Below are positions 1-64,000 of a DNA stretch of 64,000 nucleotides, one piece after another; positions within the stretch are counted from its first letter, which is position 1, and each line of letters begins with the position of its first letter. This DNA is from Carcharhinus amblyrhynchos. Lineage: Eukaryota. The position numbers were made by a program, and so were the translations under genes. The DNA is taken from positions 45,384,001 to 45,448,000 of the forward strand of contig OZ336889.1 of assembly GCA_965287045.1 (NCBI GenBank). The letters run 5' to 3'. Under the pieces are notes generated by a model. It saw only the letters and a program-made list of their open reading frames with translations. It searched no databases and was not told the origin of the DNA.

Positions 1-1699
1 CCTGGTACCTGATATTGTAAAGTCTGCATAATTTGAACCAACCTATGTTCTTATAATTACTTGATTCCAGCATTACATTCTTGACATTTCAAGGCCATAG
101 TTTATTTACTTTATGTAAAAAGATTAATGTCTAAGATCGATCTGCCTGACAATGTACGTGGGCAGTAAAGATCAAGTGCAATCTAGGTGCAATATGGCAA
201 GAACTTTCAGTGATAGTATAAAACGATCAATACCAAATAGATAACCAACTTTACATTTCTCTCCATTTAATTTGAACAGAAGGCAATGGACAAAAAAATC
301 GTGAACTGTAGCAAACTGATCTGCCTGCTAACAACTGCTCTCAAACTAAGAAGTCGCACAAAGTCTGCATCTATCCTCGGAGGTTCTGTAAACGTTGTCG
401 ACGTGAAATGTTGATTGTGTTTCCCCATTCGCAGAGGGGAGATAATTGAATCAGGGCAGACGGGTACATTCTAGTTCAATTTTTAAGATATTGTGCGTCC
501 TTATTGAAGTTTATACTTTAAGTTTCTAATATGGTGTAAACTGAAGTAGCAAACGTCCTTCAAATTGAGAAGTAGACAAGCAGAATTGGTTTGAGCACAG
601 TTAAAGCCCAGATGTTGCGTAATGTAACAAAGGCACTACAGGGTCACCTTGCTAGTAACATTAATTATAAAATTACACTTTACATCGGCAGGTCATTTTG
701 TAGATATTGTCATAGGAGTTCTAAAGATAATAATTTGGCATGAAAAAATGACTTAAAAGAGTAAGAAAAGCTTTGAAGGCCGCAAGTGTATGCAGGTATA
801 CGTATTGTTTACAGTGGTTTGTTATTCTCTGGTGGCATTGGTTATAGAGAATCAAGATCTGGTGATTTGGTGATTTTCCTTAGGGATTCGCTGACCGTGT
901 ACCATAACCTCTGTAGGAACTATGGAAGAAATGCCTGCTGAACTGCTGAAGTTTATTTCTTCAATCGGAACAGCCCCAGTAAAAGCTGTAGCTTAAGAGG
1001 GGGTTAGATAATTAGGGTAAATAGACGAGCAAACAAATGAGGAATGCATTCGCCATTTTAAAGTGAAACACGCTGTTTCTATTTTTATTTATTCTTTCGA
1101 GTTTCATTTTTTTTTCTGGCCTTGAAATTGAGAAGTGGGTACATGCCCAAGCTGACATGTTACGCTTGTTAGAATGAAAATATCTGAAATACTGCAATTG
1201 CATTTGACGAAATATCAGACGTGTCAGAAAGGTGCCAATCGTGATATGCTTTAAATTAAGGCTTCCTATGTGTTGTAGTGCTTTTTGCTTGATACTTTAT
1301 ATACATTTGTTTGTGGCACTGAGGCCACGCAGAGATAATGCTTAAAGGCAAACCTTAAAAGTGAAACTATGCCACTTCTGTTACAAACAAGGATTAAGAT
1401 TACTGGAAACTGAAATCGTACTCCAGAGTTTAGTACCCACTCGCGGCATTACCTTATAGTTACATGATGAACTTTAGAATGTACTCAGTCATCTGGATGG
1501 ACTAAGAACTGTAAAACATATGGATTAATTTAACTGCGTTGGTAAATTAGATAGTAACAACACTGCATTTTTCAAACTGAAATAAGGGCAACAGAAAAAC
1601 AATGTTGCAGAGGTATGTAGGATTCTTAAAGGCATGGAAATAGAGAATAATTTAAACCAAATAGGAGAGTAGAGATTGATTAGGACTTTACGTACTAAT

Positions 1700-3970
1700 G
1701 TGGAATGTTTTACCTACAGAATGCACGATGAAGGCGCACTGAATGAGAGGTGCGACAAAGGTTGTCCTGGTGCAAAGTGGTATCAACATAGATAGGACTA
1801 TGAAATAGGTTCTGCTAAGGAAATATGAAGTGCTGAGATTTAATTAAAAATGGAGCCATAAAGCGATTAGTGCCATGGACAAGTTAGTATAGAGTAAATA
1901 AGAGTTGAATGTCTGTCTGAAATATTGGAGTGCGAAAATGGACTTCAAGTCACGGCCACGTCTTGAGGAAAGTGAGTGGTGTACTTTAGAACGGTCATTA
2001 CCCAAGGTAACCAAATTTGAGAAATAAATGTTCCAGAGTTCACAACATTTAGAGGACACAAACACGATGGATTAGGGAGGAGGGTAGCCGTTGTAATAAA
2101 ATATGACATAAGGATATTGATGAGAAACAAACTTGGTTTAAAAATTCAGAAAATAGAGTGAGTACAGGTGGAGTTGGAATAGCAAGGATCAGTCTAGCTG
2201 GTGGGAGTAGCTTTTGACCTCCTAACAGTAACTCTACTTATGTATAGGGCACTAAACATTAAATGAGTGTAGATTGTAAAAAACCATAAGAACATAAGAC
2301 AATAAGACATAGGAGCAGAATTAAGCCACTCGGCCCATCATGTCTGTTCTGCCATTCAATCAATCCTGATATTTCTCTCATCCTCATTCTACTGCATTTC
2401 CCCATAATCCTTGATCCCCTTATTAAATAAGAACTTATCTACCTCTGACTTAAAGACACTCAATGACTTAGTTTCTCCAGCCTTCTACGGCAAAATGTTC
2501 TACAGAATCATCACTGTCTGGCTGAAGAAATTCCTCCTCATCTCTGTTTTAAAAGGTCGATCTTTCAGTCTGAGGTTGTGCCCTCTAATTCTAGTTTTTC
2601 TTACTAGTGGAAACATTCTCCCCACTCCCAGTCTATCCAGGCTTTGCAATATCCTGTAAGTTTTAATAAGATCCCCCCTCATCCTTCTAAACTCCAGTGA
2701 GTACAGAGCCAGAGTCCTCAACCTTTTCTCATATGACAAACGCTTCACTTCAGGGAGGGAGAAGATGAATCTTTCCAATCTTCTGCCTTCCCACTAATCC
2801 TTGTCACTTTGCACGGTTTTTCTTTTGCTTGTATGCAGTCCTCGACTTCCCTCGCCTGCCATGGATACCTCGTCCTCCCCTCAGCATGGTTCCTCCTCCT
2901 TGGGGTGAATTTCTGTTGTGCCTCCAGAATAATTCTCAAAAACTCCACTCTCAACTGTCCCACTGACTTCTCTACTGGGCTCCCTTTCCAATCAACCCTG
3001 GCCAGCTCCTCCCACATGTCTTTGTAGTTACATTTATTTCATTGTAATATCATTATATCTGATTTCAGCTTCTACCTCTCAAATTGCAGGGTAAATTCAC
3101 TGCTCCCTAAGTGTTCCTTCATCATAAGTTCCCTATTCAAGTCTGCCTCATCACACATAACCAAATCCAGAATTGCCTGTCGCAAGCTACTCCAAAAAAA
3201 CTGTTAGATTTTCCATAAATTTCTTTTCTTAGGACCCACTACCTACCTGATTTTCCCAATCCACCTGCATGTTGAAGTCCCCCATGATTATTGTAACGAT
3301 GCCTTTTTTGTCTGCCTTTTCTTTCTCCTGATTTATTTTCCGACCCACATCCTGACTACTCCTAAGGTGCCTGTACATAACTCCCATCAGTTATGGCAAA
3401 GGCAACAAAGGCTGTATAAAAGTTATGAGGACTTTAAACGTCATATTGACTGGCCCACAATTCACGAAGGTGGTCTGGAAGATAACTTCATAGATTGTTC
3501 CATAAGAGTTTCCTAGAACAATATATTGTGGAATCAGCGAGAGATAAAGTTGCTTTTTGATCTTGTATTGTGTAACGAGACAGGGTTAACTTGTGTTATC
3601 ATAGTAGAAACGCTACTGAAAAATAGTGATCATATTGCAGTTGCATTCCATATTACGTTTGTAACCGACATACACAAATCAGAAACAAGAAAGTTAAATG
3701 AAACCAGCTGTGGCGATTTGAGGGGAGAGATGGCTAAGGTTGATTGGGTATAATGTTTGGAGGTAAATAAACAGTGGAAAACCTTTAAAGGACAATTCAA
3801 CAATTTCATCAAAAGTAAATTCCATTGAAGATCAGGGGTGTAAATGAATCTATGGCTCATTAAGATGTTCGAGGATAATATTTCATTAAAACCAAAATCT
3901 TATAATTTTGAAAATATTGATAGTAAGTCTGAAGATTGGAAATACTTCTGAAAACCAGCAAAGGCTTAAC
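1700..3970 (+). mobile_element. Old degraded CR1 LINE ORF2 (endonuclease region), interrupted at ~2285-3390
   Basis: Decayed CR1-like coding sequence (GGRVAVVIK, DLVLCNE..SDH) on both sides of the nested element. Confidence 0.6.
2285..3390 (-). mobile_element. CR1 LINE fragment, internally deleted, with 3' end and (CATAAGA)n-type tail
   Basis: ORF 2500-2778 (YSLEFRRMRGDLI..RGH..NFFSQ) is the CR1 ORF2 C-terminus; ORF 2745-3017 is an upstream ORF2 segment. Confidence 0.85.
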
Positions 3971-4999
3971 AAATTTTGACAGTTGATATTATTGTTAGCA
4001 ACCTAATAATCTTAAAAAATTGTAATTTCCAGTCTACTGGGGCCGATGCAGAATTTTGGGCCTATTGGAAAATCATACACAACGCATCAACTATGGCTGC
4101 GGCTAGTTATCTTGCAACTCCAGATTGTGTGTTATCGGGTCCCGAGGATTTGTCAGACTGTCGTTCCTTCAGTTCTTCCAACATTTTTCCTGCACATATA
4201 ATAGCTGCCCTGTTCTTGACTCTTATTTGTCTCCCCAGTTACTCGCCATTTCTGTTGAATAATTTTTTTTTCTACGGAAAAGACAGTCGCAAAATATTCA
4301 CAATAAACTTTCCTCGCTTGGAAGCAGGGACAAAAGGAATTATCACGGGGAATGAAGAAATGGCAGTCATTGCACGAATATATAAGAGGCAGAAGCTAAG
4401 GCAGGCGGAGCTGGTTGGAGGTTTTCAGTTTGGTTAGGTTCATACTGGAGTATTGTGAATGTTTTTACTATTTTCCTTTGAGACTTGTGTAGATAGTTTG
4501 GACTCTTCCGCACGTTTAAATCTTGTGACATCTGTCCGATATTTTCACAGCTTTGGCACTCACAGTGCACGGATGAGCCCGATTTGCATCTCTGCAGATG
4601 GGTCTTATCTTTTAAGCAGGGAATATCTCCTCTGAGTAGGAAGAGGGGGGGCCAAAGAGAAAGGAGGTCATGTGCTTGCCGGCAGCATCTCAGAGGAGCA
4701 GAGCAGGCATTGATTGAAAAATAAAAATAAAAATAAAACCATCAGGGTTTACATGAATGCTCACTATCTACAATTGCTTCATAATGCCAGTGACCACTCG
4801 CTGCGGCTAAACTCTCTTCACTTCCCTAAACCCAGCTCTCGGTTTCTGCCCAGGGACCACAGCAGAGGAGTAGACCGCCTTCTGTCTGCCGTGCCCTATT
4901 GTCTGTGGTGACGTTTTTGGGTGCCTTGACTATAAATGAGCTTTAAAAACATGTTGCCATGATGTATTTTTTTCATAATGGGAACACTTGACACTCAAA

Positions 5000-5232
5000 G
5001 TATTCGAAGAAGACAAAGGAAGTTAATCCCCATATCCCGTACTAATATTTTGCCCTCACTGGACATGATTAGAAATAATTATATTGTCTTGATGAAATTC
5101 CTATTTGCGGAAGTTTGCTGCGCTCACATTTGCTCCGTTACTACAGTGACTGCCCTTCAAAAAGCATTTCAGTAACTGCGAAGCGTTTCAGGGCTTCCTG
5201 GTATCGTTAAAAAGCGTTATATAATTGCAATG
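5000..5232 (+). mobile_element. DeuSINE (SacSINE1/AmnSINE1-like) fragment, left arm of an inverted repeat
   Basis: tattcgaagaag..ccctca..acagtgact..cttcaaaa..aagcg..tatataattgcaa resembles the Deu domain and tail as recalled. Confidence 0.65.
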
Positions 5233-5887
5233 AGGAAAATTGACAAGGTGATGGGAAAAGGTCAATATTTCTATTTCGAGGCCAGTGAACCTTTTTGATA
5301 GTAATTATAAATTCGTCCGCCGTTAGAACACCAGGAACACCCTACTCAATAACCTGTAATCCAAGAATTCTCCAGTGAAACTAATGGCAGTGGACTCCTT
5401 GACAGTTCAACAATTCCGAATTGATTGCCCTCTGGGAACCTCAACAGCACAGGCTCCGTCAGCTAAATTAAGTAACAACAACATTTGATTTGCCGCTTTC
5501 AATTCCGGAAGTGGGGATTCCGGGACATAATGGTGAATTTCAGTGGAGTAATGATATTAACATAGGATTATTTCATTGCCATTGGTACCGGAAATATCCA
5601 AGCCATTAGTTAGTTACATTAGAACCCTAAAAAAAAATCAAATCAAGCTGTTCTCGGAAATCTCGTATCCAGTCAGAGCAGACACACTTACATTATTGTT
5701 CACCATCATGCGAGCTCTCTATCACCTCAATAATTTTGTCTTTTTAATTGCTGTAATATGTTGGTCCCAGGGTAAGAAAAAACGTACAAGGCGCTCAAAG
5801 TGCGGAGTTACCCAAGAGTTGTAATGTGGCAAGTGTCGTCCTATTCGTTCTCGATAACAACCTTTTCCCATTGCCTTGCCAATTTCC

Positions 5888-6200
5888 CTCATTGCAATTA
5901 TATAACGCTTTTTTATGTTACCAAGAAGATCTAAAACGCTTCGCAGTTACTGAAATGCTTTTTGAAGGGCAGTCATTGCAGTAACGGAGCAAATGTGAGC
6001 GCAGCAAACTTCTGCAAGTAGGAATTTCATCAAGGCAAAATAATTATTTCTAATCATGTCCAGTGAGGGCAAAATATTACTACAGGATGTGGGGATTAAC
6101 TTCCCTTGTCTTCTTCGAATACGTTCAGGGATTTCTTGACATCCACTTGGGAGAGTAGACGGAGACTGGGTTTGATCTCTCATCTGAAGAATGACTCAGT
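5888..6200 (-). mobile_element. DeuSINE fragment, right arm of the inverted repeat
   Basis: Reverse complement of 5000-5232, extending further toward the element's 5' end. Confidence 0.65.
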
Positions 6201-7019
6201 CTACCGTGCCAGGCTAAATGCAATAAATGTAATTATGCCGATGCTGTGAATTCGTGCAAGTGAACTGAAAACGATGTGTTATCTATCAGTATTTCTTTTC
6301 TTGCCAAACTCTTTGGCATTCATCAGTTGAGTTGTTAAATGCGTGTAGAACAATATAATATAGAGAGTTCCTCAACTAACAGATCGGATATCGTGGGTGT
6401 GCAGATTACCTAACAGAGCCTGATGAAATGGCTCATTGGCTAATCCGCTACGCAAATGAATATGGGTATTATTTAGTCTGTGATGAAGCCCTCATTATCA
6501 CACAGGTGCACAAGCAAAGGACGGATTTCACGCTTTCATTGCCTCTGATAAAATTATGTACAGACAGTTTTCATCCGGCTTTAATAAATATTTTTAACTT
6601 GTGATTGATCTCCATGGGTGAAGTCAATTTAAACAAAATTCCTGCCTAATCCCTTCGTCAGTAATTAATACCAGAAAACACTAAATGACTGGACATGAGG
6701 GCATAGGAAATAGGCGCAGGAAAAAGAATATTTTACCATTCGATTCTGCTGCGCCATTCAGCAGCATCAGGATTAAACATTTATCTCAACTCCATCCTCT
6801 TGTGCTATCCCCAAATTCGATCATTTACTTAATATGCAAAACCAATCAACCTCTAACCTGGATATTCACAAACACCGCACTTCCATAACTCTCTGATGTA
6901 GAGAATGCCTAAGATTGCAAATATATTGAAAATTGTTGGAATTCAAATATTGACCCTATCGACTCTCTGCTAGTTACAACTTCCGTCCAACAACTGACTA
7001 ATTAATTACTATTTCCTAT

Positions 7020-7293
7020 GGGCGGCACGGTGGCACAGTGGTTAGCACTGCTGCCTAAAGGGACCCGGGTTCGAATCCGGGCTTGGGTCCCTGTCTGTGT
7101 GGTATCTGCATGTTCTCCCTGCGCCTGCATGAGTTTCCTCCCACAGCCGAAAGATGAGCTGGTTAGGTGCATTGGCTATGCCAAATTCTCTCTCAGTGTA
7201 TCCGAACAAGCGCCGGAGTGTGGCGACTAAGGGGTTTTCACAGCACTTCATTGCAGTGTGAATGGAATACTAGTTGTGAGTAATCGATAAACT
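7020..7293 (+). mobile_element. tRNA-derived V-SINE (HE1-like)
   Basis: A box tggcacagtggtt, B box gggttcgaatcc, V-domain tttcctcccacag..aaagat..ggttagg..attggc. Confidence 0.85.
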
Positions 7294-8419
7294 TTTTCAG
7301 CAATCTCAACTAATGCTAATATATTGATTCCCTTCCCATGGGCACAGGTAATCTGTAATAAACTCTTGTGTGGCACCTAATTTTTTGTGGAAATACTCAT
7401 AAATTACATCCACTTGTGCTAATTTTTTTTTCCCTAGTACTGATAATAGATTAACGATTCTTACAGTTCTCCAGTACATTCATTCCTCTTTTTTTCTGAT
7501 CAGATGGTTACATTTTCCCCTTTCCAATCCTTGGAAACAGTTCTAGTATCTACGCGAATTTGAAAGTTCGATATCAATCCACGCAGTTAATGCGGTTAAA
7601 ATATCATGTAGTCATCAAAACATATTCTCATGAGTTTCATCTGAATGACTTATTAACTTAAACTGACTTATTTAACTTAATCTATAATACTATATATAGC
7701 ATTGATTCCTGATAATTCCTGATTTTTTTCTGTCTTCTATCTTGATAACAGATAGCCAGAGTTTGTTTAACCTCAGTCCCATTTCCTTAATTCCAAAATG
7801 AATTTTGCCTCTAATCTTTCCACATTCATATTCGTTAATACCTTCCTTGATATATATGCTTAGAAATTGTTACAAACTGTTTTCAGACTGTGATCTTTCA
7901 ACAAACGCTGGCAGTCTACCAGGCCATATCCCATAAAGGTTTAGCGTGACATTTTTCTTGATAAATTGGATTTTTATCAAAGTAGCATACAGAATAAGCA
8001 TGACAAAACTACTCACTTAGTCCTGCTCCGACACTTCTCCATGTTCCGGGTAGAGGGGAAGGGGCCCACACTTTCCGAAATCCCTCCCCCTATACATACA
8101 CACCCCTCCCCCTCACTGACCCTTTCAATGGGTCACTCCAGAACTTAGAACGATGCCGTTTTAAGCTGCTGTTTCCCCCAAAGACCGACCTTGACATCAG
8201 ACACCATTCTGAAAGGAGCAACCCAGCAATTAGAAGATGATGAACGAGGAAAGTGGATATGGTAGGGGGCACTAACATCTGAGAGAATTCGACAAATCAG
8301 ACAGTGGTTTTTCTTCTTCTTGATGAAGGATAGATGGAATCGAGGGACATGCACATGTCTTTGCTGGAAGCGCAAACACCTGAGCGCACACTATCCCCAA
8401 CACCTCAAATCTAACGTCA

Positions 8420-8700
8420 AGTTTAAGTTTATTTTTTAGAGTCACAAGTAGGCTTACATTAACACTGCATTGAAGTTACTTTGAAAATCCCCTAGGCACC
8501 ACACTCCAGCGCCTTTTCGGTTACACTGAGAGAGTATTTAGCATAGCCAATGCAGCTAACCAGCACGTTTTTCGGACTGTGGAAGGAAACCGGAGCACCC
8601 GGAGGAAACCCATGTAGACACGGGGGGGACGTGCAGACTCTGCACAGGAGGTAGTTAAGCTGGGAATCGAACCTGCGTGTCTGGCGCAGTGCTAACCATT
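8420..8700 (-). mobile_element. HE1-like V-SINE
   Basis: Reverse complement of the same family (ggaaaccggagcacccggaggaaaccc). Confidence 0.85.
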
Positions 8701-9850
8701 GGCGGGTGGATGCAATCCACCTGAGTGAGTGAGCGCTTTCAGTCAGAATCGAGGAGACACTGAGGCCCCGAGGAGGTGGAGGATGCAGCCACTGAGTCCA
8801 ACAGCATGGAGGTTTGTGACTAGTCGGTTTTTCGATGAAGGATTCGTCTGTACTTTGAGTGCAGCATGGTTCCTTTGAAGGAGCAGGAAATTAAACACGG
8901 GTACCTACTAATTCTTCTTTTGCGTCCTTCTTAAAACATGTCACCATTACGTTGTCTCCCGTTTTAGTTTCAAATCCATTACTGCTGCTTGCTAAAGGCT
9001 TCTTGTGCCGGAGTTTAATCTCTATTTCATTTCTTGAGACTGCCTAAATTTGAAGAGTATTTCTATATTTTCTGGTGAAAGGTGGTCGACAGCTGCTGCC
9101 TTTTGAAAATTTCCAGTAATTTTCGATTTTTATTCTAAAGATTAATTCCGTTTGACCGAATATTCCATAGTTTGCAACAATTATTTTAATTATCATGGAT
9201 TAGAAAAACATACCTGGGACTCCCCTGTTCAAATATCTCAGGAGGCAGTAAAACAATATTGTAATTAGAATGGCTTCAGTCTTTTAAATCATTTTTTTGT
9301 GAGATGTCTGGGACATTATTAGCTTTTCTAGTCCATGTTTATTTATTTGTAAGAGTTTTCAATGGACGTTATTAAATATATTTCTGACAAACAATGCCTA
9401 TTTCTTCCAGGTATGATTGCTATGGGATGTTCATTTGGTAAAGTGTGGCGACATAGGGTGAGCCCTGATCTCCTTACGTTCTGCAGTGTCGCTATTTCGC
9501 CAGCACTCACAGCAAAAGAATTTTCTACCTCTAATGGCTCGTCCTCTGCTTATCAAAATTGATTCTTTTAACAGTGGCAGTGATGTATGGGCTTTAGGCA
9601 GGCCTGGGGGACATCCTCAAACCTATCCAAGTTGTCTTTCAGCTTTATTGGACCAAACAGCAAACTGCCTGCTATCAGCACTGGCCTATTTCCCCCGTGA
9701 GTTGTAAAATGGTATCAGTGGAGAATAAAGCTTGACACTAATTACCTAATCTCCCACTAATATTCAGCAAGCACACTATGCAACTCATGGAATGTCGAAA
9801 AGTTCAGTCCTGGGGCTATTAAACGAATAGATCGAAAGCAAGATATGTTA

Positions 9851-9990
9851 CGTGGGTTTCCTCCGGCTGCTCAAACTTCCTCCCACAGTCCAAAGATGTT
9901 GGGGTTAGGTTGATTGGCCGTGTTAAATTGACCATTAATGTAAGGGGGTGAGCAGGATGAATACATGTGGTTACGGTGAGAGGGCATAGG
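9851..9990 (+). mobile_element. V-SINE fragment
   Basis: V-domain sequence; inverted copy of 10381-10525. Confidence 0.75.
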
Positions 9991-10309
9991 ACAAAGCTAA
10001 ACCAGAATGTAAGTTTTTTGGACGATGGATACAAAGACGCTGTAAAGACATAAGGGCAGGTTAAGAAAGTGAACAACAAAATTTCAGCTGGAATATAACG
10101 TGGGCAGTGGTGAGGCTATTCGCCTCGGTAGTTAGAATATGATAGCAAAATAGTTTTAAAATCCACGAATCTTTTGAATATTGATGCTCAGAGAGACTTG
10201 AGCGCACGAGTACAAGGGAAACAATGTTATCATGCAGGAACAACAAGCAGTTAGGAAGGCAATTATTCTTGCAACGGGATTGGTGTGAACTGAAACTCCT
10301 GCTCCAACT

Positions 10310-10565
10310 AGAATCATATAATCCCTACCGTGCAGAAGGAGGCCATACGGCCCATCGAGTCTGCAGCGACAACAATCCCCCCTATGCCCTCTCACCGTAA
10401 CCACATGTATTCATCCTGCAAATCCCGCCCCCTTACATTAATGGTCAACTTAACACGGCCAATCAACCTAACCCCAACATCTTTGGACTGTGGGAGAAAG
10501 TTTGAGCAACGGGAGGAAAGCCACGCAGACACGGGGAGAACGTGCAAACTGCACACAGACAGTGC
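10310..10565 (-). mobile_element. V-SINE with CR1-like tail
   Basis: gaaggaggccatacggcccatcgagtctgc tail plus V domain. Confidence 0.8.
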
Positions 10566-10924
10566 TGTAGAACAGGAGCAACGTATATAAATAGAACACG
10601 AACTCCAAAATTTAGCTGGTAACACAAGACACACAAAACATGCAAAAGAAAATATCTAGGCCGCCTGTACCAGTTGGTGGCTGCCATAAAGAGGACGAAG
10701 GCTGGCAATGGGAAAGAGGCAAGGGCCGAATTCATTCTGTATCTTTCCTGTATCCATCACCTGATCTTTCTTTGTCCAGCAGAGGATAACTCGGCTGAGA
10801 AGCAGCCCAACGGACGTTTCAACCTCTATACGCTCAGCTACTAGTTTATCTGGCTGCGTGGTTTGTTCTCTTGTATTCATTGCAGCCACACTTGACACCA
10901 ACACTGGTTGTCAGTCTAGCGTCT

Positions 10925-11270
10925 AGTCTCCCATCCACTGACACTTGCTGCTGCCTCAGCAAAGCAGCCAGTATAATTAAGGACCCCACGCACCCCGGAC
11001 ATTCTCTCTTCCACCTTCTTCCTTCGGGAAAAAGATACAAGAGTCTGAGATCTGGTGTACCAACAGACTCAAGAGCAGCTTCTTCTCTGCAACTGTCAGA
11101 CCTTTGAATGGACTTTCCTTGCATTAAGTTGATCTTTTTCTACACCCTAGCTATAACTGTAGCACTACATTCTGCACTCTCTCGTTTCCTTTGTCTGTGT
11201 AGCGCGCAAGAAACAATACTTCACATTGCATACTAATACAGGCGAGAATAATAAATCAAATCAAATCAAA
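10925..11270 (+). mobile_element. Rex1/Babar-type LINE 3' end
   Basis: IIKDPTHPGHSLFHLLPSGKRYKSL motif, then AATAAA and an (ATCAA)n tail. Confidence 0.75.
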
Positions 11271-13319
11271 AGTGACACTGTTATGATTATATTTTTCCTC
11301 GATGATGATCATTGGAAGGAACCTAACATCACTGCTACCAAGTATTACTGAGAAATCTTCAACTTATTATCAATCAACAAGACAGCACAACTTTTTTCTC
11401 ATTTTCCATTTTGTACCAACTTTACTTCCTCAGTATAGAAATATGAGTACCCTCCTGAATTATTTTCCCCACTTCACACTTCTCTATATTGAAATTCATC
11501 TGGTGGAGGTCTGCACAATACCAAGCCCCATTCAAAATCTCTCCAGGGTGAATATGTTTTGCTTCTGAGTCCACTGTTTCCTCACCTACTTTAAGTTACA
11601 ATTTTTGCCATCGTGTCCTTGACTCCCAGCTCAGGTTGCATATAAAAATATTAAACAAAATACATCGTCCCATTCACACGATCACGTTATTTGTGCATGA
11701 GTGGTGTTAATCTTTCATTTAATCAGCTGATTGAATGCATATACAACTGTTTAAAATATCTTTAGAAAACTAGCTAAGACAATGAATTAAGATGGCCGGC
11801 ACAAGTCACCTGGTGTCTGATATTACCAAATGATCAGTTTTACTGACAGCTCCGATAAGGAATACAACCAAGACGTGCCCAGACACCTTCGAATCTACCA
11901 CCTGCTGATCTCGAGATCTGTTTTAAAATCATGACTGAAACAGTACATTTCTATAATGCTACCTCTTAATCAGATTCAGAAAGACGACCAGGACTAAAGT
12001 TAAATGGACAAGCAATCCTTCTGTCTCATCAAGATGCATAATGAGTCTGATGAACCTGACGGCCGGGATTTTACGCATGTGTATTCCGATATCAGCTGAG
12101 ATCATTATGGCGAGAGAGGTCAGGTGACTCAAATAACAGAATACAGAACATAAGCTGCGACAACAGTTACTGTAGATGAGTGTGCCAGTGGGCCGAAACA
12201 CTCTGCCACTCCTCTCTTCTCCGCAGTTAAGATCCTCTCTCTGTTACAGTTTAACAACACAGCACAGAGACAGTGACTATACAAGCAGAAAGAAAGAGCG
12301 GGTGCAAATTTCATCAACTTTTGGAAAAGACGGATGATAATTTTAAAATAAATTCCTTGTGGGGATATACTTTTATATGGACTTTAATTCCAGGGATCTC
12401 AAGACCAACATGCAGAAAATCTGCCAAAGCCACAGATACCAGTAAACTACTCATCTCAGCGAACTTTTGCTTTACTTTTCCTTATAGCATTGAATTTTAA
12501 TTTGGCTAAGGAAACAGTTGCCGACTGCAAAGCTTAGTAACTCGTCTTTTACAGTGTGGGTGAGTGTATTCCGAAGTTGAGATTTACCTTCTAAAATATG
12601 TTTATATCTTGAACTAAACGGGTTTACATAGGACCGCAAGTTAACCATTTTTCTTGCTTTAAACTCATGGAGGCCAGCCAGACTAACTCTTCGGAAACAA
12701 TACATAACTGATTAGTACAGACAGTTAACTTCATCTTCGTTTAATACGGCCCCAACTACCCACATCTCCCCGCCATATCCTGCCCCTCCCGCCTCCCCGA
12801 AAAAGGTCTGTATGGTCAGAGTTGGAGAGGTGTGACCGGGGAGTCATGTGCACCCCTCTTCAAGTGGCTATAAGACTATCCATTCGAACATATTTCCAAT
12901 CGTTACTGCATTGTTCAATTCCAGCACCAATCTTTCCGCAGGATCTGTATCTAATGCTTAACTGAAATCCAAGTACCAGACTTTCCAACTATCATGGCCC
13001 TTTACCAAAGAAACACAACAAGTTAGGTGAATGAATTCTCGGTCATGACTCCAATGTCCTATCTTTGTAGATCTGCTTTCTGTACAGATGCTCGATGATC
13101 TTATTTCTAATAAACGTTTCCCAAATTTTCCACCCAGTGGGCGGCAGACTCACCACATGTATTTCCATGAATCACTTTTGCTACCATTAAAACAGTTAAT
13201 CTGCTTATGTCCAGTATCCAGATGCCGCCCCAGTATTCAGCAATTTCTTGGATATTTCTTCCAGAGCCCCTGCAATTTCCCACTTTAAGATTTTTTGGAA
13301 GCAATTGGCTTGGCTGTGG

Positions 13320-13596
13320 ATCGGTGGCCGGTTGGTATTATCGCTAGACTATTAATCCAGAAACTCAGCTAACGTCCTGTTGGCCCATTGAGAACCATGA
13401 CACGATTGTCGGAAAACTCCATCTGGTTCACTGATGTGCCAGTAGGTAAGGTCCTTGCTTGGTCTGGCCTACGTGTACACAAGAGCCACAGCAATGTGGC
13501 TAACTCTCAACTGCCGTCTGATCAAGGGCAACTAGGGATGGACAATAAGTGCTGGCCACGGAGCGACGTCCGTGTCCCACAAATGAATAAAAAATA
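13320..13596 (+). mobile_element. tRNA-derived SINE, family unassigned (copies at ~34935-35250 and ~57466-57781)
   Basis: tRNA-like head, ccatctggttcact core, LINE-like 3' end followed by an A-rich tail. Confidence 0.65.
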
Positions 13597-14109
13597 ATGC
13601 GCCCCTATTGCTTTTTCACGGATATTTGGCCAACATTTGCTCTCATTTGGGAAGCACGTTATTTACAGAGAATTGAGTGTCAGGGCCCAGGAATAGGAAA
13701 GATCGTGTGTTGCGCATAATCAATGAAACTGAATCAATCTGGGTAGAGTTCATGCATTGCTCGAAGTGGAGTCTGTTCCTTATCGGCGCACTGGAAAATT
13801 CGAAGCAGTTGGTTCCATGATGTAATTGAAATGAACACATTCCTTTATTTAGAGACCATTCAGGAGTATGAGGCTATCATGGATTTCTTTCCCCTGATTC
13901 TTCCACGGAAAAAAAACATGTTTTTGGACGCTTCCTCTCTCACAATTCCGTACCATCCCTCAAACTTATCATTTGCAATCATGGAGCAGTAGTACATACA
14001 GAAGGAGGCGGCTCAGCCGATCAAGACTGAATGGCGCTTTGGAAGGGAGATCCGTGAAATCCCACTCAACTCATCTTTCCCCTGACAATTCTCCTCCTGA
14101 CAATTCTCC

Positions 14110-14310
14110 TCATTACAATTCCATGGCGCCCTTCACGGTATCAGGATGTCCTGAGGCTCTTCACAGTCAATGGAATAGTTTTGAAGTGTAGTCACTGTTG
14201 TGCTATAGGGATCACGGCCGAAAATTTGTGCGCATCAAACTTCCGCAAGCAGAAAGGTCATCAAAGCATAATCATTTCCAGTGATGTTCATTGAACGGAA
14301 AATTGTTTTT
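14110..14310 (-). mobile_element. DeuSINE fragment (copies at ~35780-35980 and ~58311-58511)
   Basis: ttttgaagtgtagtcactgttgt..aatttgtgcgca matches the reverse complement of the Deu domain. Confidence 0.65.
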
Positions 14311-17300
14311 GAATACTTTCATGGTTGATTTCATGGATTTATTTTCTTTAATGCAATGATATGGACCACGGAGGGGCAAGAAAATATTAGATTCGAGAGG
14401 CATCTGTACCGACACAGACTTGATGGGCCGAAGGGTCTGTTCCTGCGCCATATTGTTCTTTCAATAAAAAATCACATCTACATGAGATACAAAAGGGAGA
14501 CACGGTTTCATGTCTCTTCTGAAGAATGTCATAGTCAATAGAATGGCATGATTAAAGAATGCAATTCTGTCGAAATGCTGTAAATCAGGTCCAGTGGGCA
14601 GGAAACAATGTACCAGGTTTAATTTTCTTTGTCCAATGCCTATGGAATTCATCAACCTAATTGCTAAATGGCTGTACCGTCATTAGTAGAACCTAGACAG
14701 AGTTCTTCAGCTGGCACAGGAGATAGGGCAGGTTTGCAGGTTTCAGAACCGTGTTTGGTCAAAGGGCGCATTGGCTAACAGGCTGTGCAATTGAATGTGG
14801 ATATCTGTGATGAAGCCAAAATCAGCAGTCACACGCTCAAGCAAAGGATGGATTGAAAACCTGCATTGTTTCTGCTAAAGTCTTGTTCTGACAGTTTTTA
14901 AGCTGGCTTTAGCAAACTTCTTCATCTTGTGATTGATCAACGTGGGCCAAACCGAATAAAAATTAAATTACTTCCTATTCCCTTTGTCGGTAATCAACAC
15001 CAGAAAACACTTAACAACCTGGACAAAAGGACATAAAAAAGAGGAGCAGAAAGATGACCTTTTGCCCTTCAAATGTATTGCGCCATTCAGCAAGGTCATG
15101 AACAGATCACCTACCTCAAGACCACCTTCCTGCGCTATCCCCAAATTCGATAATTGGCTTAATAACCCAAAATAAATTTCCGGTTTGAATAAACACAGTG
15201 ACTGCGATTCCACAGCACTCTGCGTAGAAAATTGAAATAATATAAATATGTTGCACATTGTGGGGGTGCAAGTCTTGATCCTGTCCAAACACTGCTCTCT
15301 AAACGCAGCCAACGCGATAATGACCAATTTGTTCCTGTTTCCTGTTTTCTGTCCATTCACCAATTTAAATTCAGGTTCATACATTGCACCCAATCCCACG
15401 TGTCCGAACGCTATCTATGAAACGTGTGTGGTGGTACCTGATCTATAATTTTTCGTAAAAATAGGAATAAACTCGCTGATTTCACCTCATTCTTCTTTCC
15501 AGTAACATCCTCAAAAAACGGACTTTCTAAGTGCCCTGTCATAACGCCTTCAATAACGAGGTTCGAGATTTTTGCCTGCCCCTGATTCCAGCTCGTTGTC
15601 TTCTGATTCCCCAATTTATTTATTTACCCCTTTCGTAAATATCGGGATTGACTTTGCGAGCTTCCAACCTTCGAGAACTGTTGCAGAATCAGGGGATTCC
15701 GGAAGTTTGACTTCAATATCTTCATGCAGTAACCTCGTTTAAACTATATGATGTGGGCCCTCAGTCCTATGGGATTTGTCACGACTTATTCTCATTATTT
15801 TCACACATTTACTAGTTCTTGTCTTCTACTGATTTATTTAACTTCTTCGTTCTTGCTGAACCATTAATTTCTGATTATCTTTGGATTGTTTCTCCTTCGC
15901 AATTCCTTAAGATTTCACCAGTTTTTGCCGCTAACCTTCGCAAGTTTATATCTATGGATCACTTTTTATCTCTATATGTTTAGACGAAGTTACAAGTTGT
16001 ATTTAGGACTCATGCCAGTCAAATCTTTGCTCTGACCGCATGAATTTCTTGGTTCTCCTTTGTCGAACTCTGAAAACCCCAAAACTCATATGTTACAACT
16101 CTTTTGAATATACAGTATATGGAAATAGGATTACAATAGGCTGGTGCATGATGGTCGGTGCAGTCACGACGGGCCAAAGGGCTTCTTTCTGTGCTGTTAA
16201 GTGCTATGACTTTGAATATTTCACATGACTCTATAACAGTGGTGAAATTTGTTTCCGGATAACTTTACATCTTGTTTACTGACATCTTTACTAATCCCTA
16301 TGGAGTATTAGATTTGGCAAATTTTCTTCATCAGTAAGAGACAGGTAAATACGTATTGCATTTGATCTTAGGTCAGTTCATTTATTCATCAGTTTTATTT
16401 GGAGATTCTAACACTGGTCCAAAACTGAAGCTACAATGACCATATTGCTTTGATTGATTTGATTTGCTGCATTTTAATTAATATTATCTGATGCACAAAG
16501 GTAATTCATAAAGAGCCTTTCACTGTTACAGCAATCGTATTTCACCAGACTCTGTAACAGCGGTGGCTCTTCTTTCCAGAAAACTTTAATGTGTAAATCA
16601 GCACGGAAATAGAGTGAAGCCAGATGCAAGGAGCTTTAAACACTGTAAGGGGTAACAAAAAGGTTTCTGAGATTTGATGAAAGAGTGTGTACCTGGAACC
16701 CTTAATGGGGTGTAAGATTTTTGAACCAGTAGACATTAAGGCACTGACAGAACCAGCAGCATTCAGTTAAATAACTGTTAAGATAAGTTTATCGGTTAAC
16801 AAGAAGCAATTTACACATATGAGATGCAGTCGCTGATTCAAATGAATGATTATGATTATAAAACACATGTGCTGATATTTTGGATGTATTGTTATTGCTT
16901 TCAAGGAATACTGTTCATTTTAGTCAAACATCATTTTACCGCAAGGCATCATGATAAAAGTCATTGCCACAAGCCAAATGTCGAGAGAATCTTAGGCCTC
17001 GAAAATATGCAAGTTCCATCAGTAAAGTTTTGTATGGAAGGAACATATGGAACACCCAATCACATATCATGAGCAGGTTTATTCATTGTCCGGACGAGGT
17101 AGACTGGTGTCCAGATGGGGTGAGGAGTTAGTTGGGTGTACAGTGAACGTTAAGGGAACTCGTGAGAGCGTTCATTTGAACTCTGGACTAAATGTCTTAG
17201 GTTACTTAAGCAACCAGGATGCAAACTCAGTCCAGTCGGAATTACCTTCCAGATTTCTCGGACTAATTAAATACCATTATGCTGAGGGGTAGAATGTAGT

Positions 17301-17763
17301 TGGGTATCTGACGTGTATTACTGTTGATTTGTGCATCTGGAAAATAATTGATTCAAAGTTACTGAAAGGCGCAAATGATTCATAAGTGAAAAAACTAAGA
17401 TTGATTTGTTTTTGATTGCATATGTTAGATTCATCGGAGAGGTTTTGCTGCGCTAAGTCAGAACTACTTAACTCTTTGACGAACTCCTGGAGACTTTTGC
17501 TTTAAATAAAGTTACGTCTTTAATACAGAGATACTGGCTTCGTGAGTCTTGCATGGTCTAAAGCTCGGGCAATACCGGTCATCTCGGTGACGCCATCAAC
17601 AGGGAGTACGAGCAATAGCTTAGATTCCAGAGATGAAAATAAAAGGTTTTCAATATAACATGTTACGGAAGGCGGAATAATACCGAAAAAGTATTAGATT
17701 TGACTGACCTTGAAAATAGCAATAAAGGATACGGTGAGTCGTATTGCATTTGATCTTAATTAT

Positions 17764-17769
17764 TTTATT
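17764..17769 (-). terminator. polyadenylation signal AATAAA, cluster 1
   Basis: tttatt on the plus strand ~310 nt after the C stop codon; conserved in all three units. Confidence 0.65.
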
Positions 17770-18076
17770 GAACAGTTTTATCTAAATGTCTGAGAGTAAG
17801 TAGACTCTTAAATTGCAATAACCGAATTGTTGCAGTTTAATTATGATTATCGGATACATAAATGTAAATTGATAAACAACGAGGATTCACTGAACACGGC
17901 AATGTTCCGACTGAAGACCCTTTTAAAAGAGCAACTGTTAAAACCCGAAGCTCCAGCCGCGGTGGCCATTTTCTTAAATTTCTGAAATACGATCAATTTC
18001 TACTCTTTTTGTCACATGAAAGAGATGAACCGAAATGAACAAACATTCGCAGCTGGGCCGACAGCAGTTTCTGAAT

Positions 18077-18399
18077 TTACATACAGCTGGATCTGGAGAT
18101 GCTTGTTTGAAGCGGGTTTGCTTGAGTCTCGTGTTTAACCACACAGGAGTAAAGCTCGTGTGACTTCCAGTCTAAGGCTGACAGAGTCAGATAACTGCTC
18201 ACACTGAACGTGTTGTCCGCCTCCTGCTGGACCCGACTGGTCTCAACCCCATTCCGTCTGACGATGCCATCGACAGTCCATTCAATCTCCGCAGCTCCCG
18301 GTTTAAAACCGCTCACCAAACACACCAGGGTTGCCGTGTTCTTCGCTGTGATTTGATCCGATGAAGGTGGGAGGAGGGAGACAGATGGTTTCTGCGGAC
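18077..18399 (-). CDS. IGLC: IgL cluster 1 constant exon (lambda/type II-like)
   Basis: C1-set domain PSVSLLPPSS..ATLVCLVSGF..W..FSVSSYLTL..YSCVVKH..SRSSCM*; penultimate Cys for the H-L disulfide; acceptor AG at 18401-18400, phase matches the VJ exon (A+GT=Ser). Confidence 0.95.
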
Positions 18400-20183
18400 C
18401 TGGTTTAAAAATAAAATAGGTTGAGTAGTGTTGGAGGATTGATTTGGTTGACGCATTATGATTTTCCAAAAAAAATCTAAATCCTGTCATTCATTAAATA
18501 CAATAAATAGATCCCTTTACTTTGTGTGTTCATCCGAGGAACGGTGAAGGAGGGAGATCGATGGGACATTTGGATCTAAAAAGCGAAGTTCACTTTTAAT
18601 GACTGACTGGGGTTGAACTGGAGTTGACTCTGTTCAATTTTATAGACAACAATTCAATACATGCGCATTATATTTCGCAATGTGTCTCAGAATACCATTA
18701 ATGACATCTTGGCTCATAATACATTGTTGAAAATAACCCTGTTATTTTCAGCTGCCGTGTTTCCACATTGAGAATCTGCGTTGCCAGTTAAAATAAGAAA
18801 TAGTATTAGAAAAGCTGAACATAGATTAAATTTGCTCCATTGTGTTCCGATGGGAAGAAATGTTGATCAGTTTTACCTTCATGTTTTTACTGATGAAATT
18901 TGATGTTATAATCCTGAGCAGTGTAGTTACAGTTTCTCGGGCAGTTTCTCCCTGCGAGGTTCTCCCCTCTCGGCTCAGACGGTTTCAACTCCACACGGGA
19001 AGCTGACCGCGCTATCTGGACAGCAGTCCAGCGACGGGAAAGTGGCTCAGGCCGTAGTTACAGCTTTTGGATTAGAATTAAACCAAGATCCTCGATTGTT
19101 GGACCTAACTCACTAAGTGTTACAGTTTTGGAGGAAGTGCCGTCAGGCTATCGTCATTGTGCGAAATCAGATTAACCAGTGATCGGTCTCACTACCGTCT
19201 ACGGGGAAAAAGTGGCCGCGGAGATCATGTTGCGGATCTCATTAACAAAAATATTACGGCAAACACTCTGATATGTTTCGGATACAAGCCACGAAATAAA
19301 CGCAACTACTTGTTAGTACGGGCTGTGTCCTTAAATGTGCGTCTTTTGTTTGAGAGGACGATGGAAGTCTTGACTTTGTGCAACAGTGTAACAATGGTGA
19401 TCTCTGGACAGATAGGTTTACATTGAGGTTGACAGAAGTAGGAGTCGGGGAAATGTAAAATCTTTTGTCGACTCAGCATCCACCGTGTTACACTTTGGGC
19501 CGAGTTGCAATCCGCTCTCATACTGCTGGTATGGAGGCGCTATATTGATGCAACTTTCTGAGCGAGATTTAGAGCTAAGAGACAGTCTTATCTTCTTATA
19601 GTGGACGAGTTTAACTGCATAATTAGTGGAAGAGGTCAGTGTTAAATATGATGAACAGCATTACTATGGTGGAATTGTTGTACTGGGTCACATTCTGCCT
19701 TCTCTGATTACGTGTCTCTGCCTCGAAATAAGCAACAAACTCAGATCAGATTTCAACAGCGGAAGTGATTGGAGATTCCTGTGGGGCGCATGCTCAATAC
19801 ACAGGGCAATCTGGCAATGTGAATATTGGAACTCAATGATAAAATTTAATAATGTCACTGATTACATGTTCACACAATGTTAGTTTTAAAAAGACTGCGC
19901 TGTCGTGAAACTTGGTCAGGTTTCATTCATTACAGAGAAAACCAGGCAGTGATTCGCTATTTTACCTACACCCCAGCATACGCTTCAGCGGAGAAGTACA
20001 CAGGCCTAACTTACAGTGGCCGTGTGCATTCAAAGCTTTGTAATTAAACAAAGTCCGATAGAAAGTGTTTCCTCATGAGCGGCCAATCATCCTGCACTGT
20101 CCGTTCAAATCAACACTCCGGATTGAACGTCACTTCAACTCAAATCCGGGATATTCAATGTAGCAATAATTCCGTCTGAAAAT

Positions 20184-20452
20184 GGGCGGCACCATGGCAC
20201 AGTGGTTTGCATGACTGCTTCACAGCGTCAAGCAACCGGGTTCGATTCCCGCCTAGGGTCACTGCCTGTGAGGAGTTTGCATGTTTTTCCCTGTGTCTAC
20301 ATGGGTTTTCTCCGGGTGCTCCGGTTTCCTTCCACTCGGAAAGGCTTGCTGGTTGCGTGCATTAATCCCATCAGGCGCCGAAGTGTGGCGACTTGGGGAA
20401 TTTCACAGCAACTTCATTGCAGTGTAAACTTGTGACGAATTAATAAACTTTA
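20184..20452 (+). mobile_element. HE1-like V-SINE in the cluster 1 J-C intron
   Basis: A and B boxes, V domain, same tail as the 7020 copy. Confidence 0.85.
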
Positions 20453-21044
20453 AAAGTTAGCGGGAGATCCTAATGCAGAGCGTTGCAGTCTGTTTGATTT
20501 ATCATCCATTTTTTCCCTTCCTGTTTCTCTTGCTATATTTGATGGGCTATTTATAGGGCTATTTCTACGCGAGGTCCATCAGTTTAAGTAACTGGCGCAA
20601 GTGCTCATTATTTACTTGTGTCAACAGGCACTGTGATTTGGTAAGGTCTTTAAGGAACGGGATTTTAAAGCGTTGAGACGTTTATTGGTATTACCGGGGG
20701 TCTACATGTTGCCTTTCTCTGCAAGGTCATTTGATGGCACATGAGGATTAAAGCGCTTTGTTCATCCCACTGATCTGATGCTTCAGGAATTTTGCGGCTT
20801 GTTGTCATTCTGCCTGAACTAAAACAACTAAATGCAGACTGACAGACAGATCAGAAAACATTATCGAATTGGAAGGTGACAAATATTAACGTTATTTGCA
20901 CGGTCGCCTTGTACAGATTAAATTGAATTCATGGTTGTGTTGTTAAAAGAACATTTCAAAATATTCAAAATAAAGAATCAGGGAATGTTTTGTTATTAAC
21001 CAGAAGCGAGTTTTGAACAATGGAACAGAAGGGAATTTACTCAC

Positions 21045-21392
21045 TGCCACCGCCCAGCTTGGTTCCGCTGCCGAAGTAGTACAAGTTGTTTTTCCACATA
21101 GCACAGTAATACTCTGCGGTGTCCTCCGATTCAACTTGACCGATACTTAAAGTTCCCGTGTTACCGGATACCGAACCTGAAAATCGGTCTGGAACTCCCG
21201 GGGCTCTGTTAGTGCCGCTTCCAGCATAGTGATAAAGCAGGTACCGGGGGGCATTTTCAGATTTCTGCTGGTACCAATATATGTTAGCTCTTCCTAAACT
21301 GGCGCCAGACAAGGTACAACTTATTTGGACGGTTCCTCCGAGAGAAGTAGATTTCGAAGGCGGTTGACTAACAGTAATCGCCGCGTTAGAAA
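21045..21392 (-). CDS. IGLV: IgL cluster 1 germline-joined VJ exon
   Basis: Ig V-set motifs ISC, WYQQK, GVPDRFSGS, EDTAEYYC run without a break into J motif FGSGTKL; acceptor tctttcag at 21393; phase-1 donor GTGAGT at 21044; no RSS between V and J. Confidence 0.95.
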
Positions 21393-21527
21393 CTGAAAGA
21401 AAAGAAATTCCAAATATTAATGTTAAGCTACTCAAATTAATTACAGAAAAAAGACGACTTTAGAAAAATCACCGAAGTAGTCCTCGGAAACGCGCATTTA
21501 CATCGACCGGACGTTTTAAATACTCAC

Positions 21528-21576
21528 ATGCCAGGCCAAAAATGAACACAATGATCGCATGGACCCAGTCAGTCAT
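21528..21576 (-). CDS. IgL cluster 1 leader (signal peptide) exon, MTDWVHAIIVFIFGLA + 1 nt
   Basis: ATG at 21576-21574, 16 mostly hydrophobic codons, phase-1 GTGAGT donor at 21527, 135-nt intron to the AG acceptor at 21393; splices in frame to give ...GLAF-SNA|AITVSQPP. Confidence 0.92.
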
Positions 21577-21651
21577 TGTGAAAAGTTTGCCGAGGTACCG
21601 AGTTCTGCCAGTTATTTGACAAGATGGGCTAACTGTCTGAATCTCTCTCTC

Positions 21652-21733
21652 TTTTAATAACCCCTGTCACCAAGAAGGTGTTCCCTTGTGTTGGAATGCA
21701 AATTAGTCTTTTCGTCTCAACCAATCAGATTGG
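21652..21733 (-). promoter_or_regulatory. IgL cluster 1 promoter: octamer ATTTGCAT (21696-21703), TATA-like TTATTAAAA (21652-21660), CCAAT pair (21721-21733)
   Basis: Perfect octamer in light-chain orientation ~120 bp upstream of the ATG; conserved in cluster 2. Confidence 0.8.
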
Positions 21734-21926
21734 CTCCTAAAACCTGTGACGGTGACTGTAATCTGCCGATTTTTGGCCATTGTTATTGCTGTTAACTTTT
21801 CTGTCCCAGGGCTAAAACTTTATTTACTTTCAATAATTAAGCTTGACTAAAGCTGCAAAGCATTTCTAAAGTTTGTTTCATGAAAGGGCATCGACATGAA
21901 GCGTAAACTCTTTCCTTCTCCACAAA

Positions 21927-22048
21927 TGTGGAGATGCCGCTGTTGGACTGGGGTGAGCAAAGTAAGAAGTCTCACAACACCAGGTTAAAGTCAAACAGGT
22001 TTATTTGGCATCACCAGCTTTCGGAGCGCTGCTCCTTCATCAGGTGAG
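21927..22048. mobile_element. Short interspersed repeat, probably a Penelope-like terminus (copy at 43562-43683)
   Basis: cacaacaccaggttaaagtc..aacaggtttatttgg..agctttcggagcgctgctccttcatcagg, recalled as an abundant shark repeat end. Confidence 0.5.
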
Positions 22049-22369
22049 CCGCTCTTCTCCACAGAGGCTGTGTTGAGTATTTCTCATATTTTCTTGTTTC
22101 TGTTCAGGTTTTTGAATGTATTGAACTGAACCTTCCAATGTCTTGAAAAGCTTACCATTATCATGGTTACTTCCGAATGTATTCCTGTAAATAGCGGGTC
22201 AAATACAATCTATAAATATTGCTGATCAGTGAGACTGCAGTTTAGAACAAGTACAACGAATCAGGTAGGCAAATGACAAGATTTATCTTCCTGTAAGTGG
22301 ATTGGAGTGCAGGAATAACACAATTTTGCTGTAGTTGTGTAAAACCTGGAAACGGTCGAGAAATCATCG

Positions 22370-22650
22370 AATCCCTGAATGCGGAGGAGGCCATTTCATC
22401 CATCGAAACTACGCCGACAATTCGAACCAGGCCCAGTTACCCTGCTAGTCCCGCTGATGCTAAGGGGTAATTTTGCGTGACCGATTGAGTTAAGCTGCAC
22501 ATTTTTCTACTTTGAAGGAACAGCAAACGAAAACACAAGTAGACGCAGGGAGAATGTGAAAACGTCATACTTACAGTGACCCCAGTCCGCAATTGATCCT
22601 GAGTCTCTAGCACTTTAAGGCAGCAGTGCTAACTACAATGCCACAGTGCA
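22370..22650 (-). mobile_element. Degraded V-SINE (copy at ~44000-44285)
   Basis: ggcagcagtgctaactac head and ggaggccatt tail in reverse orientation. Confidence 0.65.
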
Positions 22651-23184
22651 CACCTGAGATAAACAATTTGCTTGCACGCTTAGGAAGGATATAATTTCAT
22701 TAATTCCTCGGACACGGTGTTGCCATACGATGAGAGTCTGAGTAAGTTGGGTCACCAGTCTTTGAATTTTTAATTAGTTAAATATTAGTTCATTTTATCA
22801 TCAAATGCTCGTTGAAAAAGTGTTAGTGCTGCAAAATGACAGGAACATAGTGTTAATTTGCGATGTTTTGAAATATTTAACGTTTTGCAACTTCATTAAT
22901 TAACTTTATCGATATGTTACAATGACTACATCTACTGTAGAACAGGCACAGCAGAGCTGAATTAAGCGCAGACATTGTAGGGAAAATACAATTCTAAATT
23001 TTCAATGAATAACATAAAGATAAATAACAGCTGTACGGAACACAAACACCGTGAAAAGTAAACATAAGTTTTGCTAAAGCTTAAAAGCACAACTTAAAAG
23101 AAGAAAATACAGAAACATCATTCTCCCACCCTACAGCTGTGAGTTTTTGAAGCGGAGATGTCGAGAGAGTCAAGGTATCAGTGA

Positions 23185-23765
23185 AACATAGAAACTAGAA
23201 GCAGGAGTAGGCCATTGCGCCCTTCGAGTTTGTTCCACCATTCATTTTGACCATGGCTAATCATCCAATTCAATATCCTGTTGAATCCTGAATGGATCTC
23301 CCTTCCCCCATATCCCTGGATGCCTTTAGCCCCAAAAGCTATATCTAATATTTTAATAAAATCCGAGAACGTTTTGGCCTCAACTACATTCTGTGGTAGT
23401 GAATTCCACGCATTCACCACTCTCTGGGTGAAGAAATTTCTCCTCCCCTCAGTTCTAAATGGTTTACCCCTTATCCTCAAACTATGACCCCCTCGTTCTG
23501 AACTCCAAAACCATCGGGAACATTCATTCTGAATCTACCCTGCCTAACCCTGCTAGAATTTCGAAAGTTTTTATGAGATCGCCTCTCATTCTTCTAAACT
23601 CCAATGAATATAATCCTCACCGACTTAGTCTGTCCTCGTACGACAGACTCCTTCCCAGGAATCATCCTGCTAAACCATCGCTTTACCCCTCTATAACAAG
23701 GACGTCCTTCGTCAGATAAGGACACCAAAACTGCACACAATACTCCATGTGTACTCTCACCGTCG
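23185..23765 (-). mobile_element. CR1 LINE 3' fragment
   Basis: RNFFTQRVVNAWNSLP motif and 3' tail. Confidence 0.88.
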
Positions 23766-24429
23766 CCGTTGTAGGGAAATTGAAGTTTAATTCTCAGTTT
23801 TAGATTAGTGTGCACACAATCGAAGTGTGTCAACCCAACCTGGTGTTTTGCTGAATTCTGGGACACAAACGCATCACATGACTTGATCTTGGCATCACAG
23901 TCAAACTGGATAAGGAATAAAGGACACACGATCTTAAGGCAGTAAAGTAGAACGTCAAGGTTGAACAGTTATGTGTATGGAACTATCCACCTCCCTAGCA
24001 ATTGAAATTATCAGCTCCGTTCCTTAAATTCAAAGTCCTGCTGTCCAGGAAAAAGCAAATACTAAATCTTTCAGCCATGTTTATTGAATCAGTGCGGTTT
24101 AACTTGTGATGTTTAAGGGAAATCATTTTATTTCACACCATGCAACATCTTTGACATTGTAAGTTTAGAATTATGGGCTATATTAGCATTTGTAACTTTG
24201 TAGTTCTTTCAAATTTTAATATCTGTTAGTTGAATGTATTGTGTTATATTTAACACGTCTAATCTCGTTCAAACATTAATATGTATTTTACAAACAGTTG
24301 TGTGTAATTGCTGTAACTTTATATGTTTGGAAATTATTGAACAAACTTAATATACTTATACCAAGAGCTGAAAGGTACAACACATGCATATTATTGAGAG
24401 TTCAATGTAATTTCTGACCATGACAGCAT

Positions 24430-24800
24430 TACCTGGAATGACAGGATGGTTACTGGGTGATAAGGGATACCGACTGAGGACACGGCTTATGATAAAATTC
24501 CACAAGACGAACGTGAAGCACCGGATCGTTACAACCGTGCTCAGATAGCATCTCGTCAGATGATGGTCCGGGTAATTGGCTTACTGAAGTGACGTTGGCT
24601 GGACGGGTCAGGTGGCATGTTACAGTATGCACCAGGAAACGTGACAAAGGTTTTTCTCGCGTGTTCTCGATTGCAAAACTATGCCCTCCAGCATAGAGCG
24701 GGCATTCACCGCGAAGATGACTTGCCTACGGAAATGGGGAAGCTGGACGAGGTCAACATGGAGCCTGATGGAGAGGCCGAGCTCCAGGTGACAATGGCAG
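24430..24800 (+). mobile_element. PIF/Harbinger transposase remnant (HARBI1-like DDE C-terminal part), disrupted
   Basis: Translation across a frameshift: GWLLGDKGYRLRTRLM..DRYNRAQIASRQMMVRVIGLLK*RWLDGSGGMLQYAPGNVTKVFLACSRLQNYA. Confidence 0.8.
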
Positions 24801-25274
24801 TTTTAAATCGCCTGGCAGCTGCTTTTGGACAATGAGCTGTTAAAATGATTAATTCGTATGTCCAAACACGCCCCTTGCAAAACTTGCATCCATTCCTTCC
24901 TTCCAGCCCTTCATCCCCCTTACCTCCTTGTCTACAAAAAGATTAGAAGTATTTTCTTAAAGTAGAAAACAGATTGCATTTTTTATGCTTCTAAAGTTAT
25001 GAAATATATTTTATTGAAAAATGTTTGAAAAGTTCAGATAGTTATTTCAGATAAATGTGAACATGATTAAACTTATACAGTGATAAAATTATTTTTGTCA
25101 TTTGGTTAATAATCTTCTTTCATTAAACTTAACAAAATGATTAAAATTATTTATTCAAACGTCAAACGTCAAAACGTCAAAATTCGAATGTTAGAATAAT
25201 GGAATACTTTAAATAAACAATGCAGAAATATTAATCTTAAACAAATCGGAATGAACAATGAAAAATGGAACATG

Positions 25275-25550
25275 CCGAAGAACAAAGAACCAAAGAACAA
25301 AATCAGCCTGGGAAACAGGCCCTTCGGCCCAACGAGCCCACGCTGCCATCTCAACACCACCTCTCTGCCCATGACCCCAATCTAATGTTTTATGGCCATC
25401 CAGATTGAGGGAAAACTGATTTGGGGACAATTTATTCCTGCCAATCAGCCTAACAGCACATCTTTGGGGTGTGGGAGGAAACCGGAGCACCCGGAGGAAA
25501 CCCACGCAAGCACGGGGAGAATGCGCAAACTCCCATAGACACTGGCCCAA
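25275..25550 (-). mobile_element. V-SINE with CR1-like tail (copy at ~46915-47185)
   Basis: aagaacaaagaac tail, ggcccttcggccca, V domain. Confidence 0.8.
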
Positions 25551-25814
25551 ATCCATGTGTCTGCACAGCAAACAGAGATAGTCACTGAGCTGTCGTCTTG
25601 CCCAGTATCTTGTCCAGTTTAGGCACACACTAACGACATGAAGCACTGGGCAGTCTCGAGCAACCAAAAGCAGCCCCAGTACGACCCATCGCGTGTATGC
25701 CCCTCGTTGGACACGAGGTGGACCGACTTAAAACCTGTGAATGAAAAGAGAAAAACATTATTATCATACTATACCCATTTACATTTCTAGGGACACCTCA
25801 ATGCTAATAACCCT

Positions 25815-26500
25815 TATTTAAAGGTTCTCCTATATCCACCCATCTCCAACTCAGTCATGTGCCTGTCTAAGTTACTCTTAAAGGACTCTAGCGTGTTTGC
25901 CTCCACCACCTTACTTGGCAGAGCATTCCATACCCCCACTACCCTCTGTGTGAAAAACCTCCCTCTAATATCTGTGTTGTACCGCTCCGCCCTCACCTTA
26001 AGCCCATGGCGTCTTGTCCTACGTGACTCTATTATAGGAAATAGTTTACCTCTGTTTACTCTATCTCTACCCTTCATAATCTTATATACCTCTATTAGAT
26101 CCCCCCTCAGTCGGCGTCTTTCAAGGGAAAAGAGCCCCAATTTCTTCAATCTTTCCTCATACCCCAGTCCTTCCATACCAGGCAACATCCTGGTAAACCT
26201 CCTCTGCACTCTCTCCAGAGTCTCCACGTCCTTCTGGTAGTACGGCGACCGGAACTGTACGCAGTACTCCAAATGCGGCCTAACCAACGTTCTGTACAGC
26301 TGCAACATTAGACTCCCGCTCTTCTATTCTATACCCCTTCCTATAAAGGCTAACATACCATAGGCTTTCTTCACCACACTCTCCACTTGCACTGCCACTT
26401 TCAAAGACTTGTGCACTTGCACCCCGAGGTCTCGCTGCGACTCTATACTCCTTACAGGCTTACCCTTTATCATATAATTTCCCCCTACATTATTCCGGCC
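25815..26500 (-). mobile_element. CR1 LINE ORF2 3' fragment
   Basis: RDLGVQVH..LYRTLVRPHLEYCVQF..LERVQRRFTRM..RRLRGDLI..FFTQRVV. Confidence 0.92.
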
Positions 26501-29074
26501 AGGAGAGTTGTTAACGTAGAGGTAGGAGTGTTGGAGGGAGAGGAAACGCAGCGCCACCGCGGCCCCGCCCCGTCCATTGACGTCTTTTTCTGCATCCCTG
26601 CTGGAAGTGAATCTTGCCCGCAGGCAAATGTATCTGAACGGGGTGGCTACTGGCCTGGGTTGGATTGTTGTTGTTGCTGTCTGGATGGGTGAAATGGCTC
26701 CATTCTACACTATAGAGGTTCTGTGGACGGAATTGTGTGGCTGTGCTCTACTCAAAACTGGAAAATACTGCCAGAGGTGAACAGGTCTTTCCATTGCCCA
26801 CTCCTCAACCACTAGGATTCTTGTGGCAGCGGGAAAGGGAAAATTCACCCCTATGATCCAATGACTAAATAGTACTTTCACCAACTTGAAACCAATAAAA
26901 CATTTGTTCATCTTTACATATTAACTGATATTCATATTCAATAATTGAAATAAATTTAACGAAATACGGGTTGAGTGAGCAATCTGTATGAACTATATAA
27001 AAGAAATAGCAATAAAAATGAAATGCAAATACGAACTTTTCTCAGAAAAGGCAGCCCTTTTCAAAGCAAAACTGTCTTTTGGAACCTGTATCTCAAAGGG
27101 CATTACTAGGCTGGCCGCAACATAAGGAAGTGTGGTTCAGGGATATCTTGCAACACCATGGGCCTGGTCAGGTGACTTTGTTGCGTGTTCGAGCCTGCTG
27201 CATACATTGGTAGTATCGGCGCAGTTGGTCAGGAGACCTAACTGTGCAATTTGTTTCTATTTTGCCTGTCCCTACATTGGCCATTGGAATTTATGGGCCA
27301 AGGAAATTTTGGGCCCTTGGTTTGAAAAATTTACCTGAACTTCCAATCAGAGCAGCATCCTCCCGCCTCAAAACTATCTGCTCAAGAACCAGCGCAACAC
27401 AGGAGAATCCTCACCAGGCCCCCTAATGATGAAGGCAGACTTGAAACGCCCATTAAGGCCCAGTTTGGAATTTGCAATTTTACATTGGAAACGGAAGGAT
27501 TTCCGTGCTGTTATAAAAGTATGTTTTTTGGAGGGGTTTATGACCATTTGAGACTAAATCGATTACGATAACCTAATTTAGAATGTATATTGTGCAGAAA
27601 AGGTACAAAGTACCTGGAGTCACAAAGGTACAGTTTGCATAGAAAAACATATAACCACTGTTAGAGATTATGAACATGCAATTGTGGATATTCTGTACAC
27701 CTTGGCCAACAACAGAGTTGAGTAAAAAGAACCACATTCATTGAAAATATTACAGCCACAAAGTGAAATCGAAAATGACTCTCTAATCAGCGTGGGTCTC
27801 AGATAGCTCGGGCAATCCCAGACAGCCAAATGAATGGTATAATACAATTTTCCCATAAAAGATTTCCTTAGTAGACAGTGGGAAAGGAACTTTTGAACTC
27901 TGTGGACTTATGTATGTAGGGCTGTTAGGAGACAGTGGGCAAGGGCGCCCAGGCTGCATGGATCTATGTATTTTTATGCTATATGAGGGTTAAATGATAC
28001 TGGCCGAATAATTCATACTAACATGATTGGCTCATCCGGTTCGGATGAACAGAGTAGGCAGGTAGATGATTTCTGAAAAATGTATAATTGTAATACTGCT
28101 AACAATGTAAATCAGAATAATTTGGGCTTCCACAAATAATTCTCCCACCCATGTTGACCACGCCTGGACAATAAAGAATGTCGTCAACCACAATAAGTGT
28201 CTCCGTGAGTCTTCATATTTGCTGAGCTGTAATTAATAAAGAGAAACCTCTCAAGTAAAAGCTAGCATAATAAATTGCTCTCTGAAAATGTTGAAGCATT
28301 TTTAATGTTTAATTATTTTACGTACTTGATGCTGTTGTTCAGAATTAATATTTTAATGTTTGAAAGTGAGCATTATTTAATGTAGAAACAGGTTGGATTA
28401 GTTTTCCTAAATTTGTGAAGGTACTATTTAAATCAGCATTATACTAACATATAACTTTATGTATGGTCCGCATTCAAATGTTCATATGTTTTACTTTATA
28501 ATGTGCTAAGTCTGAGAAACAATTTCATTCTGCATTATGTTATTGTAAAAGCTGTATAAGTGTTCCTGTGTTTTAATTTAGAACATTGAAACTGTACATT
28601 TCATTGGGAAACTGAGATATCAGAGCTTCTCAGACTATGATTTGCATAAGATTGAGCAAAACGGACTTCACATTTTGGGCCTTGGAAAATCTAAATGTGC
28701 TCATCATTGGTATTCTTCTACCTGGCTCAATTGACTTTTAATTCTCATATTTAATTGTCTGGAGTGTTTTTACAAAGCGTTTGCGTCAAACCAAATTTAA
28801 ATGTTTTGTTTCGTTCAATAAAATATGAATAGAATTTCATGGTTTAATAGAACACATTTATCACCAGAAGTAATATCATAGGTAGAAAACATTGCTATCA
28901 CATTAATGTTGAACTGAAGATTTGACTTCAGTCGCTGCACTGACATGTTTGTTGCCTCATCTTATCAGGTTTCTTATAAAATTTATGTTTCTATAACAAC
29001 CGTTAGTGAAATATTTCCTGCGCTCACACAACAGTCTGTTGTCTCTAAACAAGGAGGTAAGCAAGGGAAATGAA

Positions 29075-29430
29075 CAGCGGTGGGGAGAGGAAGGAGAGGG
29101 AGTGTGAGGGGAGGGGAAGGGGAGGGGATATGGGGAGAGGTGACATTGGGAGAGAGGATAAAAAGGAGTGGTAAAGATGGGGAGGAGGAAATAAGGAGGG
29201 GGAAATGGTGTGGGGGACACGGGAATGGTAAAACGGTAGGGGGAATGGTGAGGGTGAAATGAAGAGGTGAATGTGGGGAGGGGAAAATTGGGGAAGAGGA
29301 AAACAGAAGGGGGAAAGGGAGGAGGGCAAAAGGTGGATGGAGAAAACTGGAGTGAGAAAATGGTGAGCAGGAGAAGGAGGGAGCGGGAAAAGTGGGGAGT
29401 GGGATAAGGGTAAAAGAGAGAGGAGGCTTT
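29075..29430. repeat. Purine-rich (G/A) low-complexity tract (copy at ~50700-51080)
   Basis: Many GGGGA/GGGA/GGAG runs with very few C. Confidence 0.85.
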
Positions 29431-29806
29431 GGATGTTATAAATAGACTCACTCTTCCACGCCTGCATCAAAGGCTCAAAAAGAACTTTAGTTAAGAATAA
29501 AGCAAAACGCACAACTTTCCAGCGGTGGTGTAACATGCCCCCAGATTTTCAATCCGCACTGTATTCTGCAACATTAAATTAGGGAAACTGTTAGCATAGA
29601 GTTAGACAATGCTTCAAATATGTTGGAACATCCAAATCCTGAAATTTATACCAGACACTAACATCGACCGAGTTATACAGGAACATGCTTTTCACTAGAA
29701 TTATTGTCATGACAAAATGGTAAAAACATTTTTTAAAATCTTTCCCTTCCTTTCCTTGTATTCCAAATATGTTAAACATCTTTTTAAAATATTTTACAAA
29801 AAAAAT

Positions 29807-30236
29807 GTACTCGTTAGAGTTTAGAAGAATGAGGGGAGATCTCATTGAGACATATAAGATGATGAATGGGATGGATAGGATAGAGTTGGAGAGAATCTTC
29901 CTGCTCAGAAAGGATAGTAGGACTAGGGGGCACAGCCTCAAGATAAAGGGGGGGCGGTTTAGAACAGAGTTGAGGAGGAACTTCTTCACTCAAAGGGTGG
30001 TGAATCTCTGGAATTCTCTGCCCGTTGAAGTGGTGGAGGCTACCTCGCTAAATATTTTTAAGACGCGGGTAGATGGGTTTTTGACAAGAGAGGGATTAAG
30101 GGTTATGGGGAGAGGGCGGGAATGTGGAACTGAGCCACGACAGATCAGCCATGATCTTATTGAATGGGGGGTGCAGGCTCGAAGGGCTAGTTGGCCTACT
30201 CCTGCTCCTATTTCTTATGTTCTTATGTTATGTTCT
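29807..30236 (+). mobile_element. CR1 LINE 3' fragment with (TTCTTATG)n tail
   Basis: YSLEFRRMRGDLIETYK..RNFFTQRVVNLWNSLP. Confidence 0.92.
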
Positions 30237-33200
30237 AATCCTCCATGGAATTTCTGCTGCCTCTACTCGCTGCAGCTAGACCAAAGAATAAGTGTGCAAA
30301 TAAATAAGGGCAAAAACTAACTTAATATCAGCGCAGGTGACGGAGGTTTTGGTACAATTGCAGCTCAACGCTTCAATATCGGCAGCTTTGCAAACCTCAA
30401 TCGGAGGTTCAAATTTGCTGCTCTTTGTCTGCGCATGCGCCGAGACTTGCATCGGGTTCCGACGCGCATGTGCGGGGCATAATCGACTTTCAGTCGCATT
30501 CGGGCAGCAAGTTGCGGGCCACGTATTCTGTTGACCTTTCTGATTTCTCAAACTGGGTCTGACATTTCCCACATGTTAATGAATTCCCTGGAACATGGAC
30601 TTGCAAATTTGCAGCACCTTCGCCACCTGCTGTTTGGACTGCGGTGTGGCACTTCCTTCCACTGAAGCCATGGCATCAGCGTTCCTCAAAGTCGTGACCT
30701 GGTATTTACACATTGCCCCATTTTCAGGAACTTGGATGTTTAAAATGAACACGACTCACTGCATCTCTACACCTGCCTTCACACACAGGTTGTACATCCC
30801 CCTATTCCATTCGATGATGCTGTTTCTCCTCCACCAGCACAGTTTCGACATCTCGTTCCTCTGAAACTCTCTGCCCTGTTCCCCAAGGAGCACCTCTTCC
30901 ACTGACTCACCACCATGACCTACTGGTATGTCCAAGGACAACTGTGAATCCAGCAGATGGAAATGTTTGCAATTGTTGATCGGATGAAATAAACTTCCCT
31001 CCTCGTACACCGTTTAAACATTTAGTTAATGACATTTCGTTTGTGCATTATAACACCAGAATGAACAAAGATTACTTCAGGATTAATGTCCGCCCCCCCC
31101 CTCCGCCCCCCCGACCACACACGCACACAGTTACCGGACAAATTCCCGGTGTTCAGTGCGGTCATTCAGGAAGATAAAACAGCCCCTGGGCAAACGGTGC
31201 CCCCTGACATTCTGGGCAACCGTTCCTTCTGAAAGGAAATGTTGATTCACTTTCTCCCGTTACCGGAAGCAAACAGAAAAAACATTCTGTGAGGACGAAA
31301 ATTAGACACAACATTTGTTGAGAAGTCAGCACCATCTCAATACCACTGAAATTTACCACATCTTCTTAAATGAGGAACTGCTCATATCACGTGACCCTGT
31401 AACCTAAGATTTATATTTTATACGGAACAGCGTGAATCCATACACGTGCCCAGGCTCAACTTCCAAGGCATTGAATTTCTTACGGCACTCACTACACCGC
31501 CAGTTTATCTGCCAAAGGACACCTTTGAATCCGTCAGAATGAAATGGTTATAAATATTTATTACATGAATAAACTTTCCATGCTCTAACATGGTTCAAAC
31601 ACTCAGTTAGTGACGTATCGTTTGTGCATTCCAGAATTAGTCTGAGCACTGGTTACTCCGACCTGAATGGTTCCCAACAGTTACCTGAGCACCTCAGTGA
31701 GCTCAAACAGGAAGGCGTCACCGCCCAGGTCACAGAGTGCTTCCGGGCATTATGGGTAACCATTTTCTCAATACATAAATGAATAAAAAACCTTGTTTTC
31801 TTACTACCCTGTCTTCTGAAACCCTTTGTACAGTTAATGGAGACAAACCTAATGGTACAAATACAAACTGATACGTCCACATTGTGCCAACGACGATTAG
31901 AGATTACAGTTGATAACAAGGGCGGCACTACCTTCAAACAACTGGAATTTTCGACACTTATGAAATGAGGAAACATGCACATCCAATTGCCTTTTAACTA
32001 TCTACAATCAAACTAAGATTTTTTTGATCAAATATCATCGATTCATATCCATGTCCTGGCAGGACGCCCAAATCATTGATAGTTTTACGGCCCCTATAAA
32101 TAAATGACACGCTTCCACTTGCAATCACTGCCTGTCAATTTCTTTCCAGGCTGAGGTATTGATTTTTCTTGGACGACTTCAAGCTTCCATTACCGAAGAC
32201 GCGGCGATGCCTGCTTTCAAGTTCACAAAGCCGAATTTTGAGACCTGCATCCACTAAATTATGAAATAATTTATTCTGATTCACATTCTGCGATGCAACA
32301 CGTTTTGAAGTCAGTTAAATGATTGATTTCTACTTTGCTAAGGTAACAATTTTCTAAAATGTACTTCCCCATTTATTTTACTGTCAGCATTTTATGGTTT
32401 AATTCAACGCTTTCCACGTTCTTTAAATTATGTTAAACGTGTACAGACCCATGAAAACAATTGAAATGTTTGAAATTAGTTTTGAAATCCTTTAAATTCA
32501 TTTAGAACTTTGGAAAGCGCCCGGCGGAGGACTGAAGGGATTTCAACGGCCGTTCCGTCAAATGTTGACTTCAATCGGGCTGCCACTTCTGAGACTCGCG
32601 TATACTCCTGGTGCCTGTCTCCCTAGACAGCTGAGTCCGGCAGCAGGGAGATGAAGACCCGAAACCTGCAGTGGTAAACGTTAAGGCAGCAGATTCAATA
32701 GTGGTCAGCGGCACGACAGCCTCGCAGCCAACCGGATCCTCTGGGTGAATATTTAAGAGATACTTACGATTCGCACTGCTGTGATGTCACCAAGCATTGT
32801 AAGGAACTAACGGCATTACAGCATTTTTACAGACAATAAATTAAAAAGTACAAACTCGCCCGTCATTAAAAGCCGAGACAAACCTCATTCAGGAAGATGT
32901 ATAGAGCAGTTTAAGCAGAGAGCCTAATAGTGTAATAACACAAGTTCTTGAAAATTCAATAGTTTGGAGTTGATTGCAGTTGTCAGGAACCCGGCTGATG
33001 TTATCTGCGAAGATGTCCCAAACTGAAGCACCGAGAAATGGGTGTGTAAACCGGATCGGTGTGAGGAATAATGTGCAAGACCCAACGAGTAGAGTGGACA
33101 GCCCAGTCGGAGTACAACACTAATAAATACAATAAAAACGACATATATACACTAATAGCACTGTAACGATCGAAAACAGTGAAATGTAGGAACTACTAAA

Positions 33201-33340
33201 CTCACACACGCACTATAGGCAGAAATTAGACTACTTACGCGATCTGAAAAATTTCAGAACTTTCCTCCCTGAACAACATCCAATTCAATAGATTTATAAG
33301 TGAATGCCAGCTTATGGTTACTACACTGTATTCGATTGTT

Positions 33341-33620
33341 TAAGTTTATTTATTAGTGTCACAAATAGGCTTACATTAACTCTGCAATGAAGTCACTCTG
33401 CAATCCGTTTGTTGCCATACGGCAGTGCCTATTCGGGTACACTGAGGTAGAATTTGGAATGGCCAATGCACCAAAGCAGCACCTCTTTGGGACGGTGGAC
33501 GGAAAATGGAGGACCCGAGGAAACCCACGCAGACACGGAGAGAAAGTGCAGATTCTGCACAATTAGTGACACGGGCCCCTGGCGCTGTGAGGCAGTAGTG
33601 CAAAATACTGAGCCACTTTG
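33341..33620 (-). mobile_element. HE1-like V-SINE (copy at ~55873-56153)
   Basis: Same family tail and V domain in reverse orientation. Confidence 0.8.
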
Positions 33621-34249
33621 AGAACTTATTCTGGAGAATTGAAAATATGACTTTAACTGCCTCCACAAAGATGTCAGCCCTCATGCTTCGAGTCCGCGAG
33701 CTGGGACTGACCACTCCTCTTCTCTCCACAGTTAAGTTCCTCTCTCTGTTACAGTTTAAGCACAGAGGCAGTGCCTATACAATGAAAAAAAGAGCGGGTG
33801 CAAAAATCATCAGCTTTAGGAAAAGGCGGATGACAATTTTAAAATAAATTCCTTGCGGAAATGCACTTTTATATGAACTTCAATTCCTGCAGTCCCAACA
33901 CCAGCATGAAGAAAATCTGCCACAGATACCAGTAAAATACCCATCTCAGTGAACTTTTGCTTTACTTTTCCTTTTGTCATTGAATTTTAATTTGGCTAAG
34001 GAAACAGCGAACTACTGCAAAGCTTGGTAATTCAACGTGTTTTCCTGTGTAGGTGATCATATTCCGAAATTGAGAGTTATCTTGTGAAATAGTCCATCAC
34101 TTTATCTGGGTGGGTTTTTATATCCACGCAAGTTAACCTTTTTTCCTGTTTTAAACGCATGGAGCCGAGCCAGATTAAGTTATATGATAACATCATATAA
34201 ACGTTTAAGAACAGACTGCTAACTTCATCTTCATTTTAGACGCCGGTCA

Positions 34250-34405
34250 CCACCCACAACAGCTCCACCTCCCCCGCACCACCACCACCTCCCACCCGCT
34301 ACCGCCCCCCCCCCACCCCACCCCGCCAACCCCACGCCCCCCGCCCCCCACCCGCCCCCCCCCCCCCCCCCCCCCCCTCCCCACCACCTCGCCCTTCCAG
34401 CCCCA
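34250..34405. repeat. C-rich low-complexity tract with poly-C (copy at ~56783-56936)
   Basis: Consecutive C runs, one longer than 20 nt. Confidence 0.9.
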
Positions 34406-37400
34406 AAAACGAAAAGTCTGTTATGGTCAGATTTGGAGAGGTCTGATGGGGGAGTCGTGTGCATCCCCTCTTCAAGTGGCTGTAAGACTATCCATTGTAA
34501 CATATTTCCAATCGTTACTGCATTCTTCAATTCCAGTACCAATCTTTCCGCAGGATCTTTATAAAATGTCTCTCTGAAATCCAAGTACCAGACTTTCCAA
34601 CTATCATGGCTCTTTACCAAAGAAACACAACAAGTTAGGTGAATGAATTCTCGGCCATGACTCTAATGCCCTATCTTTGTAGATCTGCTTTCTGTACGGA
34701 TGCTCGATGATATTATTTCTAATAAATGTTTCCCGACTTTTCCACCCAATGGGCGGCAGACTCACCACATGTGTTTCCATGAATCACTTTTACTACTATT
34801 AAAAGAGTTAATCTGCTTACGTCCCGTGCCCAGACACCTCCCCAGTATTCAGCATTTTCTCGGATATTTCTGCCAGAGTTCCTGCAACTTCCTAAAGTAA
34901 GATTTCTTGAAAGCAATTGATTAGGCTGTGGATCGATGGCCGAGTGCTATTATCGCTACACTATTAGTCCAGAAAGCCAGCTGATGTCCTGTGGCCAGAG
35001 ATTCGAATTCGGCAACGGCAGCTGTTGCTAATAAAAAAAATGTGGGAATGAGGACCATGAAACGATTGTCGGCAAAATCCCATCTGGTTCACTAACGTAC
35101 CTTTAGGGAAGGAAATCTGCCGTCCTTGCCTGGTCTGGCCTCAATGTGACACAAGAGCCACAGCAACAGCCCTCTGATCAAGAGCAACTAGGGATAGGGA
35201 ATATGTGCTGGCCACCCAGCGACGTCCGTGTCCCACCAATGAATGAAAAACAATGCGCTCCTATTGGGTTTTTACGGCTGTTTGGCCATCATTTGCTCTC
35301 ATTTGGGAAGCACGTTATTTACAGAGAATTGAGTGTCAAATGCGCGCCGATATCAGGACCCGGGAATAGGAGAGGTCACGTGTTGGGCATATCCATGAGA
35401 CTGAATCAATCTGGGTCGAGTTCATGCACTGCTCGAAGTGGAGTCTGTTCCTTAACGGCGCACTGGAAAATTCGAAGCAATTGGTTCCAGAAATTAATTG
35501 AAAAGAACACATCCCTTTATTTAGAGACCATTCAGTAGTATGAGGCGATCATGGATTTATTTCTCCCGATTTCTTCACGGCAAACAAAATATTTTTGGAC
35601 GCTTCCTCTCTCACAATTCCAAACCATCCCTCGAACTTATGATTTGCAATCATGGAGCGGTAGTACATACAGAAGGAGGCGGTTCGGCCGATCAAGACTG
35701 ACTGGCGCTTTGGAATTGAGATCCGTGAAATCCCACTCAACTCATCTTTCCCCTGACAATTCTCCTCCTGACAATTCTCCCCATTACAATTACATGGCGC
35801 CTTTCACGATATCAGGGCGTCCTGAGGCTCTTCACAGTCAATGGAATACTTTTGAAGTGTAGTCACTGTTGTGATAGGGATCAGGGCAAAAAAATCTGTG
35901 CACATCTCACTTTCACAAGCAGAAAGGTCATCAAAGCAAAATCATTTCCAGTGATGTTCATTGAAGGGAAGGTTGTTTACCCAATACTTTCATGGATTGA
36001 TTTCATGGATTTATTTTCTTTAATGGAGTGATATGAACCACGTAAAGGCAAGAAAATATTAGATTCGAGAGGCATCTGCATCAGCACAGACTGGTGGGCC
36101 GAAGGGCCAGTTCCTGTGCTATACTGTTCTTTCAGTAAAACTCACATCTACATGGGACACAATAGGCAGACACGGTTTCATGACTCTTCTGAAGGATGTC
36201 ATAGTCAACAGAATGGCATGATTAAAGAATGCAATTCTGTTGAAATGCTATAAATCAGTTTCAGTGGCCAGGAAACAATGTACCAGGTTTAATTTTCTTT
36301 GTCCAATGCCTATGGAATTCATCAATCTAATTGCTAAATGGCTGTACCGTCATTTGTAGAACCTAGACAGAGTTCTTCAGCTGGCACAGGAGATAGAGCA
36401 GGTTTGCAGCTTTCAGAACCGTGTTTGGTCAAACAGCGCATTGACTAACAGGCTGTGCAATTGAATGTGGATATCTGTGATGAAGCCAAAATCAGCAGCC
36501 ACACGCTCCAGCAAAAGATGGATTGAAACCTTGCATTGTTTCTATTAAAGTTTTGCACTGACAGTTTTTAACCTGGCTTTAGCAATCTTCTTCATCTTGT
36601 GATTGGTCAACGAGGGCCAAGCCGAATAAAAATTAAATTACTTCCTACTCCCTTCGTCGGTAATCAACACCAGGAAACACTTAACAACCTGGACATGAGG
36701 ACATAAGAAAGAGGAGCAGGAAGATGACCTTTTGCCCTTCGAATCTGTTGCGCCATTCAGCAAGGTCATGAACAGATCATCTACCTCAAGACCACCTTCC
36801 TGCGCTATCCCCAAATTCGATGATTAGCTGAATAAGTCAAAATAAATCACCAGCTTGAATGATCACAGTGACTGCGATTCCACAGTTCTCTGCGTAGAAA
36901 ATTAAAATATTATCAATATGATGCACATTGTTGGGGTGCAAGTCTTGATCCTGTCCAAACACTGCCCTCTAAACACAGCCAACGCGATAATGATCAATTT
37001 ATTCCTGTTTCCTGTTTTCTGTCCATTCACCAATTTAAATTCAGTCTCAGATATTGCACCCAATCCCACATGTCCGAATTCTATCCATGAAACGTGTGTG
37101 GTGGTTCCTGATTTATCGGTTTTTTTGTAAAAATACGAATAAACCCGCTGACCCCACCTTATTCTTCTTTCCAGTAACATTCTCAAAAAACTGACTTTCA
37201 AAGTCTGCTATTATAACCCCGCCAAGAAAGAGTTCTAGGTTTTTGCCTGCGCTTGGTGCTAGACTCACAGTCCTCTGATTCCACAATTTTTTTTCCTCCT
37301 TTCATAAATTTCAGGATTGACTTTGCCACATTCCAACCTTCGAGAACTATTGCAGAATCAAGGGATTCCGGAAGTTTGACTACAATATCTCCTTGCAGTT

Positions 37401-39420
37401 ACCTCGGTTAAACTATGTGCTGTGGAACCTCAGTCCCATGGGATTTGTCACGATTTATTCTCATTATTTTCACATCTACAACTTCTTCTCTTATACCGAT
37501 TTATTTAACTTCTTCGTTCTGGCTGAACCATTGATTTCTAATTATCTTTGGATTGATTCTCCTTCGTAATTCCTTATGATTTCGCCAACTTTTGCCGCTA
37601 ACCACACATTTATATCAATGGATAACTTCTTATCTCAATATGTTTAGTTACAAGCTGTATTTAGGACTCTTGCCAGTCAAATCTTTGCTCTGACCTCATG
37701 AATTTCTTGGTCCTCATTTGTTGAGCTCTGAAAACCCCAAAACTCCTATCTTACGACTCTTTTGAATATACTGTATATGGGAATGGGATTACAATAGGTA
37801 GGTCTGTGATGGTCGGTGCAGTCACGGTGGGCCAAAGGGCTTCTTTCTGTGCTGTTAAGTGTTATGACTTTGAGTATTTCACCTGACTGTATAACAGTGG
37901 TGAAATTTGTTTCCGGATAAAATTGCATCTTGTTTACTGAATTATCCTTACTAATCCCTGTGAAGTATTAGATTTGGCAAATTTTCTTCATCAATAAGAG
38001 TCACGAAAAATCGTATTGCATTTGATCTGAGGTCAGTTCATTTATTCATCAGCTTTATTTGGAGATCCTAACACTGATCCATAACTGAAACTGCAATGAG
38101 CATATTGCTTGGACTGATTTGATTTGCTGCATTTTAATTAATATTATCTGATGCATAATGGTAATTGATAAAGAGCCTTGCACTATTACGGCATCGCATT
38201 TCACCAGACTCTGTAACAGCGGTGGGTCTTTTTTCCAGAAAACTTTAATGTGTAAGTCAGCAGAGTAATAGAGCGAAGCCAGATACAAGGAGCTTATAGT
38301 GTAAGGTTTCACAGAGAGGTTTCTGAGATTTGATGAAAGAGTGTGTACGTTGAACCCTTAATGGGGTGGTAAGATTTTTGAACCAGTAGACATTAAAGCA
38401 CTGACGGAACCAGCAGCATTCAGTTAAATAACTGTTAAAATAAGTTTATCGGTTAACAAGAAGCAATTTATGCACATGAGATGCAGTACCGGATTCAACT
38501 GAATGATTATGATTATAAAACACATGTGCTGATATTTTGGATGTATTGTTACTGATTTTACGGAATATTGTTCATTTTAGTCAAACATCATTTTACCGCA
38601 AGGCATCATGATAAAAGTCATTGCCGCAAGCCAAATGTCGTGAGAATCTTAGGCCTCGAAAATATGCAAGTTCCATCAGTAAAGTTTTGTATGGAAGGAA
38701 CATATCGAACACCTAATCATATATCATGAGTAGGTTTATTCATTGTCCAGACGAGATAGACTGGTGTCCAGACGGGGTGTCGAGTTAGTTGGGGGTACAG
38801 TGAACTTTAAGGGAACCCGTGAGAGCGTTCATTTGAACACTGGGCTAAATGTCTTAGGTTACTTACGCAACCAGGATGCAGACTCAGTCCAGACAGAATT
38901 ACCTTCCAGATTTCTCGGACTAATTAAATACCATTATGCTGAGGGTTAGAATGTGGTTGGGTATCTGACGTGTATTACTGTTGATTTGTGCATCTGGAAA
39001 ATAATTGATTCAAAGTTACTGAAAGGCGCAAATGATTCATAAGTGAAAAAACTAAGATTGATTTGTTTTTGATTGCATATGTTAGATTCATCGGAGAGGT
39101 TTTGCTGCGCTAAGTCAGAGCTACTTAACTCTTTGACGAACTCCTGGAGACTTTTGCTTTAAATAAAGTTACGTCTTTAATACAGAGATACTGGCTTCGT
39201 GAGTCTTGCATGTTCTAAAGCTTGGGTAGTACCGGTCATCTCGGTAACCCCACCAACAGGGAGTACGAGCAATAGCTTAGATTCCACAGCTGAAAATAAA
39301 AGGTTTTCAATATAACATGTTACGGAAGGCGGAATAATACCGAAAAAGTATTAGATTTGACTGACCTTGAAAATAGCAATAAAGGATACGGTGAGTCGTA
39401 TTGCATTTGATCTTAATTAT

Positions 39421-39426
39421 TTTATT
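39421..39426 (-). terminator. polyadenylation signal AATAAA, cluster 2
   Basis: Position homologous to cluster 1. Confidence 0.65.
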
Positions 39427-39733
39427 GAACAGTTTTATCTAAATGTCTGAGAGTAAGTAGACTCTTAAATTGCAATAACCGAATTGTTGCAGTTTAATTA
39501 TGATTATCGGATACATAAATGTAAATTGATAAACAACGAGGATTCACTGAACACGGCAATGTTCCGATTGAAGACCCTTTTAAAAGAGCAACTGTTAAAA
39601 CCCGAAGCTCCAGCCGCGGTGGCCATTTTCTTCAATTTCTGAAGTACGATCAATTTCTACTCTTTTTGTCACATGAAAGAGATGAACCGAAATGAACAAA
39701 CATTCGCAGCTGGGCCGACAGCAGTTTCTGAAT

Positions 39734-40056
39734 TTACATACAGCTGGATCTGGAGACGGTTGTTTTAAGTGGGTTTGCTAGAACCTCGTGTTTGACCAGA
39801 CAGGAGTAAAGCTCGTGTGACTTCCAGTCTAAGGCTGACAGAGTCAGATAACTGCTCACACTGAACGTGTTGTCCGCCTCCTGCTGGACCCGACTGGTCT
39901 CAACCCCATTCCGCCTGACGATGCCATCTATAGTCCATTGAATCTCCGCAGCTCCCGGTTTAAAACCGCTCACCAAACACACCAGGGTCGCCGTGTTCTT
40001 CGCGGTGATTTGATCCGATGAAGGTGGGAGGAGGGAGACAGATGGTTTCTGCGGAC
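39734..40056 (-). CDS. IGLC: IgL cluster 2 constant exon
   Basis: Intact C1-set frame ending SRSSCM*; acceptor AG at 40058-40057. Confidence 0.95.
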
Positions 40057-41820
40057 CTGTTTTAAAAATAAAATAGGTTGAGTAGTGTTGGAGAATTGAT
40101 TTGGTTGACGCATTATGATTTTCCAAAAAAAATCTAAATCCTGTCATTCATTAAATACAATAAATAGATCCCTTTACTTTGTGTGTTCATCCGAGGAACG
40201 GTGAAGGAGGGAGATCGATGGGACATTTGGATCTAAAAAGCGAAGTTCACTTTTAATGACTGACTGGGGTTGAACTGGAGTTGACTCTGTTCAATTTTAT
40301 AGACAACAATTCAATACATGCGCATTATATTTCGCAATGTGTCTCAGAATACCATTAATGACATCTTGGCTCATAATACATTGTTGAAAATAACCCTGTT
40401 ATTTTTAGCTGCCGTGTTTCCACATTGAGAATCTGCGTTGCCAGTTAAAATAAGAAATAGTATTAGAAAAGCTGAACATAGATTAAATTTGCTCCATTGT
40501 GTTCCGATGGGAAGAAATGTTGATCAGTTTTACCTTCATGTTTTTACTGATGAAATTTGATGTTATAATCCTGAGCAGTGTAGTTACAGTTTCTCTGGCA
40601 GTTTCTCCCTGCGAGGTTCTCCCCTCTCGGCTCAGACGGTTTCAACTCCACACGGGAAGCTGACCGCGCTATCTGGACAGCAGTCCAGCGACGGGAAAGT
40701 GGCTCAGGCCGTAGTTACAGCTTTTGGATTAGAATTAAACCAAGATCCTCGATTGTTGGACCTAACTCACTACGTGTTACAGTTTTGGAGGAAGTGCCGT
40801 CAGGCTATCGTCATTGTGCGAAATCAGATTAACCAGTGATCGGTCTCACTACCGTCTACGGGGAAAAAGTGGCCGCGGAGATCATTTTGCGGATCTCATT
40901 CACAAAAATATTACGGCAAACACTCTGATATGTTTCGGATACAAGCCACGAAATAAACGCAACTACTTGTTAGTATGGGCTGTGTCCTTAAATGTGCGTC
41001 TTTTGTTTGAGAGGACGATGGAAGTCTTGACTTTGTGCAGCAGTGTAACAATGATGATCTCTGGACAGATAGGTTTACATTGAGGTTGACAGAAGTAGGA
41101 GTCGGGGAAATGTAAAATCTTTCATCGACCCAGCATCCACCGTGTTACACTTTGGGCCGAGTTGCAATCCGCTCTCATACTGCTGGTATGGAGGCGCGAT
41201 ATTGATGCAACTTTCTGAGCGAGATTTAGAGATAAGAGACAATCTTACGACTTCGACTGCATAATTAGTGGAAGAAGTCAGTGTTAAATATGATGAACAG
41301 CATTACTATAGTGGAATTGTTACACTGGGTCACATTCTGTCTTCTCTGATTACGGGTCTCTGCCTCGAGATAAGCAACAAACTCAGATCAGATTTCAATG
41401 GCAGGAGTGATTGGAGATTCCTGTGGGGCGCATGCTCAATACACAGGACAATCTGGCAATGTGAACGTTGGAGCACAAGGATGAAATTTAATAATGTAAC
41501 ATGTTCACACGATGTTAGTTTTAAAAAGACTCTGCGCTGTCGTGAAACTTGGTCATGTTTCATTCATTGCAGAGAAAACTAGGCAGTGATTCGCTATTTT
41601 ACTTGCAACCCAGCATAAGCTTCAGCGGAGAATTGCACAGGCCTAATTTACGGTGGCCATGTGAATTCAAAGCTTTGTAATTAAACAATGTCCGATAGAA
41701 AGTGTTTCCTCATGAGCGGCCAATCATCCTGCACTGTCTGTTCAAATCAACATTCCGGATTGAACCGCAGTTCAAATCAAATCCGGGATATTCAATGTAG
41801 CAATAGTTCCATCTGAAAAT

Positions 41821-42086
41821 GGGCGGCACCATGGCACAGTGGTTTGCATGACTGCTTCACAGCGTCAAGCAACCGGGTTCGATTCCCGCCTCGGGTCACT
41901 GCCTGTGAGGAGTTTGCATGTTTTTCCTTGTGTCTACATGGGTTTTCTCTGGGTGCTCCGGTTTCCTTCCACTCGGAAAGGCTTGCTGGTTCGGTGCATT
42001 AACCCCAACAGGCGCTAAAGTGTGGCGACGTGGGGAATTTCAAGTCACTTCATTGCAGTGTAAACTTGTGACTAATTAATAAACTT
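41821..42086 (+). mobile_element. HE1-like V-SINE in the cluster 2 J-C intron
   Basis: Paralog of 20184-20452. Confidence 0.85.
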
Positions 42087-42679
42087 GAAAAGTTAGCAGG
42101 AGATCCTAATGCAGAGCGTTAGTTAGTTTGATTTACCGTCCATTTTTTGCCTTCCTGTTTCTCTTGCGATATTTGATGGGCTATTTATAAGGCGCTGTTT
42201 CTACGCGAGGTCCATCAGTTCAAGTAACTGGCGCAAGTGCTCATTATTTACTTGTGTCAACAGGCACTGTGATTTGGTAAAGTCTTTAAGGAACGGGATT
42301 TTAAACCGTTGAGACCTTTATTGGCATTACCGGGGTCTACATGTTGCCTTTCTCTGCAAGGTCATTTGATGGCACATGAGGATTAAAGCGCTTTGTTCGT
42401 TCCGCTGATCTGATGATTCAGGAATTTTGCGGCTTGTTGTTATTCTGCCTGAACTAAAACAACTCAAAGCAGACTGACAGATAGATCAAAAAGCATTATC
42501 GAATTGGAGGGCGACAAATATTAACGTTATTCGCAGGGTCAGCTTGTATAGGTTAAATTGAATTCATGGCTGTGTTGTTAAAAGAACATTTCAAAATATT
42601 CCAAATAAAAAACCAGGGAATGTTTTGTTTTGAACTGGACGCGAGTTTTGAACAATGGAACAGAAGGGAATTTACTCAC

Positions 42680-43027
42680 TGCCAACGCCCAGCTTGGTTC
42701 CGCCTCCGAAGTAGTACATGCTGCTTTTCCATATAGCACAGAAATACTCTGCGGTGTCCTCCGATTCAACTTGACCGATACTTAAAGTTCCCGTGTTACC
42801 GGATACCGAACCTGAAAATCGGTCTGGAACTCCCGGGGCTCTGTAAGTGCTGCTTCCAGCCCAGTGATAAAGCAGGTACCGGGGGGCATTTTCAGATTTC
42901 TGCTGGTACCAATATATGTTGCTGCTTCCTAAACTGGCGCCAGACAAGGTGCAACTTATTTGGACGGTTCCTCCAAGAGAAGTAGATTTCGAAGGCGGTT
43001 GACTGACTGTAATCGCCGCGTTAGAAA
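42680..43027 (-). CDS. IGLV: IgL cluster 2 germline-joined VJ exon
   Basis: Open V-set frame joined to J (YFCAIWKSSMYYFGGGTKL); splice sites intact. Confidence 0.95.
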
Positions 43028-43162
43028 CTGAAAGAAAAGAGATTCCAAATATTAATGTTAAGCTACTCAAATTAATTACAGAAAAAAGACGACTTTAGAA
43101 AAATCACCGAAGTAGTCCTAGGAAACGCGCATTTACATCGACCGGACGTTTTAAATACTCAC

Positions 43163-43211
43163 ATGCCAGGCCAAAAATGAACACAATGATCGCATGGACC
43201 CAGTCAGTCAT
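43163..43211 (-). CDS. IgL cluster 2 leader exon, MTDWVHAIIVFIFGLA + 1 nt
   Basis: Same sequence as the cluster 1 leader; GTGAGT donor at 43162. Confidence 0.92.
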
Positions 43212-43286
43212 TGTGAAAAGTCTGCCGAGGTACTGAGTTCTGCCAGTTATTTGACAAGATGGGCTAACTGTCTGAATCTCTCTCTC

Positions 43287-43368
43287 TTTTAATAACCCGT
43301 GTCACCAAGAAGGTGTTCCCTTGGGTTGGAATGCAAATTCGTCTTTTCATCTCAACCAATCAGATTGG
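43287..43368 (-). promoter_or_regulatory. IgL cluster 2 promoter: octamer 43331-43338, TATA-like element, CCAAT pair 43356-43368
   Basis: Same motifs and spacing as cluster 1. Confidence 0.8.
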
Positions 43369-44819
43369 CTCCTAAAACCTGTGACGGTGACTGTAATCTC
43401 CCGATTTCTGGCCATTGTTATTGCTGTTAACTTTTCTGTCTCAGAGCTGAAACTTTATTTACTTTCAATGATTAAAGTTGACTAAAACTTCAAAGCATTT
43501 CTCAAGTTTGTTTCATGAAAGGACATCGATCTGAAACGTAAACTCTTTCCTTCTCCACAAATGTGGAGATGCCGCTGTTGGATTGGGGTGGGCACAGTAA
43601 GAAGTCTCACAACACCAGGTTAAAGTCAAACAGGTTTATTTGGTATCACCAGCTTTCGGAGCGCTGCTCCTTCATCAGGTGAGCCGCTCTTCTTCACAGA
43701 GGCTGTGTTGAGTATTTTTCACATTTTCTTGCTCCTGTTCTGGTCTTTGAATTTGTTGAACTGAACCTTCCAATGTCTTGAAAAGCTTACCATTATCATG
43801 GTTACTTCCGAATGTATTCCTGTAAATAGCGGGTCAAATGCAATCTATAAATATTGGTGATCAGTGACATTGCAGTTTAGAACAAGTACAACGAATCAGG
43901 TAGGCAAATGACAAGATTTATCTTCCTGTAAGTGGATTGGAGTGCAGGAATAACACAATTTTGCTGTAGTTGTGTCAAACCTGGGAACGGTAGAGAAATC
44001 ATAGAATCCCTAAATGCAGAGGAGGCCATTTCATCCATCGAAACTACGCTGACAATTCCAACCAGGCCCAGTTACCCTGCTAGTCCCGCTGATGCTGAGG
44101 GATAATTTTGCGTGACCGATTGAGTTAAGCTGCACATTTTTCTACTTTGAAGGAACAGCAAGCGAAAGCACAAGTAGACGCAGGGAGAATGTGAAAACGT
44201 CATACTTATGGTGACCCCAGTCCGCAATTGATCCTGAGTCTCTAGCACTTTAAGGCAGCAGTGCTAACTACAATGCCACAGTGCACACCTGAGATAAACA
44301 ATTTGCTTGCACGCTTAGGAAGGATATAATTTCATTAATTCCTCGGACACGGTGTTGCTATACGATGAGAGTCTGAGTCAGTTCGGTCACCACTCTTTGA
44401 ATTTTTAATGAGTTAAAGATTAGTTCATTTTATCATCAAATGCTCGTTGAAAAACCGTTAGTGCTGCAAAATGACAGGAACATAGTGTTAATTTGCGATG
44501 TTTTGAAATATTTAACGTTTTGCAACTTCATTAATTAACTTTATCGATATGTTACAATGACTACAGCTACTGTAGAACAGGCACAACAGAGTTGAATTAA
44601 GCGCAGACATTGTAGTGAAAATACAATTCCAAATTTTCACTGAATAACAAAGATAAATAACACAGCTGTAGGGAACACAAACACCGTGAAAAGTAAACAT
44701 AAGTTTTGCTAAAGATTAAAAGCACAACTTAAAAGAAGAAAATACAGAAACATCATTCTCCCACCCTACAGCTGTGAGTTTTTGCAGTGGAGATGTCGAG
44801 AGAGTCAAGGTATCAGTGA

Positions 44820-45396
44820 AACATAGAAACTAGAAGCAGGAGTAGGGAATTGCGCCCTTCGAGTTTGTTCCTCCATTCATTTTGACCATGGCTGATCATC
44901 CAATTCAATATCCTGTTGAATCCTGAATGGATCTCCCTTCCCCCATATCCCTGGATGCCTTCAGCCCCAAAAGCTATATCTAATATTTTAATAAAATCCG
45001 AGAACGTTTTGGCCTCAACTACATTCTGTGGTAGTGAATTCCACGCATTCACCACTCTGGGTGAAGAAATTTCTCCTCACCTCAGTTCTAAACGGTTTAC
45101 CCCTTATCCTCAAACTATGACCCCCTCGTTCTGGACTCCGAAACCATCGGGAACATTCATTCTGAATCTACCCTGCCTAACCCTGCTAGAATTTCGGAAG
45201 TTTTTATGAGATCTCCTCTCATTCTTCTAAACTCCAGTGAATATAATCCTCACCGACGTAGTCTGTCCTCGTACGACAGACTCCTTCCCAGGAATCATCC
45301 TGCTAAACCATCGCTTTACCCCTCTATAACAAGGACGTCCTTCGTCAGATAGGGACACCAAAACAGCACACAATACTCCATGTGTACTCTCACCGT
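44820..45396 (-). mobile_element. CR1 LINE 3' fragment (unit 2 paralog)
   Basis: Paralog of 23185-23765. Confidence 0.88.
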
Positions 45397-46064
45397 CGCC
45401 GTTGTAGGGAAATTGAAGTTTAATTCTCAGTTTTAGATTAGTGTGCACACAATCGAAGTGTGTCAACCCAACCTGGTGTTTTGCTGAATTCTGGGACACA
45501 AACGCATCACATGACTTGATCTTGGCATCACAGTCAAACTGGATATGGAATAAAGGACACACGATCTTAAGGCAGTAAAGTAAAACGTCAAGGTTGAACA
45601 ATTATCTGTATGGAACTATCCACCTCCCCAGCAATTGAAATTATCAGCTCCATTCCTTAAATTCAAAGTCCTGCTGTCCAGGAAAAAGCAAATACTAAAT
45701 CTTTCAGCCATATTTATTGAATCAGTCTCGTTTAACTTCTGATGTTTAAGGGAAATCATTTTATTTCACACCATGCAACATCTTTGACATTGTAAGTTTA
45801 GAATTATGGGCTATAATTAGCATTTGTAACTTTGTAGTTCTTTCAAATTTTAATATCTGTTAGTTGAATGTATTGTGTTATATTTAACACGTCTAATCTC
45901 GTTCAAACATTAATATGTATTTTACAAAGAGTTGTGTGTAATTGCTGTAACTTAATATGTTTGGAAATTATTGAACAAACTTAATATACTTATACCAAGA
46001 GCTGAAAGGTACAACAGATGCATAATATTGAGAGTTCAATGTAATATCTGACCATGACAGCATT

Positions 46065-46430
46065 ACCTGGAATGACAGGATGGTTACTGGGTGATAAGGG
46101 ATACCGACTGAGGACACGGCTTATGATAAAATTCCACAAGACGAACGTGAAGCACCGGATAGTTACAACCGTGCTCAGATAGCATCTCGTCAGGTGATGG
46201 TCAGGGTAATTGGCTTACTGAAGTGACGTTGGCTGGACAGGTCAGGTGGCATGTTACAGTATGCACCAGGAAACGTGACAAAGGTTTTTCTCGCGTGTTC
46301 TCGATTGCTAAACTTTGCCCTCCAGCATAGAGCGGGCATTCACCGCGAAGATGATTTGCCTACGGAAATGGGGAAGCTGGACGAGGTCAACATGGAGCCT
46401 GATGGAGAGGCCGAGCTCCAGGTGACACAA
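46065..46430 (+). mobile_element. PIF/Harbinger transposase remnant (unit 2 paralog)
   Basis: Paralog of 24430-24800. Confidence 0.8.
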
Positions 46431-47452
46431 TGGCAGTTTTAAATCGCCTGGCAGCTGCTGCTTTTGGACAATGAGCTGTTAAAATGATTAATTCGTATGT
46501 CCAAACACGCCCCTTGCAAAACTTGCATCCATTCCTTCCTTCCAGCCCTCCATCCCCCTTACCTCCTTGTCTACAAAAAGATTAGAAGTGTTTTCTTAAA
46601 GTAGAAAACAGATTGCATTTTTTATGCTTCTAAAGTTATGAAATATATTTTATTGAAAAATGTTTGACAAGTTCAGATAGTTATTTCAGATAAATGTGAA
46701 CATGATTAAACTTTTACAGTGATAAAATTATTTTTGTCATTTGGTTAATAATCTTCTTTCATTAAACTTAACAAAATGATTAAAATGATTTATTCAAACG
46801 TCAAACGTCAAAATGCAACATTCGAATGTTAGAATAATGGAATACTTTAAATAAACAATGCAGAAATATTAATCTTAAACAAATCGGAATAAACAATGAA
46901 AAATGGAACATGCCTCAGAACAAAGAACAAAAGAACAAAATCAGCCTGGGAAACAGGCCCTTCGGCCCAACGAGCCCACGCTGCCATCTCAACACCACCT
47001 CTCTGTCCATGACCCCTATCTAATGTTTTATGGCCATCCAGATTGAGGGAAAACTGATTTGGGGACAATTTATTCCTGCCAATCAGCCTAACAGCACATC
47101 TTTGGGGTGTGGGAGGAAACCGGAGCACCCGGAGAAAACCCACGCAAGCACGGGGAGAATGCGCAAACTCCCACAGACACTGGCCCAAATCCATGTGTCT
47201 GCACAGCAAACAGAGATAGTCACTGAGCTGTCGTCTTGCCCAGTATCTTGTCCAGTTTAGGCACACACTAACGACATGAAGCACTGGGCCAATCTCGAAC
47301 AACCAAAAGCAGCCCCAGTACGACCCATCGCGTGTATGCCCTCGTTGGACACGAGGTGGGCCGACTTAAAACCTGTGAATGAAAAGAGAAAAACATTATT
47401 ATCATACTATACCCATTTACATTTCTAGGGACACCTCAATGCTAATAACCCT

Positions 47453-48137
47453 TATTTAAAGGTTCTCCTATATCCACCCATCTCCAACTCAGTCATGTGC
47501 CTGTCTAAGTTACTCTTAAAGGACTCTAGCGTGTTTGCCTCCACCACCTTACTTGGCAGAGCATTCCATGCCCTCACTACCATCTGTGTGAAAAACCTCC
47601 CTCTAATATCTGTGTTGTACCGCTCCCCCCTCACCTTAAGTCCATGGCCCCTTGTCCTACGTGACTCTATTATAGGAAATAGCTTACCTCTGTTTACTCT
47701 ATCTATACCCTTCATAATCTTATATACCTCTATTAGATCCCCCCTCAGTCGGCGTCTTTCAAGAGAAAAGAGCCCCAATTTCTTCAATCTTTCCTCATAC
47801 CCCAGTCCTTCCATACCAGGCAACATCCTGGTAAACCTCCTCTGCACTCTCTCCACAGTCTCCACGTCCTTCTGGTAGTAAGGCGACCGGAACTGTACGC
47901 AGTACTCCAAATGCGGCCTAACCAACGTTCTGTCAACTGCAACATTACACTCCAGCTCTTATATTCTATACCCCTTCCTATAAAGGCTAACATACCATAG
48001 GCTTTCTTCACCACACTCTCCACTTGCACTGCCACTTTCAAAGACTTGTGCACTTGCACCCCGAGGTCTCGCTGCGACTCTATACTCCTTACAGGCTTAC
48101 CCTTTATCATATAATTTCCCCCTACATTATTCCGGCC
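47453..48137 (-). mobile_element. CR1 LINE ORF2 3' fragment (unit 2 paralog)
   Basis: Paralog of 25815-26500. Confidence 0.92.
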
Positions 48138-51100
48138 AGGAGACTTGTTAAGGTAGAGGTAGGAGTGTTGGAGGGAGAGGAAACGCAGCGCCACCGGGGC
48201 CCCGCCCCGTCCATTGACGTCTTTTTCTGCATCCCTGCTGGAAGTGAATCTTGCCCACAGGCAAATGTATCTGAACGGGGTGGCTACTGGCCTGGGTTGG
48301 ATTGTTGTTGTTGCTGTCTGGATGGGTGAAATGGCTCCATTCTACACTATAGAGGTTCTGTGGACGGAATTGTGTGGCTGTGCTCTACTCAAAACTGAAA
48401 AATACTGCCAGAGGTGAACAGGTCTTTCCATTGCTCACTCCTCAACCACGAGGAATCTTGTGGCAGCGGGAAAGGGAAAATTCACCCCTATGATCCCATG
48501 ACTAAATAGTACTTTCACCAACTTGAAACCAATAAAACATTTGTTCAACTTTACATATTAACTGATATTCATATTCAATAATTGAAATAAATTTAACGAA
48601 ATACGGGTTGAGTGAGCAATCTGTATGAACGATATAAAAGAAATAGCAATAAAAATGAAATGCAAATACGAACTTTTCTCAGAGCAGGGAGCCCTTTTCT
48701 AAGCAAAACTGCCTTTTGGAACCTGTATCTCAAAGGGCATTACTAGGCTGGCCGCAACATAAGGAAGTGTGGTTCAGGGGTGTCTTGCAACACCATGGGC
48801 CTGGTCAGGTGACTTTGTTGCGTGTTCGAGCCTGCTGCATACATTGGTAGTATCGGCGCAGTTGGTCAGGAGACCTAACTGTGCAATTTGTTTCTATTTT
48901 GCCTGACCCTACATTGGCCATTGGAATTTATGGGACAAGGAAATTTTGGGCCCTTACTTGGTTTGAAAAATTTACCTGAACTTCCAATCAGAGCAGCATC
49001 CTCCCGCCTCAAAACCATCTCCTCAAGAACCAGCGCAACACAGGAGAATCCTCACCAGGCCCCCTAATGATGAGGGCAGACTTGGAACGCCCATTAAGGC
49101 CCAGTTTGTAATTTGCAATTTTACATTGAAAACGGAAGGATTTCCGTGCTGTTATAAAAGTATGTTTTTTGGAGGGGTTTATGACCATTTGAGACTAAAT
49201 CGATTAAGATAACCTAATTTAGAATGTATGTTGTGCAGAAAAGGTACAAAGTACCTGGAGTCACAAAGGTACAGTTTGCATAGAAAAACATATAACCACT
49301 GTTAGAGATTATGAACATGCATTTGTGGATATTCTGTACACCTTGGCCAACAACAGAGTTGAGTAAAAAGAACCACATTCATTGAAAATATTACAGCCAC
49401 GAAGTGAAATCGAAAATGACTCTCTAATCAGCGTGGGTCTCAGATAGCTCGGGCAATCCCAGACAGCCAAATGAATGGAATAATACAACTTTCCCATAAA
49501 AGATTTCCTTAGTAGACAGTGGGAAAGGAACTTTTGAACTCTGTGGACTTATGTATGTAGGGCTGTTAGGAGACAGTGGGCAAGGGCGCCCAGGCTGTAT
49601 GGATCTATGTATTTTTATGCTATATGAGGGTTAAATGATACTGGCCGAATAATTCATACTAACATGATTGGCTCATCCGGTTCGGATGAACAGAGTAGGC
49701 AGGTAGATGATTTCTGAAAAATGTATAATTGTAATCCTGCTAACAATGTAAATAAGAATAATTTGGGCTTCCACAAATCATTCTCCTACCCATGTTGACC
49801 ACGCCTGGACAATAAAGAATGTCGTCAACCACAATAAGTGTCTCCGTGAGTCTTCATATTTGCTGAGCTGTAATTAATAAAGAGAAACCTCTCAAGTAAA
49901 AGCTAGCATAATAAATTGCTCTCTGAAAATGTTGAAGCATTTTTAATGTTTAATTATTTTACGTACTTGATGCTGTTGTTCAGAATTAATATTTTAATGT
50001 TTGAAAGTGAGCATTATTTAATGTAGAAACAGGTTGGATTAGTTTTCCTAAATTTGTGAAGGTACTATTTAAATCAGCATTATATTAACATGTAACTTTA
50101 TGTATGGTCCGCATTCAAATGTTCATATGTTTTACTTTATAATGTGCTAAGTCTGAGAAACAATTTCATTCTGCATTATGTTATTGTAAAAGCTGTATAA
50201 GTGTTCCTGTGTTTTAATTTAGAACATTGAAACTGTACATTTCATTGGGAAACTGAGATATCAGAGCTTCTCAGACTATGATTTGCATAAGATTGAGCAA
50301 AACGGACTTCACATTTTGGGCCTTGGAAAATCTAAATGTGTTCATCATTGGTATTCTTCTACCTTGCCCAATTGACTTTTAATTCTCATATTTAATTGTC
50401 CGGAGTGTTTTTACAAAGCGTTTGCGTCAAACCAAATTTAAATGCTTTGTTTCGTTCAATAAAATATGAGTAGAATTTCATGGTTTAATAGAACACATTT
50501 ATCAACAGAAGTAATATCATAGGTAGAAAACATTGCTATCACATTAATGTTGAACTGAAGATTTGACTTCAGTCGCTGCACTGACATGTTTGTTGACTCA
50601 TCTTATCAGGTTTCTTATAAAATTTATGTTTCTATAACAACCGTTAGTGAAATATTTCCTGCGTTCACACAACAGTCTGTTGTCTCTAAACAAGGAGGTG
50701 AGCAAGGGAAATGAACAGCGGTGGGGAGAGGAAGGAGAGGGAGTGTGAGGGGAGGGGAAGGGGAGGGGATATGGGGAGAGGTGACATTGGGAGGGTTAAA
50801 AGAGAGAGGATAAAAAGGAGTGGTAAAGATGGGGAGGAGGAAATAAGGAGGGGCAAATGGGGAGGGGGCACACGGGAATGGTAAAACGGTAGGGGGAATG
50901 GTGAGGGTGAAATGAAGAGGTGAATGTGGGGAGGGGAAAATTGGGGAAGAGGAAAACAGAAGGGGGAAAGGGAGGAGGGCAAAAGGTGGATGGAGAAAAC
51001 TGGAGTGAGAAAATGGTGAGCAGGAGAAGGAGGGAGCGGGAAAAGTGGGGAGTGGGATAAGGGAAAAAGACAGAAGAGGCTTTGGATGTTATAAATAGAC

Positions 51101-51459
51101 TCACTCTTCCACGCCTGCATCAAAGGCTCAAAAAGAACTTTAGTTAAGAATAAAGCAAAACGCACAACTTTCCAGCGGTGGTGTAACATGCCCCCAGATT
51201 TTCAATCCGCACTGTATTCTGTAACATTAAATTAGGGAAACTCTTAGAATAGAGTTAGACAATGCTTCAAATATGTTGGAACATCCAAATCCTGAAATTT
51301 ATACCAGACACTAACATCGACCGAGTTATACAGGAACCTGCTTTTCACTAGAATTATTGTCATGACAAAATGGTAAAAACATTTTTTAAAATCTTTCTCT
51401 TCCTTTCCTTGTATTCCAAATATGTTAAACATCTTTTTAAAATATTTTACAAAAAAAAT

Positions 51460-51875
51460 GTACTCGTTAGAGCTTAGAAGAATGAGGGGAGATCTCATTG
51501 AGACATATAAGATGATGAATGGGATGGATAGGATAGAGTTGGAGAGAATCTTCCTGCTCAGAAAGGATAGTAGGACTAGGGGGCACAGCCTCAAGATAAA
51601 GGGGGGGGGGCGGTTTAGAACAGAGTTGAGGAGGAACTTCTTCACTCAAAGGGTGGTGAATCTCTGGAATTCTCTGCCCGTTGAAGTGGTGGAGGCTGCC
51701 TCGCTAAATATTTTTAAGACGCGGGTTGATGGGTTTTTGATAAGAGAGGGGATTAAGGGTTATGGGGAGAGGGCGGGAATGTGGAACTGAGCCACGACAG
51801 ATCAGCCATGATCTTATTGAATGGGGGGTGCAGGCTCGAAGGGCTAGTTGGCCTACTCCTGCTCCTATTTCTTAT
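51460..51875 (+). mobile_element. CR1 LINE 3' fragment (unit 2 paralog; tail split by an insertion)
   Basis: Paralog of 29807-30236. Confidence 0.92.
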
Positions 51876-52750
51876 AGAACATAGAACATAGAACATTACA
51901 GCGCAGAACAGGCCCTTCGGCCCACGATGTTGCGCCGACCAGTTACAAAAACAATGACCCACTAGCCTATACCAATCCCTTTTCGTCCATAAACCTATCC
52001 AGAGATCTCTTAAACGCCCCCAAACTAGACGCATTTACAACTGCAGCAGGCAGGGCATTCCAATCCCTCACCACCCGCTGGGTAAAGAACCTACCCCTGA
52101 CATCCGTCCTGTAGCTACCCCCCCTTAATTTAAAGCCGTGCCCCCTCGTGCTAGCTTTCTCCATCCGAGGAAAAAGGCTATCACTATCCACCCTATCTAA
52201 ACCTCTAATCATCTTATATGTTTCAATAAGATCCCCTCTTAGCCGCCTTCTTTCCAACGAAAACAACCCTAAATCCCTCAGTCTCTCCTCATAGGACCTC
52301 CCCACCATACCAGGCAACATCCTAGTAAACCTCCTCTGCACCCTCTCCAACGCCTCCACATCCTTCTTGTAATGCGGGGACCAGAACTGCACACAGTACT
52401 CCAAGTGCGGCCGCACTAGAGTAGTGTACAGTTGCAACATTACACTGCGACTCCTAAATTCAATCCCCCTACCAATAAACGCCAAGACACCGTACGCCTT
52501 CTTAACAACCTTATCTACTTGATTCCCAACTTTCAGGGATCTATGTACACACACACCTAGATCCCTCTGTTCATCCACACTATTCAAAGTCCTCCCGTTA
52601 GCCCTATACTCGACACATCTGTTGCTCCTACCAAAGTGAATTACCTCACTTCAAAGTGAATTAGAGATAGGATCTGTACACATTTAGAACTGAATAGTCT
52701 TATTAGCGATAGACAGTATGGTTTTTTTGTGCGAGGGAGGTCATGCCTAT
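51876..52750 (-). mobile_element. Young CR1 LINE insertion specific to unit 2, with an inverted 5' segment
   Basis: Uninterrupted 206-aa ORF2 C-terminus (51967-52587) and (ATAGAAC)n tail; absent from the homologous site at ~30218. Confidence 0.93.
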
Positions 52751-55700
52751 GTTCTTATGTTATGTTCTAATCCTCCATGGAATTTCTGCTGCCTCTACTC
52801 GCTGCAGCTAGACCAAAGAATAAGTGTGCAAATAAATAAGGGCAAAAACTAACTTAATATCAGCGCAGGTGACGGAGGTTTTGGTACAATTGCAGCTCAA
52901 CGCTTCAATATCGGCAGCTTTGCAAACCTCAATCGGAGGTTCAAATTTGCTGCTCTTTGTCTGCGCATGCGCCGAGACTTGCATCGGGTTCCGACGCGCA
53001 TGTGCGGGGCATAATCGACTTTCAGTCGCATTCGGGCAGCAAGTTGCGGGCCACGTATTCTGTTGACCTTTCTGATTTCTCAAACTGGGTCTGACATTTC
53101 CCACATGTTAATGAATTCCCTGGAACATGGACTTGCAAATTTGCAGCACCTTCGCCACCTGCTGTTTGGACTGCGGTGTGGCACTTCCTTCCACTGAAGC
53201 CATGGCATCAGCGTTCCTCAAAGTCGTGACCTGGTATTTACACATTGCCCCATTTTCAGGAACTTGGATGTTTAAAATGAACACGACTCACTGCATCTCT
53301 ACACCTGCCTTCACACACAGGTTGTACATCCCCCTATTCCATTCGATGATGCTGTTTCTCCTCCACCAGCACAGTTTCGACATCTCGTTCCTCTGAAACT
53401 CTCTGCCCTGTTCCCCAAGGAGCACCTCTTCCACTGACTCACCACCATGACCTACTGGTATGTCCAAGGACAACTGTGAATCCAGCAGATGGAAATGTTT
53501 GCAATTGTTGATCGGATGAAATAAACTTCCCTCCTCGTACACCGTTTAAACATTTAGTTAATGACATTTCGTTTGTGCATTATAACACCAGAATGAACAA
53601 AGATTACTTCAGGATTAATGTCCGCCCCCCCCCCTCCGCCCCCCCGACCACACACGCACACAGTTACCGGACAAATTCCCGGTGTTCAGTGCGGTCATTC
53701 AGGAAGATAAAACAGCCCCTGGGCAAACGGTGCCCCCTGACATTCTGGGCAACCGTTCCTTCTGAAAGGAAATGTTGATTCACTTTCTCCCGTTACCGGA
53801 AGCAAACAGAAAAAACATTCTGTGAGGACGAAAATTAGACACAACATTTGTTGAGAAGTCAGCACCATCTCAATACCACTGAAATTTACCACATCTTCTT
53901 AAATGAGGAACTGCTCATATCACGTGACCCTGTAACCTAAGATTTATATTTTATACGGAACAGCGTGAATCCATACACGTGCCCAGGCTCAACTTCCAAG
54001 GCATTGAATTTCTTACGGCACTCACTACACCGCCAGTTTATCTGCCAAAGGACACCTTTGAATCCGTCAGAATGAAATGGTTATAAATATTTATTACATG
54101 AATAAACTTTCCATGCTCTAACATGGTTCAAACACTCAGTTAGTGACGTATCGTTTGTGCATTCCAGAATTAGTCTGAGCACTGGTTACTCCGACCTGAA
54201 TGGTTCCCAACAGTTACCTGAGCACCTCAGTGAGCTCAAACAGGAAGGCGTCACCGCCCAGGTCACAGAGTGCTTCCGGGCATTATGGGTAACCATTTTC
54301 TCAATACATAAATGAATAAAAAACCTTGTTTTCTTACTACCCTGTCTTCTGAAACCCTTTGTACAGTTAATGGAGACAAACCTAATGGTACAAATACAAA
54401 CTGATACGTCCACATTGTGCCAACGACGATTAGAGATTACAGTTGATAACAAGGGCGGCACTACCTTCAAACAACTGGAATTTTCGACACTTATGAAATG
54501 AGGAAACATGCACATCCAATTGCCTTTTAACTATCTACAATCAAACTAAGATTTTTTTGATCAAATATCATCGATTCATATCCATGTCCTGGCAGGACGC
54601 CCAAATCATTGATAGTTTTACGGCCCCTATAAATAAATGACACGCTTCCACTTGCAATCACTGCCTGTCAATTTCTTTCCAGGCTGAGGTATTGATTTTT
54701 CTTGGACGACTTCAAGCTTCCATTACCGAAGACGCGGCGATGCCTGCTTTCAAGTTCACAAAGCCGAATTTTGAGACCTGCATCCACTAAATTATGAAAT
54801 AATTTATTCTGATTCACATTCTGCGATGCAACACGTTTTGAAGTCAGTTAAATGATTGATTTCTACTTTGCTAAGGTAACAATTTTCTAAAATGTACTTC
54901 CCCATTTATTTTACTGTCAGCATTTTATGGTTTAATTCAACGCTTTCCACGTTCTTTAAATTATGTTAAACGTGTACAGACCCATGAAAACAATTGAAAT
55001 GTTTGAAATTAGTTTTGAAATCCTTTAAATTCATTTAGAACTTTGGAAAGCGCCCGGCGGAGGACTGAAGGGATTTCAACGGCCGTTCCGTCAAATGTTG
55101 ACTTCAATCGGGCTGCCACTTCTGAGACTCGCGTATACTCCTGGTGCCTGTCTCCCTAGACAGCTGAGTCCGGCAGCAGGGAGATGAAGACCCGAAACCT
55201 GCAGTGGTAAACGTTAAGGCAGCAGATTCAATAGTGGTCAGCGGCACGACAGCCTCGCAGCCAACCGGATCCTCTGGGTGAATATTTAAGAGATACTTAC
55301 GATTCGCACTGCTGTGATGTCACCAAGCATTGTAAGGAACTAACGGCATTACAGCATTTTTACAGACAATAAATTAAAAAGTACAAACTCGCCCGTCATT
55401 AAAAGCCGAGACAAACCTCATTCAGGAAGATGTATAGAGCAGTTTAAGCAGAGAGCCTAATAGTGTAATAACACAAGTTCTTGAAAATTCAATAGTTTGG
55501 AGTTGATTGCAGTTGTCAGGAACCCGGCTGATGTTATCTGCGAAGATGTCCCAAACTGAAGCACCGAGAAATGGGTGTGTAAACCGGATCGGTGTGAGGA
55601 ATAATGTGCAAGACCCAACGAGTAGAGTGGACAGCCCAGTCGGAGTACAACACTAATAAATACAATAAAAACGACATATATACACTAATAGCACTGTAAC

Positions 55701-58700
55701 GATCGAAAACAGTGAAATGTAGGAACTACTAAACTCACACACGCACTATAGGCAGAAATTAGACTACTTACGCGATCTGAAAAATTTCAGAACTTTCCTC
55801 CCTGAACAACATCCAATTCAATAGATTTGTAAGTGAATGCCAGCTTATGGTTACTACACTGTATTCGATTGTTTAAGTTTATTTATTAGTGTCACAAATA
55901 GGCTTACATTAACTCTGCAATGAAGTCACTCTGCAATCCGTTTGTTGCCATACGGCAGTGCCTATTCGGGTACACTGAGGTAGAATTTGGAATGGCCAAT
56001 GCACCAAAGCAGCACCTCTTTGGGACGGTGGACGGAAAATGGAGGACCCGAGGAAACCCACGCAGACACGGAGAGAAAGTGCAGATTCTGCACAATTAGT
56101 GACACGGGCCCCTGGCGCTGTGAGGCAGTAGTGCAAAATACTGAGCCACTTTGAGAACTTATTCTGGAGAATTGAAAATATGACTTTAACTGCCTCCACA
56201 AAGATGTCAGCCCTCATGCTTCGAGTCCGCGAGCTGGGACTGACCACTCCTCTTCTCTCCACAGTTAAGTTCCTCTCTCTGTTACAGTTTAAGCACAGAG
56301 GCAGTGCCTATACAATGAAAAAAAGAGCGGGTGCAAAAATCATCAGCTTTAGGAAAAGGCGGATGACAATTTTAAAATAAATTCCTTGCGGAAATGCACT
56401 TTTATATGAACTTCAATTCCTGCAGTCCCAACACCAGCATGAAGAAAATCTGCCACAGATACCAGTAAAATACCCATCTCAGTGAACTTTTGCTTTACTT
56501 TTCCTTTTGTCATTGAATTTTAATTTGGCTAAGGAAACAGCGAACTACTGCAAAGCTTGGTAATTCAACGTGTTTTCCTGTGTAGGTGATCATATTCCGA
56601 AATTGAGAGTTATCTTGTGAAATAGTCCATCACTTTATCTGGGTGGGTTTTTATATCCACGCAAGTTAACCTTTTTTCCTGTTTTAAACGCATGGAGCCG
56701 AGCCAGATTAAGTTATATGATAACATCATATAAACGTTTAAGAACAGGCTGCTAACTTCATCTTCATTTTAGACGCCGGTCACCACCCACAACAGCTCCA
56801 CCTCCCCCGCACCACCACCACCTCCCACCCGCTACCGCCCCCCCCCCACCCCACCCCGCCAACCCCACGCCCCCCGCCCCCCACCCGCCCCCCCCCCCCC
56901 CCCCCCCCTCCCCACCACCTCGCCCTTCCAGCCCCAAAAACGAAAAGTCTGTTATGGTCAGATTTGGAGAGGTCTGATGGGGGAGTCGTGTGCATCCCCT
57001 CTTCAAGTGGCTGTAAGACTATCCATTGTAACATATTTCCAATCGTTACTGCATTCTTCAATTCCAGTACCAATCTTTCCGCAGGATCTTTATAAAATGT
57101 CTCTCTGAAATCCAAGTACCAGACTTTCCAACTATCATGGCTCTTTACCAAAGAAACACAACAAGTTAGGTGAATGAATTCTCGGCCATGACTCTAATGC
57201 CCTATCTTTGTAGATCTGCTTTCTGTACGGATGCTCGATGATATTATTTCTAATAAATGTTTCCCGACTTTTCCACCCAATGGGCGGCAGACTCACCACA
57301 TGTGTTTCCATGAATCACTTTTACTACTATTAAAAGAGTTAATCTGCTTACGTCCCGTGCCCAGACACCTCCCCAGTATTCAGCATTTTCTCGGATATTT
57401 CTGCCAGAGTTCCTGCAACTTCCTAAAGTAAGATTTCTTGAAAGCAATTGATTAGGCTGTGGATCGATGGCCGAGTGCTATTATCGCTACACTATTAGTC
57501 CAGAAAGCCAGCTGATGTCCTGTGGCCAGAGATTCGAATTCGGCAACGGCAGCTGTTGCTAATAAAAAAAATGTGGGAATGAGGACCATGAAACGATTGT
57601 CGGCAAAATCCCATCTGGTTCACTAACGTACCTTTAGGGAAGGAAATCTGCCGTCCTTGCCTGGTCTGGCCTCAATGTGACACAAGAGCCACAGCAACAG
57701 CCCTCTGATCAAGAGCAACTAGGGATAGGGAATATGTGCTGGCCACCCAGCGACGTCCGTGTCCCACCAATGAATGAAAAACAATGCGCTCCTATTGGGT
57801 TTTTACGGCTGTTTGGCCATCATTTGCTCTCATTTGGGAAGCACGTTATTTACAGAGAATTGAGTGTCAAATGCGCGCCGATATCAGGACCCGGGAATAG
57901 GAGAGGTCACGTGTTGGGCATATCCATGAGACTGAATCAATCTGGGTCGAGTTCATGCACTGCTCGAAGTGGAGTCTGTTCCTTAACGGCGCACTGGAAA
58001 ATTCGAAGCACTTGGTTCCAGAAATTAATTGAAAAGAACACATCCCTTTATTTAGAGACCATTCAGTAGTATGAGGCGATCATGGATTTATTTCTCCCGA
58101 TTTCTTCACGGCAAACAAAATATTTTTGGACGCTTCCTCTCTCACAATTCCAAACCATCCCTCGAACTTATGATTTGCAATCATGGAGCGGTAGTACATA
58201 CAGAAGGAGGCGGTTCGGCCGATCAAGACTGACTGGCGCTTTGGAATTGAGATCCGTGAAATCCCACTCAACTCATCTTTCCCCTGACAATTCTCCTCCT
58301 GACAATTCTCCCCATTACAATTACATGGCGCCTTTCACGATATCAGGGCGTCCTGAGGCTCTTCACAGTCAATGGAATACTTTTGAAGTGTAGTCACTGT
58401 TGTGATAGGGATCAGGGCAAAAAAATCTGTGCACATCTCACTTTCACAAGCAGAAAGGTCATCAAAGCAAAATCATTTCCAGTGATGTTCATTGAAGGGA
58501 AGGTTGTTTACCCAATACTTTCATGGATTGATTTCATGGATTTATTTTCTTTAATGGAGTGATATGAACCACGTAAAGGCAAGAAAATATTAGATTCGAG
58601 AGGCATCTGCATCAGCACAGACTGGTGGGCCGAAGGGCCAGTTCCTGTGCTATACTGTTCTTTCAGTAAAACTCACATCTACATGGGACACAATAGGCAG

Positions 58701-61700
58701 ACACGGTTTCATGACTCTTCTGAAGGATGTCATAGTCAACAGAATGGCATGATTAAAGAATGCAATTCTGTTGAAATGCTATAAATCAGTTTCAGTGGCC
58801 AGGAAACAATGTACCAGGTTTAATTTTCTTTGTCCAATGCCTATGGAATTCATCAATCTAATTGCTAAATGGCTGTACCGTCATTTGTAGAACCTAGACA
58901 GAGTTCTTCAGCTGGCACAGGAGATAGAGCAGGTTTGCAGCTTTCAGAACCGTGTTTGGTCAAACAGCGCATTGACTAACAGGCTGTGCAATTGAATGTG
59001 GATATCTGTGATGAAGCCAAAATCAGCAGCCACACGCTCCAGCAAAAGATGGATTGAAACCTTGCATTGTTTCTATTAAAGTTTTGCACTGACAGTTTTT
59101 AACCTGGCTTTAGCAATCTTCTTCATCTTGTGATTGGTCAACGAGGGCCAAGCCGAATAAAAATTAAATTACTTCCTACTCCCTTCGTCGGTAATCAACA
59201 CCAGGAAACACTTAACAACCTGGACATGAGGACATAAGAAAGAGGAGCAGGAAGATGACCTTTTGCCCTTCGAATCTGTTGCGCCATTCAGCAAGGTCAT
59301 GAACAGATCACCTACCTCAAGACCACCTTCCTGCGCTATCCCCAAATTCGATGATTAGCTGAATAAGTCAAAATAAATCACCAGCTTGAATGATCACAGT
59401 GACTGCGATTCCACAGTTCTCTGCGTAGAAAATTAAAATATTATCAATATGATGCACATTGTTGGGGTGCAAGTCTTGATCCTGTCCAAACACTGCCCTC
59501 TAAACACAGCCAACGCGATAATGATCAATTTATTCCTGTTTCCTGTTTTCTGTCCATTCACCAATTTAAATTCAGTCTCAGATATTGCACCCAATCCCAC
59601 ATGTCCGAATTCTATCCATGAAACGTGTGTGGTGGTTCCTGATTTATCGGTTTTTTTGTAAAAATACGAATAAACCCGCTGACCCCACCTTATTCTTCTT
59701 TCCAGTAACATTCTCAAAAAACTGACTTTCAAAGTCTGCTATTATAACCCCGCCAAGAAAGAGTTCTAGGTTTTTGCCTGCGCTTGGTGCTAGACTCACA
59801 GTCCTCTGATTCCACAATTTTTTTTCCTCCTTTCATAAATTTCAGGATTGACTTTGCCACATTCCAACCTTCGAGAACTATTGCAGAATCAAGGGATTCC
59901 GGAAGTTTGACTACAATATCTCCTTGCAGTTACCTCGGTTAAACTATGTGCTGTGGAACCTCAGTCCCATGGGATTTGTCACGATTTATTCTCATTATTT
60001 TCACATCTACAACTTCTTCTCTTATACCGATTTATTTAACTTCTTCGTTCTGGCTGAACCATTGATTTCTAATTATCTTTGGATTGATTCTCCTTCGTAA
60101 TTCCTTATGATTTCGCCAACTTTTGCCGCTAACCACACATTTATATCAATGGATAACTTCTTATCTCAATATGTTTAGTTACAAGCTGTATTTAGGACTC
60201 TTGCCAGTCAAATCTTTGCTCTGACCTCATGAATTTCTTGGTCCTCATTTGTTGAGCTCTGAAAACCCCAAAACTCCTATCTTACGACTCTTTTGAATAT
60301 ACTGTATATGGGAATGGGATTACAATAGGTAGGTCTGTGATGGTCGGTGCAGTCACGGTGGGCCAAAGGGCTTCTTTCTGTGCTGTTAAGTGTTATGACT
60401 TTGAGTATTTCACCTGACTGTATAACAGTGGTGAAGTTTGTTTCCGGATAAAATTGCATCTTGTTTACTGAATTATCCTTACTAATCCCTGTGAAGTATT
60501 AGATTTGGCAAATTTTCTTCATCAATAAGAGTCACGAAAAATCGTATTGCATTTGATCTTAGGTCAGTTCATTTATTCATCAGCTTTATTTGGAGATCCT
60601 AACACTGATCCATAACTGAAACTGCAATGAGCATATTGCTTGGACTGATTTGATTTGCTGCATTTTAATTAATATTATCTGATGCATAATGGTAATTGAT
60701 AAAGAGCCTTGCACTATTACGGCATCGCATTTCACCAGACTCTGTAACAGCGGTGGGTCTTTTTTCCAGAAAACTTTAATGTGTAAGTCAGCAGAGTAAT
60801 AGAGCGAAGCCAGATACAAGGAGCTTTAAACACTATAAGGTTTCACAGAGAGGTTTCTGAGATTTGATGAAAGAGTGTGTACGTTGAACCCTTAATGGGG
60901 TGGTAAGATTTTTGAACCAGTAGACATTAAAGCACTGACGGAACCAGCAGCATTCAGTTAAATAACTGTTAAAATAAGTTTATCGGTTAACAAGAAGCAA
61001 TTTATGCACATGAGATGCAGTACCGGATTCAACTGAATGATTATGATTATAAAACACATGTGCTGATATTTTGGATGTATTGTTACTGATTTTACGGAAT
61101 ATTGTTCATTTTAGTCAAACATCATTTTACCGCAAGGCATCATGATAAAAGTCATTGCCGCAAGCCAAATGTCGTGAGAATCTTAGGCCTCGAAAATATG
61201 CAAGTTCCATCAGTAAAGTTTTGTATGGAAGGAACATATCGAACACCTAATCATATATCATGAGTAGGTTTATTCATTGTCCAGACGAGATAGACTGGTG
61301 TCCAGACGGGGTGTCGAGTTAGTTGGGGGTACAGTGAACTTTAAGGGAACCCGTGAGAGCGTTCATTTGAACACTGGGCTAAATGTCTTAGGTTACTTAC
61401 GCAACCAGGATGCAGACTCAGTCCAGACAGAATTACCTTCCAGATTTCTCGGACTAATTAAATACCATTATGCTGAGGGTTAGAATGTGGTTGGGTATCT
61501 GACGTGTATTACTGTTGATTTGTGCATCTGGAAAATAATTGATTCAAAGTTACTGAAAGGCGCAAATGATTCATAAGTGAAAAAACTAAGATTGATTTGT
61601 TTTTGATTGCATATGTTAGATTCATCGGAGAGGTTTTGCTGCGCTAAGTCAGAGCTACTTAACTCTTTGACGAACTCCTGGAGACTTTTGCTTTAAATAA

Positions 61701-61954
61701 AGTTACGTCTTTAATACAGAGATACTGGCTTCGTGAGTCTTGCATGTTCTAAAGCTTGGGTAGTACCGGTCATCTCGGTAACCCCACCAACAGGGAGTAC
61801 GAGCAATAGCTTAGATTCCACAGCTGAAAATAAAAGGTTTTCAATATAACATGTTACGGAAGGCGGAATAATACCGAAAAAGTATTAGATTTGACTGACC
61901 TTGAAAATAGCAATAAAGGATACGGTGAGTCGTATTGCATTTGATCTTAATTAT

Positions 61955-61960
61955 TTTATT
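61955..61960 (-). terminator. polyadenylation signal AATAAA, cluster 3
   Basis: Position homologous to clusters 1 and 2. Confidence 0.65.
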
Positions 61961-62267
61961 GAACACTTTTATCTAAATGTCTGAGAGTAAGTAGACTCTT
62001 AAATTGCAATAACCGAATTGTTGCAGTTTAATTATGATTATCGGATACATAAATGTAAATTGATAAACAACGAGGATTCACTGAACACGGCAATGTTCCG
62101 ATTGAAGACCCTTTTAAAAGAGCAACTGTTAAAACCCGAAGCTCCAGCCGCGGTGGCCATTTTCTTCAATTTCTGAAGTACGATCAATTTCTACTCTTTT
62201 TGTCACATGAAAGAGATGAACCGAAATGAACAAACATTCGCAGCTGGGCCGACAGCAGTTTCTGAAT

Positions 62268-62590
62268 TTACATACAGCTGGATCTGGAGACGGTTGTTTT
62301 AAGTGGGTTTGCTAGAGCCTCGTGTTTGACCAGACAGGAGTAAAACTCGTGTGACTTCCAGTCTAAGGCTGACAGAGTCAGATAACTGCTCACACTGAAC
62401 GTGTTGTCCGCCTCCTGCTGGACCCGACTGGTCTCAACCCCATTCCGCCTGACGATGCCATCTATAGTCCATTCAATCTCCGCAGCTCCCGGTTTAAAAC
62501 CGCTCACCAAACACACCAGGGTCGCCGTGTTCTTCGCGGTGATTTGATCCGATGAAGGTGGGAGGAGGGAGACAGATGGTTTCTGCGGAC
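62268..62590 (-). CDS. IGLC: IgL cluster 3 constant exon (VJ and leader expected beyond the window end)
   Basis: Intact C1-set frame; the homologous J-C intron continues to 64000. Confidence 0.93.
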
Positions 62591-64000
62591 CTGTTTTAAA
62601 AATAAAATAGGTTGAGTAGTGTTGGAGAATTGATTTGGTTGACGCATTATGATTTTCCAAAAAAAATCTAAATCCTGTCATTCATTAAATACAATAAATA
62701 GATCCCTTTACTTTGTGTGTTTATCCGAGGAACGGTGAAGGAGGGAGATCGATGGGACATTTGGATCTAAAAAGCGAAGTTCACTTTTAATGACTGACTG
62801 GGGTTGAACTGGAGTTGACTCTGTTCAATGTTATAGACAACAATTCAATACATGCGCTTTATATTTCGCAATGTGTCTCAGAACACCATTAATGACATCT
62901 TGGCTCATAATACATTGTTGAAAATAACCCTGTTATCTTTAGCTGCCGTGTTTCCACATTGAGAATCTGCGTTGCCAGTTAAAATAAGAAATAGTATTAG
63001 AAAAGCTGAACAAAGATTAAATTTGCTCTATTGTGTTCCGATGGGAAGAAATGTTGATCAGTTTTACCTTCATGTTTTTACTCCTGAAATTTGATGTTAT
63101 AATCCTGAGCAGTGTAGTTACAGTTTCTCTGGCAGTTTCTCCCTGCGAGGTTCTCCCCTCTCGGCTCAGACGGTTTCAACTCCACACGGGAAGCTGACCG
63201 CGCTATCTGTACAGCAGTCCAGCGACGGGAAAGTGGCTCAAGGCCGTAGTTACAGCTTTTGGATTAGAATCAAACCAGGATCCTCGATTGTTGGACCTAA
63301 CTCACTAAGTGTTACAGTTTTGGAGGAAGTGCCGTCAGGCTACCGTCATTGTGCGAAATCAGATTAACCAGTGATCGTTCTCACTAACGTCTATGGGGAA
63401 AAAGTGGCCGCGCAGATCATTTTGCGGATCTCATTAACAAAGATATTACGGCAAACACTCTGATATGTTTCGGATACAAGCCACGAAATAAACGCAACTA
63501 CTTGTTAGTACGGGCTGTGTCCTTAAATGTGCGTCTTTTGTTTGAGAGGACGATGGAAGTCTTGACTTTGTGCAACAGTAACAATGGTGATCTCCGGACA
63601 GATAGGTTTACATTGAGGTTGACAGAAGTAGGAGTCGGGGGAATGTAAAATCTTTCATCGACCCAGCATCCACCGTGTTACACTTTGGGCCGAGTTGCAA
63701 TCCGCTCTCATACTGCTGGTATGGAGGCGCTATATTGATGCAACTTTCTGAGCGAGATTTAGAGCTAAGAGACAGTCTTACGAATTTAACTGCATAATTA
63801 GTGGAAGAGGTCAGTGTTAAATATGATGAACAGCATTACTATAGTGGAATTGTTACACTGGGTCACAATCTGCCTTCTCTGATTACGGGTCTCTGCCTCG
63901 AAATAAGCAACAAACTCAGATTAGATTTCAACAGCGGAAGTGATTGGAGATTCCTGTGGGGCGCATGCTCAATACACAGGACAATCTGGCAATGTGAATG

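Follow-up and report, generated by a model that had tools for sequence, protein, structure and literature searches.

Germline-joined lambda clusters are a textbook, long-known gene type in sharks. The cloned lambda genes of the sandbar shark (P0068, P0101 and P0108; type II/NS3) and the genes described here are alike in having a V-J-C cluster with a VJ exon joined in the germline, a split leader and an octamer promoter. The germline-joined kappa genes of the nurse shark (NS4; PMC2193156) are also alike in the joined VJ and in keeping the promoter and introns; RAG-type germline joining was shown in that system, and the joins are recent and lie beside split relatives. The same paper raised the question of whether joined genes are relics or were rejoined. 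A 2025 paper described shark lambda as entirely joined.

We analysed a stretch of 64,000 nt from Carcharhinus amblyrhynchos (assembly GCA_965287045.1, contig OZ336889.1, positions 45,384,001-45,448,000, forward strand), called here the window. The clusters in it are intact, germline-joined type II/lambda (NS3) light-chain genes. We consider it very probable that they are three of seven joined clusters of a long-CDR2 lambda family, in which germ-cell RAG activity likely fused V to J before the shark-ray split and which was likely diversified by duplication and by selection on the inherited binding loops.

Anatomy of the array

The window contains B2, B3 and B4 of the seven tandem L-VJ-C clusters B1-B7, arranged head-to-tail on the minus strand (Table 1); the seven copies fall within C20:45.37-45.52 Mb. 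The initial annotation had recognised at least three such clusters at 21.7 and 22.5 kb, in agreement with the C-exon spacings of 21,657 bp (B2 to B3) and 22,534 bp (B3 to B4); the total of seven was taken from one assembly. The two spacings differ because a LINE-like insertion, which we take from its resemblance to be of the CR1 type, sits in one spacer only. Pfam assigned no family to the two LINE-like ORFs tested, and an Rfam search of the window gave no matches.

The spliced ORFs of B1-B7 are all intact (238-239 aa), and an octamer was found in six of the seven copies, B5 carrying a mutated one. The octamer lies 127 bp upstream of the ATG and is followed by a leader exon of 49 nt, a leader intron of 135 bp and, after the VJ exon, a J-C intron of about 2.6 kb. 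V reads into J in frame in all seven genes, with the CDR3 sequences AMWKNNLYY and AIWKSSMYY in the two VJ exons within the window, and a scan for RSSs detected none in any of the seven. As positive controls from the same genome, RSSs were found in two of two kappa clusters and in one sigma V. The in-frame fusion of V and J with no RSS, noted earlier for the complete clusters, was therefore confirmed for the whole array. Promoter, leader intron and J-C intron, reported earlier as retained, were all located, and their presence excludes a processed (retro) copy, as had been argued.

The splicing predicted from L to VJ to C was seen in RNA-like runs of relatives, where the L-VJ joint occurred in four of four runs and the VJ-C joint in two of four, at the predicted junctions, and where one 711-nt contig spans both introns in spliced form; these contigs come from other taxa, have a guessed or unrecorded RNA status and are not assignable to one copy. 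A look-up listed no RNA record for C. amblyrhynchos. In our estimate it is extremely unlikely that assembly errors produced some of the copies, or that some were captured from lymphocyte DNA after somatic rearrangement. A tract of 11.3 kb that is 99.4% identical between neighbours would fit such an origin, but every VJ exon is distinct (11 of 348 bases differ between B3 and B4). Furthermore, four of four other DNA-like runs, of unspecified tissue, contained several distinct contigs running across CDR3 and no joint there.

Table 1. Positions of array features in the window (numbered from its first nucleotide)
Feature	Position	Strand	Remark
Poly(A) signal AATAAA, B2	17764..17769	-	
C exon B2 (C1-set, lambda type)	18077..18399	-	contigs of relatives are spliced at 18397/21043 (cut +2)
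J-C intron B2, 2645 bp, GT..AG	18400..21044	-	
Joined VJ exon B2, CDR 8/7/9, no RSS	21045..21392	-	
Leader intron B2, 135 bp	21393..21527	-	
Leader exon B2, 49 nt	21528..21576	-	
Promoter B2	21651..21703	-	octamer ATTTGCAT 21696-21703; TATA-like box 21651-21658
Poly(A) signal, B3	39421..39426	-	
C exon B3	39734..40056	-	
J-C intron B3, 2623 bp	40057..42679	-	
Joined VJ exon B3, CDR 8/7/9, no RSS	42680..43027	-	
Leader intron B3	43028-43162	-	
Leader exon B3	43163..43211	-	
Octamer B3	43331..43338	-	
LINE-like insertion, about 873 bp	51876..52747	.	in one spacer only
Poly(A) signal, B4	61955..61960	-	
C exon B4	62268..62590	-	
J-C intron B4, cut by window end	62591..64000	-	
Joined VJ exon B4, beyond window (about +65.2-65.6 kb)	C20:45449208-45449555	-	
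Duplicated unit, 94.2% identical to 34377-51875	12766..30218	+	
Tract of very recent duplication or conversion; 99.4% identity with 52748-63998	30216..41465	+	

Isotype, V family and age of the join

The array was assigned to type II/lambda, in line with the initial annotation, because its C domain is 82-89% identical to the cloned sandbar-shark lambda and because TOP3B lies 0.9 Mb away (46.42 Mb on the same chromosome, C20). MIF-family matches were detected on C20 at 48.7 and 49.5 Mb; TOP3B and MIF are neighbours of human IGL. IFT81, a marker of true lambda (PMC5985310), is also on C20, 17 Mb from the array, and SNF5 is ambiguous as a marker, with matches on both C20 and C13. The C domain grouped with sandbar, Squalus, Callorhinchus and Hydrolagus chains (support 95) in a quick tree, as all our C trees are; shark and tetrapod lambda C did not form a single clade there, and the deep V and C branches are weakly resolved. 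Identity of the B2 C to the kappa-like, sigma-like and sigma-2-like C of the same genome was 45%, 47% and 41%, respectively. A PDB search with the C domain returned generic Ig chains only.

The classical shark lambda array is on the same chromosome, whereas the window sub-array lies about 0.7 Mb off on the opposite strand. The V domains differ as well, since sandbar lambda V is 43-53% identical to the window V and has a CDR2 of 3 residues against 7 in the window family; the CDR1/2/3 lengths are 8/7/9 in B2 and B3. The window V formed its own clade with support 97/96, which fell to 86 in the quick tree. Its identity is 46-55% to lambda V of the same genome and 47-57% to tetrapod lambda-like V. 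RefSeq models automatically named 'immunoglobulin lambda-1 light chain-like' from Mustelus, Cetorhinus, Scyliorhinus, Carcharodon, Chiloscyllium, Hemiscyllium, Heterodontus, Pristis, Hemitrygon and Amblyraja are members of this V family, with 61-89% identity, lengths of 238-249 aa and a CDR3 of 8 or 9 aa. Fourteen of 25 matches were shark and ray orthologues, with a CDR3 of 9 aa in 11 and 8 aa in 3. Judged by these comparisons, the V of the array represents a divergent, long-CDR2 family conserved in sharks and rays. In the literature searched, which did not include Criscitiello and Flajnik 2007 or Flajnik 2024, no paper was found that groups these long-CDR2 models into a family. Chain P0133 of Hydrolagus also combines a long CDR2 with a lambda C, yet falls outside the window V clade.

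IgL sigma-2 (type I/NS5) resembles the window genes in being often germline-joined and in its CDR1/CDR2 lengths of 8/7, which are given as invariant for this isotype (PMC5985310). These lengths would be expected if the V were a domain of sigma-2 origin that had been shuffled onto a lambda C. We assign scarcely any probability to such an exchange, since the window V is 31% identical to the V of the sigma-2-like gene of the same genome (on another contig, C280), below its identity to lambda V, and groups with neither sigma nor sigma-2; the sigma-2 label of the C280 gene is itself inferred. Sigma-2 as the isotype of the whole gene was rejected on the same V identity, on the C identity of 41% and on the lack of grouping with sigma-2 in trees.

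A uniform 9-aa CDR3 and shared flanking TEs had been taken as signs of one ancestral join. The uniformity did not extend to the whole array, where five of the seven copies (B2-B6) have 9 aa and both end members (B1 and B7) have 8. Because CDR3 length varies within the array, a single join for all copies cannot be read from a common length, and the TEs date the duplications and not the join. We find it highly unlikely that a single recent join in this lineage was amplified along with its flanking TEs. The CDR3 length common to B2-B6 is consistent with it, as is the shared part of the unit, 86% in the B6 zone and 62% in the B7 zone, but B1 shares only 12%, has the shorter CDR3 and groups beside ray genes (support 100/93), and the CDR3 lengths and motif of the array recur in orthologues from Heterodontus to Pristis. 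Since orthologues with the same 8- or 9-aa CDR3 occur in sharks and rays and B1 falls beside genes of rays, V and J were likely joined before sharks and rays separated, far earlier than the tandem duplications; the orthologues are gene models and their joined state is deduced. In contrast to the nurse-shark joined kappa, the whole window family is joined, and likely anciently.

Duplication, homogenisation and selection

The proposed amplification by duplication agreed with the identity of neighbouring units, which was 94.2% across 17.6 kb and 99.4% across 11.3 kb. The latter tract takes in the spacer, the C exon and some of the J-C intron, ending before the VJ exon; we read it as a very recent duplication or conversion. 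The C exons seem to be homogenised across the array: B1 and B2 differ at 23 of 323 C-exon bases and their introns are about 50% different, and the VJ exons are all mutually distinct.

The ratio pN/pS was 2.68 in the CDRs and 0.37 in the framework (N/S 34/2 versus 17/16, p=6.2e-5; the counts are not independent of gene conversion). On these values the germline CDRs appear to be under positive selection. Germline AID was considered as a source of the CDR differences and was not supported. WRC/GYW enrichment was detected in one of 21 region tests (main-array framework, p=0.0026) and not in the window V family. Adjacent substitutions showed no clear excess in CDRs over upstream or intron DNA.

We propose that RAG acting in germ cells likely joined V to J before sharks and rays diverged. 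A B cell would then need no rearrangement to transcribe one copy, using the octamer promoter of that copy, and the light chain would pair with a rearranged heavy chain, a partner that normally still rearranges. Unequal crossing-over or conversion would homogenise C while selection keeps the VJ exons apart, and somatic hypermutation, which occurs in nurse-shark lambda, may add later diversity. The earlier description of the repertoire as RAG-independent holds for the somatic assembly of the light chain, but its origin likely lies in germline RAG and the heavy-chain partner still depends on rearrangement. The array alone adds a map and not a principle, joined lambda clusters being already textbook; beyond the map, it shows that a long-CDR2 V family is conserved as a second one, and it points to positive selection on inherited binding loops alongside homogenisation of C. 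The seven promoters are nearly identical and the CDRs can be told apart, which could provide a ready assay of B-cell copy choice without rearrangement.

An unjoined lambda-type cluster in the locus

Among the 43 lambda-like V genes of chromosome C20, the joined form accounts for 42 and the split form for a single one. The split cluster, L049, lies 1.4 Mb from the window array and has RSSs of V-23/12-J polarity, the polarity of lambda. In the literature searched, we met no mention of this split gene. Its C exon carries a stop in C. amblyrhynchos; the Mustelus model of the same family is intact, and that gene is likely split. L049 has a CDR1 of 8 and a CDR2 of 3 residues. Lambda-2 has 5-7 and 2-3 residues (PMC5985310); the CDR1 of L049 is outside that range. 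The searches returned no named lambda-2 sequence.

The joined state seems old and near-universal, as would be the case if the joined lambda genes were never-split relics of a pre-RAG VJ exon. We regard this origin as very improbable, given the split lambda-type cluster within the same locus, the CDR3 lengths of 5, 9, 11 and 12 in the main lambda array, as several joins would give, and the split 23/12 lambda of the sterlet (PMC5985310). The split cluster contradicts the description of shark lambda as entirely joined, matters more than the array, and makes the relic-versus-rejoined question testable for lambda.

We are evenly divided on the wider proposal that the shark lambda locus is not wholly pre-joined and comprises several ancient V families, including the long-CDR2 one, together with a single-copy family that keeps V-23/12-J signals in carcharhiniforms and is apparently joined in carpet and sevengill sharks. 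Orthologues of L049 are the models XP_078083771 (Mustelus), XP_060700049 (Hemiscyllium), XP_048412406 (Stegostoma), XP_067861670 (Heptranchias) and XP_007906701 (Callorhinchus). If the proposal is true, the L049 family would give cartilaginous fish their first example of a lambda gene that rearranges, and a split and a joined form within one lambda family would indicate that joined genes were made by germline RAG and are not unsplit relics. A HMMER search of the L049 V against cluster representatives returned mostly multi-V models and nothing further than a Callorhinchus model. The PDB matches of the same V were for the most part light-chain and scFv entries of human origin, and those with a named class were lambda.

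Tandem array of joined lambda genes

Self-comparison of the window resolved tandem units of ~21.6 kb (Table). The minus strand of the window carries three C1-set and two V-set exons; the C exons lie 21,657 and 22,534 bp apart, the larger spacing being due to an insertion of ~873 bp. Each complete unit consists of an octamer 127 bp 5' of the ATG, a leader exon (49 nt), an intron (135 bp), a VJ exon (348 nt), an intron (2.6 kb), a C exon and a poly(A) signal. Repeat units and exon order confirmed the tandem array of joined VJ clusters proposed in the initial annotation, and the promoter and both introns that it had described were found in each complete unit. Of the seven head-to-tail genes of this V family (B1–B7), B2, B3 and the C exon of B4 fall inside the window; all seven have intact spliced ORFs of 238–239 aa, and six keep the octamer.

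A scan of 244 kb detected no RSS within genes, its four weak RSS-like matches all lying outside them. A looser scan of B1–B7 was also negative in seven of seven and was positive in both kappa-type clusters scanned and one sigma-type V, all at other places of the genome, control labels that we assigned from RSS polarity and trees; the proposed in-frame V-J fusion without RSS held in all seven genes. The claim of an identical 9-aa CDR3 stood for B2–B6 and failed for B1 and B7 (8 aa).

We examined 8 of the 23 sequencing runs on record, none recorded as RNA; RNA or DNA type was guessed or unlabelled. Contigs skipped the leader intron in four of four small runs (three guessed RNA, one unlabelled) and the J–C intron in two of the four. 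The joints coincide with the predicted GT-AG sites, and a 711-nt contig from an RNA-like run spans both spliced introns. Contigs of four large DNA-like runs (two guessed DNA, two unlabelled) ran through CDR3, and no joint across it was detected. Both the predicted L-VJ-C junctions and the joined form in DNA gained support, and since the runs seem to come from related taxa or other individuals, this support is for the family and not for a given copy. The joined array B1–B7 is real and of an already known kind: lambda genes of cartilaginous fish are all described as germline-joined (PMC4279169, PMC5192425), 'entirely V-J joined in the germline' (PMC12227049).

Table. Locations of light-chain loci, neighbouring genes and repeats (G000 and bare C-numbers, this genome and its contigs; window, window positions)
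Feature	Location	Observation
Repeat pair	window 12766-30218 / 34377-51875	94.2% identity
Repeat pair	window 30216-41465 / 52748-63998	99.4% identity
LINE-like insertion	window 51876-52747	single spacer only, within tail of older element
Short repeat	window 20166-20455	J–C intron; abundant among relatives' RNA-like contigs; likely a common SINE
B1–B7	C20:45.38-45.51 Mb	seven genes
B5 (L004)	G000:C20:45.471 Mb	mutated octamer, intact ORF
X1, X2 (L008, L009)	G000:C20:45.340-45.367 Mb	joined, opposite orientation; CDR2 of 6 residues; own C, only 54% identical to window C
Classical lambda array	C20:43.99-44.66 Mb	34 clusters
Main array L050-L082	C20:44.01-44.66 Mb	33 joined clusters
L049	G000:C20:43,988,854-43,995,146, minus	split cluster, end of lambda locus
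TOP3 gene	C20:46.42 Mb	TOP3B
MIF-family genes	C20:48.7 and 49.5 Mb	
SNF5/SMARCB1-like genes	G000:C20:52.02 Mb; C13:75.78 Mb	two genes
L083, L084; L085, L086	G000:C9:83.8-85.6 Mb; C26:36.1-36.2 Mb	~40 kappa-type clusters (two read, both split, 12/23); four sigma-type C exons
L087	G000:C280:84,800-92,200	joined VJ-C gene, sigma-2-like, small contig
L088	G000:C12:89.2-90.5 Mb	dozens of single-exon V-J-like domains, 1.3-Mb cluster

Isotype and age of the join

Identity of the C exons to three cloned lambda chains of the sandbar shark was 82-89%, whereas window-family V was distant from the V of those chains (only 43-53%); B2 C showed 45, 47 and 41% identity to its kappa-, sigma- and sigma-2-like counterparts in this genome. 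CDR2 has 7 residues in the window family versus 3-4 in the main-array members scored. TOP3B and MIF, neighbours of human IGL, both have counterparts on the chromosome of the array (SNF5 matched on both C20 and C13). IFT81, a marker of true lambda in sterlet and gar (PMC5985310), is located there too.

Shark and ray L-VJ-C models made up 14 of 25 matches to VJ, in ten genera, with a CDR3 of 9 aa (n = 11) or 8 aa (n = 3). The window family formed one clade in a 65-row V tree (97/96; 86 in a quick 40-row tree), in which B1 grouped with ray genes (100/93), apart from B2–B7. By this placement the B1/B2–7 split predates the shark–ray divergence, put at 200 Myr or more (PMC2193156), and the joins of both are likely older as well, the joined state of orthologues being read from gene models. 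Dating the join from shared flanking TEs, as had been implied, was wrong: common flanks (86% of the unit for B6, 62% for B7, 12% for B1) date the duplications only. The 8-aa CDR3 of B7, within a 9-aa clade, would most simply be a later codon loss. The LINE-like insertion offers a marker to order the duplications.

Diversified VJ and homogenised C

Among B2–B7, pN/pS was 2.68 in CDRs and 0.37 in framework, with CDR1 and CDR2 windows two codons wider than IMGT. Relative to the consensus, the 28 CDR codons held 34 distinct replacement changes and 2 silent ones, the 86 framework codons 17 and 16 (Fisher p = 6.2e-5). The corresponding main-array counts, 85/11 and 48/23 (p = 0.0016), come from 24 of 33 joined genes (L057-L082 minus L062 and L066). 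Owing to conversion, neither set of counts is independent. C exons are homogenised: those of B1 and B2 differ at 23 of 323 bases although the introns of this pair are about half different, and the 99.4% tract spans spacer and C and ends short of VJ. Germline AID action as a source of diversity was unsupported (1 of 21 tests nominally significant, none in the window family).

The best reading is that ancient germline V-J joins, followed by unequal crossing-over or conversion and by selection on inherited loops, would have produced the array; light-chain transcription would need no rearrangement. Hypermutation in B cells, known for nurse-shark lambda, may add diversity later. RAG joining in the germline has been demonstrated for kappa (PMC2193156). 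To this known kind of array, the divergent V family and the pattern of selection add modestly; a literature search, mainly of open-access main texts, turned up no report of either a shark lambda family with a long CDR2 or a shark lambda gene that is split.

The split cluster L049 and other light-chain loci

The genome was searched with the most distal V at E<=1e-12, and scoring 150 of 654 candidates gave at least 43 matches, every one on C20: 42 joined and one, L049, split and single-copy among the matches listed. Its order is V, 23-spacer RSS, 12-spacer RSS, J, 5.4-kb intron and C, with 255 bp in all between the V and J coding ends; this V-23/12-J arrangement is of lambda polarity. The heptamers are one base off consensus, and C carries a TAG stop in this genome. 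Orthologous models were found in Mustelus (V 98%, C without stop), Stegostoma, Hemiscyllium, Chiloscyllium, Rhincodon, Heptranchias, Scyliorhinus torazame and Callorhinchus. In S. torazame an apparent J signal (GFYTAPYHSGRYF versus GFCTASYHRGWYF in L049) is read through by the model, and the Mustelus model has heptamer-like residues 5' of J; a split gene is therefore likely in these two sharks. Apart from one V-only model, those from carpet and sevengill sharks appear joined, most of them with a plain 9-aa CDR3. Judged by CDR1 (8 residues), CDR2 (3 residues) and location, we favour lambda over lambda-2 for L049, whose C grouped at support 84 with that of X1/X2 and fell outside the classical clade. 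This cluster is the lead to follow.

CDR3 in the main array has 11 aa (n = 25), 9 aa (n = 4), 12 aa (n = 3) or 5 aa (n = 1), the last also found in models from rays and Callorhinchus. Two genes have CDR3s identical to those of sandbar chains, which makes a requiem-type shark the likely source of this genome. Four clusters are visibly broken (L064, L066, L074, L077). X1 and X2, neighbours of B1–B7, have orthologous models in sharks and rays, and the L088 domains are distantly related to sigma-2-type V.
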